From a virus (lineage: Duplodnaviria; Caudoviricetes): a DNA stretch of 40,589 nucleotides. Below the pieces are notes generated by a model. The model ran no database searches and was not told the origin of the DNA. It saw only the letters and a list, made by a program, of their open reading frames with translations. Position numbers and translations under genes: made by a program. Location of the stretch: IMG/VR virus record IMGVR_UViG_3300048072_000105, positions 1 through 40,589 of that record; one strand, 5' to 3'. Each line of letters begins with the position of its first letter. Positions within the stretch are counted from its first letter, which is position 1. This document shows positions 1 through 40,589 of the stretch, piece by piece.

Positions 1-300
1 TCATTCCCCCTCGCGCCAGTCCCGGTACGGAAGGGGTGCGGCTGCGGCGCTTACTCCGTAGTTCTTCGGCGGGCCGAACATGACCGCTACCCTCCGGCAA
101 CCGCACCGCGGGCATCGTAGGCGCTCCGCAATGCGGGCCAAGGGAAAGTCCCGGCCGCGGGTGCAGACCAACGTTTCCAGGTCAAGCTCGGTCCGGTAGT
201 CGCACCGGCGCTTATGCTTCAGCCCCTCCCGCCCGTCGTCCAGGCAGCGCATGTGGAGTAGCCAGCTCAAGTTCCACGCTTCGCCCAGCGTCTCGACCAT
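1..300 (-). CDS. Small Zn-ribbon protein, probably SOS-regulated
   Basis: 99 aa with HMRC...C and LRCPRCG motifs; LexA box lies 2 nt before the ATG. Confidence 0.7.
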   Translation of the reverse strand: MVETLGEAWNLSWLLHMRCLDDGREGLKHKRRCDYRTELDLETLVCTRGRDFPLARIAERLRCPRCGCRRVAVMFGPPKNYGVSAAAAPLPYRDWREGE

Positions 301-302
301 GA

Positions 303-317
303 GAACAAAGTGCGAAC
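303..317. promoter_or_regulatory. Alphaproteobacterial LexA (SOS) box
   Basis: GAAC-AAAGTGC-GAAC is an exact GAAC-N7-GAAC match, between ORF 1..300 and the divergent CBASS operon. Confidence 0.75.
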
Positions 318-407
318 ATTGGCAGCCCTGTCAAGCCCGGCAGCCAGTTCTGGCGAAACCGCAAGTTGCGACCTACATGGAACTCAAATTTCCGGGGCGA
401 TGTCCGA

Positions 408-1349
408 ATGAGCGAACCTTCCACCGACCAGAAGATTTTTCGTGCCCTCAGCCTGGATGGCGGGGGCGCGAAGGGATTCTACACGCTCGGTGCTCTGAAG
501 GAGATTGAAGCGCTGGTCGGCTGCCGTCTGTGCGAAAAGTTTGACCTGATCTACGGGACTTCCACCGGCGCCATTATTACGGCGCTGCTCGGCCTGGGAA
601 AATCCGCGGATGAAATCGAGGCGCTTTACAGGCTGCGCGTCGTGTCGGTTATGGGCGAGGTGCTGCCGCGCAGGAAGACCGCCGCTCTCGAAGCGCTCGC
701 AAAGGAGATTTTCGGCGAGCTGAGGTTCGACGCTTTCAAGACCGACATCGGGATTGTCGGGACACGGTGGGAGGATGACCGCCCCATCATCTTCAAGACA
801 AACCCCGGGCAGGCATTCACGGGGGCAGAGACTTTCGAACCGGGCTTCGGCTGCACCATTGCCGATGCCGTGGTCGGCTCCTGCTCGGCCTATCCGTTCT
901 TCCTGAAGAAGATGGTGACGACCGGCCGCGGCGACAAAGTCGAAGTTCGTGACGGCGGCTTCGTCGCAAACAACCCGACGCTCTACGCCATCGCGGATGC
1001 CACCGGCTCGCTGGGCCACGCGAACGAGAACGTGCGTGTGGTGAGCGTCGGCGTCGGCGAATACCCAGCACCAAAGCTGCCCGCGACGAGCGCGCGGAAG
1101 TGGTTCAGCAAGTGGCCCACCGTAAAGTTCGCGCAACGAGTGCTGGAGATTAACACGCAGTCGATGGACGAACTGCGGCGGGTGCTCTTCCGGGGCGTTC
1201 CTACCGTCCGCATCAACACGAAATACACGCAGCCCGAAATGGCGACGGACATGCTCGAAGCCGACATGAATAAGCTGTCGAAGCTATGGAGCCGCGGCCG
1301 GGATTCCGCGCGCGAGCAAGAAGCGCAGCTCAAAGACTATCTGCTTTAG
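408..1349 (+). CDS. capE: Patatin-like phospholipase, CBASS effector (CapE/CapV-like)
   Basis: DGGGAKG oxyanion loop, GTSTG catalytic Ser motif, DGGFVANNP catalytic Asp motif; 10 nt upstream of a CD-NTase. Start moved to the ATG at 408. Confidence 0.88.
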   Translation: MSEPSTDQKIFRALSLDGGGAKGFYTLGALKEIEALVGCRLCEKFDLIYGTSTGAIITALLGLGKSADEIEALYRLRVVSVMGEVLPRRKTAALEALAKEIFGELRFDAFKTDIGIVGTRWEDDRPIIFKTNPGQAFTGAETFEPGFGCTIADAVVGSCSAYPFFLKKMVTTGRGDKVEVRDGGFVANNPTLYAIADATGSLGHANENVRVVSVGVGEYPAPKLPATSARKWFSKWPTVKFAQRVLEINTQSMDELRRVLFRGVPTVRINTKYTQPEMATDMLEADMNKLSKLWSRGRDSAREQEAQLKDYLL

Positions 1350-1359
1350 GAGACAGGAC

Positions 1360-2241
1360 GTGGCGATTGCTGAGACGCAGCTTGAGACGTGGGCGAAGCA
1401 GGGTCCGACGGGCCAGTTCACCGACACCTACAACACCATTCGAGGCCACCTGCTCGATAAGGACGCGCCGTACCCGGTCGCGGATGTGGACATCTTCCTC
1501 CAAGGGTCCTACGGCAACACCACGAACGTATATGCCGACAGCGATGTAGACATCGTGCTCAAGCACACCGGCGCTTATTACTATGACCTTAGCCAGCTTC
1601 CGGCGGACCAGAAGGCGCGCTACGAAAGCGAACACTCAGGTACGGCTTCTTACGGCTACACGCAGTTCAAGACCGATGCGGAGGGCTACATCAAGCGCCT
1701 CTACAACGGCGTCCAGGTCGGGAAGAAGGCGGTATTCGTGCCGGGCAACAATGGCCGCCGCAACGCCGACGTTCTCGTTTGCCAGCAGTTCCGCCGCTAC
1801 ACCTCATACGAGCCAGGCAATATCGGTTACCACGAGGGCGTCGCATTCTTCTCGGGCGGGAAGCGCATCGACAACTTTCCCAAGCAGCACTCCGCGAACT
1901 GCACCTCCAAGCACCAGGCGACGAACAGCAACTTCAAGCCGATGGTGCGCGTGTTTAAGAACATGCGGAATACGATGATCGAAAAGGGCTTCCTCGCCGA
2001 TGGTGTGGCGCCGTCATATTTCATCGAGGGCATGCTCTGGAACGTGCCGCCCGACAAATTCACCGGCGACTACGGTGATATGTTCGTCGCTTGCTACAAC
2101 TGGGTCACTAGCGCCGATGAGTCAAAGCTCGCGTGCGCCAATGACCTCTACTGGCTCGTGCGGGACAACTCGTCGGTATGCTGGCCTTCCGCGAACTTCA
2201 ACACTTTTACTGCGGCGCTGAAGACGTACTGGGAGAGTTGA
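1360..2241 (+). CDS. cdnE: cGAS/DncV-like nucleotidyltransferase, clade E (CdnE-like)
   Basis: FLQGSYGNTTNVYADSDVDIV (GS...DxD) motif, ADVLVC third Asp, NFPKQH, FKPMVRVFKN and APSYFIEGMLWNVP motifs typical of CdnE; AGGAG RBS before the GTG start. Confidence 0.9.
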   Translation: MAIAETQLETWAKQGPTGQFTDTYNTIRGHLLDKDAPYPVADVDIFLQGSYGNTTNVYADSDVDIVLKHTGAYYYDLSQLPADQKARYESEHSGTASYGYTQFKTDAEGYIKRLYNGVQVGKKAVFVPGNNGRRNADVLVCQQFRRYTSYEPGNIGYHEGVAFFSGGKRIDNFPKQHSANCTSKHQATNSNFKPMVRVFKNMRNTMIEKGFLADGVAPSYFIEGMLWNVPPDKFTGDYGDMFVACYNWVTSADESKLACANDLYWLVRDNSSVCWPSANFNTFTAALKTYWES

Positions 2242-2539
2242 TGAGCACTTCCACCATCACACCGTCCCGCTCGATGTACGCGAACTTCGGCCTCTTCTTG
2301 GCGACGGCCGCAACGCGATACTCGGCGTACTTCCCGACCTTTCGTCGTTCTATCGTGTAGACCATTCCCTTGACGAAGTGTTCCCCGGCTTCAGCTAGCT
2401 CTCGCGCCCGGCGCTCGCCGCTGCTTCCAACCCAACCGAACCTCGTCTGCGTTTTTGAAAGTGAGTAGCTCGGGACCCAGTCGCCGATGTCGGCGAGATG
2501 CAGGCAGATGATGTCGTGGAGTGTCGGTTTAGTTCTCAT
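2207..2539 (-). CDS. Hypothetical winged-helix-like DNA-binding protein
   Basis: 110 aa, basic; WVGSSGERRARELA helix followed by a beta-wing-like IERRKVGKYAEYR. Confidence 0.5.
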   Translation of the reverse strand: MRTKPTLHDIICLHLADIGDWVPSYSLSKTQTRFGWVGSSGERRARELAEAGEHFVKGMVYTIERRKVGKYAEYRVAAVAKKRPKFAYIERDGVMVEVLINSPSTSSAPQ

Positions 2540-2639
2540 GCGGGATAGCATTTAGAGCACTCTAGCAATTTGCCGTTCTCTCGGATTTTGGTCCATCCGT
2601 GCCTTGGGCATTTGATGGTTGCTTTTATGACTTTGCCTT

Positions 2640-3155
2640 TCACCATTTTTGGTAGTCGCTGTAGGTCTCAACGGTGAACGCCTTTTCAACTTCAGCAACA
2701 GGCACATCCAAGTTGCGGGCAATCTGCTCTGCCGGAACATCGTGCGACTGTGAAATCTTGATGCGCCCGAACGTCATTTGAGAAATAGCCGGGAGGGACG
2801 ACTTGGTGTGGACAAGGGGAGTTGCTTTCACACCGCTACCAAGTGAGCAGGTCTTGAAGTGCCGGGCGCCGATAGAGCCACACTCGCTGCAAGGATTGCG
2901 CCTTTGGCGCTTCGACTTACCATCCGCTGAGCGCCCCGGACTTACACCACCGTTCCATTCCCGAGCCTGGGCGGTAGCGGGTCCGCGCTTCGTGTACTTG
3001 CGTTTCTCAACGGCGGCGCCCGTGGTCGTGCGCTCAACCATTGCAGGGGGGGGTACGAAGCCAAGGGTGATGCGGTCAATTTCTCGGACCGTTCCGGCCG
3101 CGTCGTCGTAAACGATCAGCTTGCCCTTTTCCGCATCGTAAAAATAATTGGTCAT
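2640..3155 (-). CDS. Hypothetical protein with Zn-knuckle and C-terminal HTH-like motif
   Basis: CSECGSIGARHFKTC and PAEQIARNLDVPVAEVE motifs. Confidence 0.55.
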   Translation of the reverse strand: MTNYFYDAEKGKLIVYDDAAGTVREIDRITLGFVPPPAMVERTTTGAAVEKRKYTKRGPATAQAREWNGGVSPGRSADGKSKRQRRNPCSECGSIGARHFKTCSLGSGVKATPLVHTKSSLPAISQMTFGRIKISQSHDVPAEQIARNLDVPVAEVEKAFTVETYSDYQKW

Positions 3156-3316
3156 ATCTACTTGGTGAGCTGGTCTATCAGCTCTGCTATCGACACTCCC
3201 TCACGCGCGGCGCGTATCGCTAGGCGGCGGTGTGTCGTCGGATAAAGTCGCACCTGCTTGATTGCTATTTGTCCCATGTCCGAATCGTAACACGCGCAAA
3301 AATACACACCGGGGAG

Positions 3317-3359
3317 TTATCCCCATGTCGGCGTCTGCATACGGTTGCTGTGGTACAAT
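3317..3359 (+). promoter_or_regulatory. Putative promoter: DnaA-box-like TTATCCCCA plus extended -10 TGGTACAAT
   Basis: Nonamer at 3317-3325, TACAAT at 3354-3359, upstream of ORFs 3401 and 3641. Confidence 0.5.
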
Positions 3360-3400
3360 TGGAGAAGGTCGAGCTTTTATAAATCCAATCATTTATCGCA

Positions 3401-3601
3401 GTGAAAATAGTACAAGGCATCACCTTCTACCGCCCGGCGGACTACGTTTCGCGGAGAGAGGCGAAGGTCGAAGCGCTCACGCAGAAGTACCTCAAGTTCT
3501 TTCTCGTCGCAGCGTTCACGGTGCTGGTCATCGCCTATATCGGGATGGTGCGCGACATAGTGCATACGTTCCAGTTCTGGCAGTTCTTGCAGGCTCGCTA
3601 G
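3401..3601 (+). CDS. Small single-TM membrane protein
   Basis: 66 aa with hydrophobic FFLVAAFTVLVIAYIGMV segment. Confidence 0.5.
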   Translation: MKIVQGITFYRPADYVSRREAKVEALTQKYLKFFLVAAFTVLVIAYIGMVRDIVHTFQFWQFLQAR

Positions 3602-3640
3602 GTTCGGCAAAACTAAAAACCAATAATCTTAAACTACAAA

Positions 3641-4450
3641 ATGCAACCTCCGAAAAAGCAGACGTTCGATGTCGTTCCCGCAGGCAACCACGTCGCACGC
3701 CTCTATCAGATTATTCATATCGGCACCGTCCTAACCATCGGCCAATTTGGCGAAAAGATGCAGGACAAAGTCCGCCTCACGTTCGAGCTCTGCAATGAGA
3801 AAAAAGAGTTCAAGGCTGGCGAGGGAGAGAAGCCGTTTTCTGTCTCCCGCGAGTTCACCTACTCGTATCATTTAAAAGGTTTGCTGCGGCCGTTCGTAGA
3901 CGGCATGACCGGCACCAAAATGCGTGACGATGAGTTCCCCGACTTGGAAGCACTGCTCGGTGATGCGTGCCTTCTCAACGTCGTACATGACGTTAAGGAG
4001 ACCGGCACCTACGCCAACATTCAGAACGCTTCTCCGCTGCCGAAGGGCATGGAAGCTCCGGCGCTCGTCAACGAAACGCGCATATTCGACATCAACACCA
4101 TCACGCAGGAAGAGCTCGTCAAACTCCCGGAGTTTATCCAGAAGAAGATGCGCTCCAGCGAGGAGTATGCGGCCCGCTTTTCGGGTGCTGGTGAAGAAGA
4201 AGTCGGGGGAGAACTTCTCCCAAAAATCGCGCCTACCACTTCCGGACCGCAGAAGAAGCCGGGCGTGGTCGTGCAGGCAGAAATGAAGGCCGACAAGGAG
4301 AAGAAAGAAATCTACGTGCTCTGCGATGAAATCGCACAAGTTCCTCTTCTCTCCGACAAAGAGCACAACGATTACATCTTCAGCAACACGGGACTGGTGT
4401 TCGGGCAAGCACCAGCCGAGACCATCATCGAGCGTCTGAAGGCTCTCTAA
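3641..4450 (+). CDS. Phage ssDNA-binding/replication-associated protein (NGO0469/DUF669-like)
   Basis: VPAGNHVARLYQIIHIGT, KVRLTFEL, DLEALLGDACLLNVVH and YANI motifs with an acidic linker; followed by a terminator. Confidence 0.6.
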   Translation: MQPPKKQTFDVVPAGNHVARLYQIIHIGTVLTIGQFGEKMQDKVRLTFELCNEKKEFKAGEGEKPFSVSREFTYSYHLKGLLRPFVDGMTGTKMRDDEFPDLEALLGDACLLNVVHDVKETGTYANIQNASPLPKGMEAPALVNETRIFDINTITQEELVKLPEFIQKKMRSSEEYAARFSGAGEEEVGGELLPKIAPTTSGPQKKPGVVVQAEMKADKEKKEIYVLCDEIAQVPLLSDKEHNDYIFSNTGLVFGQAPAETIIERLKAL

Positions 4451-4498
4451 TTCGCACTTAGGCAAAGCGCCCGGTCTGGTAATCCGGGTGAGAGAACG

Positions 4499-4529
4499 AA
4501 AGGCCCCGCGGCGAACGGCGGGGCTTTTT
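4499..4529 (+). terminator. Rho-independent terminator
   Basis: AAAGGCCCCGC-loop-GCGGGGCTTTTT after the 3641..4450 gene. Confidence 0.7.
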
Positions 4530-4530
4530 G

Positions 4531-4577
4531 CTATCCACACCCTCACGCTTGGCGCTTTGCGGACTGGACCGCATACT
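4531..4577 (+). promoter_or_regulatory. Putative sigma70 promoter with upstream DnaA-box-like nonamer
   Basis: CTATCCACA (4531-4539), -35 TTGGCG (4549-4554), 17-nt spacer, -10 CATACT (4572-4577); aligns without gaps to the promoter at 23816-23862. Confidence 0.6.
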
Positions 4578-4583
4578 CAGTGC

Positions 4584-4965
4584 ATGACCAGTTGCATGGT
4601 ACAATTTCATAAGCAGGTTTCCGCCTGCGCGCCATGCAACGGCGTCATACTTACATAGGGCCACTCCGCAAGGGGTGGCCTGCGTAATTTCACCACTGCA
4701 TCCCTGCACGTCCGCCCCGCTCAACGGACGAAAAACAAAAAGCGCCAAAACCAAAAGCTCGCTTCAGGTTCTGTTGCGAAAGGAGGGAAAACCAGTTGAC
4801 GACTCTGGCCCTCCCATCTGAACAGCATCGGAAGGAGAGGTCTCAGGGACACAGCCACACACGCCCGCGCCACCGGCCTCAGTTTCTCAACTCAGGGGAA
4901 AAGTCGGGCGCTACGCATCCGCCGAAAGTACGCTGTGTATGGGTTCCTCCGCCCCTTGGCCTCGG
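4584..4965 (+). ncRNA. Candidate large structured ncRNA, family not recognised
   Basis: No convincing ORF; nested stems 4584-4599/4632-4648, 4659-4667/4672-4680 (GCAA tetraloop), 4709-4714/4725-4730, 4782-4787/4809-4814, 4849-4855/4932-4938, 4862-4867/4905-4910; first stem begins at the predicted TSS. Confidence 0.5.
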
Positions 4966-5052
4966 GCGTTAAATTTTGCTTAATGAATCTTGAGTTCTCC
5001 TGCTAACAGGAGTCTTGTGCGCGGCTCTGATTCGGTGCGGGTAAGGAAAGTC

Positions 5053-6024
5053 ATGGGCCTGAGCTCCCTGGAATTATGTGCGGGCGCGGGCGGCCAAGCG
5101 ATTGGCCTGGAAGCGGCCGGATACGAGCACGAAGGCGTCGTGGAGATTGACCGCGACTGCTGCAACACGCTTAGGCTGAACCGCCCCGCCTGGAACGTTG
5201 TCGAAGGCGATATGAAGAAGCTGAAGGGGGCGCCGTTCAAGGGCATCGACCTCTTCGCTGCCGGGCTTCCCTGTCCCCCGTTCTCCATTGCCGGGAAGCA
5301 GCTCGGCGAGAAGGATGAGCGCAACCTGTTCCCCGCGGCCCTCCGTCTTATCGACGAGACACGGCCGCGCGCCATCATGATTGAGAACGTCCGCGGGTTC
5401 CTCGAAGCGGGCTTCCTGGACTACCGCGAGAAGCTCCGGGACCGCCTCTACAAGATGGGCTACCTGGCCGCGTGGCGCATCCTGAACGCTCCCGACTTCG
5501 GCGTCCCTCAGCTCCGCCCGCGCGTCATCATCGTGGCCCTCCAGCGGGACATTTGGGACCGCTTTGACTGGCCGCAGGTGCTCCCGCGCAACCCCATAAC
5601 CGTAGGCAAGGCCCTGTATCCGTTTATGGCCTCTCGGGGCTGGACCGGCGCCGAAAAGTGGCGCGACCACGCAGACGACATTGCCCCGACCATCGTGGGC
5701 GGTTCCAAGAAGCATGGCGGGCCGGACCTCGGGCCGACGCGGGCGAAGCGCGCCTGGGCGTCGCTCGGGGTGGACGGCATGGGCATCGCTGACATGGCTC
5801 CGGGTCCTGACGCGCCACGGGACCACGTTCCACGGCTGACGGTACCTATGGTGGCAAAGCTCCAGGGCTTCCCGGAGGACTGGAAGATTTCCGGCCGGAA
5901 GACTGCGGCCTACCGGCAGATCGGAAACGCATTCCCGCCGCCGGTCGCGCAAGCCGTCGCGATGAAGATACAAGCCGCACTGACCACCCGGCATGTCTTC
6001 CGCGTCGTGAAGAGCGCGGCTTAG
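5053..6024 (+). CDS. DNA (cytosine-5) methyltransferase, M.NaeI/M.NgoMIV-like (predicted GCCGGC)
   Basis: Motif I LCAGAGG, IV GLPCPPFS, VI IENVRG, VIII PQLRPR, X RQIGNAFP; target-recognition region APTIVGGSKKHGGPDLGPTRAKRAW resembles GCCGGC-specific enzymes. AAGGA RBS before ATG 5053. Confidence 0.92.
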   Translation: MGLSSLELCAGAGGQAIGLEAAGYEHEGVVEIDRDCCNTLRLNRPAWNVVEGDMKKLKGAPFKGIDLFAAGLPCPPFSIAGKQLGEKDERNLFPAALRLIDETRPRAIMIENVRGFLEAGFLDYREKLRDRLYKMGYLAAWRILNAPDFGVPQLRPRVIIVALQRDIWDRFDWPQVLPRNPITVGKALYPFMASRGWTGAEKWRDHADDIAPTIVGGSKKHGGPDLGPTRAKRAWASLGVDGMGIADMAPGPDAPRDHVPRLTVPMVAKLQGFPEDWKISGRKTAAYRQIGNAFPPPVAQAVAMKIQAALTTRHVFRVVKSAA

Positions 6025-6803
6025 TCTTCCTCCGCCTTGCGCTTGGCCTTATTTTTCCGCTCGAAGTCCTTGATGAGAAACTGGTGGTTCTCCGGTAGCG
6101 GTTTCCATTCCTCCAGCATGTAGGCGGCCTGCCACTTGCCGGACGGCGTCTTGGAGCGGGTCGCTTTTATCTTCATGCCGATGACCGGGTAGCGCAGCTC
6201 GCGGAGCCGCTTTTGCCAGTCCTCCTGGAAGTCGTTTACGTTCGCGACGAACTCCAGAAGCCACGACGGCACGGCTTCGCCTTTGTGCATGCGCAGAATC
6301 TCGGCGATGCGCGCGTAGACACTTTCTAGCTTCACAATCTTCTGCATCTCGCTGTCGTCGAACGACGCGAAGAAGTCCTTCTTGCCGCCGTTGCAGAGCT
6401 GGCAGAGCGCCCAGAGGTTATCGAGCGTCGTCTCGCCGCCCCACGTCTGCGGCACCTTGTGGTCGGCCTGAAGCTTCACGCCGTCTTCTGCGACGGTCTG
6501 TCCGCACATCTGGCAGCGGCCGTGCGCGGCGTTGAGCACCGCGGCGCGAAGTTTGGCGTTAATGACGCCGCTATCTTTGGCGGGCTCTGCCTTCTCGCCC
6601 TTCAGGACGTATCGGCCGCCTTTCTCCAGCGGCACGTCGTAATATTTCCGGAGGTCGCGGACGCGCCGGTCGAGGTGCTGTTGAATGCCGGGGTCGTTCG
6701 GGAATTTCTCCCGGATTTGGTAGATGGTGAGTCCTTCGGGGTGGCTTCTGAGAAGCTCTAAAATCTGCTCGTGTAGGGCTGAGAGGCCCTCGTGCTGAGC
6801 CAT
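6021..6803 (-). CDS. HNH endonuclease with N-terminal HTH-like region, putative cognate restriction enzyme
   Basis: RCQMCG...LQADHKVP...NLWALCQLCNGGK HNH/Zn motif; convergent with the methylase, 4-nt overlap. Confidence 0.8.
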   Translation of the reverse strand: MAQHEGLSALHEQILELLRSHPEGLTIYQIREKFPNDPGIQQHLDRRVRDLRKYYDVPLEKGGRYVLKGEKAEPAKDSGVINAKLRAAVLNAAHGRCQMCGQTVAEDGVKLQADHKVPQTWGGETTLDNLWALCQLCNGGKKDFFASFDDSEMQKIVKLESVYARIAEILRMHKGEAVPSWLLEFVANVNDFQEDWQKRLRELRYPVIGMKIKATRSKTPSGKWQAAYMLEEWKPLPENHQFLIKDFERKNKAKRKAEED

Positions 6804-6868
6804 TGGCCGCCCGAATCTTCCCGAAAAGGTGCGGTACCGTGACTCCGCACGCCAAAAGAGTCGAGTCG

Positions 6869-7279
6869 ATGGATAAGCTGACGCCCGAGCGCCGCTCCGA
6901 AAATATGCGGCGCATCAAAAGCAAGGACATGAAGCCGGAGCTGGCCGTGCGGCGGCTCGTCCACGGGCTTGGCTTCCGCTACCGCCTCCACCGCAAGGAT
7001 TTGCCGGGGAAGCCGGACCTGGTGTTCGGCCCAAAGCGCAAGGTCATCTTCGTCCACGGTTGCTTCTGGCACGGTCATGAGCTGGAAGGCTGTCTGGATG
7101 CCCGGAAGCCGAAGTCGAATACCGGCTACTGGAATCCGAAACTGGCCCGCAACAAGGAGCGAGATGCCGAGCGCGTGACTGCGCTCGAAGCTGACGGGTG
7201 GAAGGTGCTGACGGTGTGGGAGTGCGAAACGAAGAACGAAGCGGCTGTCAAAAAACGGCTCCGCCGCTTCCTCAGATAG
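6869..7279 (+). CDS. vsr: Very short patch repair endonuclease
   Basis: MDKLTPERRSENMRRIKSKDMKPE, LPGKPDLVF, IFVHGCFWHGH and GWKVLTVWEC motifs; next to a C5 methylase. Confidence 0.93.
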   Translation: MDKLTPERRSENMRRIKSKDMKPELAVRRLVHGLGFRYRLHRKDLPGKPDLVFGPKRKVIFVHGCFWHGHELEGCLDARKPKSNTGYWNPKLARNKERDAERVTALEADGWKVLTVWECETKNEAAVKKRLRRFLR

Positions 7280-7289
7280 CTGAGTACGC

Positions 7290-7318
7290 AAAAACCCCGT
7301 AACTCTTCGCTACGGGGC
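7290..7318 (-). terminator. Terminator ending the late operon (possibly bidirectional with vsr)
   Basis: CCCCGTA-loop-TACGGGG followed by a T run on the minus strand. Confidence 0.6.
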
Positions 7319-7340
7319 CATTACGCTGTCTGGCGGGGTG

Positions 7341-7643
7341 TTACGGGGTCAGGTCCAGGGTGCCGGGAGCCGGGGCGGCCTTCTGCCAAAACAGGACGTA
7401 GGAGCCGTGCGCCATCAGGAAGGCGGCGAGCGCCTGCATGGCGACCGTCACCAAACTCGAAATGGAGTTGGTGTCCACCGGTGTCCCATTGAGCGCGCTG
7501 AACGCCAGCACGCCGAATATGGATAGAAGTGCAAGAACAAAACGCTTCCCTGCGGTGGTCTGCAAATTTCCAAACCACTTTGCGAGGCCCATGACGCTGT
7601 TCAAAATGAACGGCGAGAGAGCCACGATAAGAGCTTCAATCAT
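7341..7643 (-). CDS. Holin-like membrane protein
   Basis: 100 aa from MIEALIV with three hydrophobic segments; directly downstream of the M23 peptidase. Confidence 0.6.
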   Translation of the reverse strand: MIEALIVALSPFILNSVMGLAKWFGNLQTTAGKRFVLALLSIFGVLAFSALNGTPVDTNSISSLVTVAMQALAAFLMAHGSYVLFWQKAAPAPGTLDLTP

Positions 7644-7710
7644 AATAATGCGATGAGTTACGAATAAGTGGTGCTTCTGTGCACCGCTCCGGCCCTTCTG
7701 GGCGAGAGCG

Positions 7711-8286
7711 CTACGCGGAAAGACCCATGCGGTATTGGTAGTAACGCCAGTTGGATTTGATGAGAGTGGCAAGCGTGGCCTGGTCAGCGGCGAAGTCGCC
7801 AATGAAAAAGAGTGACGGGTCGAAGGAGCCGAGCGCTTCGTTGTTGTCAATTTTGTTGCCATCGTCGCCCACGCGATACATGCCCATGTGCGTGTGCGGT
7901 CCGGTAGAGAAGCCGGTGTTGTCTGCAATCATGATGAGTTCGCCAAGCGCCAGCTCGTCACCTTGCTTCACCAATATCTTCTCGGCATGGCAAAGGATGA
8001 TACGGGCGTAGCAGAGCTGGTCGAAGAGCTGCAATTTAGACTTAGACCGCAGCACAATTTCATTGCCGCCGCCGTTCGGCTGGTAGTCAATCCACTCCAC
8101 GTAGAAGCCATCCACCGGGCAGTAGACAGGATAGGACGTGTCCTGGAGGTGCGGCTTCGCGTCGATGCCGTTGTGCAGTTTGAACGCGGGGTTGTTGAAC
8201 TGCGCGGCGTATGCCGGGTTCGGATTACCCCAGCGCTGGGTGATTGTGTACGGCTTAAATGGGAAGTGAATTAGAAGCGGTTTCAT
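7711..8286 (-). CDS. M23-family peptidoglycan peptidase (endolysin)
   Basis: HNGID (HxxxD), ILCH and STGPHTH (HxH) zinc-binding motifs. Confidence 0.85.
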   Translation of the reverse strand: MKPLLIHFPFKPYTITQRWGNPNPAYAAQFNNPAFKLHNGIDAKPHLQDTSYPVYCPVDGFYVEWIDYQPNGGGNEIVLRSKSKLQLFDQLCYARIILCHAEKILVKQGDELALGELIMIADNTGFSTGPHTHMGMYRVGDDGNKIDNNEALGSFDPSLFFIGDFAADQATLATLIKSNWRYYQYRMGLSA

Positions 8287-8390
8287 ACCTCGTAATTATT
8301 GCACGGCTTTTTGCGTGCTATGCTTGCGGCATGGTCCTTCTAGGAATACTCGCGTTCGCAGTCTGGGGATTTTGGTCAGGCCTTGCATAT

Positions 8391-9947
8391 TTACTGAGGG
8401 CGGGAAGAGTTCGTAATCAGAGCGGCTGGACGCGGCCCGAGCGTTTTTAGCTTCTGGCCTCCGCGTTGCAGTAGGTCTCCGAGAGGCTTGGACAGGCTGC
8501 CGAGTGCCTGCGGTAGTGCCGACATAACATCGTGTTTCGCACCGGCCGCGCCAATTTGCGTGGCCGGATTATTGAGAAACTCCGCAGCCTTGGTGCCGAA
8601 GTAGTCACCGGCGAGAACGCCAAGCGGACCGGCGTGTGCTCCGGCCATTGCTCCGACCATGCCTCCGGCCATATTGCCGAGGCGTCCGCCCTTGACAACC
8701 TTTACGTCGTCCAATTTCTTGAGCCGCGTAATGGCGTCAATCAAATCGCCGCGCTGGGCGTTCAAGGGCTTCATGTCCGGCGCCACGCCTTCAATGGCGG
8801 TTTTGGCCGCTTGACCGAGCTGATACGTGGCGCTCTCGCGCAAGGCAGTATCGCGCTCGAAACCTTTGCCTATCGTCTTCCAGAAGCCGGTTTTGATTTG
8901 GTCCAAAATGGAAGGCGGCACGTCGTTGCCCCATTTCTTTATCTCTGCCTGCATTGCAGAAGTGGCTTTTTGAATAATCGCGGTTTCGTCTTCTGCCGAC
9001 GCGCCCAGATTGCGGATTTTCTCAATGGCGGGTTTGAGGACTTGGTCGGTCAGATTGATGGAATGGCTCGTATCGAGCTGAGAGAGCCGGGACTGAGCCT
9101 GCTGATCGAGCGGAGCAAGTTTGTCCTGCAAAATCGGAATAGTTTTTGAAGCGTCCAGAGTGCCGTGATCGTATCTGCCGAGGGGTGCGCGGTTGTCGAG
9201 TAGAACCTGCGCCAAGTCTTTGCCGGAGCGATTTTCATACGCACGCTGGGAAGCATTGAGATTAAGTGCACTGCTGTAAGCGTCTTTGATTCCAGCATAG
9301 GTCTTCTCGGCCTGTTGCCCGTTGAGCAACTGTCCGACTTTTCCGATGCCCATGCCTGCAAGCTTCGTCACTCCAGCCACGCCTCCGCCGGTAGCCGCTC
9401 CCAAGCCTGCGTTTACGGCTACATCCGAAAGACTACCGCCTTTGGACATACTCATTCCTGCGCCCTGAGCCGCGCCAGCTCCGACGGCGCCTAGCACACC
9501 TTCGCCGGGAATTGCGTAGCTCGCAACTTGAAGGGCGTCTCCGACCTTGTTCTCGACGCCAAGAGGAGAAACCGGCGTAGGAGCATTTTCGGGGCCTGCG
9601 GGCGAAGGAATACCCGCTGCGAATGGATCAGGTTTACCCATTGCTTTGGCGAGAAGCTGTACCGGCGTAGCGGCAAGCCCCACAAACGGCGACGCAATGG
9701 CGTTGTAGAGGCCGCTCAATCCGCTCGGCTTATTTCCCGAAGTGAGAGAATTGAATGGATCTGAAGACTTCGGTGTTGCTGCGGACTGCGCCTCTCCAAT
9801 GGGCTTTGCGCCCATCTTTTGAAGGTCGGCGAATGACACCGTGTCAGGGGTAGGTGCTGTGGCTGGTGCAGGTGATGCCTGAGCCGCTGTGTTTATCGGC
9901 TTGGCGCCCATCGCTTGCAGTTGGTCGAATGAGATGGTGTCGTTCAT
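8391..9947 (-). CDS. Putative internal virion/DNA ejection protein
   Basis: 518 aa, Ala/Gly-rich with glycine-zipper segments; position after tail genes matches podovirus ejection proteins. Confidence 0.55.
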   Translation of the reverse strand: MNDTISFDQLQAMGAKPINTAAQASPAPATAPTPDTVSFADLQKMGAKPIGEAQSAATPKSSDPFNSLTSGNKPSGLSGLYNAIASPFVGLAATPVQLLAKAMGKPDPFAAGIPSPAGPENAPTPVSPLGVENKVGDALQVASYAIPGEGVLGAVGAGAAQGAGMSMSKGGSLSDVAVNAGLGAATGGGVAGVTKLAGMGIGKVGQLLNGQQAEKTYAGIKDAYSSALNLNASQRAYENRSGKDLAQVLLDNRAPLGRYDHGTLDASKTIPILQDKLAPLDQQAQSRLSQLDTSHSINLTDQVLKPAIEKIRNLGASAEDETAIIQKATSAMQAEIKKWGNDVPPSILDQIKTGFWKTIGKGFERDTALRESATYQLGQAAKTAIEGVAPDMKPLNAQRGDLIDAITRLKKLDDVKVVKGGRLGNMAGGMVGAMAGAHAGPLGVLAGDYFGTKAAEFLNNPATQIGAAGAKHDVMSALPQALGSLSKPLGDLLQRGGQKLKTLGPRPAALITNSSRPQ

Positions 9948-9950
9948 AAG

Positions 9951-11684
9951 TTACTGGAGCTTCTGGTACGCGCCTTTCGGATTTGACGGATCAACGGGGA
10001 TGTAGATGCTGCCGTCCGGCCCGGCGTGGGCGTTGTCGATGAGGCCGCTCGCAAGTTGCGACGGCTTGAGCCCCGGAACCAAGCCCTTAACATCCAAGCC
10101 CAACGAAGCGAGTTTCACCTGGTTAACCGGGCTGATGAATGTATCTAGGGATGATGGGTCCTGTCCCATTGCCGTGCGATACGACTGAATGTTCGCGGCA
10201 ATTTTTGAAGACAAGAAGGTGGCGACGGTTTTGACGTATCCCTGGTGCTGGTCGGGGCTGTCTATCGCGCTTCCGTAGTGCTTCTGCGCTTCGCGATCAC
10301 CAAGCGCGCCCGCTCCGTATGCGTTCGCTATTTCGTTGGAGAGGAGGTCTTGCGCCTGTCCGTAGTTGTTGGCCTCTGCGCTCCCCGTCTGCGTCGCGAT
10401 GAAGTTCTTGAGATTGTTTCCGCTCTGGACCGCGCCGTTGTTGAGTGCGTTGAACAAATTGTTCGCGTCGAAGAGGTGACCGACTGCGGTATTGAGCGCG
10501 TTGATTTGCTTGCCGGTGGCGCCGGTCGTGAGGTCTTTCTGATAGCTGAGCTGAACCTTGTTTTGAGGCGTCGGAAGCGGTGCGGGCGCGTAGAGGTTGG
10601 CTCCCTGAGCTGCGGGCGCAGCACCCGAAGCGGGAGCGTTGCCGGAAGTTCCGCCAAGGGCGCCGGGCTGCGTTGGTAGCGCACTGGGTCCAGTGGGCGC
10701 TTCTGCGCCACTCGGCACCGGTCCCTTGCTTTGATAGGTGATTGGCTTCCCCGTGAGCGGGTCGAACTTGACCTGGGTGGAAGTCTGGATGCCGCGCTCG
10801 TACCCGGTGTGCGACGCATTGAAGTCGAAGTTCGGATTCTGCTGGAGCGTGTTGAGAACGAACGGCAGGCCATAGCGTGTGAGCAGCGTCGGGTCGAGGC
10901 GCCCGTCCTGCATCGCTTTGGAAACAATGTCGTTGGTGCCCTGGTTTGAGGAGAAGCCTCCGACTGTTGCTCCGGTGCCAGGATAGTAGAGCGAGCCGCC
11001 ATACGGCACGGAGATAGGTTTGTACTGCAAGTCGAGAAGATTGGACTGATACTGCGCACGGGCCTGTGCGGCGTTGGTATCGGCAGTACGGTATCCGGTC
11101 AGTGCATCAAGGCTGCGGCTTGCCGCGTCGATGGCAAGCGAGTCAGTGCGATTTTGCCGGTCGCCTTCGGCGTTGGCATAACTCACCGGCTGGCCGAGGT
11201 TGAGGTTGTTCTCCTGATGCTGCTGCTGTTGGCCGAGCAAGGTGTTGAGGTATGCGCGCTGATTTTTTTCTTCCGGCGATACCTGGAGGGACTGCGCGTA
11301 GGTATTGAAGGCATCCTTGTATGGCTGAAACGGGTCAGTCGGCGCGGCGGACAACATCTTGCCGTTGGCGTCAACATTTGCGCCGTTTGGAGTCGTAAAT
11401 GACGAAGGGGTAGGTCCAGTCGGGGCTGGGGGAGTTGTACTCCCGTAGGGGCTTGTGGGAGGTGCTGCGGGCACTCCAAGAGGCCCGTAGGCCTGTGTAG
11501 GGCCTTGGTAACTTGACGCTCCGGGCAAAGTGTTGCCTCCCGCATTTGCAGAGGTGAGCGTCGCCTTGAGATTCGGGTCAGTCGCTCCGGACGAAGAAGT
11601 GAGACCTTGAATGAACTGCTGCTTAGCTGGAGACACAAGGGTGCCTCCCGATCCGATGCTGTAGCCTGAAAGATTGAGAGCCAT
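9951..11684 (-). CDS. Putative internal virion/DNA ejection protein
   Basis: About 577 aa, Gln/Pro/Gly/Asn-rich, start at MALNLSGY; same position argument as above. Confidence 0.55.
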   Translation of the reverse strand: MALNLSGYSIGSGGTLVSPAKQQFIQGLTSSSGATDPNLKATLTSANAGGNTLPGASSYQGPTQAYGPLGVPAAPPTSPYGSTTPPAPTGPTPSSFTTPNGANVDANGKMLSAAPTDPFQPYKDAFNTYAQSLQVSPEEKNQRAYLNTLLGQQQQHQENNLNLGQPVSYANAEGDRQNRTDSLAIDAASRSLDALTGYRTADTNAAQARAQYQSNLLDLQYKPISVPYGGSLYYPGTGATVGGFSSNQGTNDIVSKAMQDGRLDPTLLTRYGLPFVLNTLQQNPNFDFNASHTGYERGIQTSTQVKFDPLTGKPITYQSKGPVPSGAEAPTGPSALPTQPGALGGTSGNAPASGAAPAAQGANLYAPAPLPTPQNKVQLSYQKDLTTGATGKQINALNTAVGHLFDANNLFNALNNGAVQSGNNLKNFIATQTGSAEANNYGQAQDLLSNEIANAYGAGALGDREAQKHYGSAIDSPDQHQGYVKTVATFLSSKIAANIQSYRTAMGQDPSSLDTFISPVNQVKLASLGLDVKGLVPGLKPSQLASGLIDNAHAGPDGSIYIPVDPSNPKGAYQKLQ

Positions 11685-11694
11685 AAAGTTGAAA

Positions 11695-12660
11695 TTAAAA
11701 ACCTGATAAATTCTGCGGCGGAACGTTCGGGTCAATCATGCGCATCATGCCGGGCGGGATGTACGCGCCCTCGATGGTCTCGGCCGCCTCTTCGAGCATC
11801 TGGCCGATGAGTCCGCCTATCTCCTCCGAGAAACCCGCTTCCTTGCCGCCGTCGTAGAGGCGCCAGTAGTGCTCGGCGAGCGTCTCGTTCTCTTTGAACG
11901 ACCAGTAGAGCGCGACAGCGCGGTAGACCGGCGCAACGTCGTAGCTCTCCGGTATCGGCGACATTTCTCCGATGGTGTAGGAGGCCGCGCCTGCGGAAAT
12001 CGAGGTTCCTTCATACGGCGTCGAGAGCGTAAGGTGAGTTCCATCGGTGACAGATGCAATTTTGTACCAGAAGTGGTCGCCGTTGTTGTCCGCGTTGCCG
12101 TCGGTAATGCGGATGTACCGCCCAGCCATTGCAGCGGTCCAAACGGTCGGCGTGGTATCGCCCACAATTGCGGTGCTGCCGTTGGTGGCGGTGAGGATTT
12201 TGCCGGTCGTGTAGTCGGCAATGGAAAGGTCGCGGAGGTTGAGGCGTCCGCGCATGATGACGGTATTGGCCGTAGAAGCGGGCGTCGGCGCGATGTTTAC
12301 CGTGCGGTCCGCCACATAGACGAAGAGCGGCACGTCGCTCGAAGCCAAGCGGGAAGCGATAATCGTGTTCCACTGGTTCGGGTCAAAGACGGGCGTTACC
12401 GGGTAATAAATATTGGTGCCGCTGAAGAGCACGCTGGTGAGCTTGCGGATGCGCTGCGGGACGGTGACATAACCCTGTCCTGCCACTGTTGCCACGTTCT
12501 CGGTCGTCTCAAGCCACGACCACTTGCCGCCGCGCATGGTGGCGATAGTGCGGATGCTGTCATTGAGGTGCTGGTCGAGCAGCGCCATCGTCGTGGTGTC
12601 GGTGGTAGCAACGCCGGTCCAGCTCGCTCCTAGATTTCGTAGTGTGGTGTAGCTTTTCAT
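11695..12660 (-). CDS. Putative head-tail adaptor protein
   Basis: N-terminal helices, WSWLE, NIAPTP and PIPESYDVAPVYRAVALYW pattern typical of phage adaptors, with an inserted beta-rich domain. Confidence 0.55.
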   Translation of the reverse strand: MKSYTTLRNLGASWTGVATTDTTTMALLDQHLNDSIRTIATMRGGKWSWLETTENVATVAGQGYVTVPQRIRKLTSVLFSGTNIYYPVTPVFDPNQWNTIIASRLASSDVPLFVYVADRTVNIAPTPASTANTVIMRGRLNLRDLSIADYTTGKILTATNGSTAIVGDTTPTVWTAAMAGRYIRITDGNADNNGDHFWYKIASVTDGTHLTLSTPYEGTSISAGAASYTIGEMSPIPESYDVAPVYRAVALYWSFKENETLAEHYWRLYDGGKEAGFSEEIGGLIGQMLEEAAETIEGAYIPPGMMRMIDPNVPPQNLSGF

Positions 12661-12685
12661 AAAGTGGGTGGATTAATTGTACCTC

Positions 12686-14077
12686 TTAAGTGTTTGCCGG
12701 GTCGAAGCGCACCACGATTTTGCGGATGCCTGCTATCGTGGTGTCGAGATTGAGCCGCAGCTTTGTGGAAGAGAGCTTATCTTTTAGGCCGGTGATCTTG
12801 TGGATGTACTCGGTCGCACCGGATTTATTTTGCAGCGAGTACGGCGTGTTAAAGCCTGAATCGCTGTCGCTATTGAAATACAGGTTGCCGGGCGATGCGT
12901 TGCTGGCGACGCCGCTCTTGTAATAGACCCAGATTTCTCGGACCCACACTTCGCTGTCGAACTCATACCAGCGCGAGTAGAACGCCTGCGTGTTCGTTGA
13001 CGCGATGCTCTTGGTGTCGAAGGTATAAAACTTCGAAGAAGAGAACGCGATACCGAGCAAGCCGCTTCCCATGTTGCAGATATGGGTCAGACTGTTGCTG
13101 TTCACGTTATTTTTGAAGGGGTAGTAGAAGACCTTCTCCAGGCCTGCTCTGACCGGCCCGTAAGCGAGTATCTGCGTCTTCTCTACGACGTAGGCCGTGC
13201 TGCCGATGTTGGTGAAGTGCTGGCGGTAAGGAAGCTCGCTTTGAGATTGGGCCACATTGAGGGCACGGAGTTGCTGCACTCCCGAGCCGGTCCAGTATCC
13301 GAAGCTGGTGCCGAAGCCCGCGAAAACGGTGGTGGCCGTCGGATAGAGCGCGGTGACCATGTCGTCAACGAACGGGGCGCGTAACGTGTTGCCGGTCGAA
13401 CCGTCATAGACGTGCACCTGGTTGATGGTCGGCACGCTGTCGCTGATGTTGAGCTGTGTGGTTGTGCTGATGAGTATTTGGCCGCTTCCCGGGTCAAAGC
13501 CGAGCGCGACAATGCAAAGCTCTGACGAAAGCGTAAGTATGGTGGTGGGCGCTCCGCCGACGCCTTGCTGGCGCAAGAGGAGATTTTTGTCGCCGTAGTA
13601 GATGTTGCCGAACGCGGAGAGGACCGGATGCGGGACGCCGCTGTTGGTGAAGGTCGCATATCCAGCGGTAAAAGAGCTATCGACTACCCACTTCGCGATT
13701 TTCTCTTTTGAGGTGGCGAACACGGCTCCGGCGTATCCGGCCATATGGGAGAAGCCTGCTGCGTAGGTGCTCGCGCCATCGGTGCGCTTAAGCGTCAAGT
13801 CACCTGCGGAGTTGGACGTATAGAAGGTGCCGTCCGTCGCCAGGAAGCATCGCTGCGCGCCCAAAATCTGCGGGTCTTCACAACTGGCGATGATGTCGCC
13901 GGTAAGGTTGGTGCTTTTGTCGGTCGGTGCTGCGGGTGCGTTGAGCACGCCCGGCTGGGCAATAAGGTTGACCGCGTCAGTCTCGGGAGAGAAGCCGCCG
14001 TCGGATGCGTCCGCGGCCGTAGCCATTCCTGCAAGGAAGTTTTCGGAGCCGATGGTGAATGTCTTTGAGCCGATCAT
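12686..14077 (-). CDS. Putative tail nozzle/stabilisation protein
   Basis: 463 aa beta-rich protein with a C-terminal YSRWYEFD..WVREIWV segment, within the structural operon. Confidence 0.5.
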   Translation of the reverse strand: MIGSKTFTIGSENFLAGMATAADASDGGFSPETDAVNLIAQPGVLNAPAAPTDKSTNLTGDIIASCEDPQILGAQRCFLATDGTFYTSNSAGDLTLKRTDGASTYAAGFSHMAGYAGAVFATSKEKIAKWVVDSSFTAGYATFTNSGVPHPVLSAFGNIYYGDKNLLLRQQGVGGAPTTILTLSSELCIVALGFDPGSGQILISTTTQLNISDSVPTINQVHVYDGSTGNTLRAPFVDDMVTALYPTATTVFAGFGTSFGYWTGSGVQQLRALNVAQSQSELPYRQHFTNIGSTAYVVEKTQILAYGPVRAGLEKVFYYPFKNNVNSNSLTHICNMGSGLLGIAFSSSKFYTFDTKSIASTNTQAFYSRWYEFDSEVWVREIWVYYKSGVASNASPGNLYFNSDSDSGFNTPYSLQNKSGATEYIHKITGLKDKLSSTKLRLNLDTTIAGIRKIVVRFDPANT

Positions 14078-14078
14078 G

Positions 14079-14300
14079 TTATTTGTTGAAGATGGTGCGC
14101 ACGCTCATCACGATACCTAGAAGAACGGAAATAAAGACCGCCGCTCCCATAAGCCATTTACCGAGCGTAGAAGCCGTGCTGTACGCCTCACTTACAGGGT
14201 CGAGCTTGTCCTCGATGCGCTTAAGCGCTGCGTCAATGGAAGTGAAGCGGCGCTCGTCGCTTGCTTCGTGGTCTGTCATCCAATGTGGTTTCTGTTCCAT
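14079..14300 (-). CDS. Small coiled-coil plus TM protein (holin/chaperone-like)
   Basis: 73 aa from MEQKPHW; amphipathic N-terminus and C-terminal WLMGAAVFISVLLGIVM helix. Confidence 0.55.
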   Translation of the reverse strand: MEQKPHWMTDHEASDERRFTSIDAALKRIEDKLDPVSEAYSTASTLGKWLMGAAVFISVLLGIVMSVRTIFNK

Positions 14301-14305
14301 AGAGA

Positions 14306-15274
14306 CTAAGAGCCGACGCCCATTAATGTGCGGGTCATGCCGACTGATACGGAAGCGGAAGCGACAAACGGAGCTATCGTGACTCCTGCAACGACAACCT
14401 TGTTGGTGCCAGTCCAAGTGCACTGAAGGGTCGTGCTGGCGGCGGGATGTATCGCGGCATTGTTGTCGCACCAAAACTCAAAGCCGTCGCCGCCGGTGGT
14501 GTGTCCTGTCGTTCCAGCTCCCGCAGCGATGGCAACGCTTCCACCTTGAAACCAAGCCACCATCCAGCAGTTGTCGGCAACAGGGGTAATGGAAAGATTT
14601 TGAGGGGAAGAGGCGCTGGCTGAGGATGCCGCACTTCCTGTGTTATCCGCCGTAGTCGCACTTTGGCACCCGCTGTAGGAAATGGAGCCGCTGTAAAACC
14701 CGACGCCGGTAGTCGTAATCGTGACCGTATGTGCGCCACTTGCCGGATTGCCCAATGCCCAGATACCGAATTGCTCCCAACTGGCTGCGCCCACAACGCT
14801 CACCTGTTTCGTCATTGAAACAGAGTTGTAGGTGATCCCTGAAGCGTTCTGCTGTTGGTCTTCGCCGACCATCAAGTAGGGGTTTGAGCCGGTGACGGTG
14901 TGCGACCAGGTCGTCTTGTTGCCCGTGCTGTCAACAATGAACGTATCAAGGGCGATAGCGAAGCGGTACGGGGCAAAGCCGTGCGCGGAACGAAAGCCCG
15001 CAAGCTGCGCCTGCGGAAGAAGGACTACTTTGAAGGCGAAGCTCTGCGAGAACCACGCTCGGATGATGCCTTCCCAAGTGGCGAGATAGTTTTCGAGAGT
15101 GAACGAGAAGACATTCCCGTGTCTGTCGGCAATCTGCTCAAGGCGTATGCCCTCGCGCCGCCACGCTATGAGCTCCCACAGCCTGAAGACGTTGCAGACC
15201 CACGATGAAGACCACTCGAACTGCGGGCGGTATCGGTGAGCCCCGGTCAGTTTGTAGAGTAAGAGCGGCAGCAT
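14306..15274 (-). CDS. Putative virion surface/fibre-associated protein
   Basis: C-terminal ~215 aa is a Ser/Thr/Gly-rich beta domain (AIALD...WSHTVTGSNPYLMVG); tightly coupled in the operon. Confidence 0.55.
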   Translation of the reverse strand: MLPLLLYKLTGAHRYRPQFEWSSSWVCNVFRLWELIAWRREGIRLEQIADRHGNVFSFTLENYLATWEGIIRAWFSQSFAFKVVLLPQAQLAGFRSAHGFAPYRFAIALDTFIVDSTGNKTTWSHTVTGSNPYLMVGEDQQQNASGITYNSVSMTKQVSVVGAASWEQFGIWALGNPASGAHTVTITTTGVGFYSGSISYSGCQSATTADNTGSAASSASASSPQNLSITPVADNCWMVAWFQGGSVAIAAGAGTTGHTTGGDGFEFWCDNNAAIHPAASTTLQCTWTGTNKVVVAGVTIAPFVASASVSVGMTRTLMGVGS

Positions 15275-15277
15275 AAT

Positions 15278-17014
15278 TTATTTGTTTTTGGCGAACACGG
15301 CGTAGATGCGAACGTCGGTGGTGCTGGTGGCGCATTGCGCGGTCCAGTTCGTGTTTGAGCTTGTCTGCGGAATGGGAACCGGCAAAGCAAAGCCCACGGG
15401 CGGCTGTCCGCCGTTGCTTTGAAGCGAGAAGAGTACCGAGCCTGCGGTCGTGTCCCGGAAGTCGATGCGCGTGTTGGTGCTCGCGCTCGTATTGCTGATG
15501 ATAAGCATCACCAGGTCGTTGAAGACGCCTGCGCCTCCAGCGGTAACAATGGTTGTCTCGGAAGTGGAAGCGGAGATAGTCGTCGTCTGCGTGCCGGTGA
15601 GGTCGCGGATGGTGCCAATGAGGGCAACCTGGCGGCCGAACTTGTCCACCATCGCGCCGGTTAAGTTTCCGTCTGAAGCGGCAGAGGGCAGCGCGGTTTT
15701 TGCAATACCACCCTTGTAGGTGGCTCCTGAGGGTACTGCGGAGCCGGTAGCTCCGTGCCCCCAATTTGCAATGCCGGTGTTATCGTTGGCGAGGGTAACG
15801 CGCTGAGAGCCGGTACCCGTCGCGCCGTTGCCCATGAGGACGGTCACGCCGTTTACTTGTGCGACGTTGACGGCGCTGTTGGCATCGGGCGTTACCAGGA
15901 GCTTGTTCGTGAGCTGCGGCTGATCGGTAGCGATAACCACGCGCAAGGTGCCTGCCGATTTCACTCCTGAGTTGGTGTCGGTCGTCGTACCTGCGAGCTG
16001 TGCGACATTCGTAGAGAGGTTGGTCGCCGATACGGTTACGGTAGCGGCCGAGGCGGCAAGGTTTACGTTGAAGTTGTTCGTGTTTGCCGCGGAGTCCTTA
16101 AGGTCAACGCGCAACCCTCCGGCGGTCGTCATGGAGAGCTGATTAATCTGGCCGGTCGAAAAAGTCGGGGCGTTGGTCGTTACGGAGGCACCGGCGAGAT
16201 GCACCTTGGTAGTGCCGAGCGCCGTTCCCTGGGACACTACGGGCGCGGCTATCGTTGCGAGATTTCCGCCGCTTTCAAGCGCAAGCAACGAGGTGTTGAG
16301 GTTGGTGCCTGCGTTCGCCGTTATGGTGCCGGAGACCGGCTGCGTTACTGCCGAACCGTCTACCTTCCATGCGGTCGTGTTCGCGGTGTTGCCGGGCTGA
16401 ACGGTCCAGGTGCCGCCTTGGTTGGCGGTAATGGTTCCCGACACCGGCTGAGTGACTGCTGAGCCGTCCACTTTGACTGCCGTGGCATTCGCGCCGGTGT
16501 TAGCGAGGGTTACCTGAAGCGGAGCGGCTGAGGTGCCCACTTCGGTGCCGCTCGCGTTCTGGAGGTTGACGAACAGCGCGCGCTTGGAAGTCATGCCGAG
16601 GGCGGCAGAACGTCCATCGGTCACGGTGTCTATGGTGCTGTGGTAGAACGCCATCGACGGGGTGCCGCTAGAGGTACCCGCGGTGAAGGCACTATTGTCG
16701 GTCGTGCCGCCGACTGAAATAGAACCGGTGACACGCAAGTTGCCCGCAAGATCAGTTGAGAGAAGCACCTGGTTGCCTTCGGTGTAGGAAGGCGCCGCGG
16801 CGTTCGCTATCGCGGGGAGTACGCCAAGGTTGGTCGCGCCGGGTGCTGCGTTGTTGTTGGTCTTGCTGCCCGAGACGGTGACGCTGGATATGGAAACATC
16901 CGCGTACATCCGATGCGTGGTCGGGTCTACATAAATGGCGGTAGGGGTAACGCCGTCAACGCTCGAAACGCCGAAGACAGCGGGGATAAAATTTTCGTCT
17001 CGTTTAGATTGCAT
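15278..17014 (-). CDS. Putative tail fibre/spike-like virion protein
   Basis: 578 aa, T/A/S/G/N-rich, with the internal repeat KVDGSAVTQPVSGTITAN. Confidence 0.6.
   Translation of the reverse strand: MQSKRDENFIPAVFGVSSVDGVTPTAIYVDPTTHRMYADVSISSVTVSGSKTNNNAAPGATNLGVLPAIANAAAPSYTEGNQVLLSTDLAGNLRVTGSISVGGTTDNSAFTAGTSSGTPSMAFYHSTIDTVTDGRSAALGMTSKRALFVNLQNASGTEVGTSAAPLQVTLANTGANATAVKVDGSAVTQPVSGTITANQGGTWTVQPGNTANTTAWKVDGSAVTQPVSGTITANAGTNLNTSLLALESGGNLATIAAPVVSQGTALGTTKVHLAGASVTTNAPTFSTGQINQLSMTTAGGLRVDLKDSAANTNNFNVNLAASAATVTVSATNLSTNVAQLAGTTTDTNSGVKSAGTLRVVIATDQPQLTNKLLVTPDANSAVNVAQVNGVTVLMGNGATGTGSQRVTLANDNTGIANWGHGATGSAVPSGATYKGGIAKTALPSAASDGNLTGAMVDKFGRQVALIGTIRDLTGTQTTTISASTSETTIVTAGGAGVFNDLVMLIISNTSASTNTRIDFRDTTAGSVLFSLQSNGGQPPVGFALPVPIPQTSSNTNWTAQCATSTTDVRIYAVFAKNK
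16313..16474 (-). repeat. Two copies of an 18-codon repeat, 108-nt period
   Basis: 16421-16474 and 16313-16366 both encode KVDGSAVTQPVSGTITAN. Confidence 0.9.
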
Positions 17015-17017
17015 ACA

Positions 17018-17545
17018 TTAAGTGGCGGACTGCTTAGCGATTAATTCTCCCCATGCCCGTTCGAACGCTTCGCGCTGGTCTTTGAGAAGTCGGCGCTCCT
17101 CGTTGATACCCATCTGCTCGCGGGCGAGCTGCTTCCGGTCTTCGATGATGTCAGCGTGGACAGCCTTGAGGTCGCGCTTTGCCTCGTTAATTTCCGCCAG
17201 CTTCGCGCTAAGAGCCGCATCAGCCGATGCCATGCGCTCGCGAAGGAGTAGAGCAAAGGCCGTGAGGTCTTTACTGAGGGCGGAGAGAAGGTTTGCGTAG
17301 CCGCGGAGTTCAACGCCGTACTTGGTGAGGGCTTCGTGGTTCGCGGCAACTTCGTCCAGGGCCGTGCGGCTTTCGTCGAGGATTTTGGCGATGCGCTCAA
17401 CGGCTTCTTTTTCGCGGCCGGTGAGGTATTCCTCCGTGCTCCCTTTGAGCGTTTCGAGCGCGGCCCTCCCTTCCACGATGGCGGTGTGGATTTTCGAGAG
17501 TTCTTCAACTGCGCTGAATTTTTCATGGTCTAGGGTGATGTTCAT
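17018..17545 (-). CDS. Coiled-coil hypothetical protein
   Basis: 175 aa with helical heptad character, in the structural operon. Confidence 0.6.
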   Translation of the reverse strand: MNITLDHEKFSAVEELSKIHTAIVEGRAALETLKGSTEEYLTGREKEAVERIAKILDESRTALDEVAANHEALTKYGVELRGYANLLSALSKDLTAFALLLRERMASADAALSAKLAEINEAKRDLKAVHADIIEDRKQLAREQMGINEERRLLKDQREAFERAWGELIAKQSAT

Positions 17546-17606
17546 ATGCCGGGTGAGATTTCGAGGTCCCGTGTGGCGTGCACTGTCAAGACAACCCGGC
17601 TGAGGG

Positions 17607-18110
17607 CTACGCGAGTAGCTTCTCCAAGTCTGCCTTGCTTTTCCGGGCGTCGAACTTGATGCCGCGCTTGTTGAGCTCGGCGATTACTTCCGCCTTGTCT
17701 TTGTATCCAGTGGCGGATACCGGCGGCGTGTCTGTGCCTTCGGCGACCTTGTTGAGGTCTTCGACTTTCTTGACCACTGCGTCGGCCGGGGTCTGGACGG
17801 GAGTTCTCGCCTCCTCGTACACCTCGGTCATAATCTGCGCCTTGAGGCCTGCAATGGCTCCATCGTCCCACAAGGGGCGGTCGGTGCCGCGGCCGTCGGT
17901 CTCTTTGGCGTCGCGTACCGGCGCCTTCTGGATAAGTATCTGGCGCGCAAGGTGCGTCGCGAGGTGCTCACCGACTGTTAAAGGGAACAGCTTCGTCTCG
18001 CCCGCGCGAAGAGGAAACTGGCGGCCATCGTACATGGCGCCCATTTCTGGGGTGAAATCAAAGCTCGTGATGTTCGTGATCCGAACTATTTTTGTGTCGT
18101 TCTCGTTCAT
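17607..18110 (-). CDS. Phage protein with C-terminal HeH/LEM-like domain
   Basis: KAEVIAELNKRGIKFDARKSKADLEKLL; start at MNENDTK. Confidence 0.6.
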   Translation of the reverse strand: MNENDTKIVRITNITSFDFTPEMGAMYDGRQFPLRAGETKLFPLTVGEHLATHLARQILIQKAPVRDAKETDGRGTDRPLWDDGAIAGLKAQIMTEVYEEARTPVQTPADAVVKKVEDLNKVAEGTDTPPVSATGYKDKAEVIAELNKRGIKFDARKSKADLEKLLA

Positions 18111-18204
18111 GATGATTGAGTGACTTGATAATGCCGGGCTTCGCCGTTCCCGGTGCAGTTCGACACTGCATTCTGCCTCCCGGATTGAGAGGCAGAGGCA
18201 ATGG

Positions 18205-18906
18205 CTAACTGAGCGTGACAAACGCCTGCTGCGCTTTGTCCACGTTGGTGCTGGCCGATATGACTACTGCGACGATCTGCTCGTCGAAGCCGCCCTTGCC
18301 GGTAGTACCGATAGTTGCTTCGCCAGCGGTCGAGCCGCCGGTAACGAGGGACTTGCCTATGGTGCCTGCGGTGTCAGAGATGACAGCGCCGATACCGCGG
18401 GTCAAAGCCCAGCCGTAATCGCCGGATGCGAACGCGACCTGGACCACGCCGACCGCGTTCTGGACCTTCGTGGAGGTCAGAGACTTGCGGACGAGGTTGT
18501 TGGTCCAAATCTTCATCGTGGAGTCGGTGGAGAGCGCCGTAGCGAGCGCGTCCTCCGGGTAGAGCTCCAGGGTGTCGGCGGTGTTGGTCTTGATCTTGGC
18601 GACCTGGCCTTCACCGGTGCCGTTGTCGATGTGGACCGTGCCATCATCGAACGCGCCTACCGTCCACCCGGCCGAAGCCTTAGTGATGAAGACGGTGCGG
18701 CCCTGCGAGTCGTTCGAAGACGAGATAGTCGTTCCGACCGACGTAACCGCTGCGGGAACAACCACCATGCCTGCGGTGCCGACTGCGGCGCTCGCCTTGA
18801 CATAGACCCACTCGCGGCCGTCCGGAGTGACGGCGCGCTGGCCGAGTTTGAACTCGCCCTGGTTCTGCGTGGTTTGTTTGACGCTGCGGAAAGTAATCTG
18901 ATTCAT
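18205..18906 (-). CDS. Putative capsid decoration/minor structural protein
   Basis: LGQRAVTPDGREWVYVKA and GDYGWALTRG pattern; downstream of the major capsid gene. Confidence 0.55.
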   Translation of the reverse strand: MNQITFRSVKQTTQNQGEFKLGQRAVTPDGREWVYVKASAAVGTAGMVVVPAAVTSVGTTISSSNDSQGRTVFITKASAGWTVGAFDDGTVHIDNGTGEGQVAKIKTNTADTLELYPEDALATALSTDSTMKIWTNNLVRKSLTSTKVQNAVGVVQVAFASGDYGWALTRGIGAVISDTAGTIGKSLVTGGSTAGEATIGTTGKGGFDEQIVAVVISASTNVDKAQQAFVTLS

Positions 18907-18976
18907 AAGTGTTGATTGCAGCCTTTGGCTCTTAACCTCCGGCCATTCGGGAGCAGCGCTCCCTTAATTAAGTAAT

Positions 18977-19576
18977 CTAGCTGAGGCGTTGCAGAACGAC
19001 CGTTATCGTCGCGTTGGCGAGGTTCGTGACCGTGCCACCGAAGATAAGGTTGATGCGGTTGCCCGCGGCGATGGTGGTAGGGCTACCAATAACGGTGCCG
19101 TTCACCGTCGTGTTGGCCGTACCGCTGAGCGATATGGTGCCCGTAAGGTTGTTGGTACCTGCGGCGATGGCCTGCGTGCCGGTCGCCACTTCAACCTGGA
19201 GCGTTCCCGACGTGGAAGCCGTCCCGAAGGAAACCGACACCGCCGCGATTTTGTAGGTGCCCGACACGTTGTCGTTCACGAAGATGGTGTGGGATACCGC
19301 ATACGAAGCGGCGGCTACCTGGTTCTGGTTATCGGTCAGCAACTCGTACATCGGTACGATGACCGAGTTGGCGGTGAGGCCCGCGCTGTCGGTCACAGCG
19401 ACCGTCTTGCCGGTCGGCACCGTAATGCCGCCGGTTGCGGTCGTCAGGCCCGTAACACCGAGCGTGGAAGCCAGCGTCACTGCGCCGGTGTAGGCGAGCG
19501 CGCCGGACGTATCCAACTCGGTGGAGGCGTCGAGCTTGTTGCCGTACTTGAGTGCTGGGATGTATTGGCTAAGCAT
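18977..19576 (-). CDS. Putative minor structural protein
   Basis: 199 aa Thr/Gly/Ala-rich beta protein immediately after the major capsid gene. Confidence 0.55.
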   Translation of the reverse strand: MLSQYIPALKYGNKLDASTELDTSGALAYTGAVTLASTLGVTGLTTATGGITVPTGKTVAVTDSAGLTANSVIVPMYELLTDNQNQVAAASYAVSHTIFVNDNVSGTYKIAAVSVSFGTASTSGTLQVEVATGTQAIAAGTNNLTGTISLSGTANTTVNGTVIGSPTTIAAGNRINLIFGGTVTNLANATITVVLQRLS

Positions 19577-19630
19577 AATTCTTTTGGGTGCCTTCTCCCG
19601 CTATTGCGCGGGGTCAAGGGCGATTATTTT

Positions 19631-20689
19631 TTAGGATGCACCGGTGAGCTGGCCCAAGAGGCGCGGATTCTCGCCGATGAAGTTACCGGCATAGATGATG
19701 TGGCCGACCTCTGCGAGCTGGTCTACCGGGCTCATCATGTCGCGGAAGTTGAAGCCGAGCGTGGACGGTACGCGGCCGGGAACGCCCGCCGGTACGCTGT
19801 CGCTCTTCTTCTTGAAGTTCACCTGCTTGAGATTGGAACCCTTCAGGTTGATGCCCTTAAAGCCGAACGCATTGGTGTTGATGAGGAAGATTTTGCCTGA
19901 CGGAATCTGCTCGTCGCGGACGACCGGCGTGCCGCGGAAGAACAGGACGTTGAAGCCCTGCTGGCCCGCGAGCGCGTTGGCGCCGGAGACCATGCCGAAG
20001 GCGTTCATCTGCGGATAGCCGTTCTGCGTGTATCCCGCGCGCACCGTCGGCGTGAGGAGCGACTCGTAGGTGCTCCAGATGCTCTTGGTGGTCGCGATGA
20101 TGTCGGGAGCCTCGGTGCCGACAAGCACCGCGTCGTAGGCGGTAGCAAGCTTGGCAAGAGTCGTAGACCCTGCGGAAGCGAGGTAGTAGCCCTTGAGCGA
20201 GGTGTAGGTCGAGCGCGAGAGGCCGCCGTAGGTGGCGTAGTTGGTGCTGTCGTCTGCGGCGTTGGCGAGGCTGTCCCAGTTGTTGCCCGAACCGGTGCCC
20301 GTGTAGAGGTTACCAGACATGAGGTTCATGAGGGACTGCGCCTGGGAATCAAACTCGGTATCAAGCAGGTCGATAATCGCTTCATCGCCCTGGTTGAGGG
20401 TCGTTTCGATGTTGGCGACGACGATGGGCTTGTAGACCATCTTCGGATTGAACTGCATCGTCGTGCGGACGTTCTGGCGGTCCGTATCGAGGCGGTCAGC
20501 GATGCCGGTGTTTCCGCCGTTCGTGGAGTCCTGGTATTTGACGATTACGTCGTAGCTCGTACCGGTCCTCCAGGGCTTTGCGTTCTGCAAGAGCTTCATG
20601 AGGACGGGGGAGCCTTTGGTCACGGTGTCGTACACCTTGGGCACGATGTAGTGCCGGGTGACCGAGGTGACTGCTTCAGAGAATTGCAT
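19631..20689 (-). CDS. Major capsid protein
   Basis: 352 aa after the scaffold; LYTGTG, YGGLSRS, PDIIATT, GFNVLFFRGTPVVRD and IFLINT motifs consistent with HK97-fold capsid proteins. Confidence 0.85.
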   Translation of the reverse strand: MQFSEAVTSVTRHYIVPKVYDTVTKGSPVLMKLLQNAKPWRTGTSYDVIVKYQDSTNGGNTGIADRLDTDRQNVRTTMQFNPKMVYKPIVVANIETTLNQGDEAIIDLLDTEFDSQAQSLMNLMSGNLYTGTGSGNNWDSLANAADDSTNYATYGGLSRSTYTSLKGYYLASAGSTTLAKLATAYDAVLVGTEAPDIIATTKSIWSTYESLLTPTVRAGYTQNGYPQMNAFGMVSGANALAGQQGFNVLFFRGTPVVRDEQIPSGKIFLINTNAFGFKGINLKGSNLKQVNFKKKSDSVPAGVPGRVPSTLGFNFRDMMSPVDQLAEVGHIIYAGNFIGENPRLLGQLTGAS

Positions 20690-20700
20690 ATTGGGTAATG

Positions 20701-21462
20701 TTATTTTTTCAGACGGGACTGGAAGAACTCAAGCGCGCTGGAGAACTGGCCTGCGTCATTGGGGTCATACCCCTCGTCGGTTGTCGGCGCTCCTGATGCT
20801 CCGGTCGAAACGGGGTCCGCTTCGCGGGTCTTCAGGTTTTTGATGACGGTCTGCTCAGTTCGGGCAACGATGCCCCGCATATCAACCATGTTGGCATGCG
20901 CGGCCTTGAGGTTCTGGAAGCCGTACTTGGTCGCGTGAACGAAGAGGGCGTTTTCGTCGAGTTGCGGGTCAGCTTTCTTTAGCTCGGCAACTTCTGCATT
21001 CACCTGTGCGGTGATGTTCGCCACTCTTTCTCGCTCAGCCTGCGCGGTTGCGGTGATCTGGCGTTGCGCCTCTTGGGTCGCAAGCTCAATCACCTCACCG
21101 TAGGTTTTCGGAACGTAGTCCGGTTTCTTCCATTCCGGTTCGTCTGTCTTGGTAATGTTCGGTTTGTCCACCCCCTCGTAAGCGGCAAGCTTTTGAGATT
21201 TGCGGGTGTACTCGGGGTAGAAGTTTTCCTTCCACTCCTTCTGCAAGGTTGCCGCGTCCACCTTCCTGCCGTCGGGGAGCTCAAAGAGCTCGGCGGCTGG
21301 CGTTTCAGCGGGCTTATCTGCGGGAGCGTCTGCGGGCTTGTCCGCGGCCGGAGCTGCGGGTGCCGGGGCGTCTGCTGCGGGAGCTGCTGGCGTTGCATCC
21401 GGACTTGGTGCTGCCGCCGGAGCGGGAACACTGTCGGTCAACTCCATTACTGGTTCAGGCAT
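20701..21462 (-). CDS. Capsid scaffolding protein
   Basis: Pro/Ala-rich N-terminus, YTRKSQKLA motif and coiled coil; lies between portal and capsid genes. Confidence 0.75.
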   Translation of the reverse strand: MPEPVMELTDSVPAPAAAPSPDATPAAPAADAPAPAAPAADKPADAPADKPAETPAAELFELPDGRKVDAATLQKEWKENFYPEYTRKSQKLAAYEGVDKPNITKTDEPEWKKPDYVPKTYGEVIELATQEAQRQITATAQAERERVANITAQVNAEVAELKKADPQLDENALFVHATKYGFQNLKAAHANMVDMRGIVARTEQTVIKNLKTREADPVSTGASGAPTTDEGYDPNDAGQFSSALEFFQSRLKK

Positions 21463-21540
21463 TGTGTTGTGACTGCCCTCGCGCTGGGCTTGGCCTTTCG
21501 GCTGCGGCGCGCTGCTTGGTCAAACTAGTCTGTTAAAGAG

Positions 21541-21669
21541 CTACTCTGCGGGAACTTCCGGAACGACTTCGGTGACCGGCTCTGCGGAGACTTCTGCGGT
21601 CGGCTCGGGCGCTGCTTCGGGAGCAACCTGCTCCTCTGCGGCCGGAACGACTATTTCTTCGTCCATCAT
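21541..21669 (-). CDS. 42-aa acidic Glu/Pro/Ala/Val peptide (not in ORF track)
   Basis: Translated by hand: MMDEEIVVPAAEEQVAPEAAPEPTAEVSAEPVTEVVPEVPAE; A/C-rich pre-start like its neighbours. Confidence 0.55.
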   Translation of the reverse strand: MMDEEIVVPAAEEQVAPEAAPEPTAEVSAEPVTEVVPEVPAE

Positions 21670-21726
21670 GTCGTTGTGTGGTTACTGGTAATGCGAGCAG
21701 TTTACCGTCGTGCTCAGGACACGCAC

Positions 21727-23736
21727 CTACACCTGTATGGGTGACTTCACCGGCGCCTTGTTGAGCGCCTCCGTCTTCGCGTCCGCGGCCTTCTTCGCGT
21801 CTGCGTGCTCTTTCATCTTCTCCCCGACGACTATGTGCGGGTCGAGCTTCAGCCCTATCTGGCCTGCGAGCTGTACCTGGCCGTCCGGCGGAAGGTCTTT
21901 GTAGGCGACCACGACAGAAATCTTGTCGTGCGGCTGTTGCGGGACGTACTGCTGAATATCCTGCTGCGACATGCCCACGGCCATCGCAGGGTTGAGTTTG
22001 TATTTGACGGCGTTTTTGGCCTTCTCCTGCGGCATCTCGTATCCGGCCACTTCGAGGTAGTCGCTCGGAGCGATGATGCCCTTGGCAACGTCATCCTGCG
22101 CGAGCTGGAAGCGGAACTGGCGGTCTTCGGGAAGCGTCTTGCCGGGGATGATGCGTACCTCTTCGCCGTCCTCGAAGTCGTCCTGGGTGAGCGTAATCAT
22201 CTGGGTCGCCATGTCCTTGCCCATCGTCTTGGCGTAGTGATGCTCGGTGTAGCGGACCTTGGAGAGCTGATAGAACCAATTGAAAAGCTCGTAGCTCACA
22301 TAGTCGGTGACCTGCACCAGCTCGTTGAGGCGGAGGTAAGACTGGTCCACCAGGGCGAGGCGTCCGCCTTTCGTTTCCGTGCCTTCGCGCTCGCCGCGGA
22401 ACGCTGACGACGCGGCCATGATGTTGTCTATCTCGCTGCGGCTGTCCTGCATGTTCTCGACGACAAATGCCGGGAGCGCCGGGCCCGTCTCACGCTTAAC
22501 GCCAGCGGCAACCCCTTTGCCCCAAATCTTGCCGTCTGCATCGGCGTTGAGCTTCTGGGCGTCGGCCTTATCCATTACCGTGCTGTCGATAAGCCAAACG
22601 CCGTTGACGACGCGGGCGTTCGTAGTGATGTCGCGCTTCGTCTCGTCCACGTTCTCCTGGAGCGGAGCGGCCTGCGTAATCATGTCGGTCTGGCCGATAG
22701 GCGAGTTCTCGTTGTTGAAAACGGTCGCGATGATGTACGGCTTCCGCGGCTGGTCGAAGTGGTTGAAGTAGTAGCTGTTGAAGGAAATGGGCTCGTCCAC
22801 GTTCTCAAGCGCCGGTGCGGTATCGCCTTCCTGCTGTGCTGCCGGAGCCTGCGGCTGCCCCGGTTGCGCCGTGGCCTGGGCTTTGGCGGCGGCTACGCGC
22901 GCTTGTAGAGCGGCCTTGCGGGTGTCCTGCTGCTGCTTGATGCCCTGCATGACGGTGCGGCGCGCATCCGGCGTCTCCGCGTTGGCGAGCTGCTGCTCTT
23001 CCTCGGGCGTAATGAGCACGCCATCCCAGTCCCAGTACGGATTGCGGATTTTACCGAGGATGATGTTATCGAGCTTGAAAATGACGGTGTCGCGTATCCA
23101 CGCCTCTTTGTAGGTGCAGTCCGGATTCTCAATGAGCACGTCGGCGTCGCTGGTGTAGCCGTACTTCTTGAGGATGTCGGTTTTCTTCGCCGGGAAGCGG
23201 CGCAACACCGACGAGAGGCTGTCGTCAATCTCCTCGATCGCGAACTCGCTGTCGTCCTCTTTGGTGGCCTTCTTGCCCAGGCGCACCTTGCGCGGGTCGA
23301 GCGCCCGCACGTTGAAATCGTTTATCTTCGGGTCCCAGTAGGGCTTGAGGACCAACAGGCGGCTGAAATAGAGATTGCGGAGGCCTTTGCGGACGACCTC
23401 CTTGACGTTGCGTTCGTCGTATTTGATTTGGAAATACTTCTCCTTCTGCGTGGCGAGAATCTTGGCTTGGGGCGTGTCGCGTGCCGGGAGCATGGTCGGC
23501 TTCGGCGGATTGGCGATGAGCGTGTTAATGACCGCCTCAGTGTCCACGAAGATGCGGTTAGCGCGCACCTTGGATTTCTTGCGCGGCAAGTCTTTGAGCC
23601 AGTCCGGCTCGTTCTTGTACACCTTGAGATTGGCCTCGTAAGTCTTGGAGACAATGTCCCAGACCGTTTCGCTGGAAGACCAGCGGTTATCGACGAGTTT
23701 GGCGAGTTGTACGTCGTTGAGTTCGGAGATTTTCAT
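21727..23736 (-). CDS. Portal protein (podovirus/P22-like)
   Basis: About 669 aa between terminase and scaffold; RANRIF, VRALDP, SPIGQTDMITQAAPLQENVDE and FRGEREGTETKGG motifs. Confidence 0.85.
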   Translation of the reverse strand: MKISELNDVQLAKLVDNRWSSSETVWDIVSKTYEANLKVYKNEPDWLKDLPRKKSKVRANRIFVDTEAVINTLIANPPKPTMLPARDTPQAKILATQKEKYFQIKYDERNVKEVVRKGLRNLYFSRLLVLKPYWDPKINDFNVRALDPRKVRLGKKATKEDDSEFAIEEIDDSLSSVLRRFPAKKTDILKKYGYTSDADVLIENPDCTYKEAWIRDTVIFKLDNIILGKIRNPYWDWDGVLITPEEEQQLANAETPDARRTVMQGIKQQQDTRKAALQARVAAAKAQATAQPGQPQAPAAQQEGDTAPALENVDEPISFNSYYFNHFDQPRKPYIIATVFNNENSPIGQTDMITQAAPLQENVDETKRDITTNARVVNGVWLIDSTVMDKADAQKLNADADGKIWGKGVAAGVKRETGPALPAFVVENMQDSRSEIDNIMAASSAFRGEREGTETKGGRLALVDQSYLRLNELVQVTDYVSYELFNWFYQLSKVRYTEHHYAKTMGKDMATQMITLTQDDFEDGEEVRIIPGKTLPEDRQFRFQLAQDDVAKGIIAPSDYLEVAGYEMPQEKAKNAVKYKLNPAMAVGMSQQDIQQYVPQQPHDKISVVVAYKDLPPDGQVQLAGQIGLKLDPHIVVGEKMKEHADAKKAADAKTEALNKAPVKSPIQV

Positions 23737-23815
23737 AAGCAAAAAAGGCGCGCAGAAGCGGGGACGATTTCCCTGCTCCTACTCGCCTTGTAATCGGTGA
23801 GAGTGGAACGCCCTT

Positions 23816-23862
23816 ATTATGCGGTCGGGTCGTTCGGAATCAAAGTCTGCTTGTGTGGATAA
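23816..23862 (-). promoter_or_regulatory. Putative promoter for portal/capsid genes with a perfect DnaA box
   Basis: Minus strand: TTATCCACA (23862-23854), TTTGAT/TTGATT -35-like, GACCGCATAAT -10 region. Confidence 0.55.
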
Positions 23863-24059
23863 CCGGATTGCTTTTCCAGAACGACCACCACGGGCCGCAC
23901 GCGGAGCAAGTTGACGTTCGCCTTCACCGCACTGATGCCGCCTTGCATGTCGAAGTGAATCTCAGCGCTGCCGCCCTTGATGCCGAAGACACCGCAGTCG
24001 AGGAGCAACTGAATCGCCTCCGCCTCCTGCTTTGAAACGGTGAGAGTTACTGGTTCCAT
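23817..24059 (-). CDS. Small hypothetical protein
   Basis: 80 aa from MEPVTLT, overlapping the terL stop; IKGGSAEIHFD motif. Confidence 0.55.
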   Translation of the reverse strand: MEPVTLTVSKQEAEAIQLLLDCGVFGIKGGSAEIHFDMQGGISAVKANVNLLRVRPVVVVLEKQSGYPHKQTLIPNDPTA

Positions 24060-25630
24060 CCGTTTGCATCGGCCATAGCATCTGATAATTCGTCCAGCGA
24101 TCCCACAACGTTGTCCCGGCCGATAAACGGCTTGTCGCCGCTCTTGCGCTCGGGCAGTACCACGCCGCTCCCGGCGCCCAGCGTCGCAAGGTAATAGTAC
24201 AGCGTGGCGAAGACGAAGTGATCCTCGCCGGTGGTGCTGTCCCACTCATAGCTTTCAATCCCCTTCGTATCCGTCACCTTGACGCGACGGAGCGTCTCCC
24301 AGTGCTTCAGGTAGCGCTTCAACTCCTGGTCGGACGGCAGGCCGAATAGAATCTTGGCGTTGAGTATCTGGTCGATGAGCTGGTCAAGGATGCGGTTGCG
24401 GTTGCTGTAGACGATGCCTTTTTTGTCGTTCTCGCCCCACCACACAATCGTTTTCGGGTTGTTCTTATTCTCCTGGAAGAAGGACATGAGCGCCGTGCGG
24501 TAGTGCTCGACGTAGTACTTGGACATGGTGTTGTCCGGCATGGCGTCGATGACGAGCATAGGCTTGTGCAGCTTCATGAGGTCGTCCAGCTCCTCCCATT
24601 TGGTGAAGCGGCCTACCTGCGTGACGCCCAGCTCGGTGCCCAGGACGAAGTGCTTGATGTTGCCCACATCCACGCCAAGGAACCACTGCTTGCCCTTGCT
24701 GAGGTCTTTCGGCGTCCAGTTGTCGAGGATCGTGGAGGCGGACACCCGCAAGTCACCGGGGTTGTACGGCTCGCCCAGGACGAAGTTATAAAAATACTCC
24801 TGGTCGCCTTCACTATCGGCAATGATTTCAGCCGCGGTAATCCACGGGGCCATGAGGTGCGAGATATGGTAGCCGCTGATGGTGGCGCCGGGGTTCTGCG
24901 CGACCCACTTGCCCTTCCGGCGTTCCTCGGTCGTCAGCTCCTTCTTGCACGCTACGCACTGGAAGCATTTGCGCACCAGGTCGATGCTCTCCGGCCAGCG
25001 CAATATCTGCTCATGCCCGCAACCGGCGCAGGCAATCGTCCATTCCTTCTGGTCGGATTTCTTCCATGCTTGGTCTATGGCGTCCTTCTCGGTGGTGGGG
25101 TTGCTGAACAGCCAGCGCCCTTTGAACCGCGACGCCTTGGTGCGTGATTTATACGTCTCCAGCATGGCCTGGTTGGACCGCGACGCCTCGTCGTGAATGT
25201 TCACGTCCGAAGAGGTCATAATGGCCGCCGTCTTGCTGACGGTGCCTTTGAAGAAGAGAAAGCGGCCGTTCAGCTCCTTGCGCTCGATGTTGTCGGTCGG
25301 GAGCCCGGCGAACTCGTCATGGTTGGCCGAAATGAGCTTGTTGGTCTTGGAGGATACGAACTCGCTCACGTCGCTGTCGGTCGGGAACGTGTAGATGATG
25401 TTCCAGCCGAACGTCTTGAGTGCGAAGAGCGCTTTAAGGTTGAAGACGACGCTGCCGCCGACCTGCGAGCATTTCTTTATGACGATCTCCTGGCTCCAGT
25501 CAGTGAGGATGTCCAGGAGGAATAGCCGGTCACGGAAGGAGAGAGCTTCGCCTTTCTCGTTCTTAATCCCCTTCTTGACTATCCAGCCAAGGATGGAGAG
25601 CTCGGCTATGTCAGGGGTGTTGTTCTCCAT
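24047..25630 (-). CDS. terL: Terminase large subunit (lambda GpA-like)
   Basis: IVIKKCSQVGGS Walker-A variant, IHDE Walker B, FSNPT, CAGC/CVAC Zn motifs, LGVDVG nuclease motif, EDHFVFA. Confidence 0.88.
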   Translation of the reverse strand: MENNTPDIAELSILGWIVKKGIKNEKGEALSFRDRLFLLDILTDWSQEIVIKKCSQVGGSVVFNLKALFALKTFGWNIIYTFPTDSDVSEFVSSKTNKLISANHDEFAGLPTDNIERKELNGRFLFFKGTVSKTAAIMTSSDVNIHDEASRSNQAMLETYKSRTKASRFKGRWLFSNPTTEKDAIDQAWKKSDQKEWTIACAGCGHEQILRWPESIDLVRKCFQCVACKKELTTEERRKGKWVAQNPGATISGYHISHLMAPWITAAEIIADSEGDQEYFYNFVLGEPYNPGDLRVSASTILDNWTPKDLSKGKQWFLGVDVGNIKHFVLGTELGVTQVGRFTKWEELDDLMKLHKPMLVIDAMPDNTMSKYYVEHYRTALMSFFQENKNNPKTIVWWGENDKKGIVYSNRNRILDQLIDQILNAKILFGLPSDQELKRYLKHWETLRRVKVTDTKGIESYEWDSTTGEDHFVFATLYYYLATLGAGSGVVLPERKSGDKPFIGRDNVVGSLDELSDAMADANGWNQ

Positions 25631-25640
25631 TGAGTAATGC

Positions 25641-26099
25641 TTACTCTGCGCGCTCCTTGTCCTCCTGCATCGCACGCCACTGCTGCGGGTATTTGATGCG
25701 GAAGCGCGGATCGTCAGGCTGTAGCAGGTCGTCGGCGAGCGCTAACCGCTGCTGCTTGAGCATTGCGGATTCCATGTAGTACGGGTCGGTGTGCTTGTCG
25801 CTGATGTGCCGTATGGCCTTGTGCCCCTTCGGACAGTGGCCGACGAAGAACGCAAACAACGGCAGTATCGCATAGGCGCAGCCCTTATCTACGTCGAACC
25901 CCATTGCGAACGTCTTGAGCGCCGGGGCTTCAAAGTCAGCGTTGCAGGCTCGGCACCAAAAACCCATCTGCGTCTGCTCGGGCGCGTCTTGATATTCCTG
26001 GTAACGCAACTGCTCGCGTTCAATGCGCCGTTTATCGGCCGCGCGTTCCTCGCGGTTGCGCTTAACACGTTTGCGTAATGTATCCGAGTGGTTGTCCAT
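25641..26099 (-). CDS. Hypothetical Zn-binding protein
   Basis: FWCRAC...CPKGH motif; start at MDNHSD. Confidence 0.55.
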   Translation of the reverse strand: MDNHSDTLRKRVKRNREERAADKRRIEREQLRYQEYQDAPEQTQMGFWCRACNADFEAPALKTFAMGFDVDKGCAYAILPLFAFFVGHCPKGHKAIRHISDKHTDPYYMESAMLKQQRLALADDLLQPDDPRFRIKYPQQWRAMQEDKERAE

Positions 26100-26238
26100 G
26101 AGCGTCGCTGAAGCGAAAACAGGCGGTGCAGTACCGGCGTCTGGGAAGCGCAACGCCCTCAAACTCGTCGCGCGTCAGCCGCCTGCATGAGCAATGCGGG
26201 CAGCGGGCCTTGTAGTAATGTTTACTCCCGACCAGCAT
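26062..26238 (-). CDS. Possible small Zn-ribbon protein
   Basis: CPHC...YCTAC motif; start uncertain. Confidence 0.35.
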   Translation of the reverse strand: MLVGSKHYYKARCPHCSCRRLTRDEFEGVALPRRRYCTACFRFSDAHGQPLGYITQTC

Positions 26239-26452
26239 CTTTGCCGAAGTAACGCTTGTAAAACTTCCCCCAGCCTCGCTCCTCCTGGTGCACATAATCC
26301 TCGTGCTCAGCTTCGGTCATATCCGGGAGGAACACGGCTTTGCCGTCACCTTGAATCTCATGCGGTCTGCCGAACGCATCTTCCCAGCGATGCACCTCGG
26401 GCCGTGTCTCGTAATTACTCAGCGCCCAAAGGCGCTTCAGTCGTTGCCACAT
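26222..26452 (-). CDS. Hypothetical protein
   Basis: 76 aa, in operon, overlapping the terS end. Confidence 0.5.
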   Translation of the reverse strand: MWQRLKRLWALSNYETRPEVHRWEDAFGRPHEIQGDGKAVFLPDMTEAEHEDYVHQEERGWGKFYKRYFGKDAGRE

Positions 26453-26963
26453 GCTCGTTGGTGATTAGGCTTTTAATGTCCTGCTCGAACGCCTTCACGC
26501 TCTGCTGGAATTTCGGCAGGAAGAATATGTTGTAGGTGTTGCCGGTCCCAGGTGGCGTAATCTCAGGCGTAATCTTGCCTTTGACCGTATAGGCGAGCTT
26601 GAGAAACTTCTCGCGCGTCGGATGGTCCGGCACTTCGATAAAGTCGTTCGTCTTCTCGTTCGCGTCGCCGTAGGTGATGTTGGCCGAAATGATTTTGTTC
26701 GCTTCCAATCCCTCGGCGTGCACCTTCACCAGCTTGTCGTCCGGAAGGTACTGCTCCATCAATTCCTTGAAGCCTTTGCTTTCGGTAACAAACTGCGGAT
26801 TGTCGGCTACAGAGGGTGCGTATCCGGCTTCGCGGAGGATTTCGCCGGTTGGCTTAGGATGTTCTGCGCCCATATTTTCCAATACCTTCTCCACCACCAG
26901 CCGTTGTTTGGGAGTGGGCTTCGATTTGCGTGTGCGCTTGGTATTGGGCGTCTCGGTTGGCAT
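26415..26963 (-). CDS. terS: Terminase small subunit-like protein
   Basis: PTPKQR...EILREAGYAPSVA HTH pattern and PDHPTREKFLKLAYTVKG; upstream of terL. Confidence 0.65.
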   Translation of the reverse strand: MPTETPNTKRTRKSKPTPKQRLVVEKVLENMGAEHPKPTGEILREAGYAPSVADNPQFVTESKGFKELMEQYLPDDKLVKVHAEGLEANKIISANITYGDANEKTNDFIEVPDHPTREKFLKLAYTVKGKITPEITPPGTGNTYNIFFLPKFQQSVKAFEQDIKSLITNEHVATTEAPLGAE

Positions 26964-27250
26964 TAGGGTGTGAGTATCTCGGTGACGACCTTGGGCTGCG
27001 GTGTTGCATCGACCACTACGGGGCGTGCAAGCGTCCTGCCGTCCACGATGAACGGCTCGGCGACGAGCTTGAGCTGATATTTCTCCAGGAGGGGCTGTAG
27101 CGCTTCGTTAAAAGCGGCTACGCGGGTGTCGAGCGGATCAACAGGTGTCGGCTCAACCGCGGGCGTCTCTGCTGTCTGAGTAGCTTCTACGACCGTTTCC
27201 GGCGATGTGGCGCTCTCGGCTCCGGACTCTGCCTCTTCAATATTTCCCAT
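26963..27250 (-). CDS. Acidic hypothetical protein
   Basis: 95 aa; TAATG stop/start overlap with terS. Confidence 0.6.
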   Translation of the reverse strand: MGNIEEAESGAESATSPETVVEATQTAETPAVEPTPVDPLDTRVAAFNEALQPLLEKYQLKLVAEPFIVDGRTLARPVVVDATPQPKVVTEILTP

Positions 27251-27279
27251 ACGCAAAATAGCTAGCGACTAATGCCTTA

Positions 27280-27323
27280 ATGGTAGCACGGGGGTATGTG
27301 CGGACAGGGTGTCGTGTGGATAG
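27280..27323 (-). promoter_or_regulatory. Putative late-operon promoter: DnaA-box-like CTATCCACA plus extended -10 TGCTACCAT
   Basis: Nonamer at 27323-27315, TACCAT at 27285-27280, just upstream of the first packaging gene. Confidence 0.5.
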
Positions 27324-27324
27324 A

Positions 27325-27654
27325 CTACAGCCCGAGGGCTATCACGTCGTCTATCGAGCGGACTACATGGTACTGCGCGCCAGCGGCCTTTGATTCCCTC
27401 TCGAAGTCCTTCTGGTCCGGCGACTGCTTCCCTTCCTCACGCTTTACCTCCAGGCCGACAAACTGGCCGGTCGGCTGCTTGATGATAATGATGTCGGGGA
27501 CGCCTTTCTTCGAGTGCTTCGGCATCTTACGAAAGGCCCAGCCGCTTGCGCGCTTCTGTACAGCCGGTGCGGTGTTCTGGCGCCAGAAAAAATATTGCTT
27601 CAGCGCAAGGTAGTCACAGATGGACGAGACGATGTTGCTTTCCGTCTCTTTCAC
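27325..27654 (-). CDS. VRR-NUC family nuclease
   Basis: GVPDIII...GLEVKREEGKQSPDQ PD-(D/E)xK motif and VVRS. Confidence 0.85.
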   Translation of the reverse strand: MKETESNIVSSICDYLALKQYFFWRQNTAPAVQKRASGWAFRKMPKHSKKGVPDIIIIKQPTGQFVGLEVKREEGKQSPDQKDFERESKAAGAQYHVVRSIDDVIALGL

Positions 27655-27725
27655 TCCCCCATTGTCTCATAAGAAAAACCCCGCTCGATGGCGGGGTGTG
27701 AACTACATGCCGTCAGTTACAGTAG

Positions 27726-28391
27726 TTAACTGTGCGCAGCCCATTGCCCCACAATATTTTCAGCAAGATCATCATTGCAGACAAGGTTGGACTGCGTTTC
27801 TAAATATTCTGCGAACTTAAAATTGGCAGGTCGCATAAGGCGGGTGGCGACGAGAAGTATGTCCTTCGCGGGAACGCCTTTCCTGGTTGAATGTGCAAAT
27901 CCATTTCTGGCATCCATCAATTGCCGCGCATCGCGTCGATAGTCCGCTGGCAGAATGTCTTTGAACACTTTCTCCCAAAGTCGGTTCACTAGTTGCAGTG
28001 AAGCTAACAACTCTAGACTAGCAACCACCTCATCCCACGCTGCCTCACGTCCGGGCACCGAGTTATATGTCTTGGCAATTCGCCCTCGTGCGCCGTCGTA
28101 ATCCTCCAGCGCGGTCCAGCACATCGACCACCACTCCGGACCGAAGCTCTTAACCGCTTGCCAGCAAACGTACTCCGGCAGAGCCAGGGTAAGTTCGTAC
28201 AGTGCTTGGTGTACGATGGCGGCATTTCTTGCCCGTACAGCCAAGATGAGAGCTTCGGGGTCCTTAGCGGCAATCTCCTTAAGCCCAGCGCTCGGGCCGA
28301 CAGCGAGAGGCGCGTCGCCTAATGCCACATCGGCGGATAGTCGGCGAGCCATAGGAAACGGAGGGGGACGACGTTCGGGAATCAGGTTCAT
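27726..28391 (-). CDS. Swt1-like HEPN domain protein
   Basis: WEKVFKDIL...QLMDARNGFAH contains the HEPN Rx4H motif; bounded by hairpin terminators. Confidence 0.55.
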   Translation of the reverse strand: MNLIPERRPPPFPMARRLSADVALGDAPLAVGPSAGLKEIAAKDPEALILAVRARNAAIVHQALYELTLALPEYVCWQAVKSFGPEWWSMCWTALEDYDGARGRIAKTYNSVPGREAAWDEVVASLELLASLQLVNRLWEKVFKDILPADYRRDARQLMDARNGFAHSTRKGVPAKDILLVATRLMRPANFKFAEYLETQSNLVCNDDLAENIVGQWAAHS

Positions 28392-28428
28392 CGGAATTTT
28401 GTAGCAAAAAAAAGCCCCCCGAAGGAGG

Positions 28429-29289
28429 CTATGCAGCTTCTGCAACCTTCTCCGAAAAGGCCCGGAGGTAGTCGGCCGCCTGTGACGCTTTGCTCGCCGC
28501 GGTGAAGATGGCGCGGTCGTCCTCCTTCAAGAGCTTTATCCAACTAGCGATGTACTCGGCGTGCCGGAGTTTGCCTTCCACCTGGAGGTGAGCACAGAGG
28601 AACGCGGCCCCGAGCTCTGCGACCAGTTCTTCCGCGGCGTATGCCTTGGTGCGGAAGCGGCCGGTCATGTCACGGTCCAGGCGATGCTTGGCGCCCGTCC
28701 AGTGGCAACACTCATGCAGGGCCGTTGCGAGATAGTGCGCGCGGCTCTCGAAGCTCTCCGGCGTCGGCAGGGAGATTAAGTCGCCGTTGCCCTGGTAGTA
28801 CGCCCGGTCACCGCCGTGCCGGATGTAGGCGCCGGTAGCGTTGATGAAGAGCTGGGCATTGTCTTGGAGCACCGGGAGTGGCTTAGGCTCTTCGAGTACG
28901 GCCTTCGGCAATCCCTCCATCTGCCACTCGTTGAAGACGTTAAAGGTGCGGAGCATCCCGATCTGCTTCTCCACATCCTCGTCGTCCTTGAACGTTAGCT
29001 TCTTGGTAAACACCACAGTGGTGCTCTTTTCACCGGCGCGGACTTGCGCTCCGGCCGCCTGGGCCTGCTTGTAGGTAAGCCAGCCGTGCGTTGGGTGGCC
29101 ACGCGCGTGCGCGGCGGCCCACAGTATCGGAATGTTGATTCCTGAGTACGACCGATTGCTTGCCGCGTTGAACGGGAGCAATCCGCCACGGGCGCCGCAT
29201 TTCCACGGTTTTGTCCAAGGTGCAACTCCTGCTTCTAAGTCTGCGATGATGGATTGCGTGACTTGCTCGTAGAGCGCGTCCATGCGCAT
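28429..29289 (-). CDS. ardC: ArdC antirestriction protein (ssDNA-binding + zincin domain)
   Basis: LEAGVAPWTKPW, YSGIN, WLTYKQA, VRAGEK, FNVFN, LHECCHWTG, YAAEELVAELGAAFL motifs; AGGAGG RBS. Confidence 0.92.
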   Translation of the reverse strand: MRMDALYEQVTQSIIADLEAGVAPWTKPWKCGARGGLLPFNAASNRSYSGINIPILWAAAHARGHPTHGWLTYKQAQAAGAQVRAGEKSTTVVFTKKLTFKDDEDVEKQIGMLRTFNVFNEWQMEGLPKAVLEEPKPLPVLQDNAQLFINATGAYIRHGGDRAYYQGNGDLISLPTPESFESRAHYLATALHECCHWTGAKHRLDRDMTGRFRTKAYAAEELVAELGAAFLCAHLQVEGKLRHAEYIASWIKLLKEDDRAIFTAASKASQAADYLRAFSEKVAEAA

Positions 29290-29523
29290 GCGAACCTCCT
29301 GCGTTGGGAACGTCCGCTCCTAATTGTGAGGCAAAGAAAAGCCCCGCCGCTGGTGGGTGGGGATAGCTACTGAAAGCCCGCGGCGATTTCGGCGTGGCGC
29401 AACATCATGCCGACGTACTGCTCCTGGAGATGAAGAAAGCAATTGCGACCGCACGCTCGTGAGCGCAGCGGAAGGACGACTATCTTCGGGTCTTCCGCCT
29501 TGCACACCTCGCAACGGAGAACA

Positions 29524-29862
29524 TCAGGGAGCTTGCTCATACTTGACCTCCTGCCTGACAGAACTCTCCCGTAATCTTCTCACGCTTTCTTGGAGCAGCA
29601 GGTCGCCGTCCAGGTAGACGGTAAGCGTGCGGTCTCCGTGCTCCATCGTGATTTCAAAAAAGAAGGAATAACCGGCAAAGATAAAAACGCCTTCGCTGTG
29701 GTCGCTGTCCTCGTCGAAGCGGCTGTACAGCGTGAGGCGGTGAAGCATCCGGCCGCGCATATGCGGCTCCAGCTCCCACACGGCACGCGACATGAGTATG
29801 CGGCCTCCGGTGAATTTCTCCCGGAGCAAATCGTTCGCGGCTCTTTCTTCTTCGAGTGTCAT
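29524..29862 (-). CDS. DUF3768-like hypothetical protein
   Basis: AANDLLR...GGRILMSRAV...FFFEI...RTLTVYL pattern, usually found near ardC on alphaproteobacterial mobile elements. Confidence 0.5.
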   Translation of the reverse strand: MTLEEERAANDLLREKFTGGRILMSRAVWELEPHMRGRMLHRLTLYSRFDEDSDHSEGVFIFAGYSFFFEITMEHGDRTLTVYLDGDLLLQESVRRLRESSVRQEVKYEQAP

Positions 29863-30062
29863 GAGTAAAAAAGAGGCCCGGAGCGTGTTTGGTAAGTGCC
29901 CACTCCGGGCCAGTTGGAGCATCAACCGATGGAGGATTGTTGCTTAGGAAAAATATTTGGTGCTGTAACCGGTTGCCCTACAACGCGGCGGGGCTCCTAG
30001 AGGAACCACGAGCAACCACGCACAGACTCGATTTCCGAAAATTATTTTTCTATCTCTTGCGG

Positions 30063-30665
30063 ATGGCTTTCATCCGCACGCGCATCATCAAAGGCAAGCC
30101 GTACACCTACCTCGAAGAGCGGTGGCGGGATAACAATGGCAAGGTCCGCTCGCGCTCCACGTTGCTGAACACAAAAACAACGGGACGGCAGGATGCGATG
30201 GAGCGCTACAGGCAAGTCCTGCGTGACAATGTGTATCTCTATGGCAAGAGCCGCCCCGGTGACCGATACGCGGCTGTGTCGCAAGCGCGCGAGCAGTACC
30301 AGCGTTTCCTCGACTTCGAGAAGACGGGGGCGCCTACCACAAGGGCGGAAGCGATTATGCGTCTAGCGAGCGGCGATCCGTACAGCGTTGACTCACGGGA
30401 ACGCGCCTACCAGGCGGGACATGCAACACCCCAGGCTCGTGCCAAAGAGGCCTACACGAAACTGCATGACACCATCCGTGCTGAGAACGCAGCGGAGAGT
30501 AATCAGCCAGACCAGGCGCCCGCTTGCATTGGGCCTACCGATGAACAGGAAGCGCAACACCAGGACAGGGTGGACGGTGCGCGTGATGCAAATGACCGGG
30601 CGTATGCCGAGTACGCAGAAAGCGCACCTGGAGCGGACGCGCCTACTGAGGGATCGAACGGTTAA
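30063..30665 (+). CDS. Hypothetical protein with basic N-terminal beta domain
   Basis: MAFIRTRIIKGKPYTYLEERWRDNNGKVRS; acidic C-terminus. Confidence 0.55.
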   Translation: MAFIRTRIIKGKPYTYLEERWRDNNGKVRSRSTLLNTKTTGRQDAMERYRQVLRDNVYLYGKSRPGDRYAAVSQAREQYQRFLDFEKTGAPTTRAEAIMRLASGDPYSVDSRERAYQAGHATPQARAKEAYTKLHDTIRAENAAESNQPDQAPACIGPTDEQEAQHQDRVDGARDANDRAYAEYAESAPGADAPTEGSNG

Positions 30666-30808
30666 ACGGTAGCCGTTCGATTTTTATTCTTCGCCACGGC
30701 ACCCATGCGGGCAATCTCAATCCTTCGCTTCTTGGTCAGCTTTTTCTTCCGGGCCAGTCCGCCCATCCTACCGAACAACTTGGCAAGTGTTTTTGAGTCG
30801 TGGTTCAT
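30662..30808 (-). CDS. 48-aa basic protein with KGG-like motif (not in ORF track)
   Basis: MNHDSKTLAKLFGRMGGLARKKKLTKKRRIEIARMGAVAKNKNRTATV; TAATG coupling to the upstream ORF. Confidence 0.6.
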   Translation of the reverse strand: MNHDSKTLAKLFGRMGGLARKKKLTKKRRIEIARMGAVAKNKNRTATV

Positions 30809-30930
30809 TAAAGTTGAAAGAGAACCGAATAATCTATCCCGTACGTCAGTCCGCCCCAGACCAGCACGGAGAGAGCAAATAGGGAAGCAAACGCACCAGC
30901 TACGCCGACAATCCAGAATGCAGTTTTCAT
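30808..30930 (-). CDS. 40-aa membrane peptide (not in ORF track)
   Basis: MKTAFWIVGVAGAFASLFALSVLVWGGLTYGIDYSVLFQL; tightly packed between its neighbours. Confidence 0.55.
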   Translation of the reverse strand: MKTAFWIVGVAGAFASLFALSVLVWGGLTYGIDYSVLFQL

Positions 30931-30934
30931 ATAA

Positions 30935-31093
30935 TTATTTATCGCTTACCGGCTTCCATTCATTGCCCACGAACTCGAACTCGCGCCCCTCACTTTCAAC
31001 GGCTCCGCAATGCTCCTTGCAGTCGGGGCATATGTCGTAGTTTTCATAGACCACCGCTCCGCAACAATTCGACACCAGTGTTTTCTCAGCCAT
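30935..31093 (-). CDS. 52-aa Zn-finger phage protein (not in ORF track)
   Basis: SNCCGA...ICPDCKEHC motif. Confidence 0.65.
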   Translation of the reverse strand: MAEKTLVSNCCGAVVYENYDICPDCKEHCGAVESEGREFEFVGNEWKPVSDK

Positions 31094-31097
31094 AAGC

Positions 31098-31328
31098 CTA
31101 TTTGAATATCGGATTACGCTTGTAAAACTCTGCTATCTCCTCCGGCGACCACACCCGCTTTTCTGCGGGAGCCGAGAGAATGAAGGGTGGGCGCTTCATT
31201 TCGTTGATAGCCGCACTGGCAACGCGCACTCTCACTACATCACCAAACGCATTTTTGACGCTAATGGTCTTCTCGGAAGAAGCAGCCAAAAGGAGTTGCA
31301 AAAATTTCCACGAGGCAAATAAGTTCAT
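31098..31328 (-). CDS. Hypothetical protein
   Basis: 76 aa in the small-ORF operon. Confidence 0.5.
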   Translation of the reverse strand: MNLFASWKFLQLLLAASSEKTISVKNAFGDVVRVRVASAAINEMKRPPFILSAPAEKRVWSPEEIAEFYKRNPIFK

Positions 31329-31383
31329 AAGCTCATTTTGAGCTTGGCCGCCCGCAGAGCGCGGGCGGTTTCGCTCGGTGTTC

Positions 31384-31845
31384 TTAGTTGATAATTTTAG
31401 CCAGTTCTTTTGCGAGTGCCTGTATCAGCTCGGAGGCTTCGCCATCACCCGCGAAAAGTTTCAGCGTGTAGGTGCGCTTCAGAGCGACAAGAGCGTCTTT
31501 TTTGGCTTCGGAATCGGTAATGTGGTCGGCCAATTCCTGCGGCTTCGTTCCGCTAGTAGCCACTACCACGCGCGCCTCTTCGTTGTAGGGGTGGCGAATA
31601 TCCCAACCCAACGCTTCAATTTTGTCGTTCGTTTCCTTCTGCTCCTTGCGTGCCTTTTCGTGCAACTTGAACAATGCGCGAACCGCGGCGGGAGGGTTTG
31701 CCTCCAGTTTTTCGGTGATGCGCTTATGCTCCGCCCACGACTTGCTCGCAAGTGAAGCAACGGCACCGTCAATATCTGCGAGCAATATCTTCTCTACCTT
31801 GCGCTTCTCCTCCATATTGAGGGTGCGCGATTTATCCTGTGCCAT
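31384..31845 (-). CDS. Helical hypothetical protein
   Basis: 153 aa in the small-ORF operon. Confidence 0.6.
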   Translation of the reverse strand: MAQDKSRTLNMEEKRKVEKILLADIDGAVASLASKSWAEHKRITEKLEANPPAAVRALFKLHEKARKEQKETNDKIEALGWDIRHPYNEEARVVVATSGTKPQELADHITDSEAKKDALVALKRTYTLKLFAGDGEASELIQALAKELAKIIN

Positions 31846-31849
31846 AAAA

Positions 31850-32038
31850 TTAAATGGCGGCGCTTAAGCCAGTAACTTTTCCGAGGCGAGCAAGAAGCTC
31901 ATCAACACTCGGTACATCTTGGTAAGCAGGGTTGTGTGCTCCGCACTCCACCTGCACGACACCGTCTCCACCGCTATCCTGCACTCCGATAAAACCCGTA
32001 CCCTCGCACTCGCACTGCACCGCAATCTTTTTGTCCAT
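31850..32038 (-). CDS. Small Cys-containing protein
   Basis: 62 aa from MDKKIAVQCECEGTG...VECGAH; first gene after the promoter. Confidence 0.55.
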   Translation of the reverse strand: MDKKIAVQCECEGTGFIGVQDSGGDGVVQVECGAHNPAYQDVPSVDELLARLGKVTGLSAAI

Positions 32039-32069
32039 ACGCAATTTATGGATTAACTTATATGTACTA

Positions 32070-32097
32070 AGTATATTCTGCTTACGGGTAAGCGCAA
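32070..32097 (-). promoter_or_regulatory. Sigma70-like promoter with palindromic operator in the spacer
   Basis: TTGCGC-16 nt-TATACT on the minus strand; GCTTAC-GG-GTAAGC palindrome at 32080-32093. Confidence 0.6.
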
Positions 32098-32200
32098 GGA
32101 AATGGCGGTCTAACAAGGCACGCGAGAACTAAAACGAAAAGCTGTCAAGTCGCGCCGTACGCAAACGCACCACACTCTCACCCCTCAAAGGCGAGCCCGA

Positions 32201-32324
32201 GCGGTGAGCTGAACCATTTTCCCGGCGCGGGGAAAATGGTTGGGAGAGCGTAGCGCTTGGCCGATTGTCGCCGGTACGTTTCCGAACGTGCCGAGCGGCT
32301 TGGCGGACAAGTGCGCAGCTCCGC
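32201..32324 (+). other. Branched secondary-structure element (ssDNA origin/priming signal or ncRNA)
   Basis: Closing stem 32201-32211/32316-32324, perfect 12-bp hairpin 32212-32241, long hairpin 32253-32313 with G-T pairs that only form on the plus strand. Confidence 0.5.
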
Positions 32325-32350
32325 AAAATAAAAACCCCGCCGCAGCGGGG

Positions 32351-33154
32351 TCAGTGCATTTCGCACCGCTCAATTTTCTTTGTGTCCATGAGCGAGGACA
32401 ACTGCTCGAACTGCACGGCCGCGACACCGTCAGTGAGAAACGCCACCACCGTGTCGGCGGGTATGCCGTTCTCGACTGCGAGCATCGCTTCGAGCGGGTT
32501 GCGGCAGACAAAGAGGTCGCCGCCTTCCGTCACCCGTTCGCAATTCCAGATAACCGATGTCGGGTCGAAGTTGTGGAACACAAGCCGGGGGCTCTGCTCC
32601 TTTTCAACGGCGATGCCGACATAGGCGACCAGGGTGCCTTCGGATGTCCGGATCGGAACGGCGAACCGGCCGCGGAGCACGCCTTTGCTGGCGTACCCGG
32701 CGCCGAACACCGTGGCCGTTTCCGGAGAGATACCGAGCTCCTGCACCTTCGGATGCGTGGCCTCCAAATATTGCAACGGTTGGAGGGGCTTTTCCTGCGC
32801 ACCCGTCGGGGCTGGGGGAGTTGTGGCCCGCTTCTTGCTAACTGTACTGGTAACAGTACCCGTACTGTTCAGTACCGTTCCGAAGCGTTCGGCCAGTGCG
32901 TCGGCCGCGGCTTTATTGCCGATGCCTTTGATGTGCGCGTACAGCGCAATGCAATCGCCGCCGGTCTTGGCGCCGAAGCAGTAGAACAAACCTTTCTCCG
33001 GAGTGACGACAAGCGCGCGGTCGCCGCCGCTTTGGCACGCGGGGCATGGGCCGCGAAGTTGCGCGCCCGCCGGAGTCATTTTCAAGCCGAGCATTTGCAC
33101 GGCCTGTTCGATGGAGACGCGGGTTTTCAACTCCGCGAAATCTACGAAGGGCAT
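32351..33154 (-). CDS. CHC2 zinc-finger primase-like protein with degenerate TOPRIM-like C-terminus
   Basis: RGPCPAC...FYCFG...GDCIAL, GRFAVPI; AGGAGG RBS; terminator at about 32329-32350. Confidence 0.75.
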   Translation of the reverse strand: MPFVDFAELKTRVSIEQAVQMLGLKMTPAGAQLRGPCPACQSGGDRALVVTPEKGLFYCFGAKTGGDCIALYAHIKGIGNKAAADALAERFGTVLNSTGTVTSTVSKKRATTPPAPTGAQEKPLQPLQYLEATHPKVQELGISPETATVFGAGYASKGVLRGRFAVPIRTSEGTLVAYVGIAVEKEQSPRLVFHNFDPTSVIWNCERVTEGGDLFVCRNPLEAMLAVENGIPADTVVAFLTDGVAAVQFEQLSSLMDTKKIERCEMH

Positions 33155-33353
33155 GACGGCCTCCTGGGGATATTTCGAATGGACTGGTCTGCCTCAATGG
33201 TACCATTGGTGCAGATGTTCAGAGGCTCGGGTGGGGATTAGGGAGGAGCGGTCGAGCGACCGGCGTTAACGTCAGAACCCTGTACGTTTCTAGTACGCCG
33301 TTCGGCCTTCCTGACCCGCACCAGAGCAACATGCGGGAGAACAGGAGCCCGTC

Positions 33354-33587
33354 ATGGGTAAGGTGAAGGAAACCGCGGAAGCGGAGGAGCGGCGCGGGAA
33401 GCGCCCCGTTTACAATGTCCGCGCGCGGCAGGGTCCGGCAGCGGACGGTACTCCGAGCGAGTACTTCAGTACGGTGGGTGCGGTCTGGCCGTGGGAGAAG
33501 GGCGACGGCTTCGTGTTGAAGCTCGACTTCGTCCCGCTCAACGGCGACGGCTCGTTCCTGCTCGTCCCGCCGAAGGACAACGAATAA
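33354..33587 (+). CDS. Small plasmid-type protein (DUF736-like, possibly ssDNA-binding)
   Basis: YFSTVGAVW..EKGDGFVLKLDFVP motif; AGGAG RBS. Confidence 0.55.
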   Translation: MGKVKETAEAEERRGKRPVYNVRARQGPAADGTPSEYFSTVGAVWPWEKGDGFVLKLDFVPLNGDGSFLLVPPKDNE

Positions 33588-33590
33588 ATC

Positions 33591-33627
33591 AAAAGGCCCC
33601 AGCGCAAATGCCGGGGCCTTTCACTTT
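33591..33627. terminator. Bidirectional terminator
   Basis: AAAAGGCCCC-loop-GGGGCCTTT between convergent genes. Confidence 0.65.
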
Positions 33628-33816
33628 TCATACCTGCGGTTGTTCCGCTGGCTTCTTCGGGCATGTGCGTGCCGAATGCCCGGCTTCTCCGCAATGACTG
33701 CACGCCTGCGGTTTGCGGGAAGTCTGTTTCGCTCCGGTCGAAAAGACAGACGCCAACTCTGCGTCAATCTCTTCGCGCTTTGCTATCAGCTCCTTCGCGC
33801 GCTCGATGTCGTACAA
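33628..33816 (-). CDS. Small CCHC zinc-knuckle protein
   Basis: CSHCGEAGHSARTC (C-x2-C-x4-H-x4-C); AGGAGG RBS before the TTG start. Confidence 0.7.
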   Translation of the reverse strand: MYDIERAKELIAKREEIDAELASVFSTGAKQTSRKPQACSHCGEAGHSARTCPKKPAEQPQV

Positions 33817-33832
33817 CTAAACCACCTCCTTC

Positions 33833-34804
33833 CTACTTGAGTGGGCTGTCGAGATGCAGGTCGGGATGACCGGCTCTCTGCCAGCCTCGGGTGAATAGAT
33901 CGGGCTTGGGCTTCGGAGATTCAGAAATGCTTTTCATGGACGGCATGACGGCGAAGGCTACATATGCCGCGCCTTTATCGTTCGTGAGCTGCATGATGAG
34001 CGCTTTGCGGCGGTCAACATCGTGCTGGGTCGTGCAGACGACCAAGTGGATGAGATTCGGCAGTCCCCAGTGCGCGGCGTAGAGCTTCTTGCGCTCTATC
34101 TCCTGCATCGAGAGAAACTTCTTGAGAAAACTCGGCCGTGTAAGGGTCGGCCGCTCAAGCTCGGCTTTGTTCTCAGCTTCGAGGCTGAAAAAGCGGAAGC
34201 CGCTCGGGAGCTCAACGCCGAAAGGACCGTGGCTGTCGTTGGTGTAGTCGTAGGTGATGCGGTCGCTGCCGGTCTTGTAGACGTGGGAGATTGAGACAGG
34301 GAGCATGCGCGGCTTTTCGGACTTCAGGGTTGCCGCCGGAAAGCGAGGCGACAGGCGAATATCGTCCCACCACACCATCTTGACGCCCGCGGCCTGCGAG
34401 CCCAGCTCAAGCGAGCTGACCGTGTCGATGATGAGCATTGCATGGTCGAAAAGTTTCTCGTCTCCGAATTGAACTTCGGTATGGAGTCCTTCATCCTTCA
34501 TGACGCGCACGCCTTTGTCGGCGAGCTCGTAGATTTGATAGCGCGAGTTGGGGAACGGCTGCCGGTAGAAGTCGTCCGGGATAAAGAAGTAATTGTTTGG
34601 CTGGCGCGTGAGGAGTTTCAACCGGCGGCGCGTTTCGACTACATTCATGCCGTTGAGGGCCGCGATGGTGTCCGGGCGCAAGCGGCGGTAACGCGCAAAA
34701 TGGCGAAAAAGATTTCGCAGGTCGTGCGCGGTCGGCTCAATCTCGAACGGCTTGCCGTCCTTATCGAGCACCGGCGCGTTGCTATGTCGGCTGAGGCGTT
34801 CCAT
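33833..34804 (-). CDS. Replication-relaxation (Replic_Relax/MOBC-type) relaxase
   Basis: wHTH N-terminus (RRRLKLL...IYELADKG), FDHAMLI, PFGVE...FFSLEAE and FLKKF pattern; directly downstream of a T4CP-like gene. Confidence 0.7.
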   Translation of the reverse strand: MERLSRHSNAPVLDKDGKPFEIEPTAHDLRNLFRHFARYRRLRPDTIAALNGMNVVETRRRLKLLTRQPNNYFFIPDDFYRQPFPNSRYQIYELADKGVRVMKDEGLHTEVQFGDEKLFDHAMLIIDTVSSLELGSQAAGVKMVWWDDIRLSPRFPAATLKSEKPRMLPVSISHVYKTGSDRITYDYTNDSHGPFGVELPSGFRFFSLEAENKAELERPTLTRPSFLKKFLSMQEIERKKLYAAHWGLPNLIHLVVCTTQHDVDRRKALIMQLTNDKGAAYVAFAVMPSMKSISESPKPKPDLFTRGWQRAGHPDLHLDSPLK

Positions 34805-34911
34805 GTGAAAGGAATTAGAGGGCGCACGCGGCCTCGGCAAAGGTAGCCAGGAGGAACGGCGAGGAAGCCCGGTGTTCACCGATGCGCGGTGAAAGCACTA
34901 AAAATATTATA

Positions 34912-36738
34912 TCAGCGTTCCCAGTCGGTCGGTGCTTGGGGCTGGGGACTGGTGGGTGCTGGCGGAAGCGCGGAAGTTTGCTTCGCTATTTCCGGCGCCA
35001 CGCTGAAACGATTCCGCATGTCGGCAAGGATGGTTTGGAACTGCGCTTCGCTCATGCGCGAGTAATTCTGAAAGTCGATAGGCGGCACCGTAAGTTCAAT
35101 AGGCTCCTTTCCCGTTACCGATACCATCCACTTCGGGTAGTTGGCGGACGGCCAAAACTGTATGGCCACTTTCCTCAGTGCGTTGCGGACCGTTTCGTCG
35201 AGGTCCTGCACCTCATGGGTGGCAATGGTGAGGCTGACGTTCTGCTTGCGGGCCTTTTCCGTCAGGTCGCGGATATGCTCGTCGTGTTTGATATAGTCCT
35301 GTGCCTCGTCGATGTAGGCGAAGACGGGAAGCCGAGAGCTTTTCGGCACGAACATGCGCTCTTCGGTGGCCTGTAAGAGCTTGGCGATGAAGAAGCGGCC
35401 GAACGGCTCCTTGGCGCTCTTGAGCATCCCTTCCATCGTGTTGATGAGGATGACCTTCGGCTCTTGGAGGAGCTTGAAGAGGTCGAACTTGTTGCGCGGA
35501 TTGGTGAACATGGACAGAAACAGGTCATCACTGGTGAAAGCGGAGAGCCGCGCCCGCACCGCGCCGATGCTCGGGCCGTAGCTACCCTCAAACATATCGG
35601 CGGTCAGAAACCGGCGGTCCGTCTCGCTGAGCGTACTCAGGTGTTGCTCGTGCTTGGCGAAGCCGTCTTTCGAGAGAAAGTCCTTGAAGGTGAGTACGGT
35701 GGCGTCGGGGATGAGCATGACCGCGCGGAGAACGGTTTTAAGGATGCCTTCCATAAAGCCGGATGTCTCGGCTCTGACGAGGGACTGCATGAAGAACGTA
35801 ATCATTTCCTCCGTGCCGCGCTGGAGCGTCACGCGCTGGCGGGAGGTTAGCGAGGCCATCAGCTCTTTGTTGAAGTCGAAGATGTTGAGGGAGAGCGGAT
35901 GGTCGGGGTCGTACTCGATGTAGATAAGTTTGCCGTGAAGTGATCCGCCCGGAGCGAAGTCTGCGAGCCGCGCGATGTCGGGGATAAGTTGGTTCTGGCT
36001 GTCCATCACGAAGAGGGATGCTTCGCCTTTAACGACGCGCTGCAAGTCTGCATGTATTTGCGCCGATAGGAGCGTGGTCTTGCCGGAGCCACTGGACGCT
36101 ACGATGAACTGATGACGGAAGCGCTGCTCGTCGGTGAAGCCGTAGGACACCCTTTTCCTGAACAGCTCTTTCAGTGGTTCTTGCCAGACCGAAGAAGCCT
36201 CGCGGAACGATTTCATTTTCGTCCAGTCATAGCCATCTATCGCCCGTCCTCCGAGTTCCGTGTCCTGGGTGGTTATGATGATGCGCTTGAATTCGCTGAA
36301 GGGCGCAATGTCCCAATACTGCGCCTGAAAGGGGCCGGGCGCCGGAACATAGGATTCAAGAATATCCTCAACCTTGCCGAGCGCGAGATTGTCTGCCTGC
36401 TCGGCTTCAAAAAGAAGTTGCTGCATTTCCCGTTCTTCTCTGCCGGGGTCCCACAGCTTCCACCTGATGTGGTCCGTACCACCCCAAAAGATTGCGCCGA
36501 GGAATACTGTCGTGAGAACTCCGAGCGAGAGCGCAAGCCAACCGGGGAACAGACCCCAGAGTCCCATGTAGAAAATAATGGCGCCGACCCCGAAGACTGC
36601 ATACGCAATGTCCCGGTGAAGCCTGTTGTGGTCGCCGCCGTAGGCCGCCCAGTTGTACAGCGTGTTGTACGCGACAAAAACGCCGGTCAGGCCGCCCAGG
36701 ATGAAGACAATGCTGAGGATGAAGCCCCAAAAGGTCAT
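34912..36738 (-). CDS. Type IV coupling protein-like ATPase (VirD4/TraD-like)
   Basis: Three N-terminal TM segments, RFRHQFIVASSGSGKT Walker A, AYIDEAQ Walker B, ARKQNVSLTIATH. Confidence 0.8.
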   Translation of the reverse strand: MTFWGFILSIVFILGGLTGVFVAYNTLYNWAAYGGDHNRLHRDIAYAVFGVGAIIFYMGLWGLFPGWLALSLGVLTTVFLGAIFWGGTDHIRWKLWDPGREEREMQQLLFEAEQADNLALGKVEDILESYVPAPGPFQAQYWDIAPFSEFKRIIITTQDTELGGRAIDGYDWTKMKSFREASSVWQEPLKELFRKRVSYGFTDEQRFRHQFIVASSGSGKTTLLSAQIHADLQRVVKGEASLFVMDSQNQLIPDIARLADFAPGGSLHGKLIYIEYDPDHPLSLNIFDFNKELMASLTSRQRVTLQRGTEEMITFFMQSLVRAETSGFMEGILKTVLRAVMLIPDATVLTFKDFLSKDGFAKHEQHLSTLSETDRRFLTADMFEGSYGPSIGAVRARLSAFTSDDLFLSMFTNPRNKFDLFKLLQEPKVILINTMEGMLKSAKEPFGRFFIAKLLQATEERMFVPKSSRLPVFAYIDEAQDYIKHDEHIRDLTEKARKQNVSLTIATHEVQDLDETVRNALRKVAIQFWPSANYPKWMVSVTGKEPIELTVPPIDFQNYSRMSEAQFQTILADMRNRFSVAPEIAKQTSALPPAPTSPQPQAPTDWER

Positions 36739-36822
36739 GCCCGCAAGGTGTTGGGGGCTGGGGGAATAGTCAACGGGAAAGGCCCCTGTGGCCCCGTATA
36801 CGGCCCTAGGCGGGGCGGAAAC

Positions 36823-37584
36823 CTACTCCATGAGCCTCTGCACCAGTTCGGTGTGCGCCGTGGTGTTGGGGGTCAGGCGGGCATACTGCGCGAGGGTCTG
36901 CGCGTCCTCGAACGTGCATCGCTGTCCGGTTTTTTCCTCTACCTGAAGCGCACCCTGTCGGAGTTTGGGTGGAAGTTCGTCGAGGAAGTTGACGCCAGCG
37001 ATAAGGCGTTCTTGGCGGATGAGTGCCATGTGAAACATCCGACCGTAAAAGCCAAAGTCAGGGACAATCACCTGTCCTTTAGCCTGTCCGATAAGGAGCG
37101 AGCCGAGCACGAAGGCGTCGAAGTCCCCGAGCGTGGCGCGGTCAATCTTCGCGACTACTGAGCCCTTGAAGGAGAAGTTCGTGGGATTGCAGAGCACCGC
37201 CTTGAGGACAGGCGAGAGCAACAAGTCCTCTATCGTGGCGAGCGCTTCGAGCGAGCCGGGGTCCGGGTACTGCGGAAGTTTGTCGAGGCGCCGCGCGCCG
37301 GAGAGCAGCAACTTCGCAAGCGCCCGTCTGCCGTTGCGCACGGTCAGCGTTTCACCGCCTTCCGGTGAGGCGGAGTACACGGTGGCGGCAAAGTCGCGGG
37401 CGCGTTTGTAGTCTATTGCCTTCAGCGGGTTGAAATGGTGGACGGCCGGATCAAAAAGTTTTGCCTGCGGAAACTTAGCGAGAAAAGCGTCGGCGACGGG
37501 GCCGTCGTCAATGAGAAGAAAGCCGCTTGGTGTATCAAGGAGCTGTTCTGTTTTGTCGGCTGTGCCGATGAGTAGCCGGTTCAT
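36823..37584 (-). CDS. Degenerate coupling-protein-like protein
   Basis: LLIGTADKT (eroded P-loop), FLLIDDG, FDP...FNPL and RDFA resemble the T4CP nucleotide-binding domain; no intact Walker A. Confidence 0.5.
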   Translation of the reverse strand: MNRLLIGTADKTEQLLDTPSGFLLIDDGPVADAFLAKFPQAKLFDPAVHHFNPLKAIDYKRARDFAATVYSASPEGGETLTVRNGRRALAKLLLSGARRLDKLPQYPDPGSLEALATIEDLLLSPVLKAVLCNPTNFSFKGSVVAKIDRATLGDFDAFVLGSLLIGQAKGQVIVPDFGFYGRMFHMALIRQERLIAGVNFLDELPPKLRQGALQVEEKTGQRCTFEDAQTLAQYARLTPNTTAHTELVQRLME

Positions 37585-37687
37585 GTGGCTGGAGCAGTAG
37601 AGCCCGAGGGTTTTCAGGAATGGCTGCGCCAGCCCTAAAAAGGTACTGTCCTCCAACATTGTACAACGGGACTGGGAGGATGGTGCG

Positions 37688-37909
37688 GTGCAAAAAGTAA
37701 TCGTGGGAGTAGTGGCGCTCGTGGTCGGTATCGGTATCGGCTACTGGGGCGCCACCAACGGGACGGTGAGCAACATGGTGCAGAGCGTGATGGGTGGGCC
37801 TTCGCCGAACGGGGTCAATCCGCCGTTGCCGAATGGCGTCAATCCTCCGAAGCGAGACCAAGGCACTACGCCAATTCAGCCGGACCAGGCGGTGACACCG
37901 TCGAAGTAA
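37688..37909 (+). CDS. Small membrane-anchored protein with PNGVNPP tandem repeat
   Basis: N-terminal TM helix, GGGAGG RBS, two copies of PNGVNPP. Confidence 0.6.
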   Translation: MQKVIVGVVALVVGIGIGYWGATNGTVSNMVQSVMGGPSPNGVNPPLPNGVNPPKRDQGTTPIQPDQAVTPSK

Positions 37910-38025
37910 ATGCGCAAAGCCGCCCAATTGCGGTGAGCGGCTGTGCTGGATTTTTCGCCACCGGCAGAGGCCGGGAATATGTACACCGCTCCGTTACTCG
38001 GATGCGGAAGGAGCAAAGAGCATCT

Positions 38026-38086
38026 GACAAAACTGTAACACGAAAAGTTTTGTCGGCTGTTGTCGCGCTCGTCGCGAAAAGTTTTG
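38026..38086. repeat. Inverted plus direct repeat cluster
   Basis: GACAAAACT (38026-38034)/AGTTTTGTC (38046-38054) inverted; CGAAAAGTTTTG at 38041-38052 and 38075-38086. Confidence 0.75.
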
Positions 38087-38411
38087 AAAAACTGTTCCGC
38101 CCACTGTGTTGTCGGTGGTCGCGAAGCGCCACGACCATTTCCCTTTTGCCCCGAGCTATGGCTGAGGCCTTGTAGTGGTAACTCAAGGACACGCCTACGC
38201 GAGTGGGCGCACTACTCAGACGAAGGAGGAGTAGAAAAGGGAAATGGTCGTGGCGTAAGCCCGACAACCAGTGTGGCGGAATCGTTGAAATGTAAGGGAA
38301 ATGTCGCGATATTTTCGCAACTGCACCTGTCTACAGTAGATAGGTCTGTAGGCAGGTGCTGTAAGCATAGAAAAGGGGCGGCTAGGTGTGCACCCCAACC
38401 GCCCCAACTCC

Positions 38412-38651
38412 CTATTTGGGAGCAAACCAGTCTGCCGTCACCGACAGGCCGTGTGCCTCAAAGTATGCGAGGACTTCACTGACGCGCCATACGGGGTGAG
38501 CGTTGCGCGACTTGCCCAGCTTCCGACACTTTGGAAAAGAATCGGCAGCGTAGTCAGGGTCGAACATCAGTCTCCAAGTATGGGCGCGGCTGTAAGGCCA
38601 CCCCATTCTCCGAAGGCCCTTCCAGTCCACAATCAGAGGTTTCGTAAACAT
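38412..38651 (-). CDS. AlpA-family excisionase/regulator
   Basis: YSRAHTWRLM...FPKCRKLG...VWRVSEVLAY; near the integrase. Confidence 0.8.
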   Translation of the reverse strand: MFTKPLIVDWKGLRRMGWPYSRAHTWRLMFDPDYAADSFPKCRKLGKSRNAHPVWRVSEVLAYFEAHGLSVTADWFAPK

Positions 38652-38895
38652 CGTTTAGCTCCGAAGTAGTGGAGCATCGCGATGTCCACGGTTACCACCG
38701 ATGGAACGGTGGAACTGTAGCAGAGCAGTCCGGTCGGGAAAAGCGCGGCGGTCTCACCGGCGGTTGTGCATGGTGCCTCGCCGTTCCTCTAAAGGCAGAA
38801 TATTGCACTGTGAGCAGAACATTTCGTGAAACGGGAACGGAATAGTTCTGCCGAAAAAGGGCATAGTTTTTCCGGTCAGGCGGGAGGGGTAAGCA

Positions 38896-39456
38896 ATGGC
38901 AGCGCGACCAAAGATAACCGGCAGAAGTTCTTCACTCGCGGCCGTCTTCGTGCAGGCCATCATTCCGCGTAGTTCGGATGCCGACCAGCTCCAAGAGGGC
39001 CTGGAGAAGTTCGGGATTGCGCGGGACCAGTGCGCGTACTGCGGTGCACGGGGTTCGGACCTCGACCACTTCTTCGCAATCGTGAAGAACAAGCGGCCGT
39101 CCGGATACTTTCATTGCGCCCGGAATCTGGTGCCGTCATGCGGGACCTGTAACCAGTCGAAGGGCGGGCACCACTGGGAAAAGTGGATGCTCGGCACCGC
39201 AAAGAACTCTCCGCGGACACGCGGGGTACCGGATGTCGAAGAGCGCGCCGAGAAGCTCCGCAAGTTTGAAAAGTGGGGTGGGCTGACGCCGGTGAGTGAG
39301 GATGACCTGCGCGCGGCCATCGGCGCGAAACGGTGGGAGGCCTACTGGGAGCGGCTCGAAGAAATAAAACGGCTCATGGTGTCGGCCCAGGAAGAAGCGG
39401 AGAGCATCCGGGAAATCCTGGAATCGAAGTTCGGCGACGCAAAAGCCCCGGCCTAA
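38896..39456 (+). CDS. HNH endonuclease
   Basis: CAYCG...DLDHFF...NLVPSCGTCNQSKG; GGAGG RBS; inserted between xis and int in the opposite orientation. Confidence 0.85.
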   Translation: MAARPKITGRSSSLAAVFVQAIIPRSSDADQLQEGLEKFGIARDQCAYCGARGSDLDHFFAIVKNKRPSGYFHCARNLVPSCGTCNQSKGGHHWEKWMLGTAKNSPRTRGVPDVEERAEKLRKFEKWGGLTPVSEDDLRAAIGAKRWEAYWERLEEIKRLMVSAQEEAESIREILESKFGDAKAPA

Positions 39457-40589
39457 GCGGCAGTCGCGACCGAGGGGGGCTCTGCCGAAAGAATTTTTGT
39501 GAGCTGCGCTTCCCATAGGTCCACAGCTTTCCGCATCTCGTCCTGGTAGGTGTGGCGGTTGTAGATGCCGACCAGTCCCCCGGTCGTGCCGGTGATGTGA
39601 TTGAGGAGCTTCTCGACGACGTGAATGGGCGTCCCGAGCTTCGCCTGGTTGGTGGCGAATGTTCTGCGGAGGTCGTGCAGGGTCCAGTCGGAAGTTTCGC
39701 TCGCTTCGTCCAGGATGGCTTTGGACTTGCTCCAGCCGTTGAAGGGAGTGTCCCGGCCGCGTGCCGGGAAGAGAAGGCCCGGAGCGGCGTTGCCGACTAC
39801 TTCGGAGGCCATCGCTCCAAGCGGGAACGTGTGCTCATTGCCGTTCTTGCACAGCTCGCTTGGGAGCGTGCAGCGGTTGTCCGCAAAGAACTCTCCCTGG
39901 AGTGCAGCAATCTCGCTGCGGCGTTGGCCGGTCAGCATGAGAAGTTTCACGATCCGCCGGAACGATGCGGGGAGCTTGTTCGTGTCGTCTTCGCACGCGA
40001 GCCAAATGCGTTTCAGCTCTTCGTCGGCCAGCACCCGTTCGCGGGTCTTGGTGCGGCGCCCGCTGATGCCCATGACGGGATTGTCGGTAATGTACCGGCG
40101 CTTCTGGCACCAGTTGAAGAAGCCCCGAGCGGATGCGAGGGCGTGGTTGTACATGGCCGCGGTTTTGATGCGGTCCAGCCTGCGGACAATCTCCCCGTGG
40201 GACACGTCGGCAAGCTGGCCTTGGAAGTCGAAGAAGCGGTCCAGGTAGTACTCGTAGTCGCTGACGGTGTTCTCCCGGCGGGCGTTCCGCTTCTCCTCCA
40301 GGAAGACCTTGCGGGCCTCCTGAAAGCTGAGGGCCTGCGGGCGGAGCTTCCCGAGCGTCTTCTCGGCAAGCATCCGCTTGGCCTCTGTGCGGGCCTCAGA
40401 GAGCGAGAGAACGGGATAGCGGCCGATGGTGCGGCGGGAGTTTGAAACGTTGAGGATGAACGTCTTGGAGCCGCCCTGCGACACGCGCACGCCGAACGAA
40501 CTCAAGCCGCTGTCCCAATAGTCGAGCTGTCCGGCTTCCGGCGTTGGAAGCGAACGAAGCAGAGCATCACTGAGAGCAACTTTAGGCAT
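39453..40589 (-). CDS. int: Tyrosine integrase (P4-like, with arm-binding domain)
   Basis: N-terminal YWD..FGVRVS.GGSKTF arm-binding domain; catalytic TGQRRSEI, K, HDLRRT, LLNH and GIYNR motifs. Confidence 0.95.
   Translation of the reverse strand: MPKVALSDALLRSLPTPEAGQLDYWDSGLSSFGVRVSQGGSKTFILNVSNSRRTIGRYPVLSLSEARTEAKRMLAEKTLGKLRPQALSFQEARKVFLEEKRNARRENTVSDYEYYLDRFFDFQGQLADVSHGEIVRRLDRIKTAAMYNHALASARGFFNWCQKRRYITDNPVMGISGRRTKTRERVLADEELKRIWLACEDDTNKLPASFRRIVKLLMLTGQRRSEIAALQGEFFADNRCTLPSELCKNGNEHTFPLGAMASEVVGNAAPGLLFPARGRDTPFNGWSKSKAILDEASETSDWTLHDLRRTFATNQAKLGTPIHVVEKLLNHITGTTGGLVGIYNRHTYQDEMRKAVDLWEAQLTKILSAEPPSVATAA

Follow-up and report, generated by a model that had tools for sequence, protein, structure and literature searches.

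A conserved family of predicted pseudoknotted phage RNAs, with cargo in some of its members

Introduction

What does an ORF-poor gap filled with nested stems encode in the genome of a temperate phage? A sequence-only reading of IMG/VR record IMGVR_UViG_3300048072_000105, which is considered here over its whole 40,589 nt (the window), proposed that positions 4584-4965 hold an undescribed structured RNA of about 380 nt with its own promoter or, alternatively, a long 5' leader of the methylase gene. We found that the element is real but shorter than first claimed, running from 4584 to about 4910 (about 330 nt). It is very probably a conserved and structured phage RNA that has not been catalogued.

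The locus and its setting

As a record, the window is rated a complete provirus (40.6 kb); its genes include an integrase, a terminase, a major head protein and an M23 peptidase. The stretch is present in bioreactor metagenome runs, and 14 of these may be its source. Its nearest prophage relatives with a named host are found in an alphaproteobacterial MAG and in a Pseudolabrys MAG, both of one family. The RNA gap is flanked by a phrog_862 gene and by a block of C5 methylase, HNH and Vsr genes (Table 1). In the window, as in G001 and G004, the RNA lies within an accessory gap where the early genes meet the convergent end of the late operon. A search for a relative of the protein encoded upstream of the RNA found none. 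The methylase, the convergent HNH nuclease and Vsr (5053-7279) form a possible restriction-modification block, which is about 95% identical in a relative from a moss metagenome. Further upstream, 2.3 kb 5' of the RNA, lies a prophage-borne two-gene CBASS (patatin phospholipase and CD-NTase, 366-2241), and this CD-NTase would be the CdnE of which the sequence-only reading speaks. Two other regions can be mentioned. A divergent control region (3158-3359) contains a 49-aa ORF (3307-3158), ribbon-helix-helix-like by eye, as well as TTATCCCCA (at 3317) and, starting at 3351, TGGTACAAT as an extended -10 box; and a Swt1-like HEPN gene adjoins an ArdC-type anti-restriction gene at 27726-29289.

Table 1. 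Features of the RNA locus and of neighbouring genes, in window positions
Feature	Position	Strand	Basis or remark
Patatin effector	366-1349	+	Half of two-gene CBASS; unlinked to RNA
CD-NTase, 293 aa	1360-2241	+	PADLOC cyclase, E 3.8e-112; unlinked to RNA
Upstream phrog_862 gene	3641-4450		Closed by terminator-like hairpin
Terminator-like hairpin and T5	4503-4529	+	Sequence; scan lists stem on minus strand only
Element taken to be DnaA-box-like, 5' of promoter	4530-4539	+	Similar motif upstream of most complete homologues
Predicted sigma70-type promoter	4549-4577	+	TTGGCG (4549-54), 17 nt, CATACT (4572-77)
P1, long 5' hairpin	4584-4648	+	Varies between subfamilies
P2, GCAA-tetraloop hairpin	4659-4680	+	Folding and homologues (by eye)
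P3, 5' strand	4696-4706	+	Pairs 4844-4854; alphaproteobacterial-type subgroup
pk1, predicted H-type pseudoknot	4709-4744	+	Stem 4709-14/4725-30; loop 4718-21 with 4741-44; A-rich linker
A-rich linker	4745-4757	+	Cargo or branch site in relatives; empty in window
Conserved core	4758-4837	+	Homologue alignment
P5	4758-65/4831-37	+	Core
P6	4767-75/4821-29	+	Core
Internal loop GCGAAA/CATCTG	4776-81/4815-20	+	Core
P7	4782-87/4809-14	+	Core
P8	4792-95/4805-08	+	Core
L8, 9-nt loop	4796-4804	+	Core
P3, 3' strand	4844-4854	+	Pairs 4696-4706
Conserved 3' tail	4892-4909	+	Conservation stops here
pk3 (probable)	4893-96 with 4817-20	+	Homologue pairing
pk2	4902-06 with L8 4800-04	+	Covariation
Unconserved 3' stretch	4912-4978	+	Homologue comparison
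C5 DNA methylase, outside RNA	5053-6024	+	Likely start 5053
HNH and Vsr	6021-6803 and 6803-7279	convergent	3' of methylase

Homologues and their distribution

We identified 29 homologous loci besides the window, ranging from 30 to 66% G+C, in prophages of Alphaproteobacteria, in contigs from soil and other metagenomes, and in AT-rich phages (30-45% G+C). Four loci are left out of this count: L181, which nearly duplicates L166, L390, which nearly duplicates L356, L360, and L424, which is degenerate (38.7 bits). Several of the homologues counted are cut by contig ends or truncated. The searches differed in their yield. A 15-nt pattern returned a single true homologue among 28 matches, carrying a 90-aa ORF inside a mid-RNA hairpin; three other pattern scans (1/5, 1/119 and 1/27) always led to this same contig and another one gave nothing. 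Among the loci found with the core pattern, 13 of the 68 from metagenomes and 3 of the 96 from genomes also scored on a profile, DNA searches of the host family (401 and 301 genomes) added three distant copies and one tail-only fragment, and a relaxed pattern gave 47 viral matches, of which 12 show pairing in P6 as well as in P7. The latter come mostly from AT-rich phages and have promoters of the TTGACA/TATAAT type. Since the search patterns fixed TGCGAAAG and neighbouring core bases, and since these 12 AT-rich or distant loci were chosen for their P6/P7 pairing, those invariants and pairings are partly obtained by construction; the pseudoknots, for their part, played no role in the choice.

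Matches were found in 5 of 151 genomes of the family of G001, among them the doubtful G070, and in 3 of 401 genomes of the order, where G002 is the sole real one. BLAST against 50,697 phage records gave no match to the window and, with L372, merely short chance matches; against plasmids, it gave a single 23-nt match. A housekeeping RNA was considered and rejected for the genomes searched: the phylum of G792 (151 genomes) gave one weak match (21.9 bits), which by eye is no homologue. Phage-like settings were seen for G018 and for the viral records; the copies of G129 and G076 are surrounded by chromosomal genes and IS pieces, and that of G319 by ORFs without assignment. No gene family recurs beside the RNA among the downstream ORFs and neighbours scanned, on crude ORF calls that leave the orientation of the downstream genes uncertain in several loci.

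Partial or decayed copies were also seen (L268/G003, L360/G126, L217, L424/G076), reduced to the 3' half or to the tail, with the 5' half replaced by IS66-like sequence (by eye), or with a degenerate core near an IS; the flanks of L268/G003 look alphaproteobacterial. Near the homologous RNAs of G004 and G076, we noticed TIR-domain and SIR2-STAND genes (L353 4701-6044, L441 6749-9181); those loci are defence hot spots.

A covarying core and the limits of the element

All the stems quoted in the sequence-only reading are present where it had placed them, and its CTGTT/GGAGGG/CCAG domain turned out to be the conserved core of the homologues. In the alignment of this core (69 nt, 26 sequences, 25 of them distinct), 95.6% of the cells are paired, against 32-48% in slid controls, and 13 of the 19 base pairs are changed on both sides, a number matched by none of 500 shuffles. 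RNAalifold, applied to 17 sequences, likewise gave 11 of 26 pairs changed on both sides. The folding energy is a more moderate argument: folded alone, 4584-4965 has a z of -2.49, with 2 of 100 shuffles equally good, and this signal comes from the 5' half (in 120-nt windows, z reaches -2.8 to -4.5 within 4520-4760 and is close to 0 from 4730 onwards).

The proposed 3' part did not hold. Conservation ends at 4909, and 4912-4965 is without counterpart in 25 homologues (best local score 4-8). The two stems drawn in this part, ACACAGC/GCTGTGT (4849/4932) and CGCCCG/CGGGCG (4862/4905), are unconserved, and their conserved strands pair elsewhere in the homologues, namely in P3 for the former and in pk2 for the latter. 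A 5-bp hairpin with TTAAATTTT (4950-4977) may be the transcript end; it is absent from the listing of the terminator scan.

Pseudoknots and long-range helices

The conserved tail returns to the core. In pk2, all five pairs between tail and L8 can form in 21 of 26 sequences (best register allowed), and the fourth pair is G-C in 10 sequences and C-G in 12. Cognate tails and loops pair with -8.1 kcal/mol, against -5.6 for non-cognate ones (permutation p about 1e-5, uncorrected for the kinship of the sequences, which inflates such values), and an earlier test gave a similar result. This tail-to-loop pseudoknot thus covaries. A second tail-to-core pseudoknot, pk3, is probably formed by the tail CAGA with the UCUG of the internal loop: four of four pairs are found in 17 of 28 sequences and three of four in 7 more, and L356 shows a compensation at two positions (UCUG/CAGA to UUGG/CCAG). 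Our pattern-based picking of the tail failed in L365 (pk2), in L356 and L361 (pk3) and in L357 and L393 (earlier tail test), and these rows were kept in the counts. For the internal loop, a k-turn was also considered, but we preferred pk3.

The third, upstream pseudoknot (pk1) is less firmly shown. It scored better than the average shuffle in 20 of 24 sequences, but single shuffles often equalled it; it recurs with unrelated sequences and a TAAAAC-like linker, and is clearer by eye in the homologues than in this automated test. Finally, in the G+C-rich subgroup, the long helix P3 closes the domain (cognate -14.0 versus non-cognate -11.9 kcal/mol; n=10, permutation p 0.0013, again inflated by kinship).

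The 5' end and transcription

The 5' end is modular. P1, the first stem of the sequence-only reading, shows changes on both sides in L273, L031 and L166, and at least four unrelated forms of it exist among the homologues. By eye, L369 lacks both P1 and P2, and the moss-metagenome relative keeps 4694-7234 and has 200 other bases in place of 4530-4694. In the AT-rich homologues, P2 is followed by a T run and is then terminator-like, whereas in the window this run is degenerate (by eye); transcription of AT-rich copies could thereby end before the core. L387 carries two tandem promoter-hairpin-terminator modules, 330-170 nt 5' of its core, which suggests that P1-P2 can be a separate small transcript.

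The promoter proposed earlier is partly sustained. Its boxes agree with the consensus at 8 of 12 positions, and a promoter scan of the region found none; nevertheless, YAYAAT-like boxes are seen by eye in the homologues at the same place, 6-9 nt 5' of the same ATG start. Likewise, the upstream terminator exists as a hairpin with a T run, which the scan lists on the other strand. Between the two lies an element that we take to be DnaA-box-like. The TGGTACAAT at 4597 was considered as an extended -10 box and rejected, as it is an internal loop of P1, kept in four homologues. From the promoter-like sites, the G-U pairs, the tetraloops and the covariation, we infer that the RNA is transcribed. In three RNA runs (X16-X18), contigs cover 4682-4908, 4677-4857, 4566-4768 and 4816-5103, and the whole phage is covered equally thinly (depth 2-6; 29 of 30 bins in X16). 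This even, low cover could be DNA carry-over; it gives no hint of a ROOL-like abundance and speaks neither for nor against transcription.

Cargo and stalks in the relatives

The window copy has no cargo and no leader-like arm, and most copies are likewise without cargo. In some relatives, however, the A-rich linker is the site of an insertion: a stalk bearing an ORF in L031, L179 and L187, a tRNA-like unit in L405, and branches without ORF in L166 and L217. The cargo of L179 is a Tad2-like gene (PF11195, E 2.9e-17), that of L031 and L187 an ORF of 83-90 aa, and that of L365 and L380 an HNH gene, and L401 and L405 have tRNA-like units whose T-loop contains an extra hairpin (by eye); ARAGORN and Rfam searches do not call these units. 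These two units (around 2290-2450 in L405; on the minus strand, 130-380 nt upstream of the core, in L401) are tRNA-Leu-like with odd anticodon arms, and the hairpin insert that they share starts after a U and ends in G; such inserts might be core-less introns.

The family of 83-90-aa proteins has 131 relatives, no Pfam or PHROG match and atlas scores below 0.9, and a structural model (pLDDT 66.5, best Z 5.4) did not reach the assignment of a function. The gene (MENKTT) occurs without the present core in 10 of 11 viral loci and yet lies inside a long inverted-repeat stalk in 8 of the 11, so that stalk and gene together are a separate module. Five have an rRNA-leader-like 5' arm. Among the loci concerned (L427, L430-L433, L436 and L437, around 1400-2000), L433 presents the common layout of promoter, P1, P2, pk1 and stalk with a different 3' region; and L427, L432 and L437 look like further uncatalogued structured RNAs, for which Rfam gave merely two tRNAs in L437. 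The isolate Bradyrhizobium sp. R2.2-H has a gene on record (EDE08_101628) whose protein is identical to the cargo of L187, hence a cultured carrier may exist.

The stalk arms of L031, L179 and L187 agree with fetched rRNA leaders at 11-16 of 20 nt, the best leader for each being reached by 0-1 of 300 shuffles. The 5' arm matches a stretch located 170-230 nt 5' of the fetched 16S genes in five of nine arms, the other four having no match. We take this stretch of the leaders to be boxA. The best leader-arm match in the window is 11 of 20.

Comparison with known RNAs

No Rfam family reaches its gathering score in the window, the homologues give weak matches alone, and ARAGORN finds nothing, in line with the earlier reading, which recognised no tRNA, tmRNA, intron or known riboswitch. 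For GOLLD and ROOL in particular, neither the window nor L372 gave an Rfam match, even with E allowed up to 10. In the literature that we searched, we found no description of the family; part of it may be among the 10,006 viral candidate RNAs of PMC10690425, whose supplementary alignments and models fell outside this search.

GOLLD (RF02032) and ROOL are nevertheless the closest in design, being encoded by phages or prophages, with several pseudoknots, no known protein partner and a variable linker with inserted cargo. For GOLLD, PMC12286853 describes conservation in the 3' region, variation in the 5' region and a variable linker in which tRNAs are sometimes found. Unlike GOLLD, which exceeds 800 nt, the present RNA measures about 330 nt without cargo; unlike both, it is not in tRNA arrays (one tRNA in 25 loci), and its cargo includes protein genes in a leader-like stalk. 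GOLLD and ROOL are further marked by a protein-free homo-oligomeric cage and by high abundance or a rise during lysis.

Two weaker likenesses can be set aside. Like tmRNA (RF00023), the window has a predicted H-type pseudoknot followed by an A-rich linker, but this gives 6.8 bits (model positions 56-140) against a gathering score of 47, ARAGORN finds no tmRNA, and neither tRNA-like ends nor a tag reading frame were encountered. ARRPOF (RF02933) matches the 5' part of homologue L372 with 16.3 bits (E 0.1), but its gathering score is 127.2, and the match misses the conserved core and most model positions.

What the RNA could do

As relatives hold small genes or tRNA-like pieces in their loops, the window RNA is likely a stable carrier RNA. 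Our preferred reading, to which we give a probability of roughly 45%, is that 4584 to about 4910 belongs to a phage family of predicted pseudoknotted non-coding RNAs, each a free-standing, degradation-resistant scaffold of the GOLLD/ROOL kind that would carry cargo and deliver it, the window copy being empty. Transcription would start from the predicted promoter, and the 3' tail would fold back onto the core at two places, knotting and shielding the 3' end. In cargo-bearing copies, the stalk, with its likeness to an rRNA leader-trailer helix, would attract Nus factors and serve as a substrate of RNase III, the cargo being looped out. This is modelled on the leader-trailer helices that loop out rRNA, where boxA recruits Nus factors and an RNase III site lies within the helix (PMC10250234). 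Since the core stays intact in copies without cargo, it must have a selected role of its own, most likely the binding of a host factor or a GOLLD/ROOL-like self-assembly.

In the strongest competing account, still an unlikely one, the RNA would act in cis, as a leader or as a put- or nut-like antiterminator, and control read-through from P2 or into the downstream genes, here the methylase. This account would fit the promoter-P1-P2-T-run layout of AT-rich copies, the leader-like arm of some copies, the co-directional ORFs that follow the tail shortly in many loci (at 25-120 nt in several) and the position of L369 and L404 upstream of terminase genes. However, the downstream genes of the homologues share no family; the constant same-direction neighbour expected of a riboswitch or 5' leader was not found in these loci, on crude ORF calls. 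The earlier alternative of a methylase leader fails in the same way: there is no C5 methylase among the scanned ORFs just downstream of the homologues, and in G001 the genes after the RNA are convergent with it. By eye, a new promoter-like site stands behind the tail in L364, L369 and L404, and a terminator-like hairpin in L194, L197, L224 and L393.

We hold it improbable that the RNA is a miniature mimic of pre-rRNA, with a core that imitates helix 24 of 16S rRNA and a stalk that imitates the leader, and that it is a decoy which would divert ribosome-assembly factors, initiation factors or anti-phage nucleases. The base of the core fits a descriptor (TGCGAAAG, a 6-bp stem, then C(A/G)T) that matches three of four fetched 16S genes at about position 705, is found in 2 of 20,000 shuffles and is absent from 0.78 Mb of background loci; an A-rich inner loop is common to core and helix 24, as are a 4-bp stem and a 9-nt loop; and the stalk arms of relatives, although not the window copy, resemble the pre-rRNA leader-trailer helix with boxA. 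But the comparison is post hoc and the likeness a short, motif-level one: our model R1 finds nothing at that place in four 16S loci, and the 9-nt loop is fixed in three 16S genes while it is variable and covaries with the tail in the phage RNA. We presume that a common loop-E-like module would account for the match without mimicry. In L415 (G319), the leader of the 16S gene differs from the three others and the descriptor is absent; this gene may lie on a mis-binned contig. A bolder version would be a long shot: temperate phages, from Rhizobiales prophages to AT-rich phages, would encode a miniature pre-rRNA mimic with a triple-pseudoknotted core imitating the helix-24 platform and with rRNA-leader-like stalks that use host Nus factors and RNase III to loop out and set free a swappable cargo, either anti-defence genes or tRNA-like decoys.

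Still less probable, in our view, is a new ribozyme whose substrate would be itself or its cargo, for cleavage, splicing or circularisation. The compact core with several pseudoknots and invariant unpaired bases would suit it, as would the T-loop inserts ending in G of L401 and L405 and the tail GAGG-AAAAG-UC, which we take to echo a strand of RNase P P4. Against it, the Rfam ribozyme searches gave no match, and the known folds were rejected one after the other. RNase P P4 has a bulged U after AAG, whereas here the position following the AAG pairs and covaries. In group I introns, an invariant G-C pair with a bulge in P7 forms the guanosine site; pk2 has neither, its pair types switching freely. 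Group II introns, circularly permuted or not, gave no Rfam match and no domain V hairpin by eye, and the circularly permuted ones measure about 900 nt (PMC8637638).

A guide or template RNA whose nuclease or reverse transcriptase is supplied in trans, the guide being the variable post-tail sequence, would explain why conservation ends so sharply after the 3' pseudoknot; it is very unlikely, TnpB/Cas12f (PF07282) and RVT_1 (PF00078) being found in none of five carrier phage records (four rated complete; controls positive), which also speaks against TnpB-linked OMEGA RNAs and retron/DRT RNAs, and no neighbour being common to the loci. Least probable of all is the speculation that the RNA serves the phage's own CD-NTase as ligand or sponge, in the manner of cabRNA (CBASS-activating bacteriophage RNA), which binds and activates a clade E CD-NTase: the CBASS is close and the size near the 400 nt of cabRNA, another structured phage RNA, but a cyclase relative occurs in none of five other carrier phage records (a search run without positive control), and cabRNA, according to PMC10686824, is transcribed from inside the terS-terL coding sequence and tolerates many mutations, whereas the present RNA is intergenic, far from the terminase (24047-25675), and conserved by covariation.

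Significance

Large structured phage RNAs without known function, such as GOLLD and ROOL, are an open question, and the carrier RNA that we favour comes from an uncatalogued family that joins them, with a distinctive cargo design. Its pseudoknots covary across 30-66% G+C, and its cargo is interchangeable and includes a gene of an anti-defence family. The family is compact (about 330 nt, with a 69-nt core), small enough for probing and cryo-EM, and a cultured carrier, if at hand, would make expression, processing and deletion directly testable.

Follow-up and report, generated by a model that had tools for sequence, protein, structure and literature searches.

Does a locus that carries both a set of virion genes and a relaxase with its coupling protein represent one element, and would such an element spread by one route or by two? 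Phages and conjugative elements usually count as two distinct ways for genes to spread. We analysed a stretch of 40,589 nucleotides from a viral record (hereafter the window), which an earlier note based on the letters alone had read as a phage/IME hybrid. That reading holds, as arm and virion block occur together in many genomes within single att pairs. We assign a probability of about one half to the interpretation that the window is one integrative element, in which an alphaproteobacterial integrase–relaxase–type IV coupling protein (T4CP) arm is fused to an intact virion block, likely with two transfer routes.

One integrative element with a virion block

The whole element (positions 1..40,589, about 41 kb, IMGVR_UViG_3300048072_000105) is integrative and belongs to the Caudoviricetes. 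Limits of 7341-40589, proposed earlier, proved too short: the element reaches position 1 and slightly past it (40,984-bp contig). Both halves lie in one contig of 40,984 bp in four runs, which are possibly the source of the record itself, and read depth was even across both halves in two fragmented runs. No internal att site was seen, nor any coverage break. A 23-nt repeat at 11416/32802 was unconvincing as an internal att site, as it sits in two coding regions, and short joints in the run data, with sides of only about 20 bases, were put down to other organisms. The window contains one integrase, no tRNA genes and no match to Rfam families.

A second provirus (G001) is colinear with the window. 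Between the two, dN/dS was 0.03-0.29 in 19 genes drawn from both halves (the 30066-30665 gene pair was left out of this set), and both halves are under purifying selection. The left end and the virion block comprise the following features.

366..2241, plus: DS-2 anti-phage pair, patatin-like phospholipase and nucleotidyltransferase (NF053870, NF053871, above cut-off)
3641..4450, plus: NGO0469-family phage early protein (NF046043, above cut-off)
4990-6024, plus: C5 methyltransferase (PF00145)
6021-6803, minus: HNH nuclease (PF01844)
6803-7279, plus: putative Vsr-like ORF (label from the sequence)
7341-7643, minus: 3-TM holin-like ORF of the lysis pair (TM prediction)
7711-8286, minus: M23 peptidase of the lysis pair (PF01551)
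8391..11684, minus: two likely DNA-ejection proteins (named from position; 85-90% identity in G001)
11695-12660, minus: short-tail adaptor (PF24175, SU10 adaptor)
12686-14077, minus: likely nozzle (position, conservation)
14306..19576, minus: probable head accessory and tail fibre-like genes (gene order shared with G001 and free relatives)
19631..20689, minus: major capsid protein (PHROG 9953; Atlas capsid clusters, TM 0.85)
20701..21462, minus: likely scaffold protein (between portal and capsid, kept in free relatives)
21727..23736, minus: portal protein (PHROG 156)
24047..25630, minus: terminase large subunit, TerL (PHROG 675, E 5e-83; PF05876)
26415..26963, minus: likely terminase small subunit (in free phages, relatives precede TerL)
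27325..27654, minus: VRR-NUC nuclease (PF08774)

The virion block is of podovirus type and has kept intact genes for terminase, portal and capsid as well as for tail and lysis. A crude scan of the window, run without a positive control, found no lipobox (spanin-like) ORF, which is odd for a phage lysing a diderm host. The NGO0469-family gene has relatives of 72-73% at the same end of two hybrids (G009, G1204). It matches 'phage replication initiation protein, NGO0469 family', so the earlier statement that the region lacks a phage initiator is not strictly right, although this match is an annotation name only.

A putative relaxase and a TrwB-like coupling protein

Profile, PHROG and fold matches bore out the placement of virion block, integrase and relaxase/T4CP arm in one region. 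The arm carries the following features.

27726..28391, minus: HEPN (Swt1-like) cargo gene where arm and virion block meet (PF18731; missing in G001)
28429..29289, minus: ArdC anti-restriction protein (PF08401, PF18818)
29524-29862, minus, and 30066-30665, plus: two divergent arm-associated ORFs (relatives adjoin relaxases)
31850..32038, minus: small Cys/His zinc-finger ORF (sequence; also in G001, G018)
32351..33154, minus: CHC2 zinc finger and truncated DnaG-like part (PF01807; TIGR01391 positions 8-159 of 414)
33354..33587, plus: small conserved arm protein, 77 aa (DNA similarity in G001, G024, L225, L240)
33833..34804, minus: putative Replic_Relax/MOBC-type relaxase, winged helix and nuclease domain (D190, E209, E211)
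34912..36738, minus: type IV coupling protein, TrwB fold, 3 TM, Walker A/B (Foldseek, motifs)
36823..37584, minus: degenerate soluble T4CP-like protein (Atlas feature matches to VirD4/TraD clusters)
38085..38290, no strand: conserved hairpin with two stems, a candidate for an oriT or a single-strand origin (z = -10)
38412..38651, minus: small DNA-binding protein, likely excisionase (adjoins integrase, kept in G001)
38896..39456, plus: HNH-like ORF (PF01844, weak, under cut-off)
39453..40589, minus: tyrosine integrase with Arm-DNA-binding domain (PF00589, PF13356, PHROG 1)

The genes for integrase, T4CPs, relaxase, CHC2 protein and ArdC are all on the minus strand. ArdC repeatedly accompanies the arm in other hybrids, and relatives of the two divergent ORFs occur in hybrids and phage-less islands alike. 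The ORFs scanned included neither a VirB/Trb mating-pair gene nor a helicase or polymerase, in agreement with the earlier note, and no TM protein other than the T4CP was predicted in the arm.

The putative relaxase itself gave no direct match to PF13814, the profile suggested for it earlier, but 8 of 41 homologues did (best E 3e-8). Across these 41 homologues, D190 and E209 are invariant and E211 is at least 90% conserved, corresponding to the DEE metal motif described for the restriction-enzyme-like MOBC fold in the available portion of PMC6736028. Structural matches of the model to PD-(D/E)XK nucleases were weak (E above 0.001), with nothing at E 0.001 or better by Foldseek; residues 17-109 matched MarR-type winged helices (Z up to 7.6, rmsd 2.1, 77 aligned). 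For a close relative encoded in a hybrid, NCBI gives the name replication-relaxation family protein. The DEE motif and the N-terminal winged helix together point to a putative MOBC-type relaxase.

For the coupling protein, in the suggested TrwB/TraD comparison, all top Foldseek matches were TrwB (E 2e-9), better than HerA. Of 65 homologues, 24 match PF10412 and 29 match PF01935. Three hydrophobic N-terminal helices form a membrane anchor, which hydropathy indicates is kept in 9/12 hybrids. A PDB sequence search with the T4CP returned nothing, and no GenBank phage matched the window relaxase or T4CP. The soluble T4CP-like protein scored 0.91-0.92 against Atlas VirD4/TraD clusters, has a dN/dS of 0.13 and is also present in other hybrids.

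The hairpin profile found matches in 24/133 sequences searched and in none of the arm-less phages. Compensatory changes are nearly all Watson-Crick, both strands fold and the structure is DNA-type. Besides an oriT, the hairpin could be a promoter or a single-strand origin.

The arm joined phages repeatedly

The two halves are found together in many genomes, unlike the refuting case named in the earlier note, in which they would never co-occur. Viral records found through the T4CP carried the relaxase in 13/13 cases and a downstream terminase in 11/13, and the arm was joined to unrelated virion blocks in 11/13 viral records and 6/20 chromosomal loci. In four hybrids (G009, G1152, G864, G1205), arm and virion block lie together between one pair of att sites of 39-63 bp. 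The att sites of whole hybrids lie at tRNA genes, as read in relatives (the window's own sites, like its host, fall outside the record). Two hybrids have direct terminal repeats and are circular records (G016, G024).

A stable link of the arm to the present capsid clade, for which a synteny survey had been proposed, was rejected, because none of 31 close virion relatives carries the T4CP and the terminases of arm carriers fall into several unrelated families. Hybrid terminases are 12-16% identical to that of the window, compared with 62-76% in arm-less relatives, leaving a single ancient phage lineage unsupported. Arm-less free relatives (G004-G006) match the window at 69-81% in the capsid and 67-72% in TerL. 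Phage-less islands and a plasmid carry the same relaxase/T4CP pair too, and there mobilisation is its natural reading. A quick T4CP tree with long branches needs four label changes, and the one-clade test on it was marginal (p-AU 0.0475). Since the arm accompanies unrelated virion blocks, is absent from close virion relatives and occurs in phage-less islands, an alphaproteobacterial mobilisable-element arm has joined phages at least three times.

A metagenome scan returned 15 loci, mostly short, and cluster look-ups yielded hardly any host names. Moss-metagenome runs had 6-7% of words in common with the window. The window capsid was not found in 401 G009-family genomes, a search run without a positive control. 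One partial hybrid lies inside a 4.4-Mb contig (G1006), and cultured carriers may therefore exist.

Transfer, replication or both

Spread both in virions and by conjugative mobilisation is plausible. The integrase and its small partner would excise the whole unit as a circle, and the relaxase would nick at or near the conserved hairpin. The membrane-anchored T4CP would then pass the nicked strand to the mating channel of a helper element, with ArdC protecting the incoming strand. The same nick could prime rolling-circle copying, with host enzymes replacing the primase/helicase of free relatives; this step would not be general, because two hybrids keep a phage replisome organiser beside the arm (G021, G023). 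Packaging and release of the ~41-kb genome would fall to the terminase, portal, capsid, short-tail and lysis genes. Several results given below count against this scheme: no helper VirB4 match in five host genomes, no spanin-like ORF in the crude scan, and virion genes that avoid the Shine-Dalgarno sites used by host genes. If transfer does take place, the phage could get into cells that lack the receptor its tail needs; host jumps would then have an explanation, and defences at the cell surface would be bypassed. The foreign translation signature carried by every captured virion block (below) suggests that host jumps took place, and it gives a way to approach the unknown hosts of a large group of uncultured phages.

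The arm might instead serve replication and integration only, with a rolling-circle nick assisted by the ATPases and CHC2 protein and no conjugation, a reading already offered by the earlier note that we consider unlikely. The primase/helicase-type genes of two free relatives (G005, G006) are matched in no hybrid, and the helper VirB4 profile (CagE_TrbE_VirB) found no match in 5/5 host genomes of uncertain completeness. According to the available part of PMC3424549, Pfam connects Replic_Relax with relaxation and also with plasmid replication, and Bacillus phages with FtsK and Replic_Relax are annotated in such a way in the accessible sections of their reports. Retention of the T4CP membrane anchor and TrwB fold, however, weakens this reading, as does the presence of the hybrids' own initiator next to the arm in G021 and G023, and ArdC is a recurrent companion. 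The CHC2 protein also argues against it: the CHC2 zinc finger is present, but the DnaG match ends at 159/414, the complete core with TOPRIM acidic residues is lacking, the conserved acidic motif is missing and 2/9 aligned members end early. The protein is thus likely not an active primase.

Translation signals raise a further reading. Shine-Dalgarno motifs occur at 6/142 virion-block starts across all hybrids, compared with 20/35 host genes, 8/77 starts in free relatives and 20% of random 16-mers. Because the virion genes avoid Shine-Dalgarno motifs as the low-GC free relatives do (G004-G006, GC 39-40%), the sequences hint at a foreign donor host. The element could accordingly shuttle between two hosts, resting as a prophage in an alphaproteobacterium while its virion genes stay tuned to a host that does not use Shine-Dalgarno, possibly a Patescibacteria epibiont, with the arm carrying the genome between them. 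We regard this as improbable. Hybrids show this avoidance although their capsid GC3 is 0.82-0.85, compared with 0.22-0.58 in free relatives, the crude scan found no spanin-like ORF, and a TM7/Saccharibacteria-assigned phage is the best GenBank capsid match and the only portal match. One arm (L084) carries an S74/Ig surface protein, of a kind typical of Patescibacteria. Yet the TM7 match is distant (20-32%), avoidance may simply be inherited and non-Shine-Dalgarno starts can function in alphaproteobacteria. The TM7 phage itself uses Shine-Dalgarno (31/35), and we rejected non-Shine-Dalgarno starts as proof of a CPR donor on this ground.

The broader proposal is similarly speculative. It is a new element class in which a conjugative arm repeatedly takes over whole virion programmes of phages from a different phylum, perhaps Patescibacteria, and moves them between that host and alphaproteobacteria. 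If true, the prophage would rest in one host while particles are made in the other, and such prophages would mark unknown epibiont–host pairs and could serve as weapons kept in reserve against the epibiont.

We doubt rather more that the element is a mobilisable island spreading by conjugation alone, with the phage genes as cargo and particles that are non-infectious or act as gene-transfer or killing devices. The arm does take up cargo that differs between elements, and several hybrids are decayed or partial (G002 has no terminase or capsid, the terminase of G009 is interrupted and terminase and portal of G1205 are split), but full head, tail and lysis sets are under purifying selection, two hybrids are circular, and unit length is 36-51 kb, close to the 38-42 kb of free relatives. 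That an IME and an unrelated prophage came to lie side by side by chance is largely refuted, and very improbable: genuine tandems do occur among the loci (G015 and G002 adjoin ordinary prophages) and arm and virion block each occur alone, but there is one integrase in the window and one att pair around each of four hybrids, gene order is fixed, and in G019, G1152, G864 and G1205 the hairpin and soluble T4CP gene have been relocated across the virion block to its opposite side.

Comparison with known systems

The favoured reading, one integrative element with two likely routes, resembles CloDF13/MOBC mobilisable elements in its integrase, MOBC-type relaxase, own T4CP and lack of mating-pair genes; the accessible text of PMC11389934 describes hitchers with their own coupling protein and names CloDF13. 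The present hybrids differ in that one att pair also encloses the full set of virion and lysis genes. That portion of PMC11389934 predicts that capsid size will constrain co-integrates with phages, whereas here the arm stands in for the early region of the parent phage and the unit keeps its length.

The nearest precedent is a group of Bacillus phages (Pony, Novomoskovsk, Bolokhovo and RBClin15), whole phages with FtsK/SpoIIIE and Replic_Relax genes in the available parts of their descriptions. Novomoskovsk and Bolokhovo also have a VirB2-like gene, and their authors, in those parts, read the FtsK-type ATPase and Replic_Relax as serving plasmid replication, segregation or injection (PMC3853050, PMC9658697, PMC11526630). 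The present hybrids differ in their TrwB-type T4CP, ArdC, hairpin, an arm common to phage-less islands and many virion families. Phage-plasmids and P1-derived mobilisable plasmids likewise document gene flow between phage and conjugation systems; as far as the available portion of bioRxiv 2025.08.29.673033 goes, P1-like elements that carry a relaxase or oriT are missing essential phage genes, whereas the present hybrids keep both gene sets, and integrate. Related capsid, portal and adaptor proteins occur in TM7 phage DolZOral124_53_65 (MG269973.1; 20-32%) and in the uncultured 38-42 kb podovirus-like phages G004-G006, but these lack the arm, and G005 and G006 have primase/helicase-type genes of their own. 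To our knowledge, known phage/conjugation intermediates lose one route on gaining the other; about twenty elements described here keep phage and mobilisation gene sets in one integrative unit, and the two sets were joined several times.

The element is a single unit

The window is an entire virus record. On its minus strand, read from right to left, come genes for a tyrosine integrase, a small ORF that is likely to be an excisionase, a degenerate T4CP-like protein, the coupling protein (T4CP), the relaxase, a CHC2 protein, small ORFs, ArdC, HEPN and VRR-NUC, followed further left by terminase, portal, capsid, short-tail adaptor, likely ejection proteins and a lysis pair. Two further groups lie at the left end:

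366-2241: DS-2 anti-phage pair (phospholipase and nucleotidyltransferase), terminal cargo that is not in the second provirus, G001
4990-7279: C5 methyltransferase, convergent HNH nuclease and Vsr-like ORF, common to G001

The latter looks like a restriction-modification cassette. The earlier note had placed the element at 7341..40589, which does contain the arm and virion genes, but the methyltransferase, HNH, Vsr-like and DS-2 genes and an NGO0469-family early gene lie further left.

An integrated form exists, since the relaxase protein is recorded on a contig that reaches 2.28 Mb. The element was a single 40,984-bp contig in sequencing runs X1, X3, X11 and X12, extending 232 bases past position 1 and 163 past 40589, and depth was flat in the fragmented runs X14 and X15; the DNA may itself derive from these runs, which are therefore evidence of unity and not of independent occurrence. 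G001 is colinear with the window (TerL 97%, capsid 93% and relaxase 78% identity), and dN/dS was 0.03–0.29 in 19 of 20 gene pairs (one mis-paired pair was dropped). By sequence comparison, both halves are maintained.

Single att pairs bound four hybrids

In the family to which G009 (an alphaproteobacterial MAG) belongs, 19 of 401 genomes had the CHC2 marker; a sample of 401 from the whole class had 2. Among 20 chromosomal loci, six had a terminase in the stretch, one had tail genes (the same DNA as viral record G002) and 13 had neither, some of these ending at contig ends. Seven regions were searched for att sites: single pairs at tRNA genes enclosed arm and virion block together in G1152 (47 bp, 47.1 kb), G864 (63 bp, 47.5 kb) and G1205 (39 bp, 49.2 kb), G1065 had a weak pair and three had no clear pair. 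Separately, G009 had a 39-bp pair spanning 40.3 kb. Integration at tRNA-Leu(TAA) was seen in G864 (C2 43585-43672 and 91078-91166) and L006 (7824-7910), and both element ends in G864 were called as tRNA genes. Host genes adjoining the att site of the G009 hybrid (L136 740-16386) are presumably photosynthesis and carbon-fixation genes.

The arm has joined unrelated phages

Viral contigs scanned for the T4CP yielded 14 loci. All 13 other than G001 also encode the relaxase (weakest E 0.003), and in 11 a terminase lies downstream of the arm, confirming that the two halves co-occur; the exceptions are G015, an island adjoining an ordinary prophage, and G017, a fragment. G003 is a further hybrid beyond these 13. 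Hybrid terminases belong to PHROG 2, 38, 979 and 675, with 12–16% identity to that of the window, and capsids to PHROG 267, 1357, 10 and 9953; G019 has a tape measure gene, and direct terminal repeats are present in both G016 and G024. The stable link to this capsid clade raised in the earlier note was thus not upheld: the arm occurs with unrelated terminase and capsid families, and T4CP was found in 0 of 31 longer viral records with a related capsid or terminase (6 at least 90% complete; both controls positive). Separately, G002 (L232) carries the arm with tail and ejection genes, lacks terminase and capsid, and is interrupted by an IS; the 4.4-Mb contig that holds it has an ordinary HK97-type prophage alongside.

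Terminase identity to arm-less relatives is 72–76% for the window, 62–64% for G021 and up to 76% for G024; these three terminases are unrelated to one another, so at least three separate joins are required. The virion blocks of G021, G022 and G023 belong to one clade, but the T4CPs of these three separate in the tree, on which the hybrid label takes four changes and a single hybrid clade is only marginally rejected (p-AU 0.0475).

The arm also occurs alone. One plasmid carries relaxase, T4CP and CHC2 genes and no phage genes. In G010's order, 19 of 401 genomes had a distant relaxase; the 19 regions examined contained defence cargo together with recombinases of the serine or tyrosine type, and none matched the hybrid terminase set. 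Phage-less islands carry an intact soluble T4CP-like ATPase and, directly upstream of T4CP, a small conserved gene with no Pfam match:

L145 4386-4913, L146 15141-15677, L147 3143-3658 and L159 3724-4266: small conserved gene upstream of T4CP

Together these could form a reduced transfer system. In L084, where the arm stands apart from any virion genes, a 1159-aa surface protein (8294-11773) combines S74 and Ig-like domains, as is typical of Patescibacteria.

Arm proteins and a candidate oriT

The T4CP label is well founded: Walker A/B motifs and three TM helices are present, the model of the protein (pLDDT 91) best matches TrwB, and 24 of 65 homologues match TrwB_AAD_bind. The relaxase itself had no match in a direct Pfam search, but 8 of 41 homologues match Replic_Relax. 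Its model has a winged helix, weak matches to PD-(D/E)XK nucleases and conserved D190, E209 and E211, which fit the DEE motif of MOBC relaxases as described in PMC6736028. The CHC2 protein corresponds to the start of DnaG only and is probably not an active primase. A DUF932-type gene follows CHC2 in many hybrids (G013, G016, G018 and G020-G024; seven by similarity, G016 by Pfam) but not in the window.

38085-38290: double-stem hairpin (z = -10)

The hairpin profile matched 24 of 133 sequences, all arm-bearing, including hybrids and phage-less islands. Inner-stem covariation consists almost only of Watson–Crick swaps and the stem folds on either strand, which points to a DNA structure. In most hybrids, long inverted repeats lie close to the soluble T4CP-like gene, even where that gene sits beyond the lysis genes. 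The hairpin is a candidate oriT, single-strand origin or promoter, and each reading would imply a single-stranded phase. A second conserved non-coding stretch (32082-32198), downstream of CHC2, is common to G001, G002 and, weakly, L005.

Mechanism and alternatives

Anatomy, unity and conservation are what is established; the following steps are proposals. In our preferred reading (probability about 0.5), the whole element would be excised as a single circle, the relaxase would nick at the hairpin, T4CP would pass DNA to a helper channel, the same nick would probably start rolling-circle copying, and the genome would be packaged in podovirus-type particles. Against helper-channel transfer, none of five host genomes tested had a VirB4-family gene; a crude scan of the window found no spanin-like ORF, and G021 and G023 retain initiators, both counting against this reading. 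That the arm serves phage replication only is unlikely, though the strongest alternative. A two-host shuttle ranks next and is improbable, phage genes as mere cargo are more doubtful still, and a chance tandem of arm element and prophage is very improbable.

Translation signals and relatives of the virion genes

Operonic virion genes of hybrids match Shine–Dalgarno (SD) in 6 of 142 cases, against 20 of 35 flanking host genes and 8 of 77 in free, arm-less relatives; random 16-mers match in 20%. The genes are not independent; a separate count pointed the same way. Capsid GC3 is 0.82–0.85 in hybrids versus 0.22–0.58 in free relatives. Such SD avoidance hints at a foreign donor host, and some Patescibacteria lack SD sites. 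In GenBank the capsid matched the TM7-assigned phage DolZOral124_53_65 (MG269973.1) best, and the portal matched this phage only, but the similarity is distant and this phage uses SD (31 of 35). Cpn60 chaperonin genes occur in free relatives and the TM7 phage (G004 26985-28583, G006 36702-38279, L261 15183-16625) and in no hybrid.

Comparison with known systems

A full-text literature search, mostly of open-access papers, returned no description of such hybrids. Their nearest precedent is Bacillus phages with FtsK and Replic_Relax (PMC3853050, PMC9658697, PMC11526630). P1-derived plasmids, according to a preprint, lost phage genes while gaining relaxases (bioRxiv 2025.08.29.673033), whereas the window carries a relaxase together with a full virion gene set.
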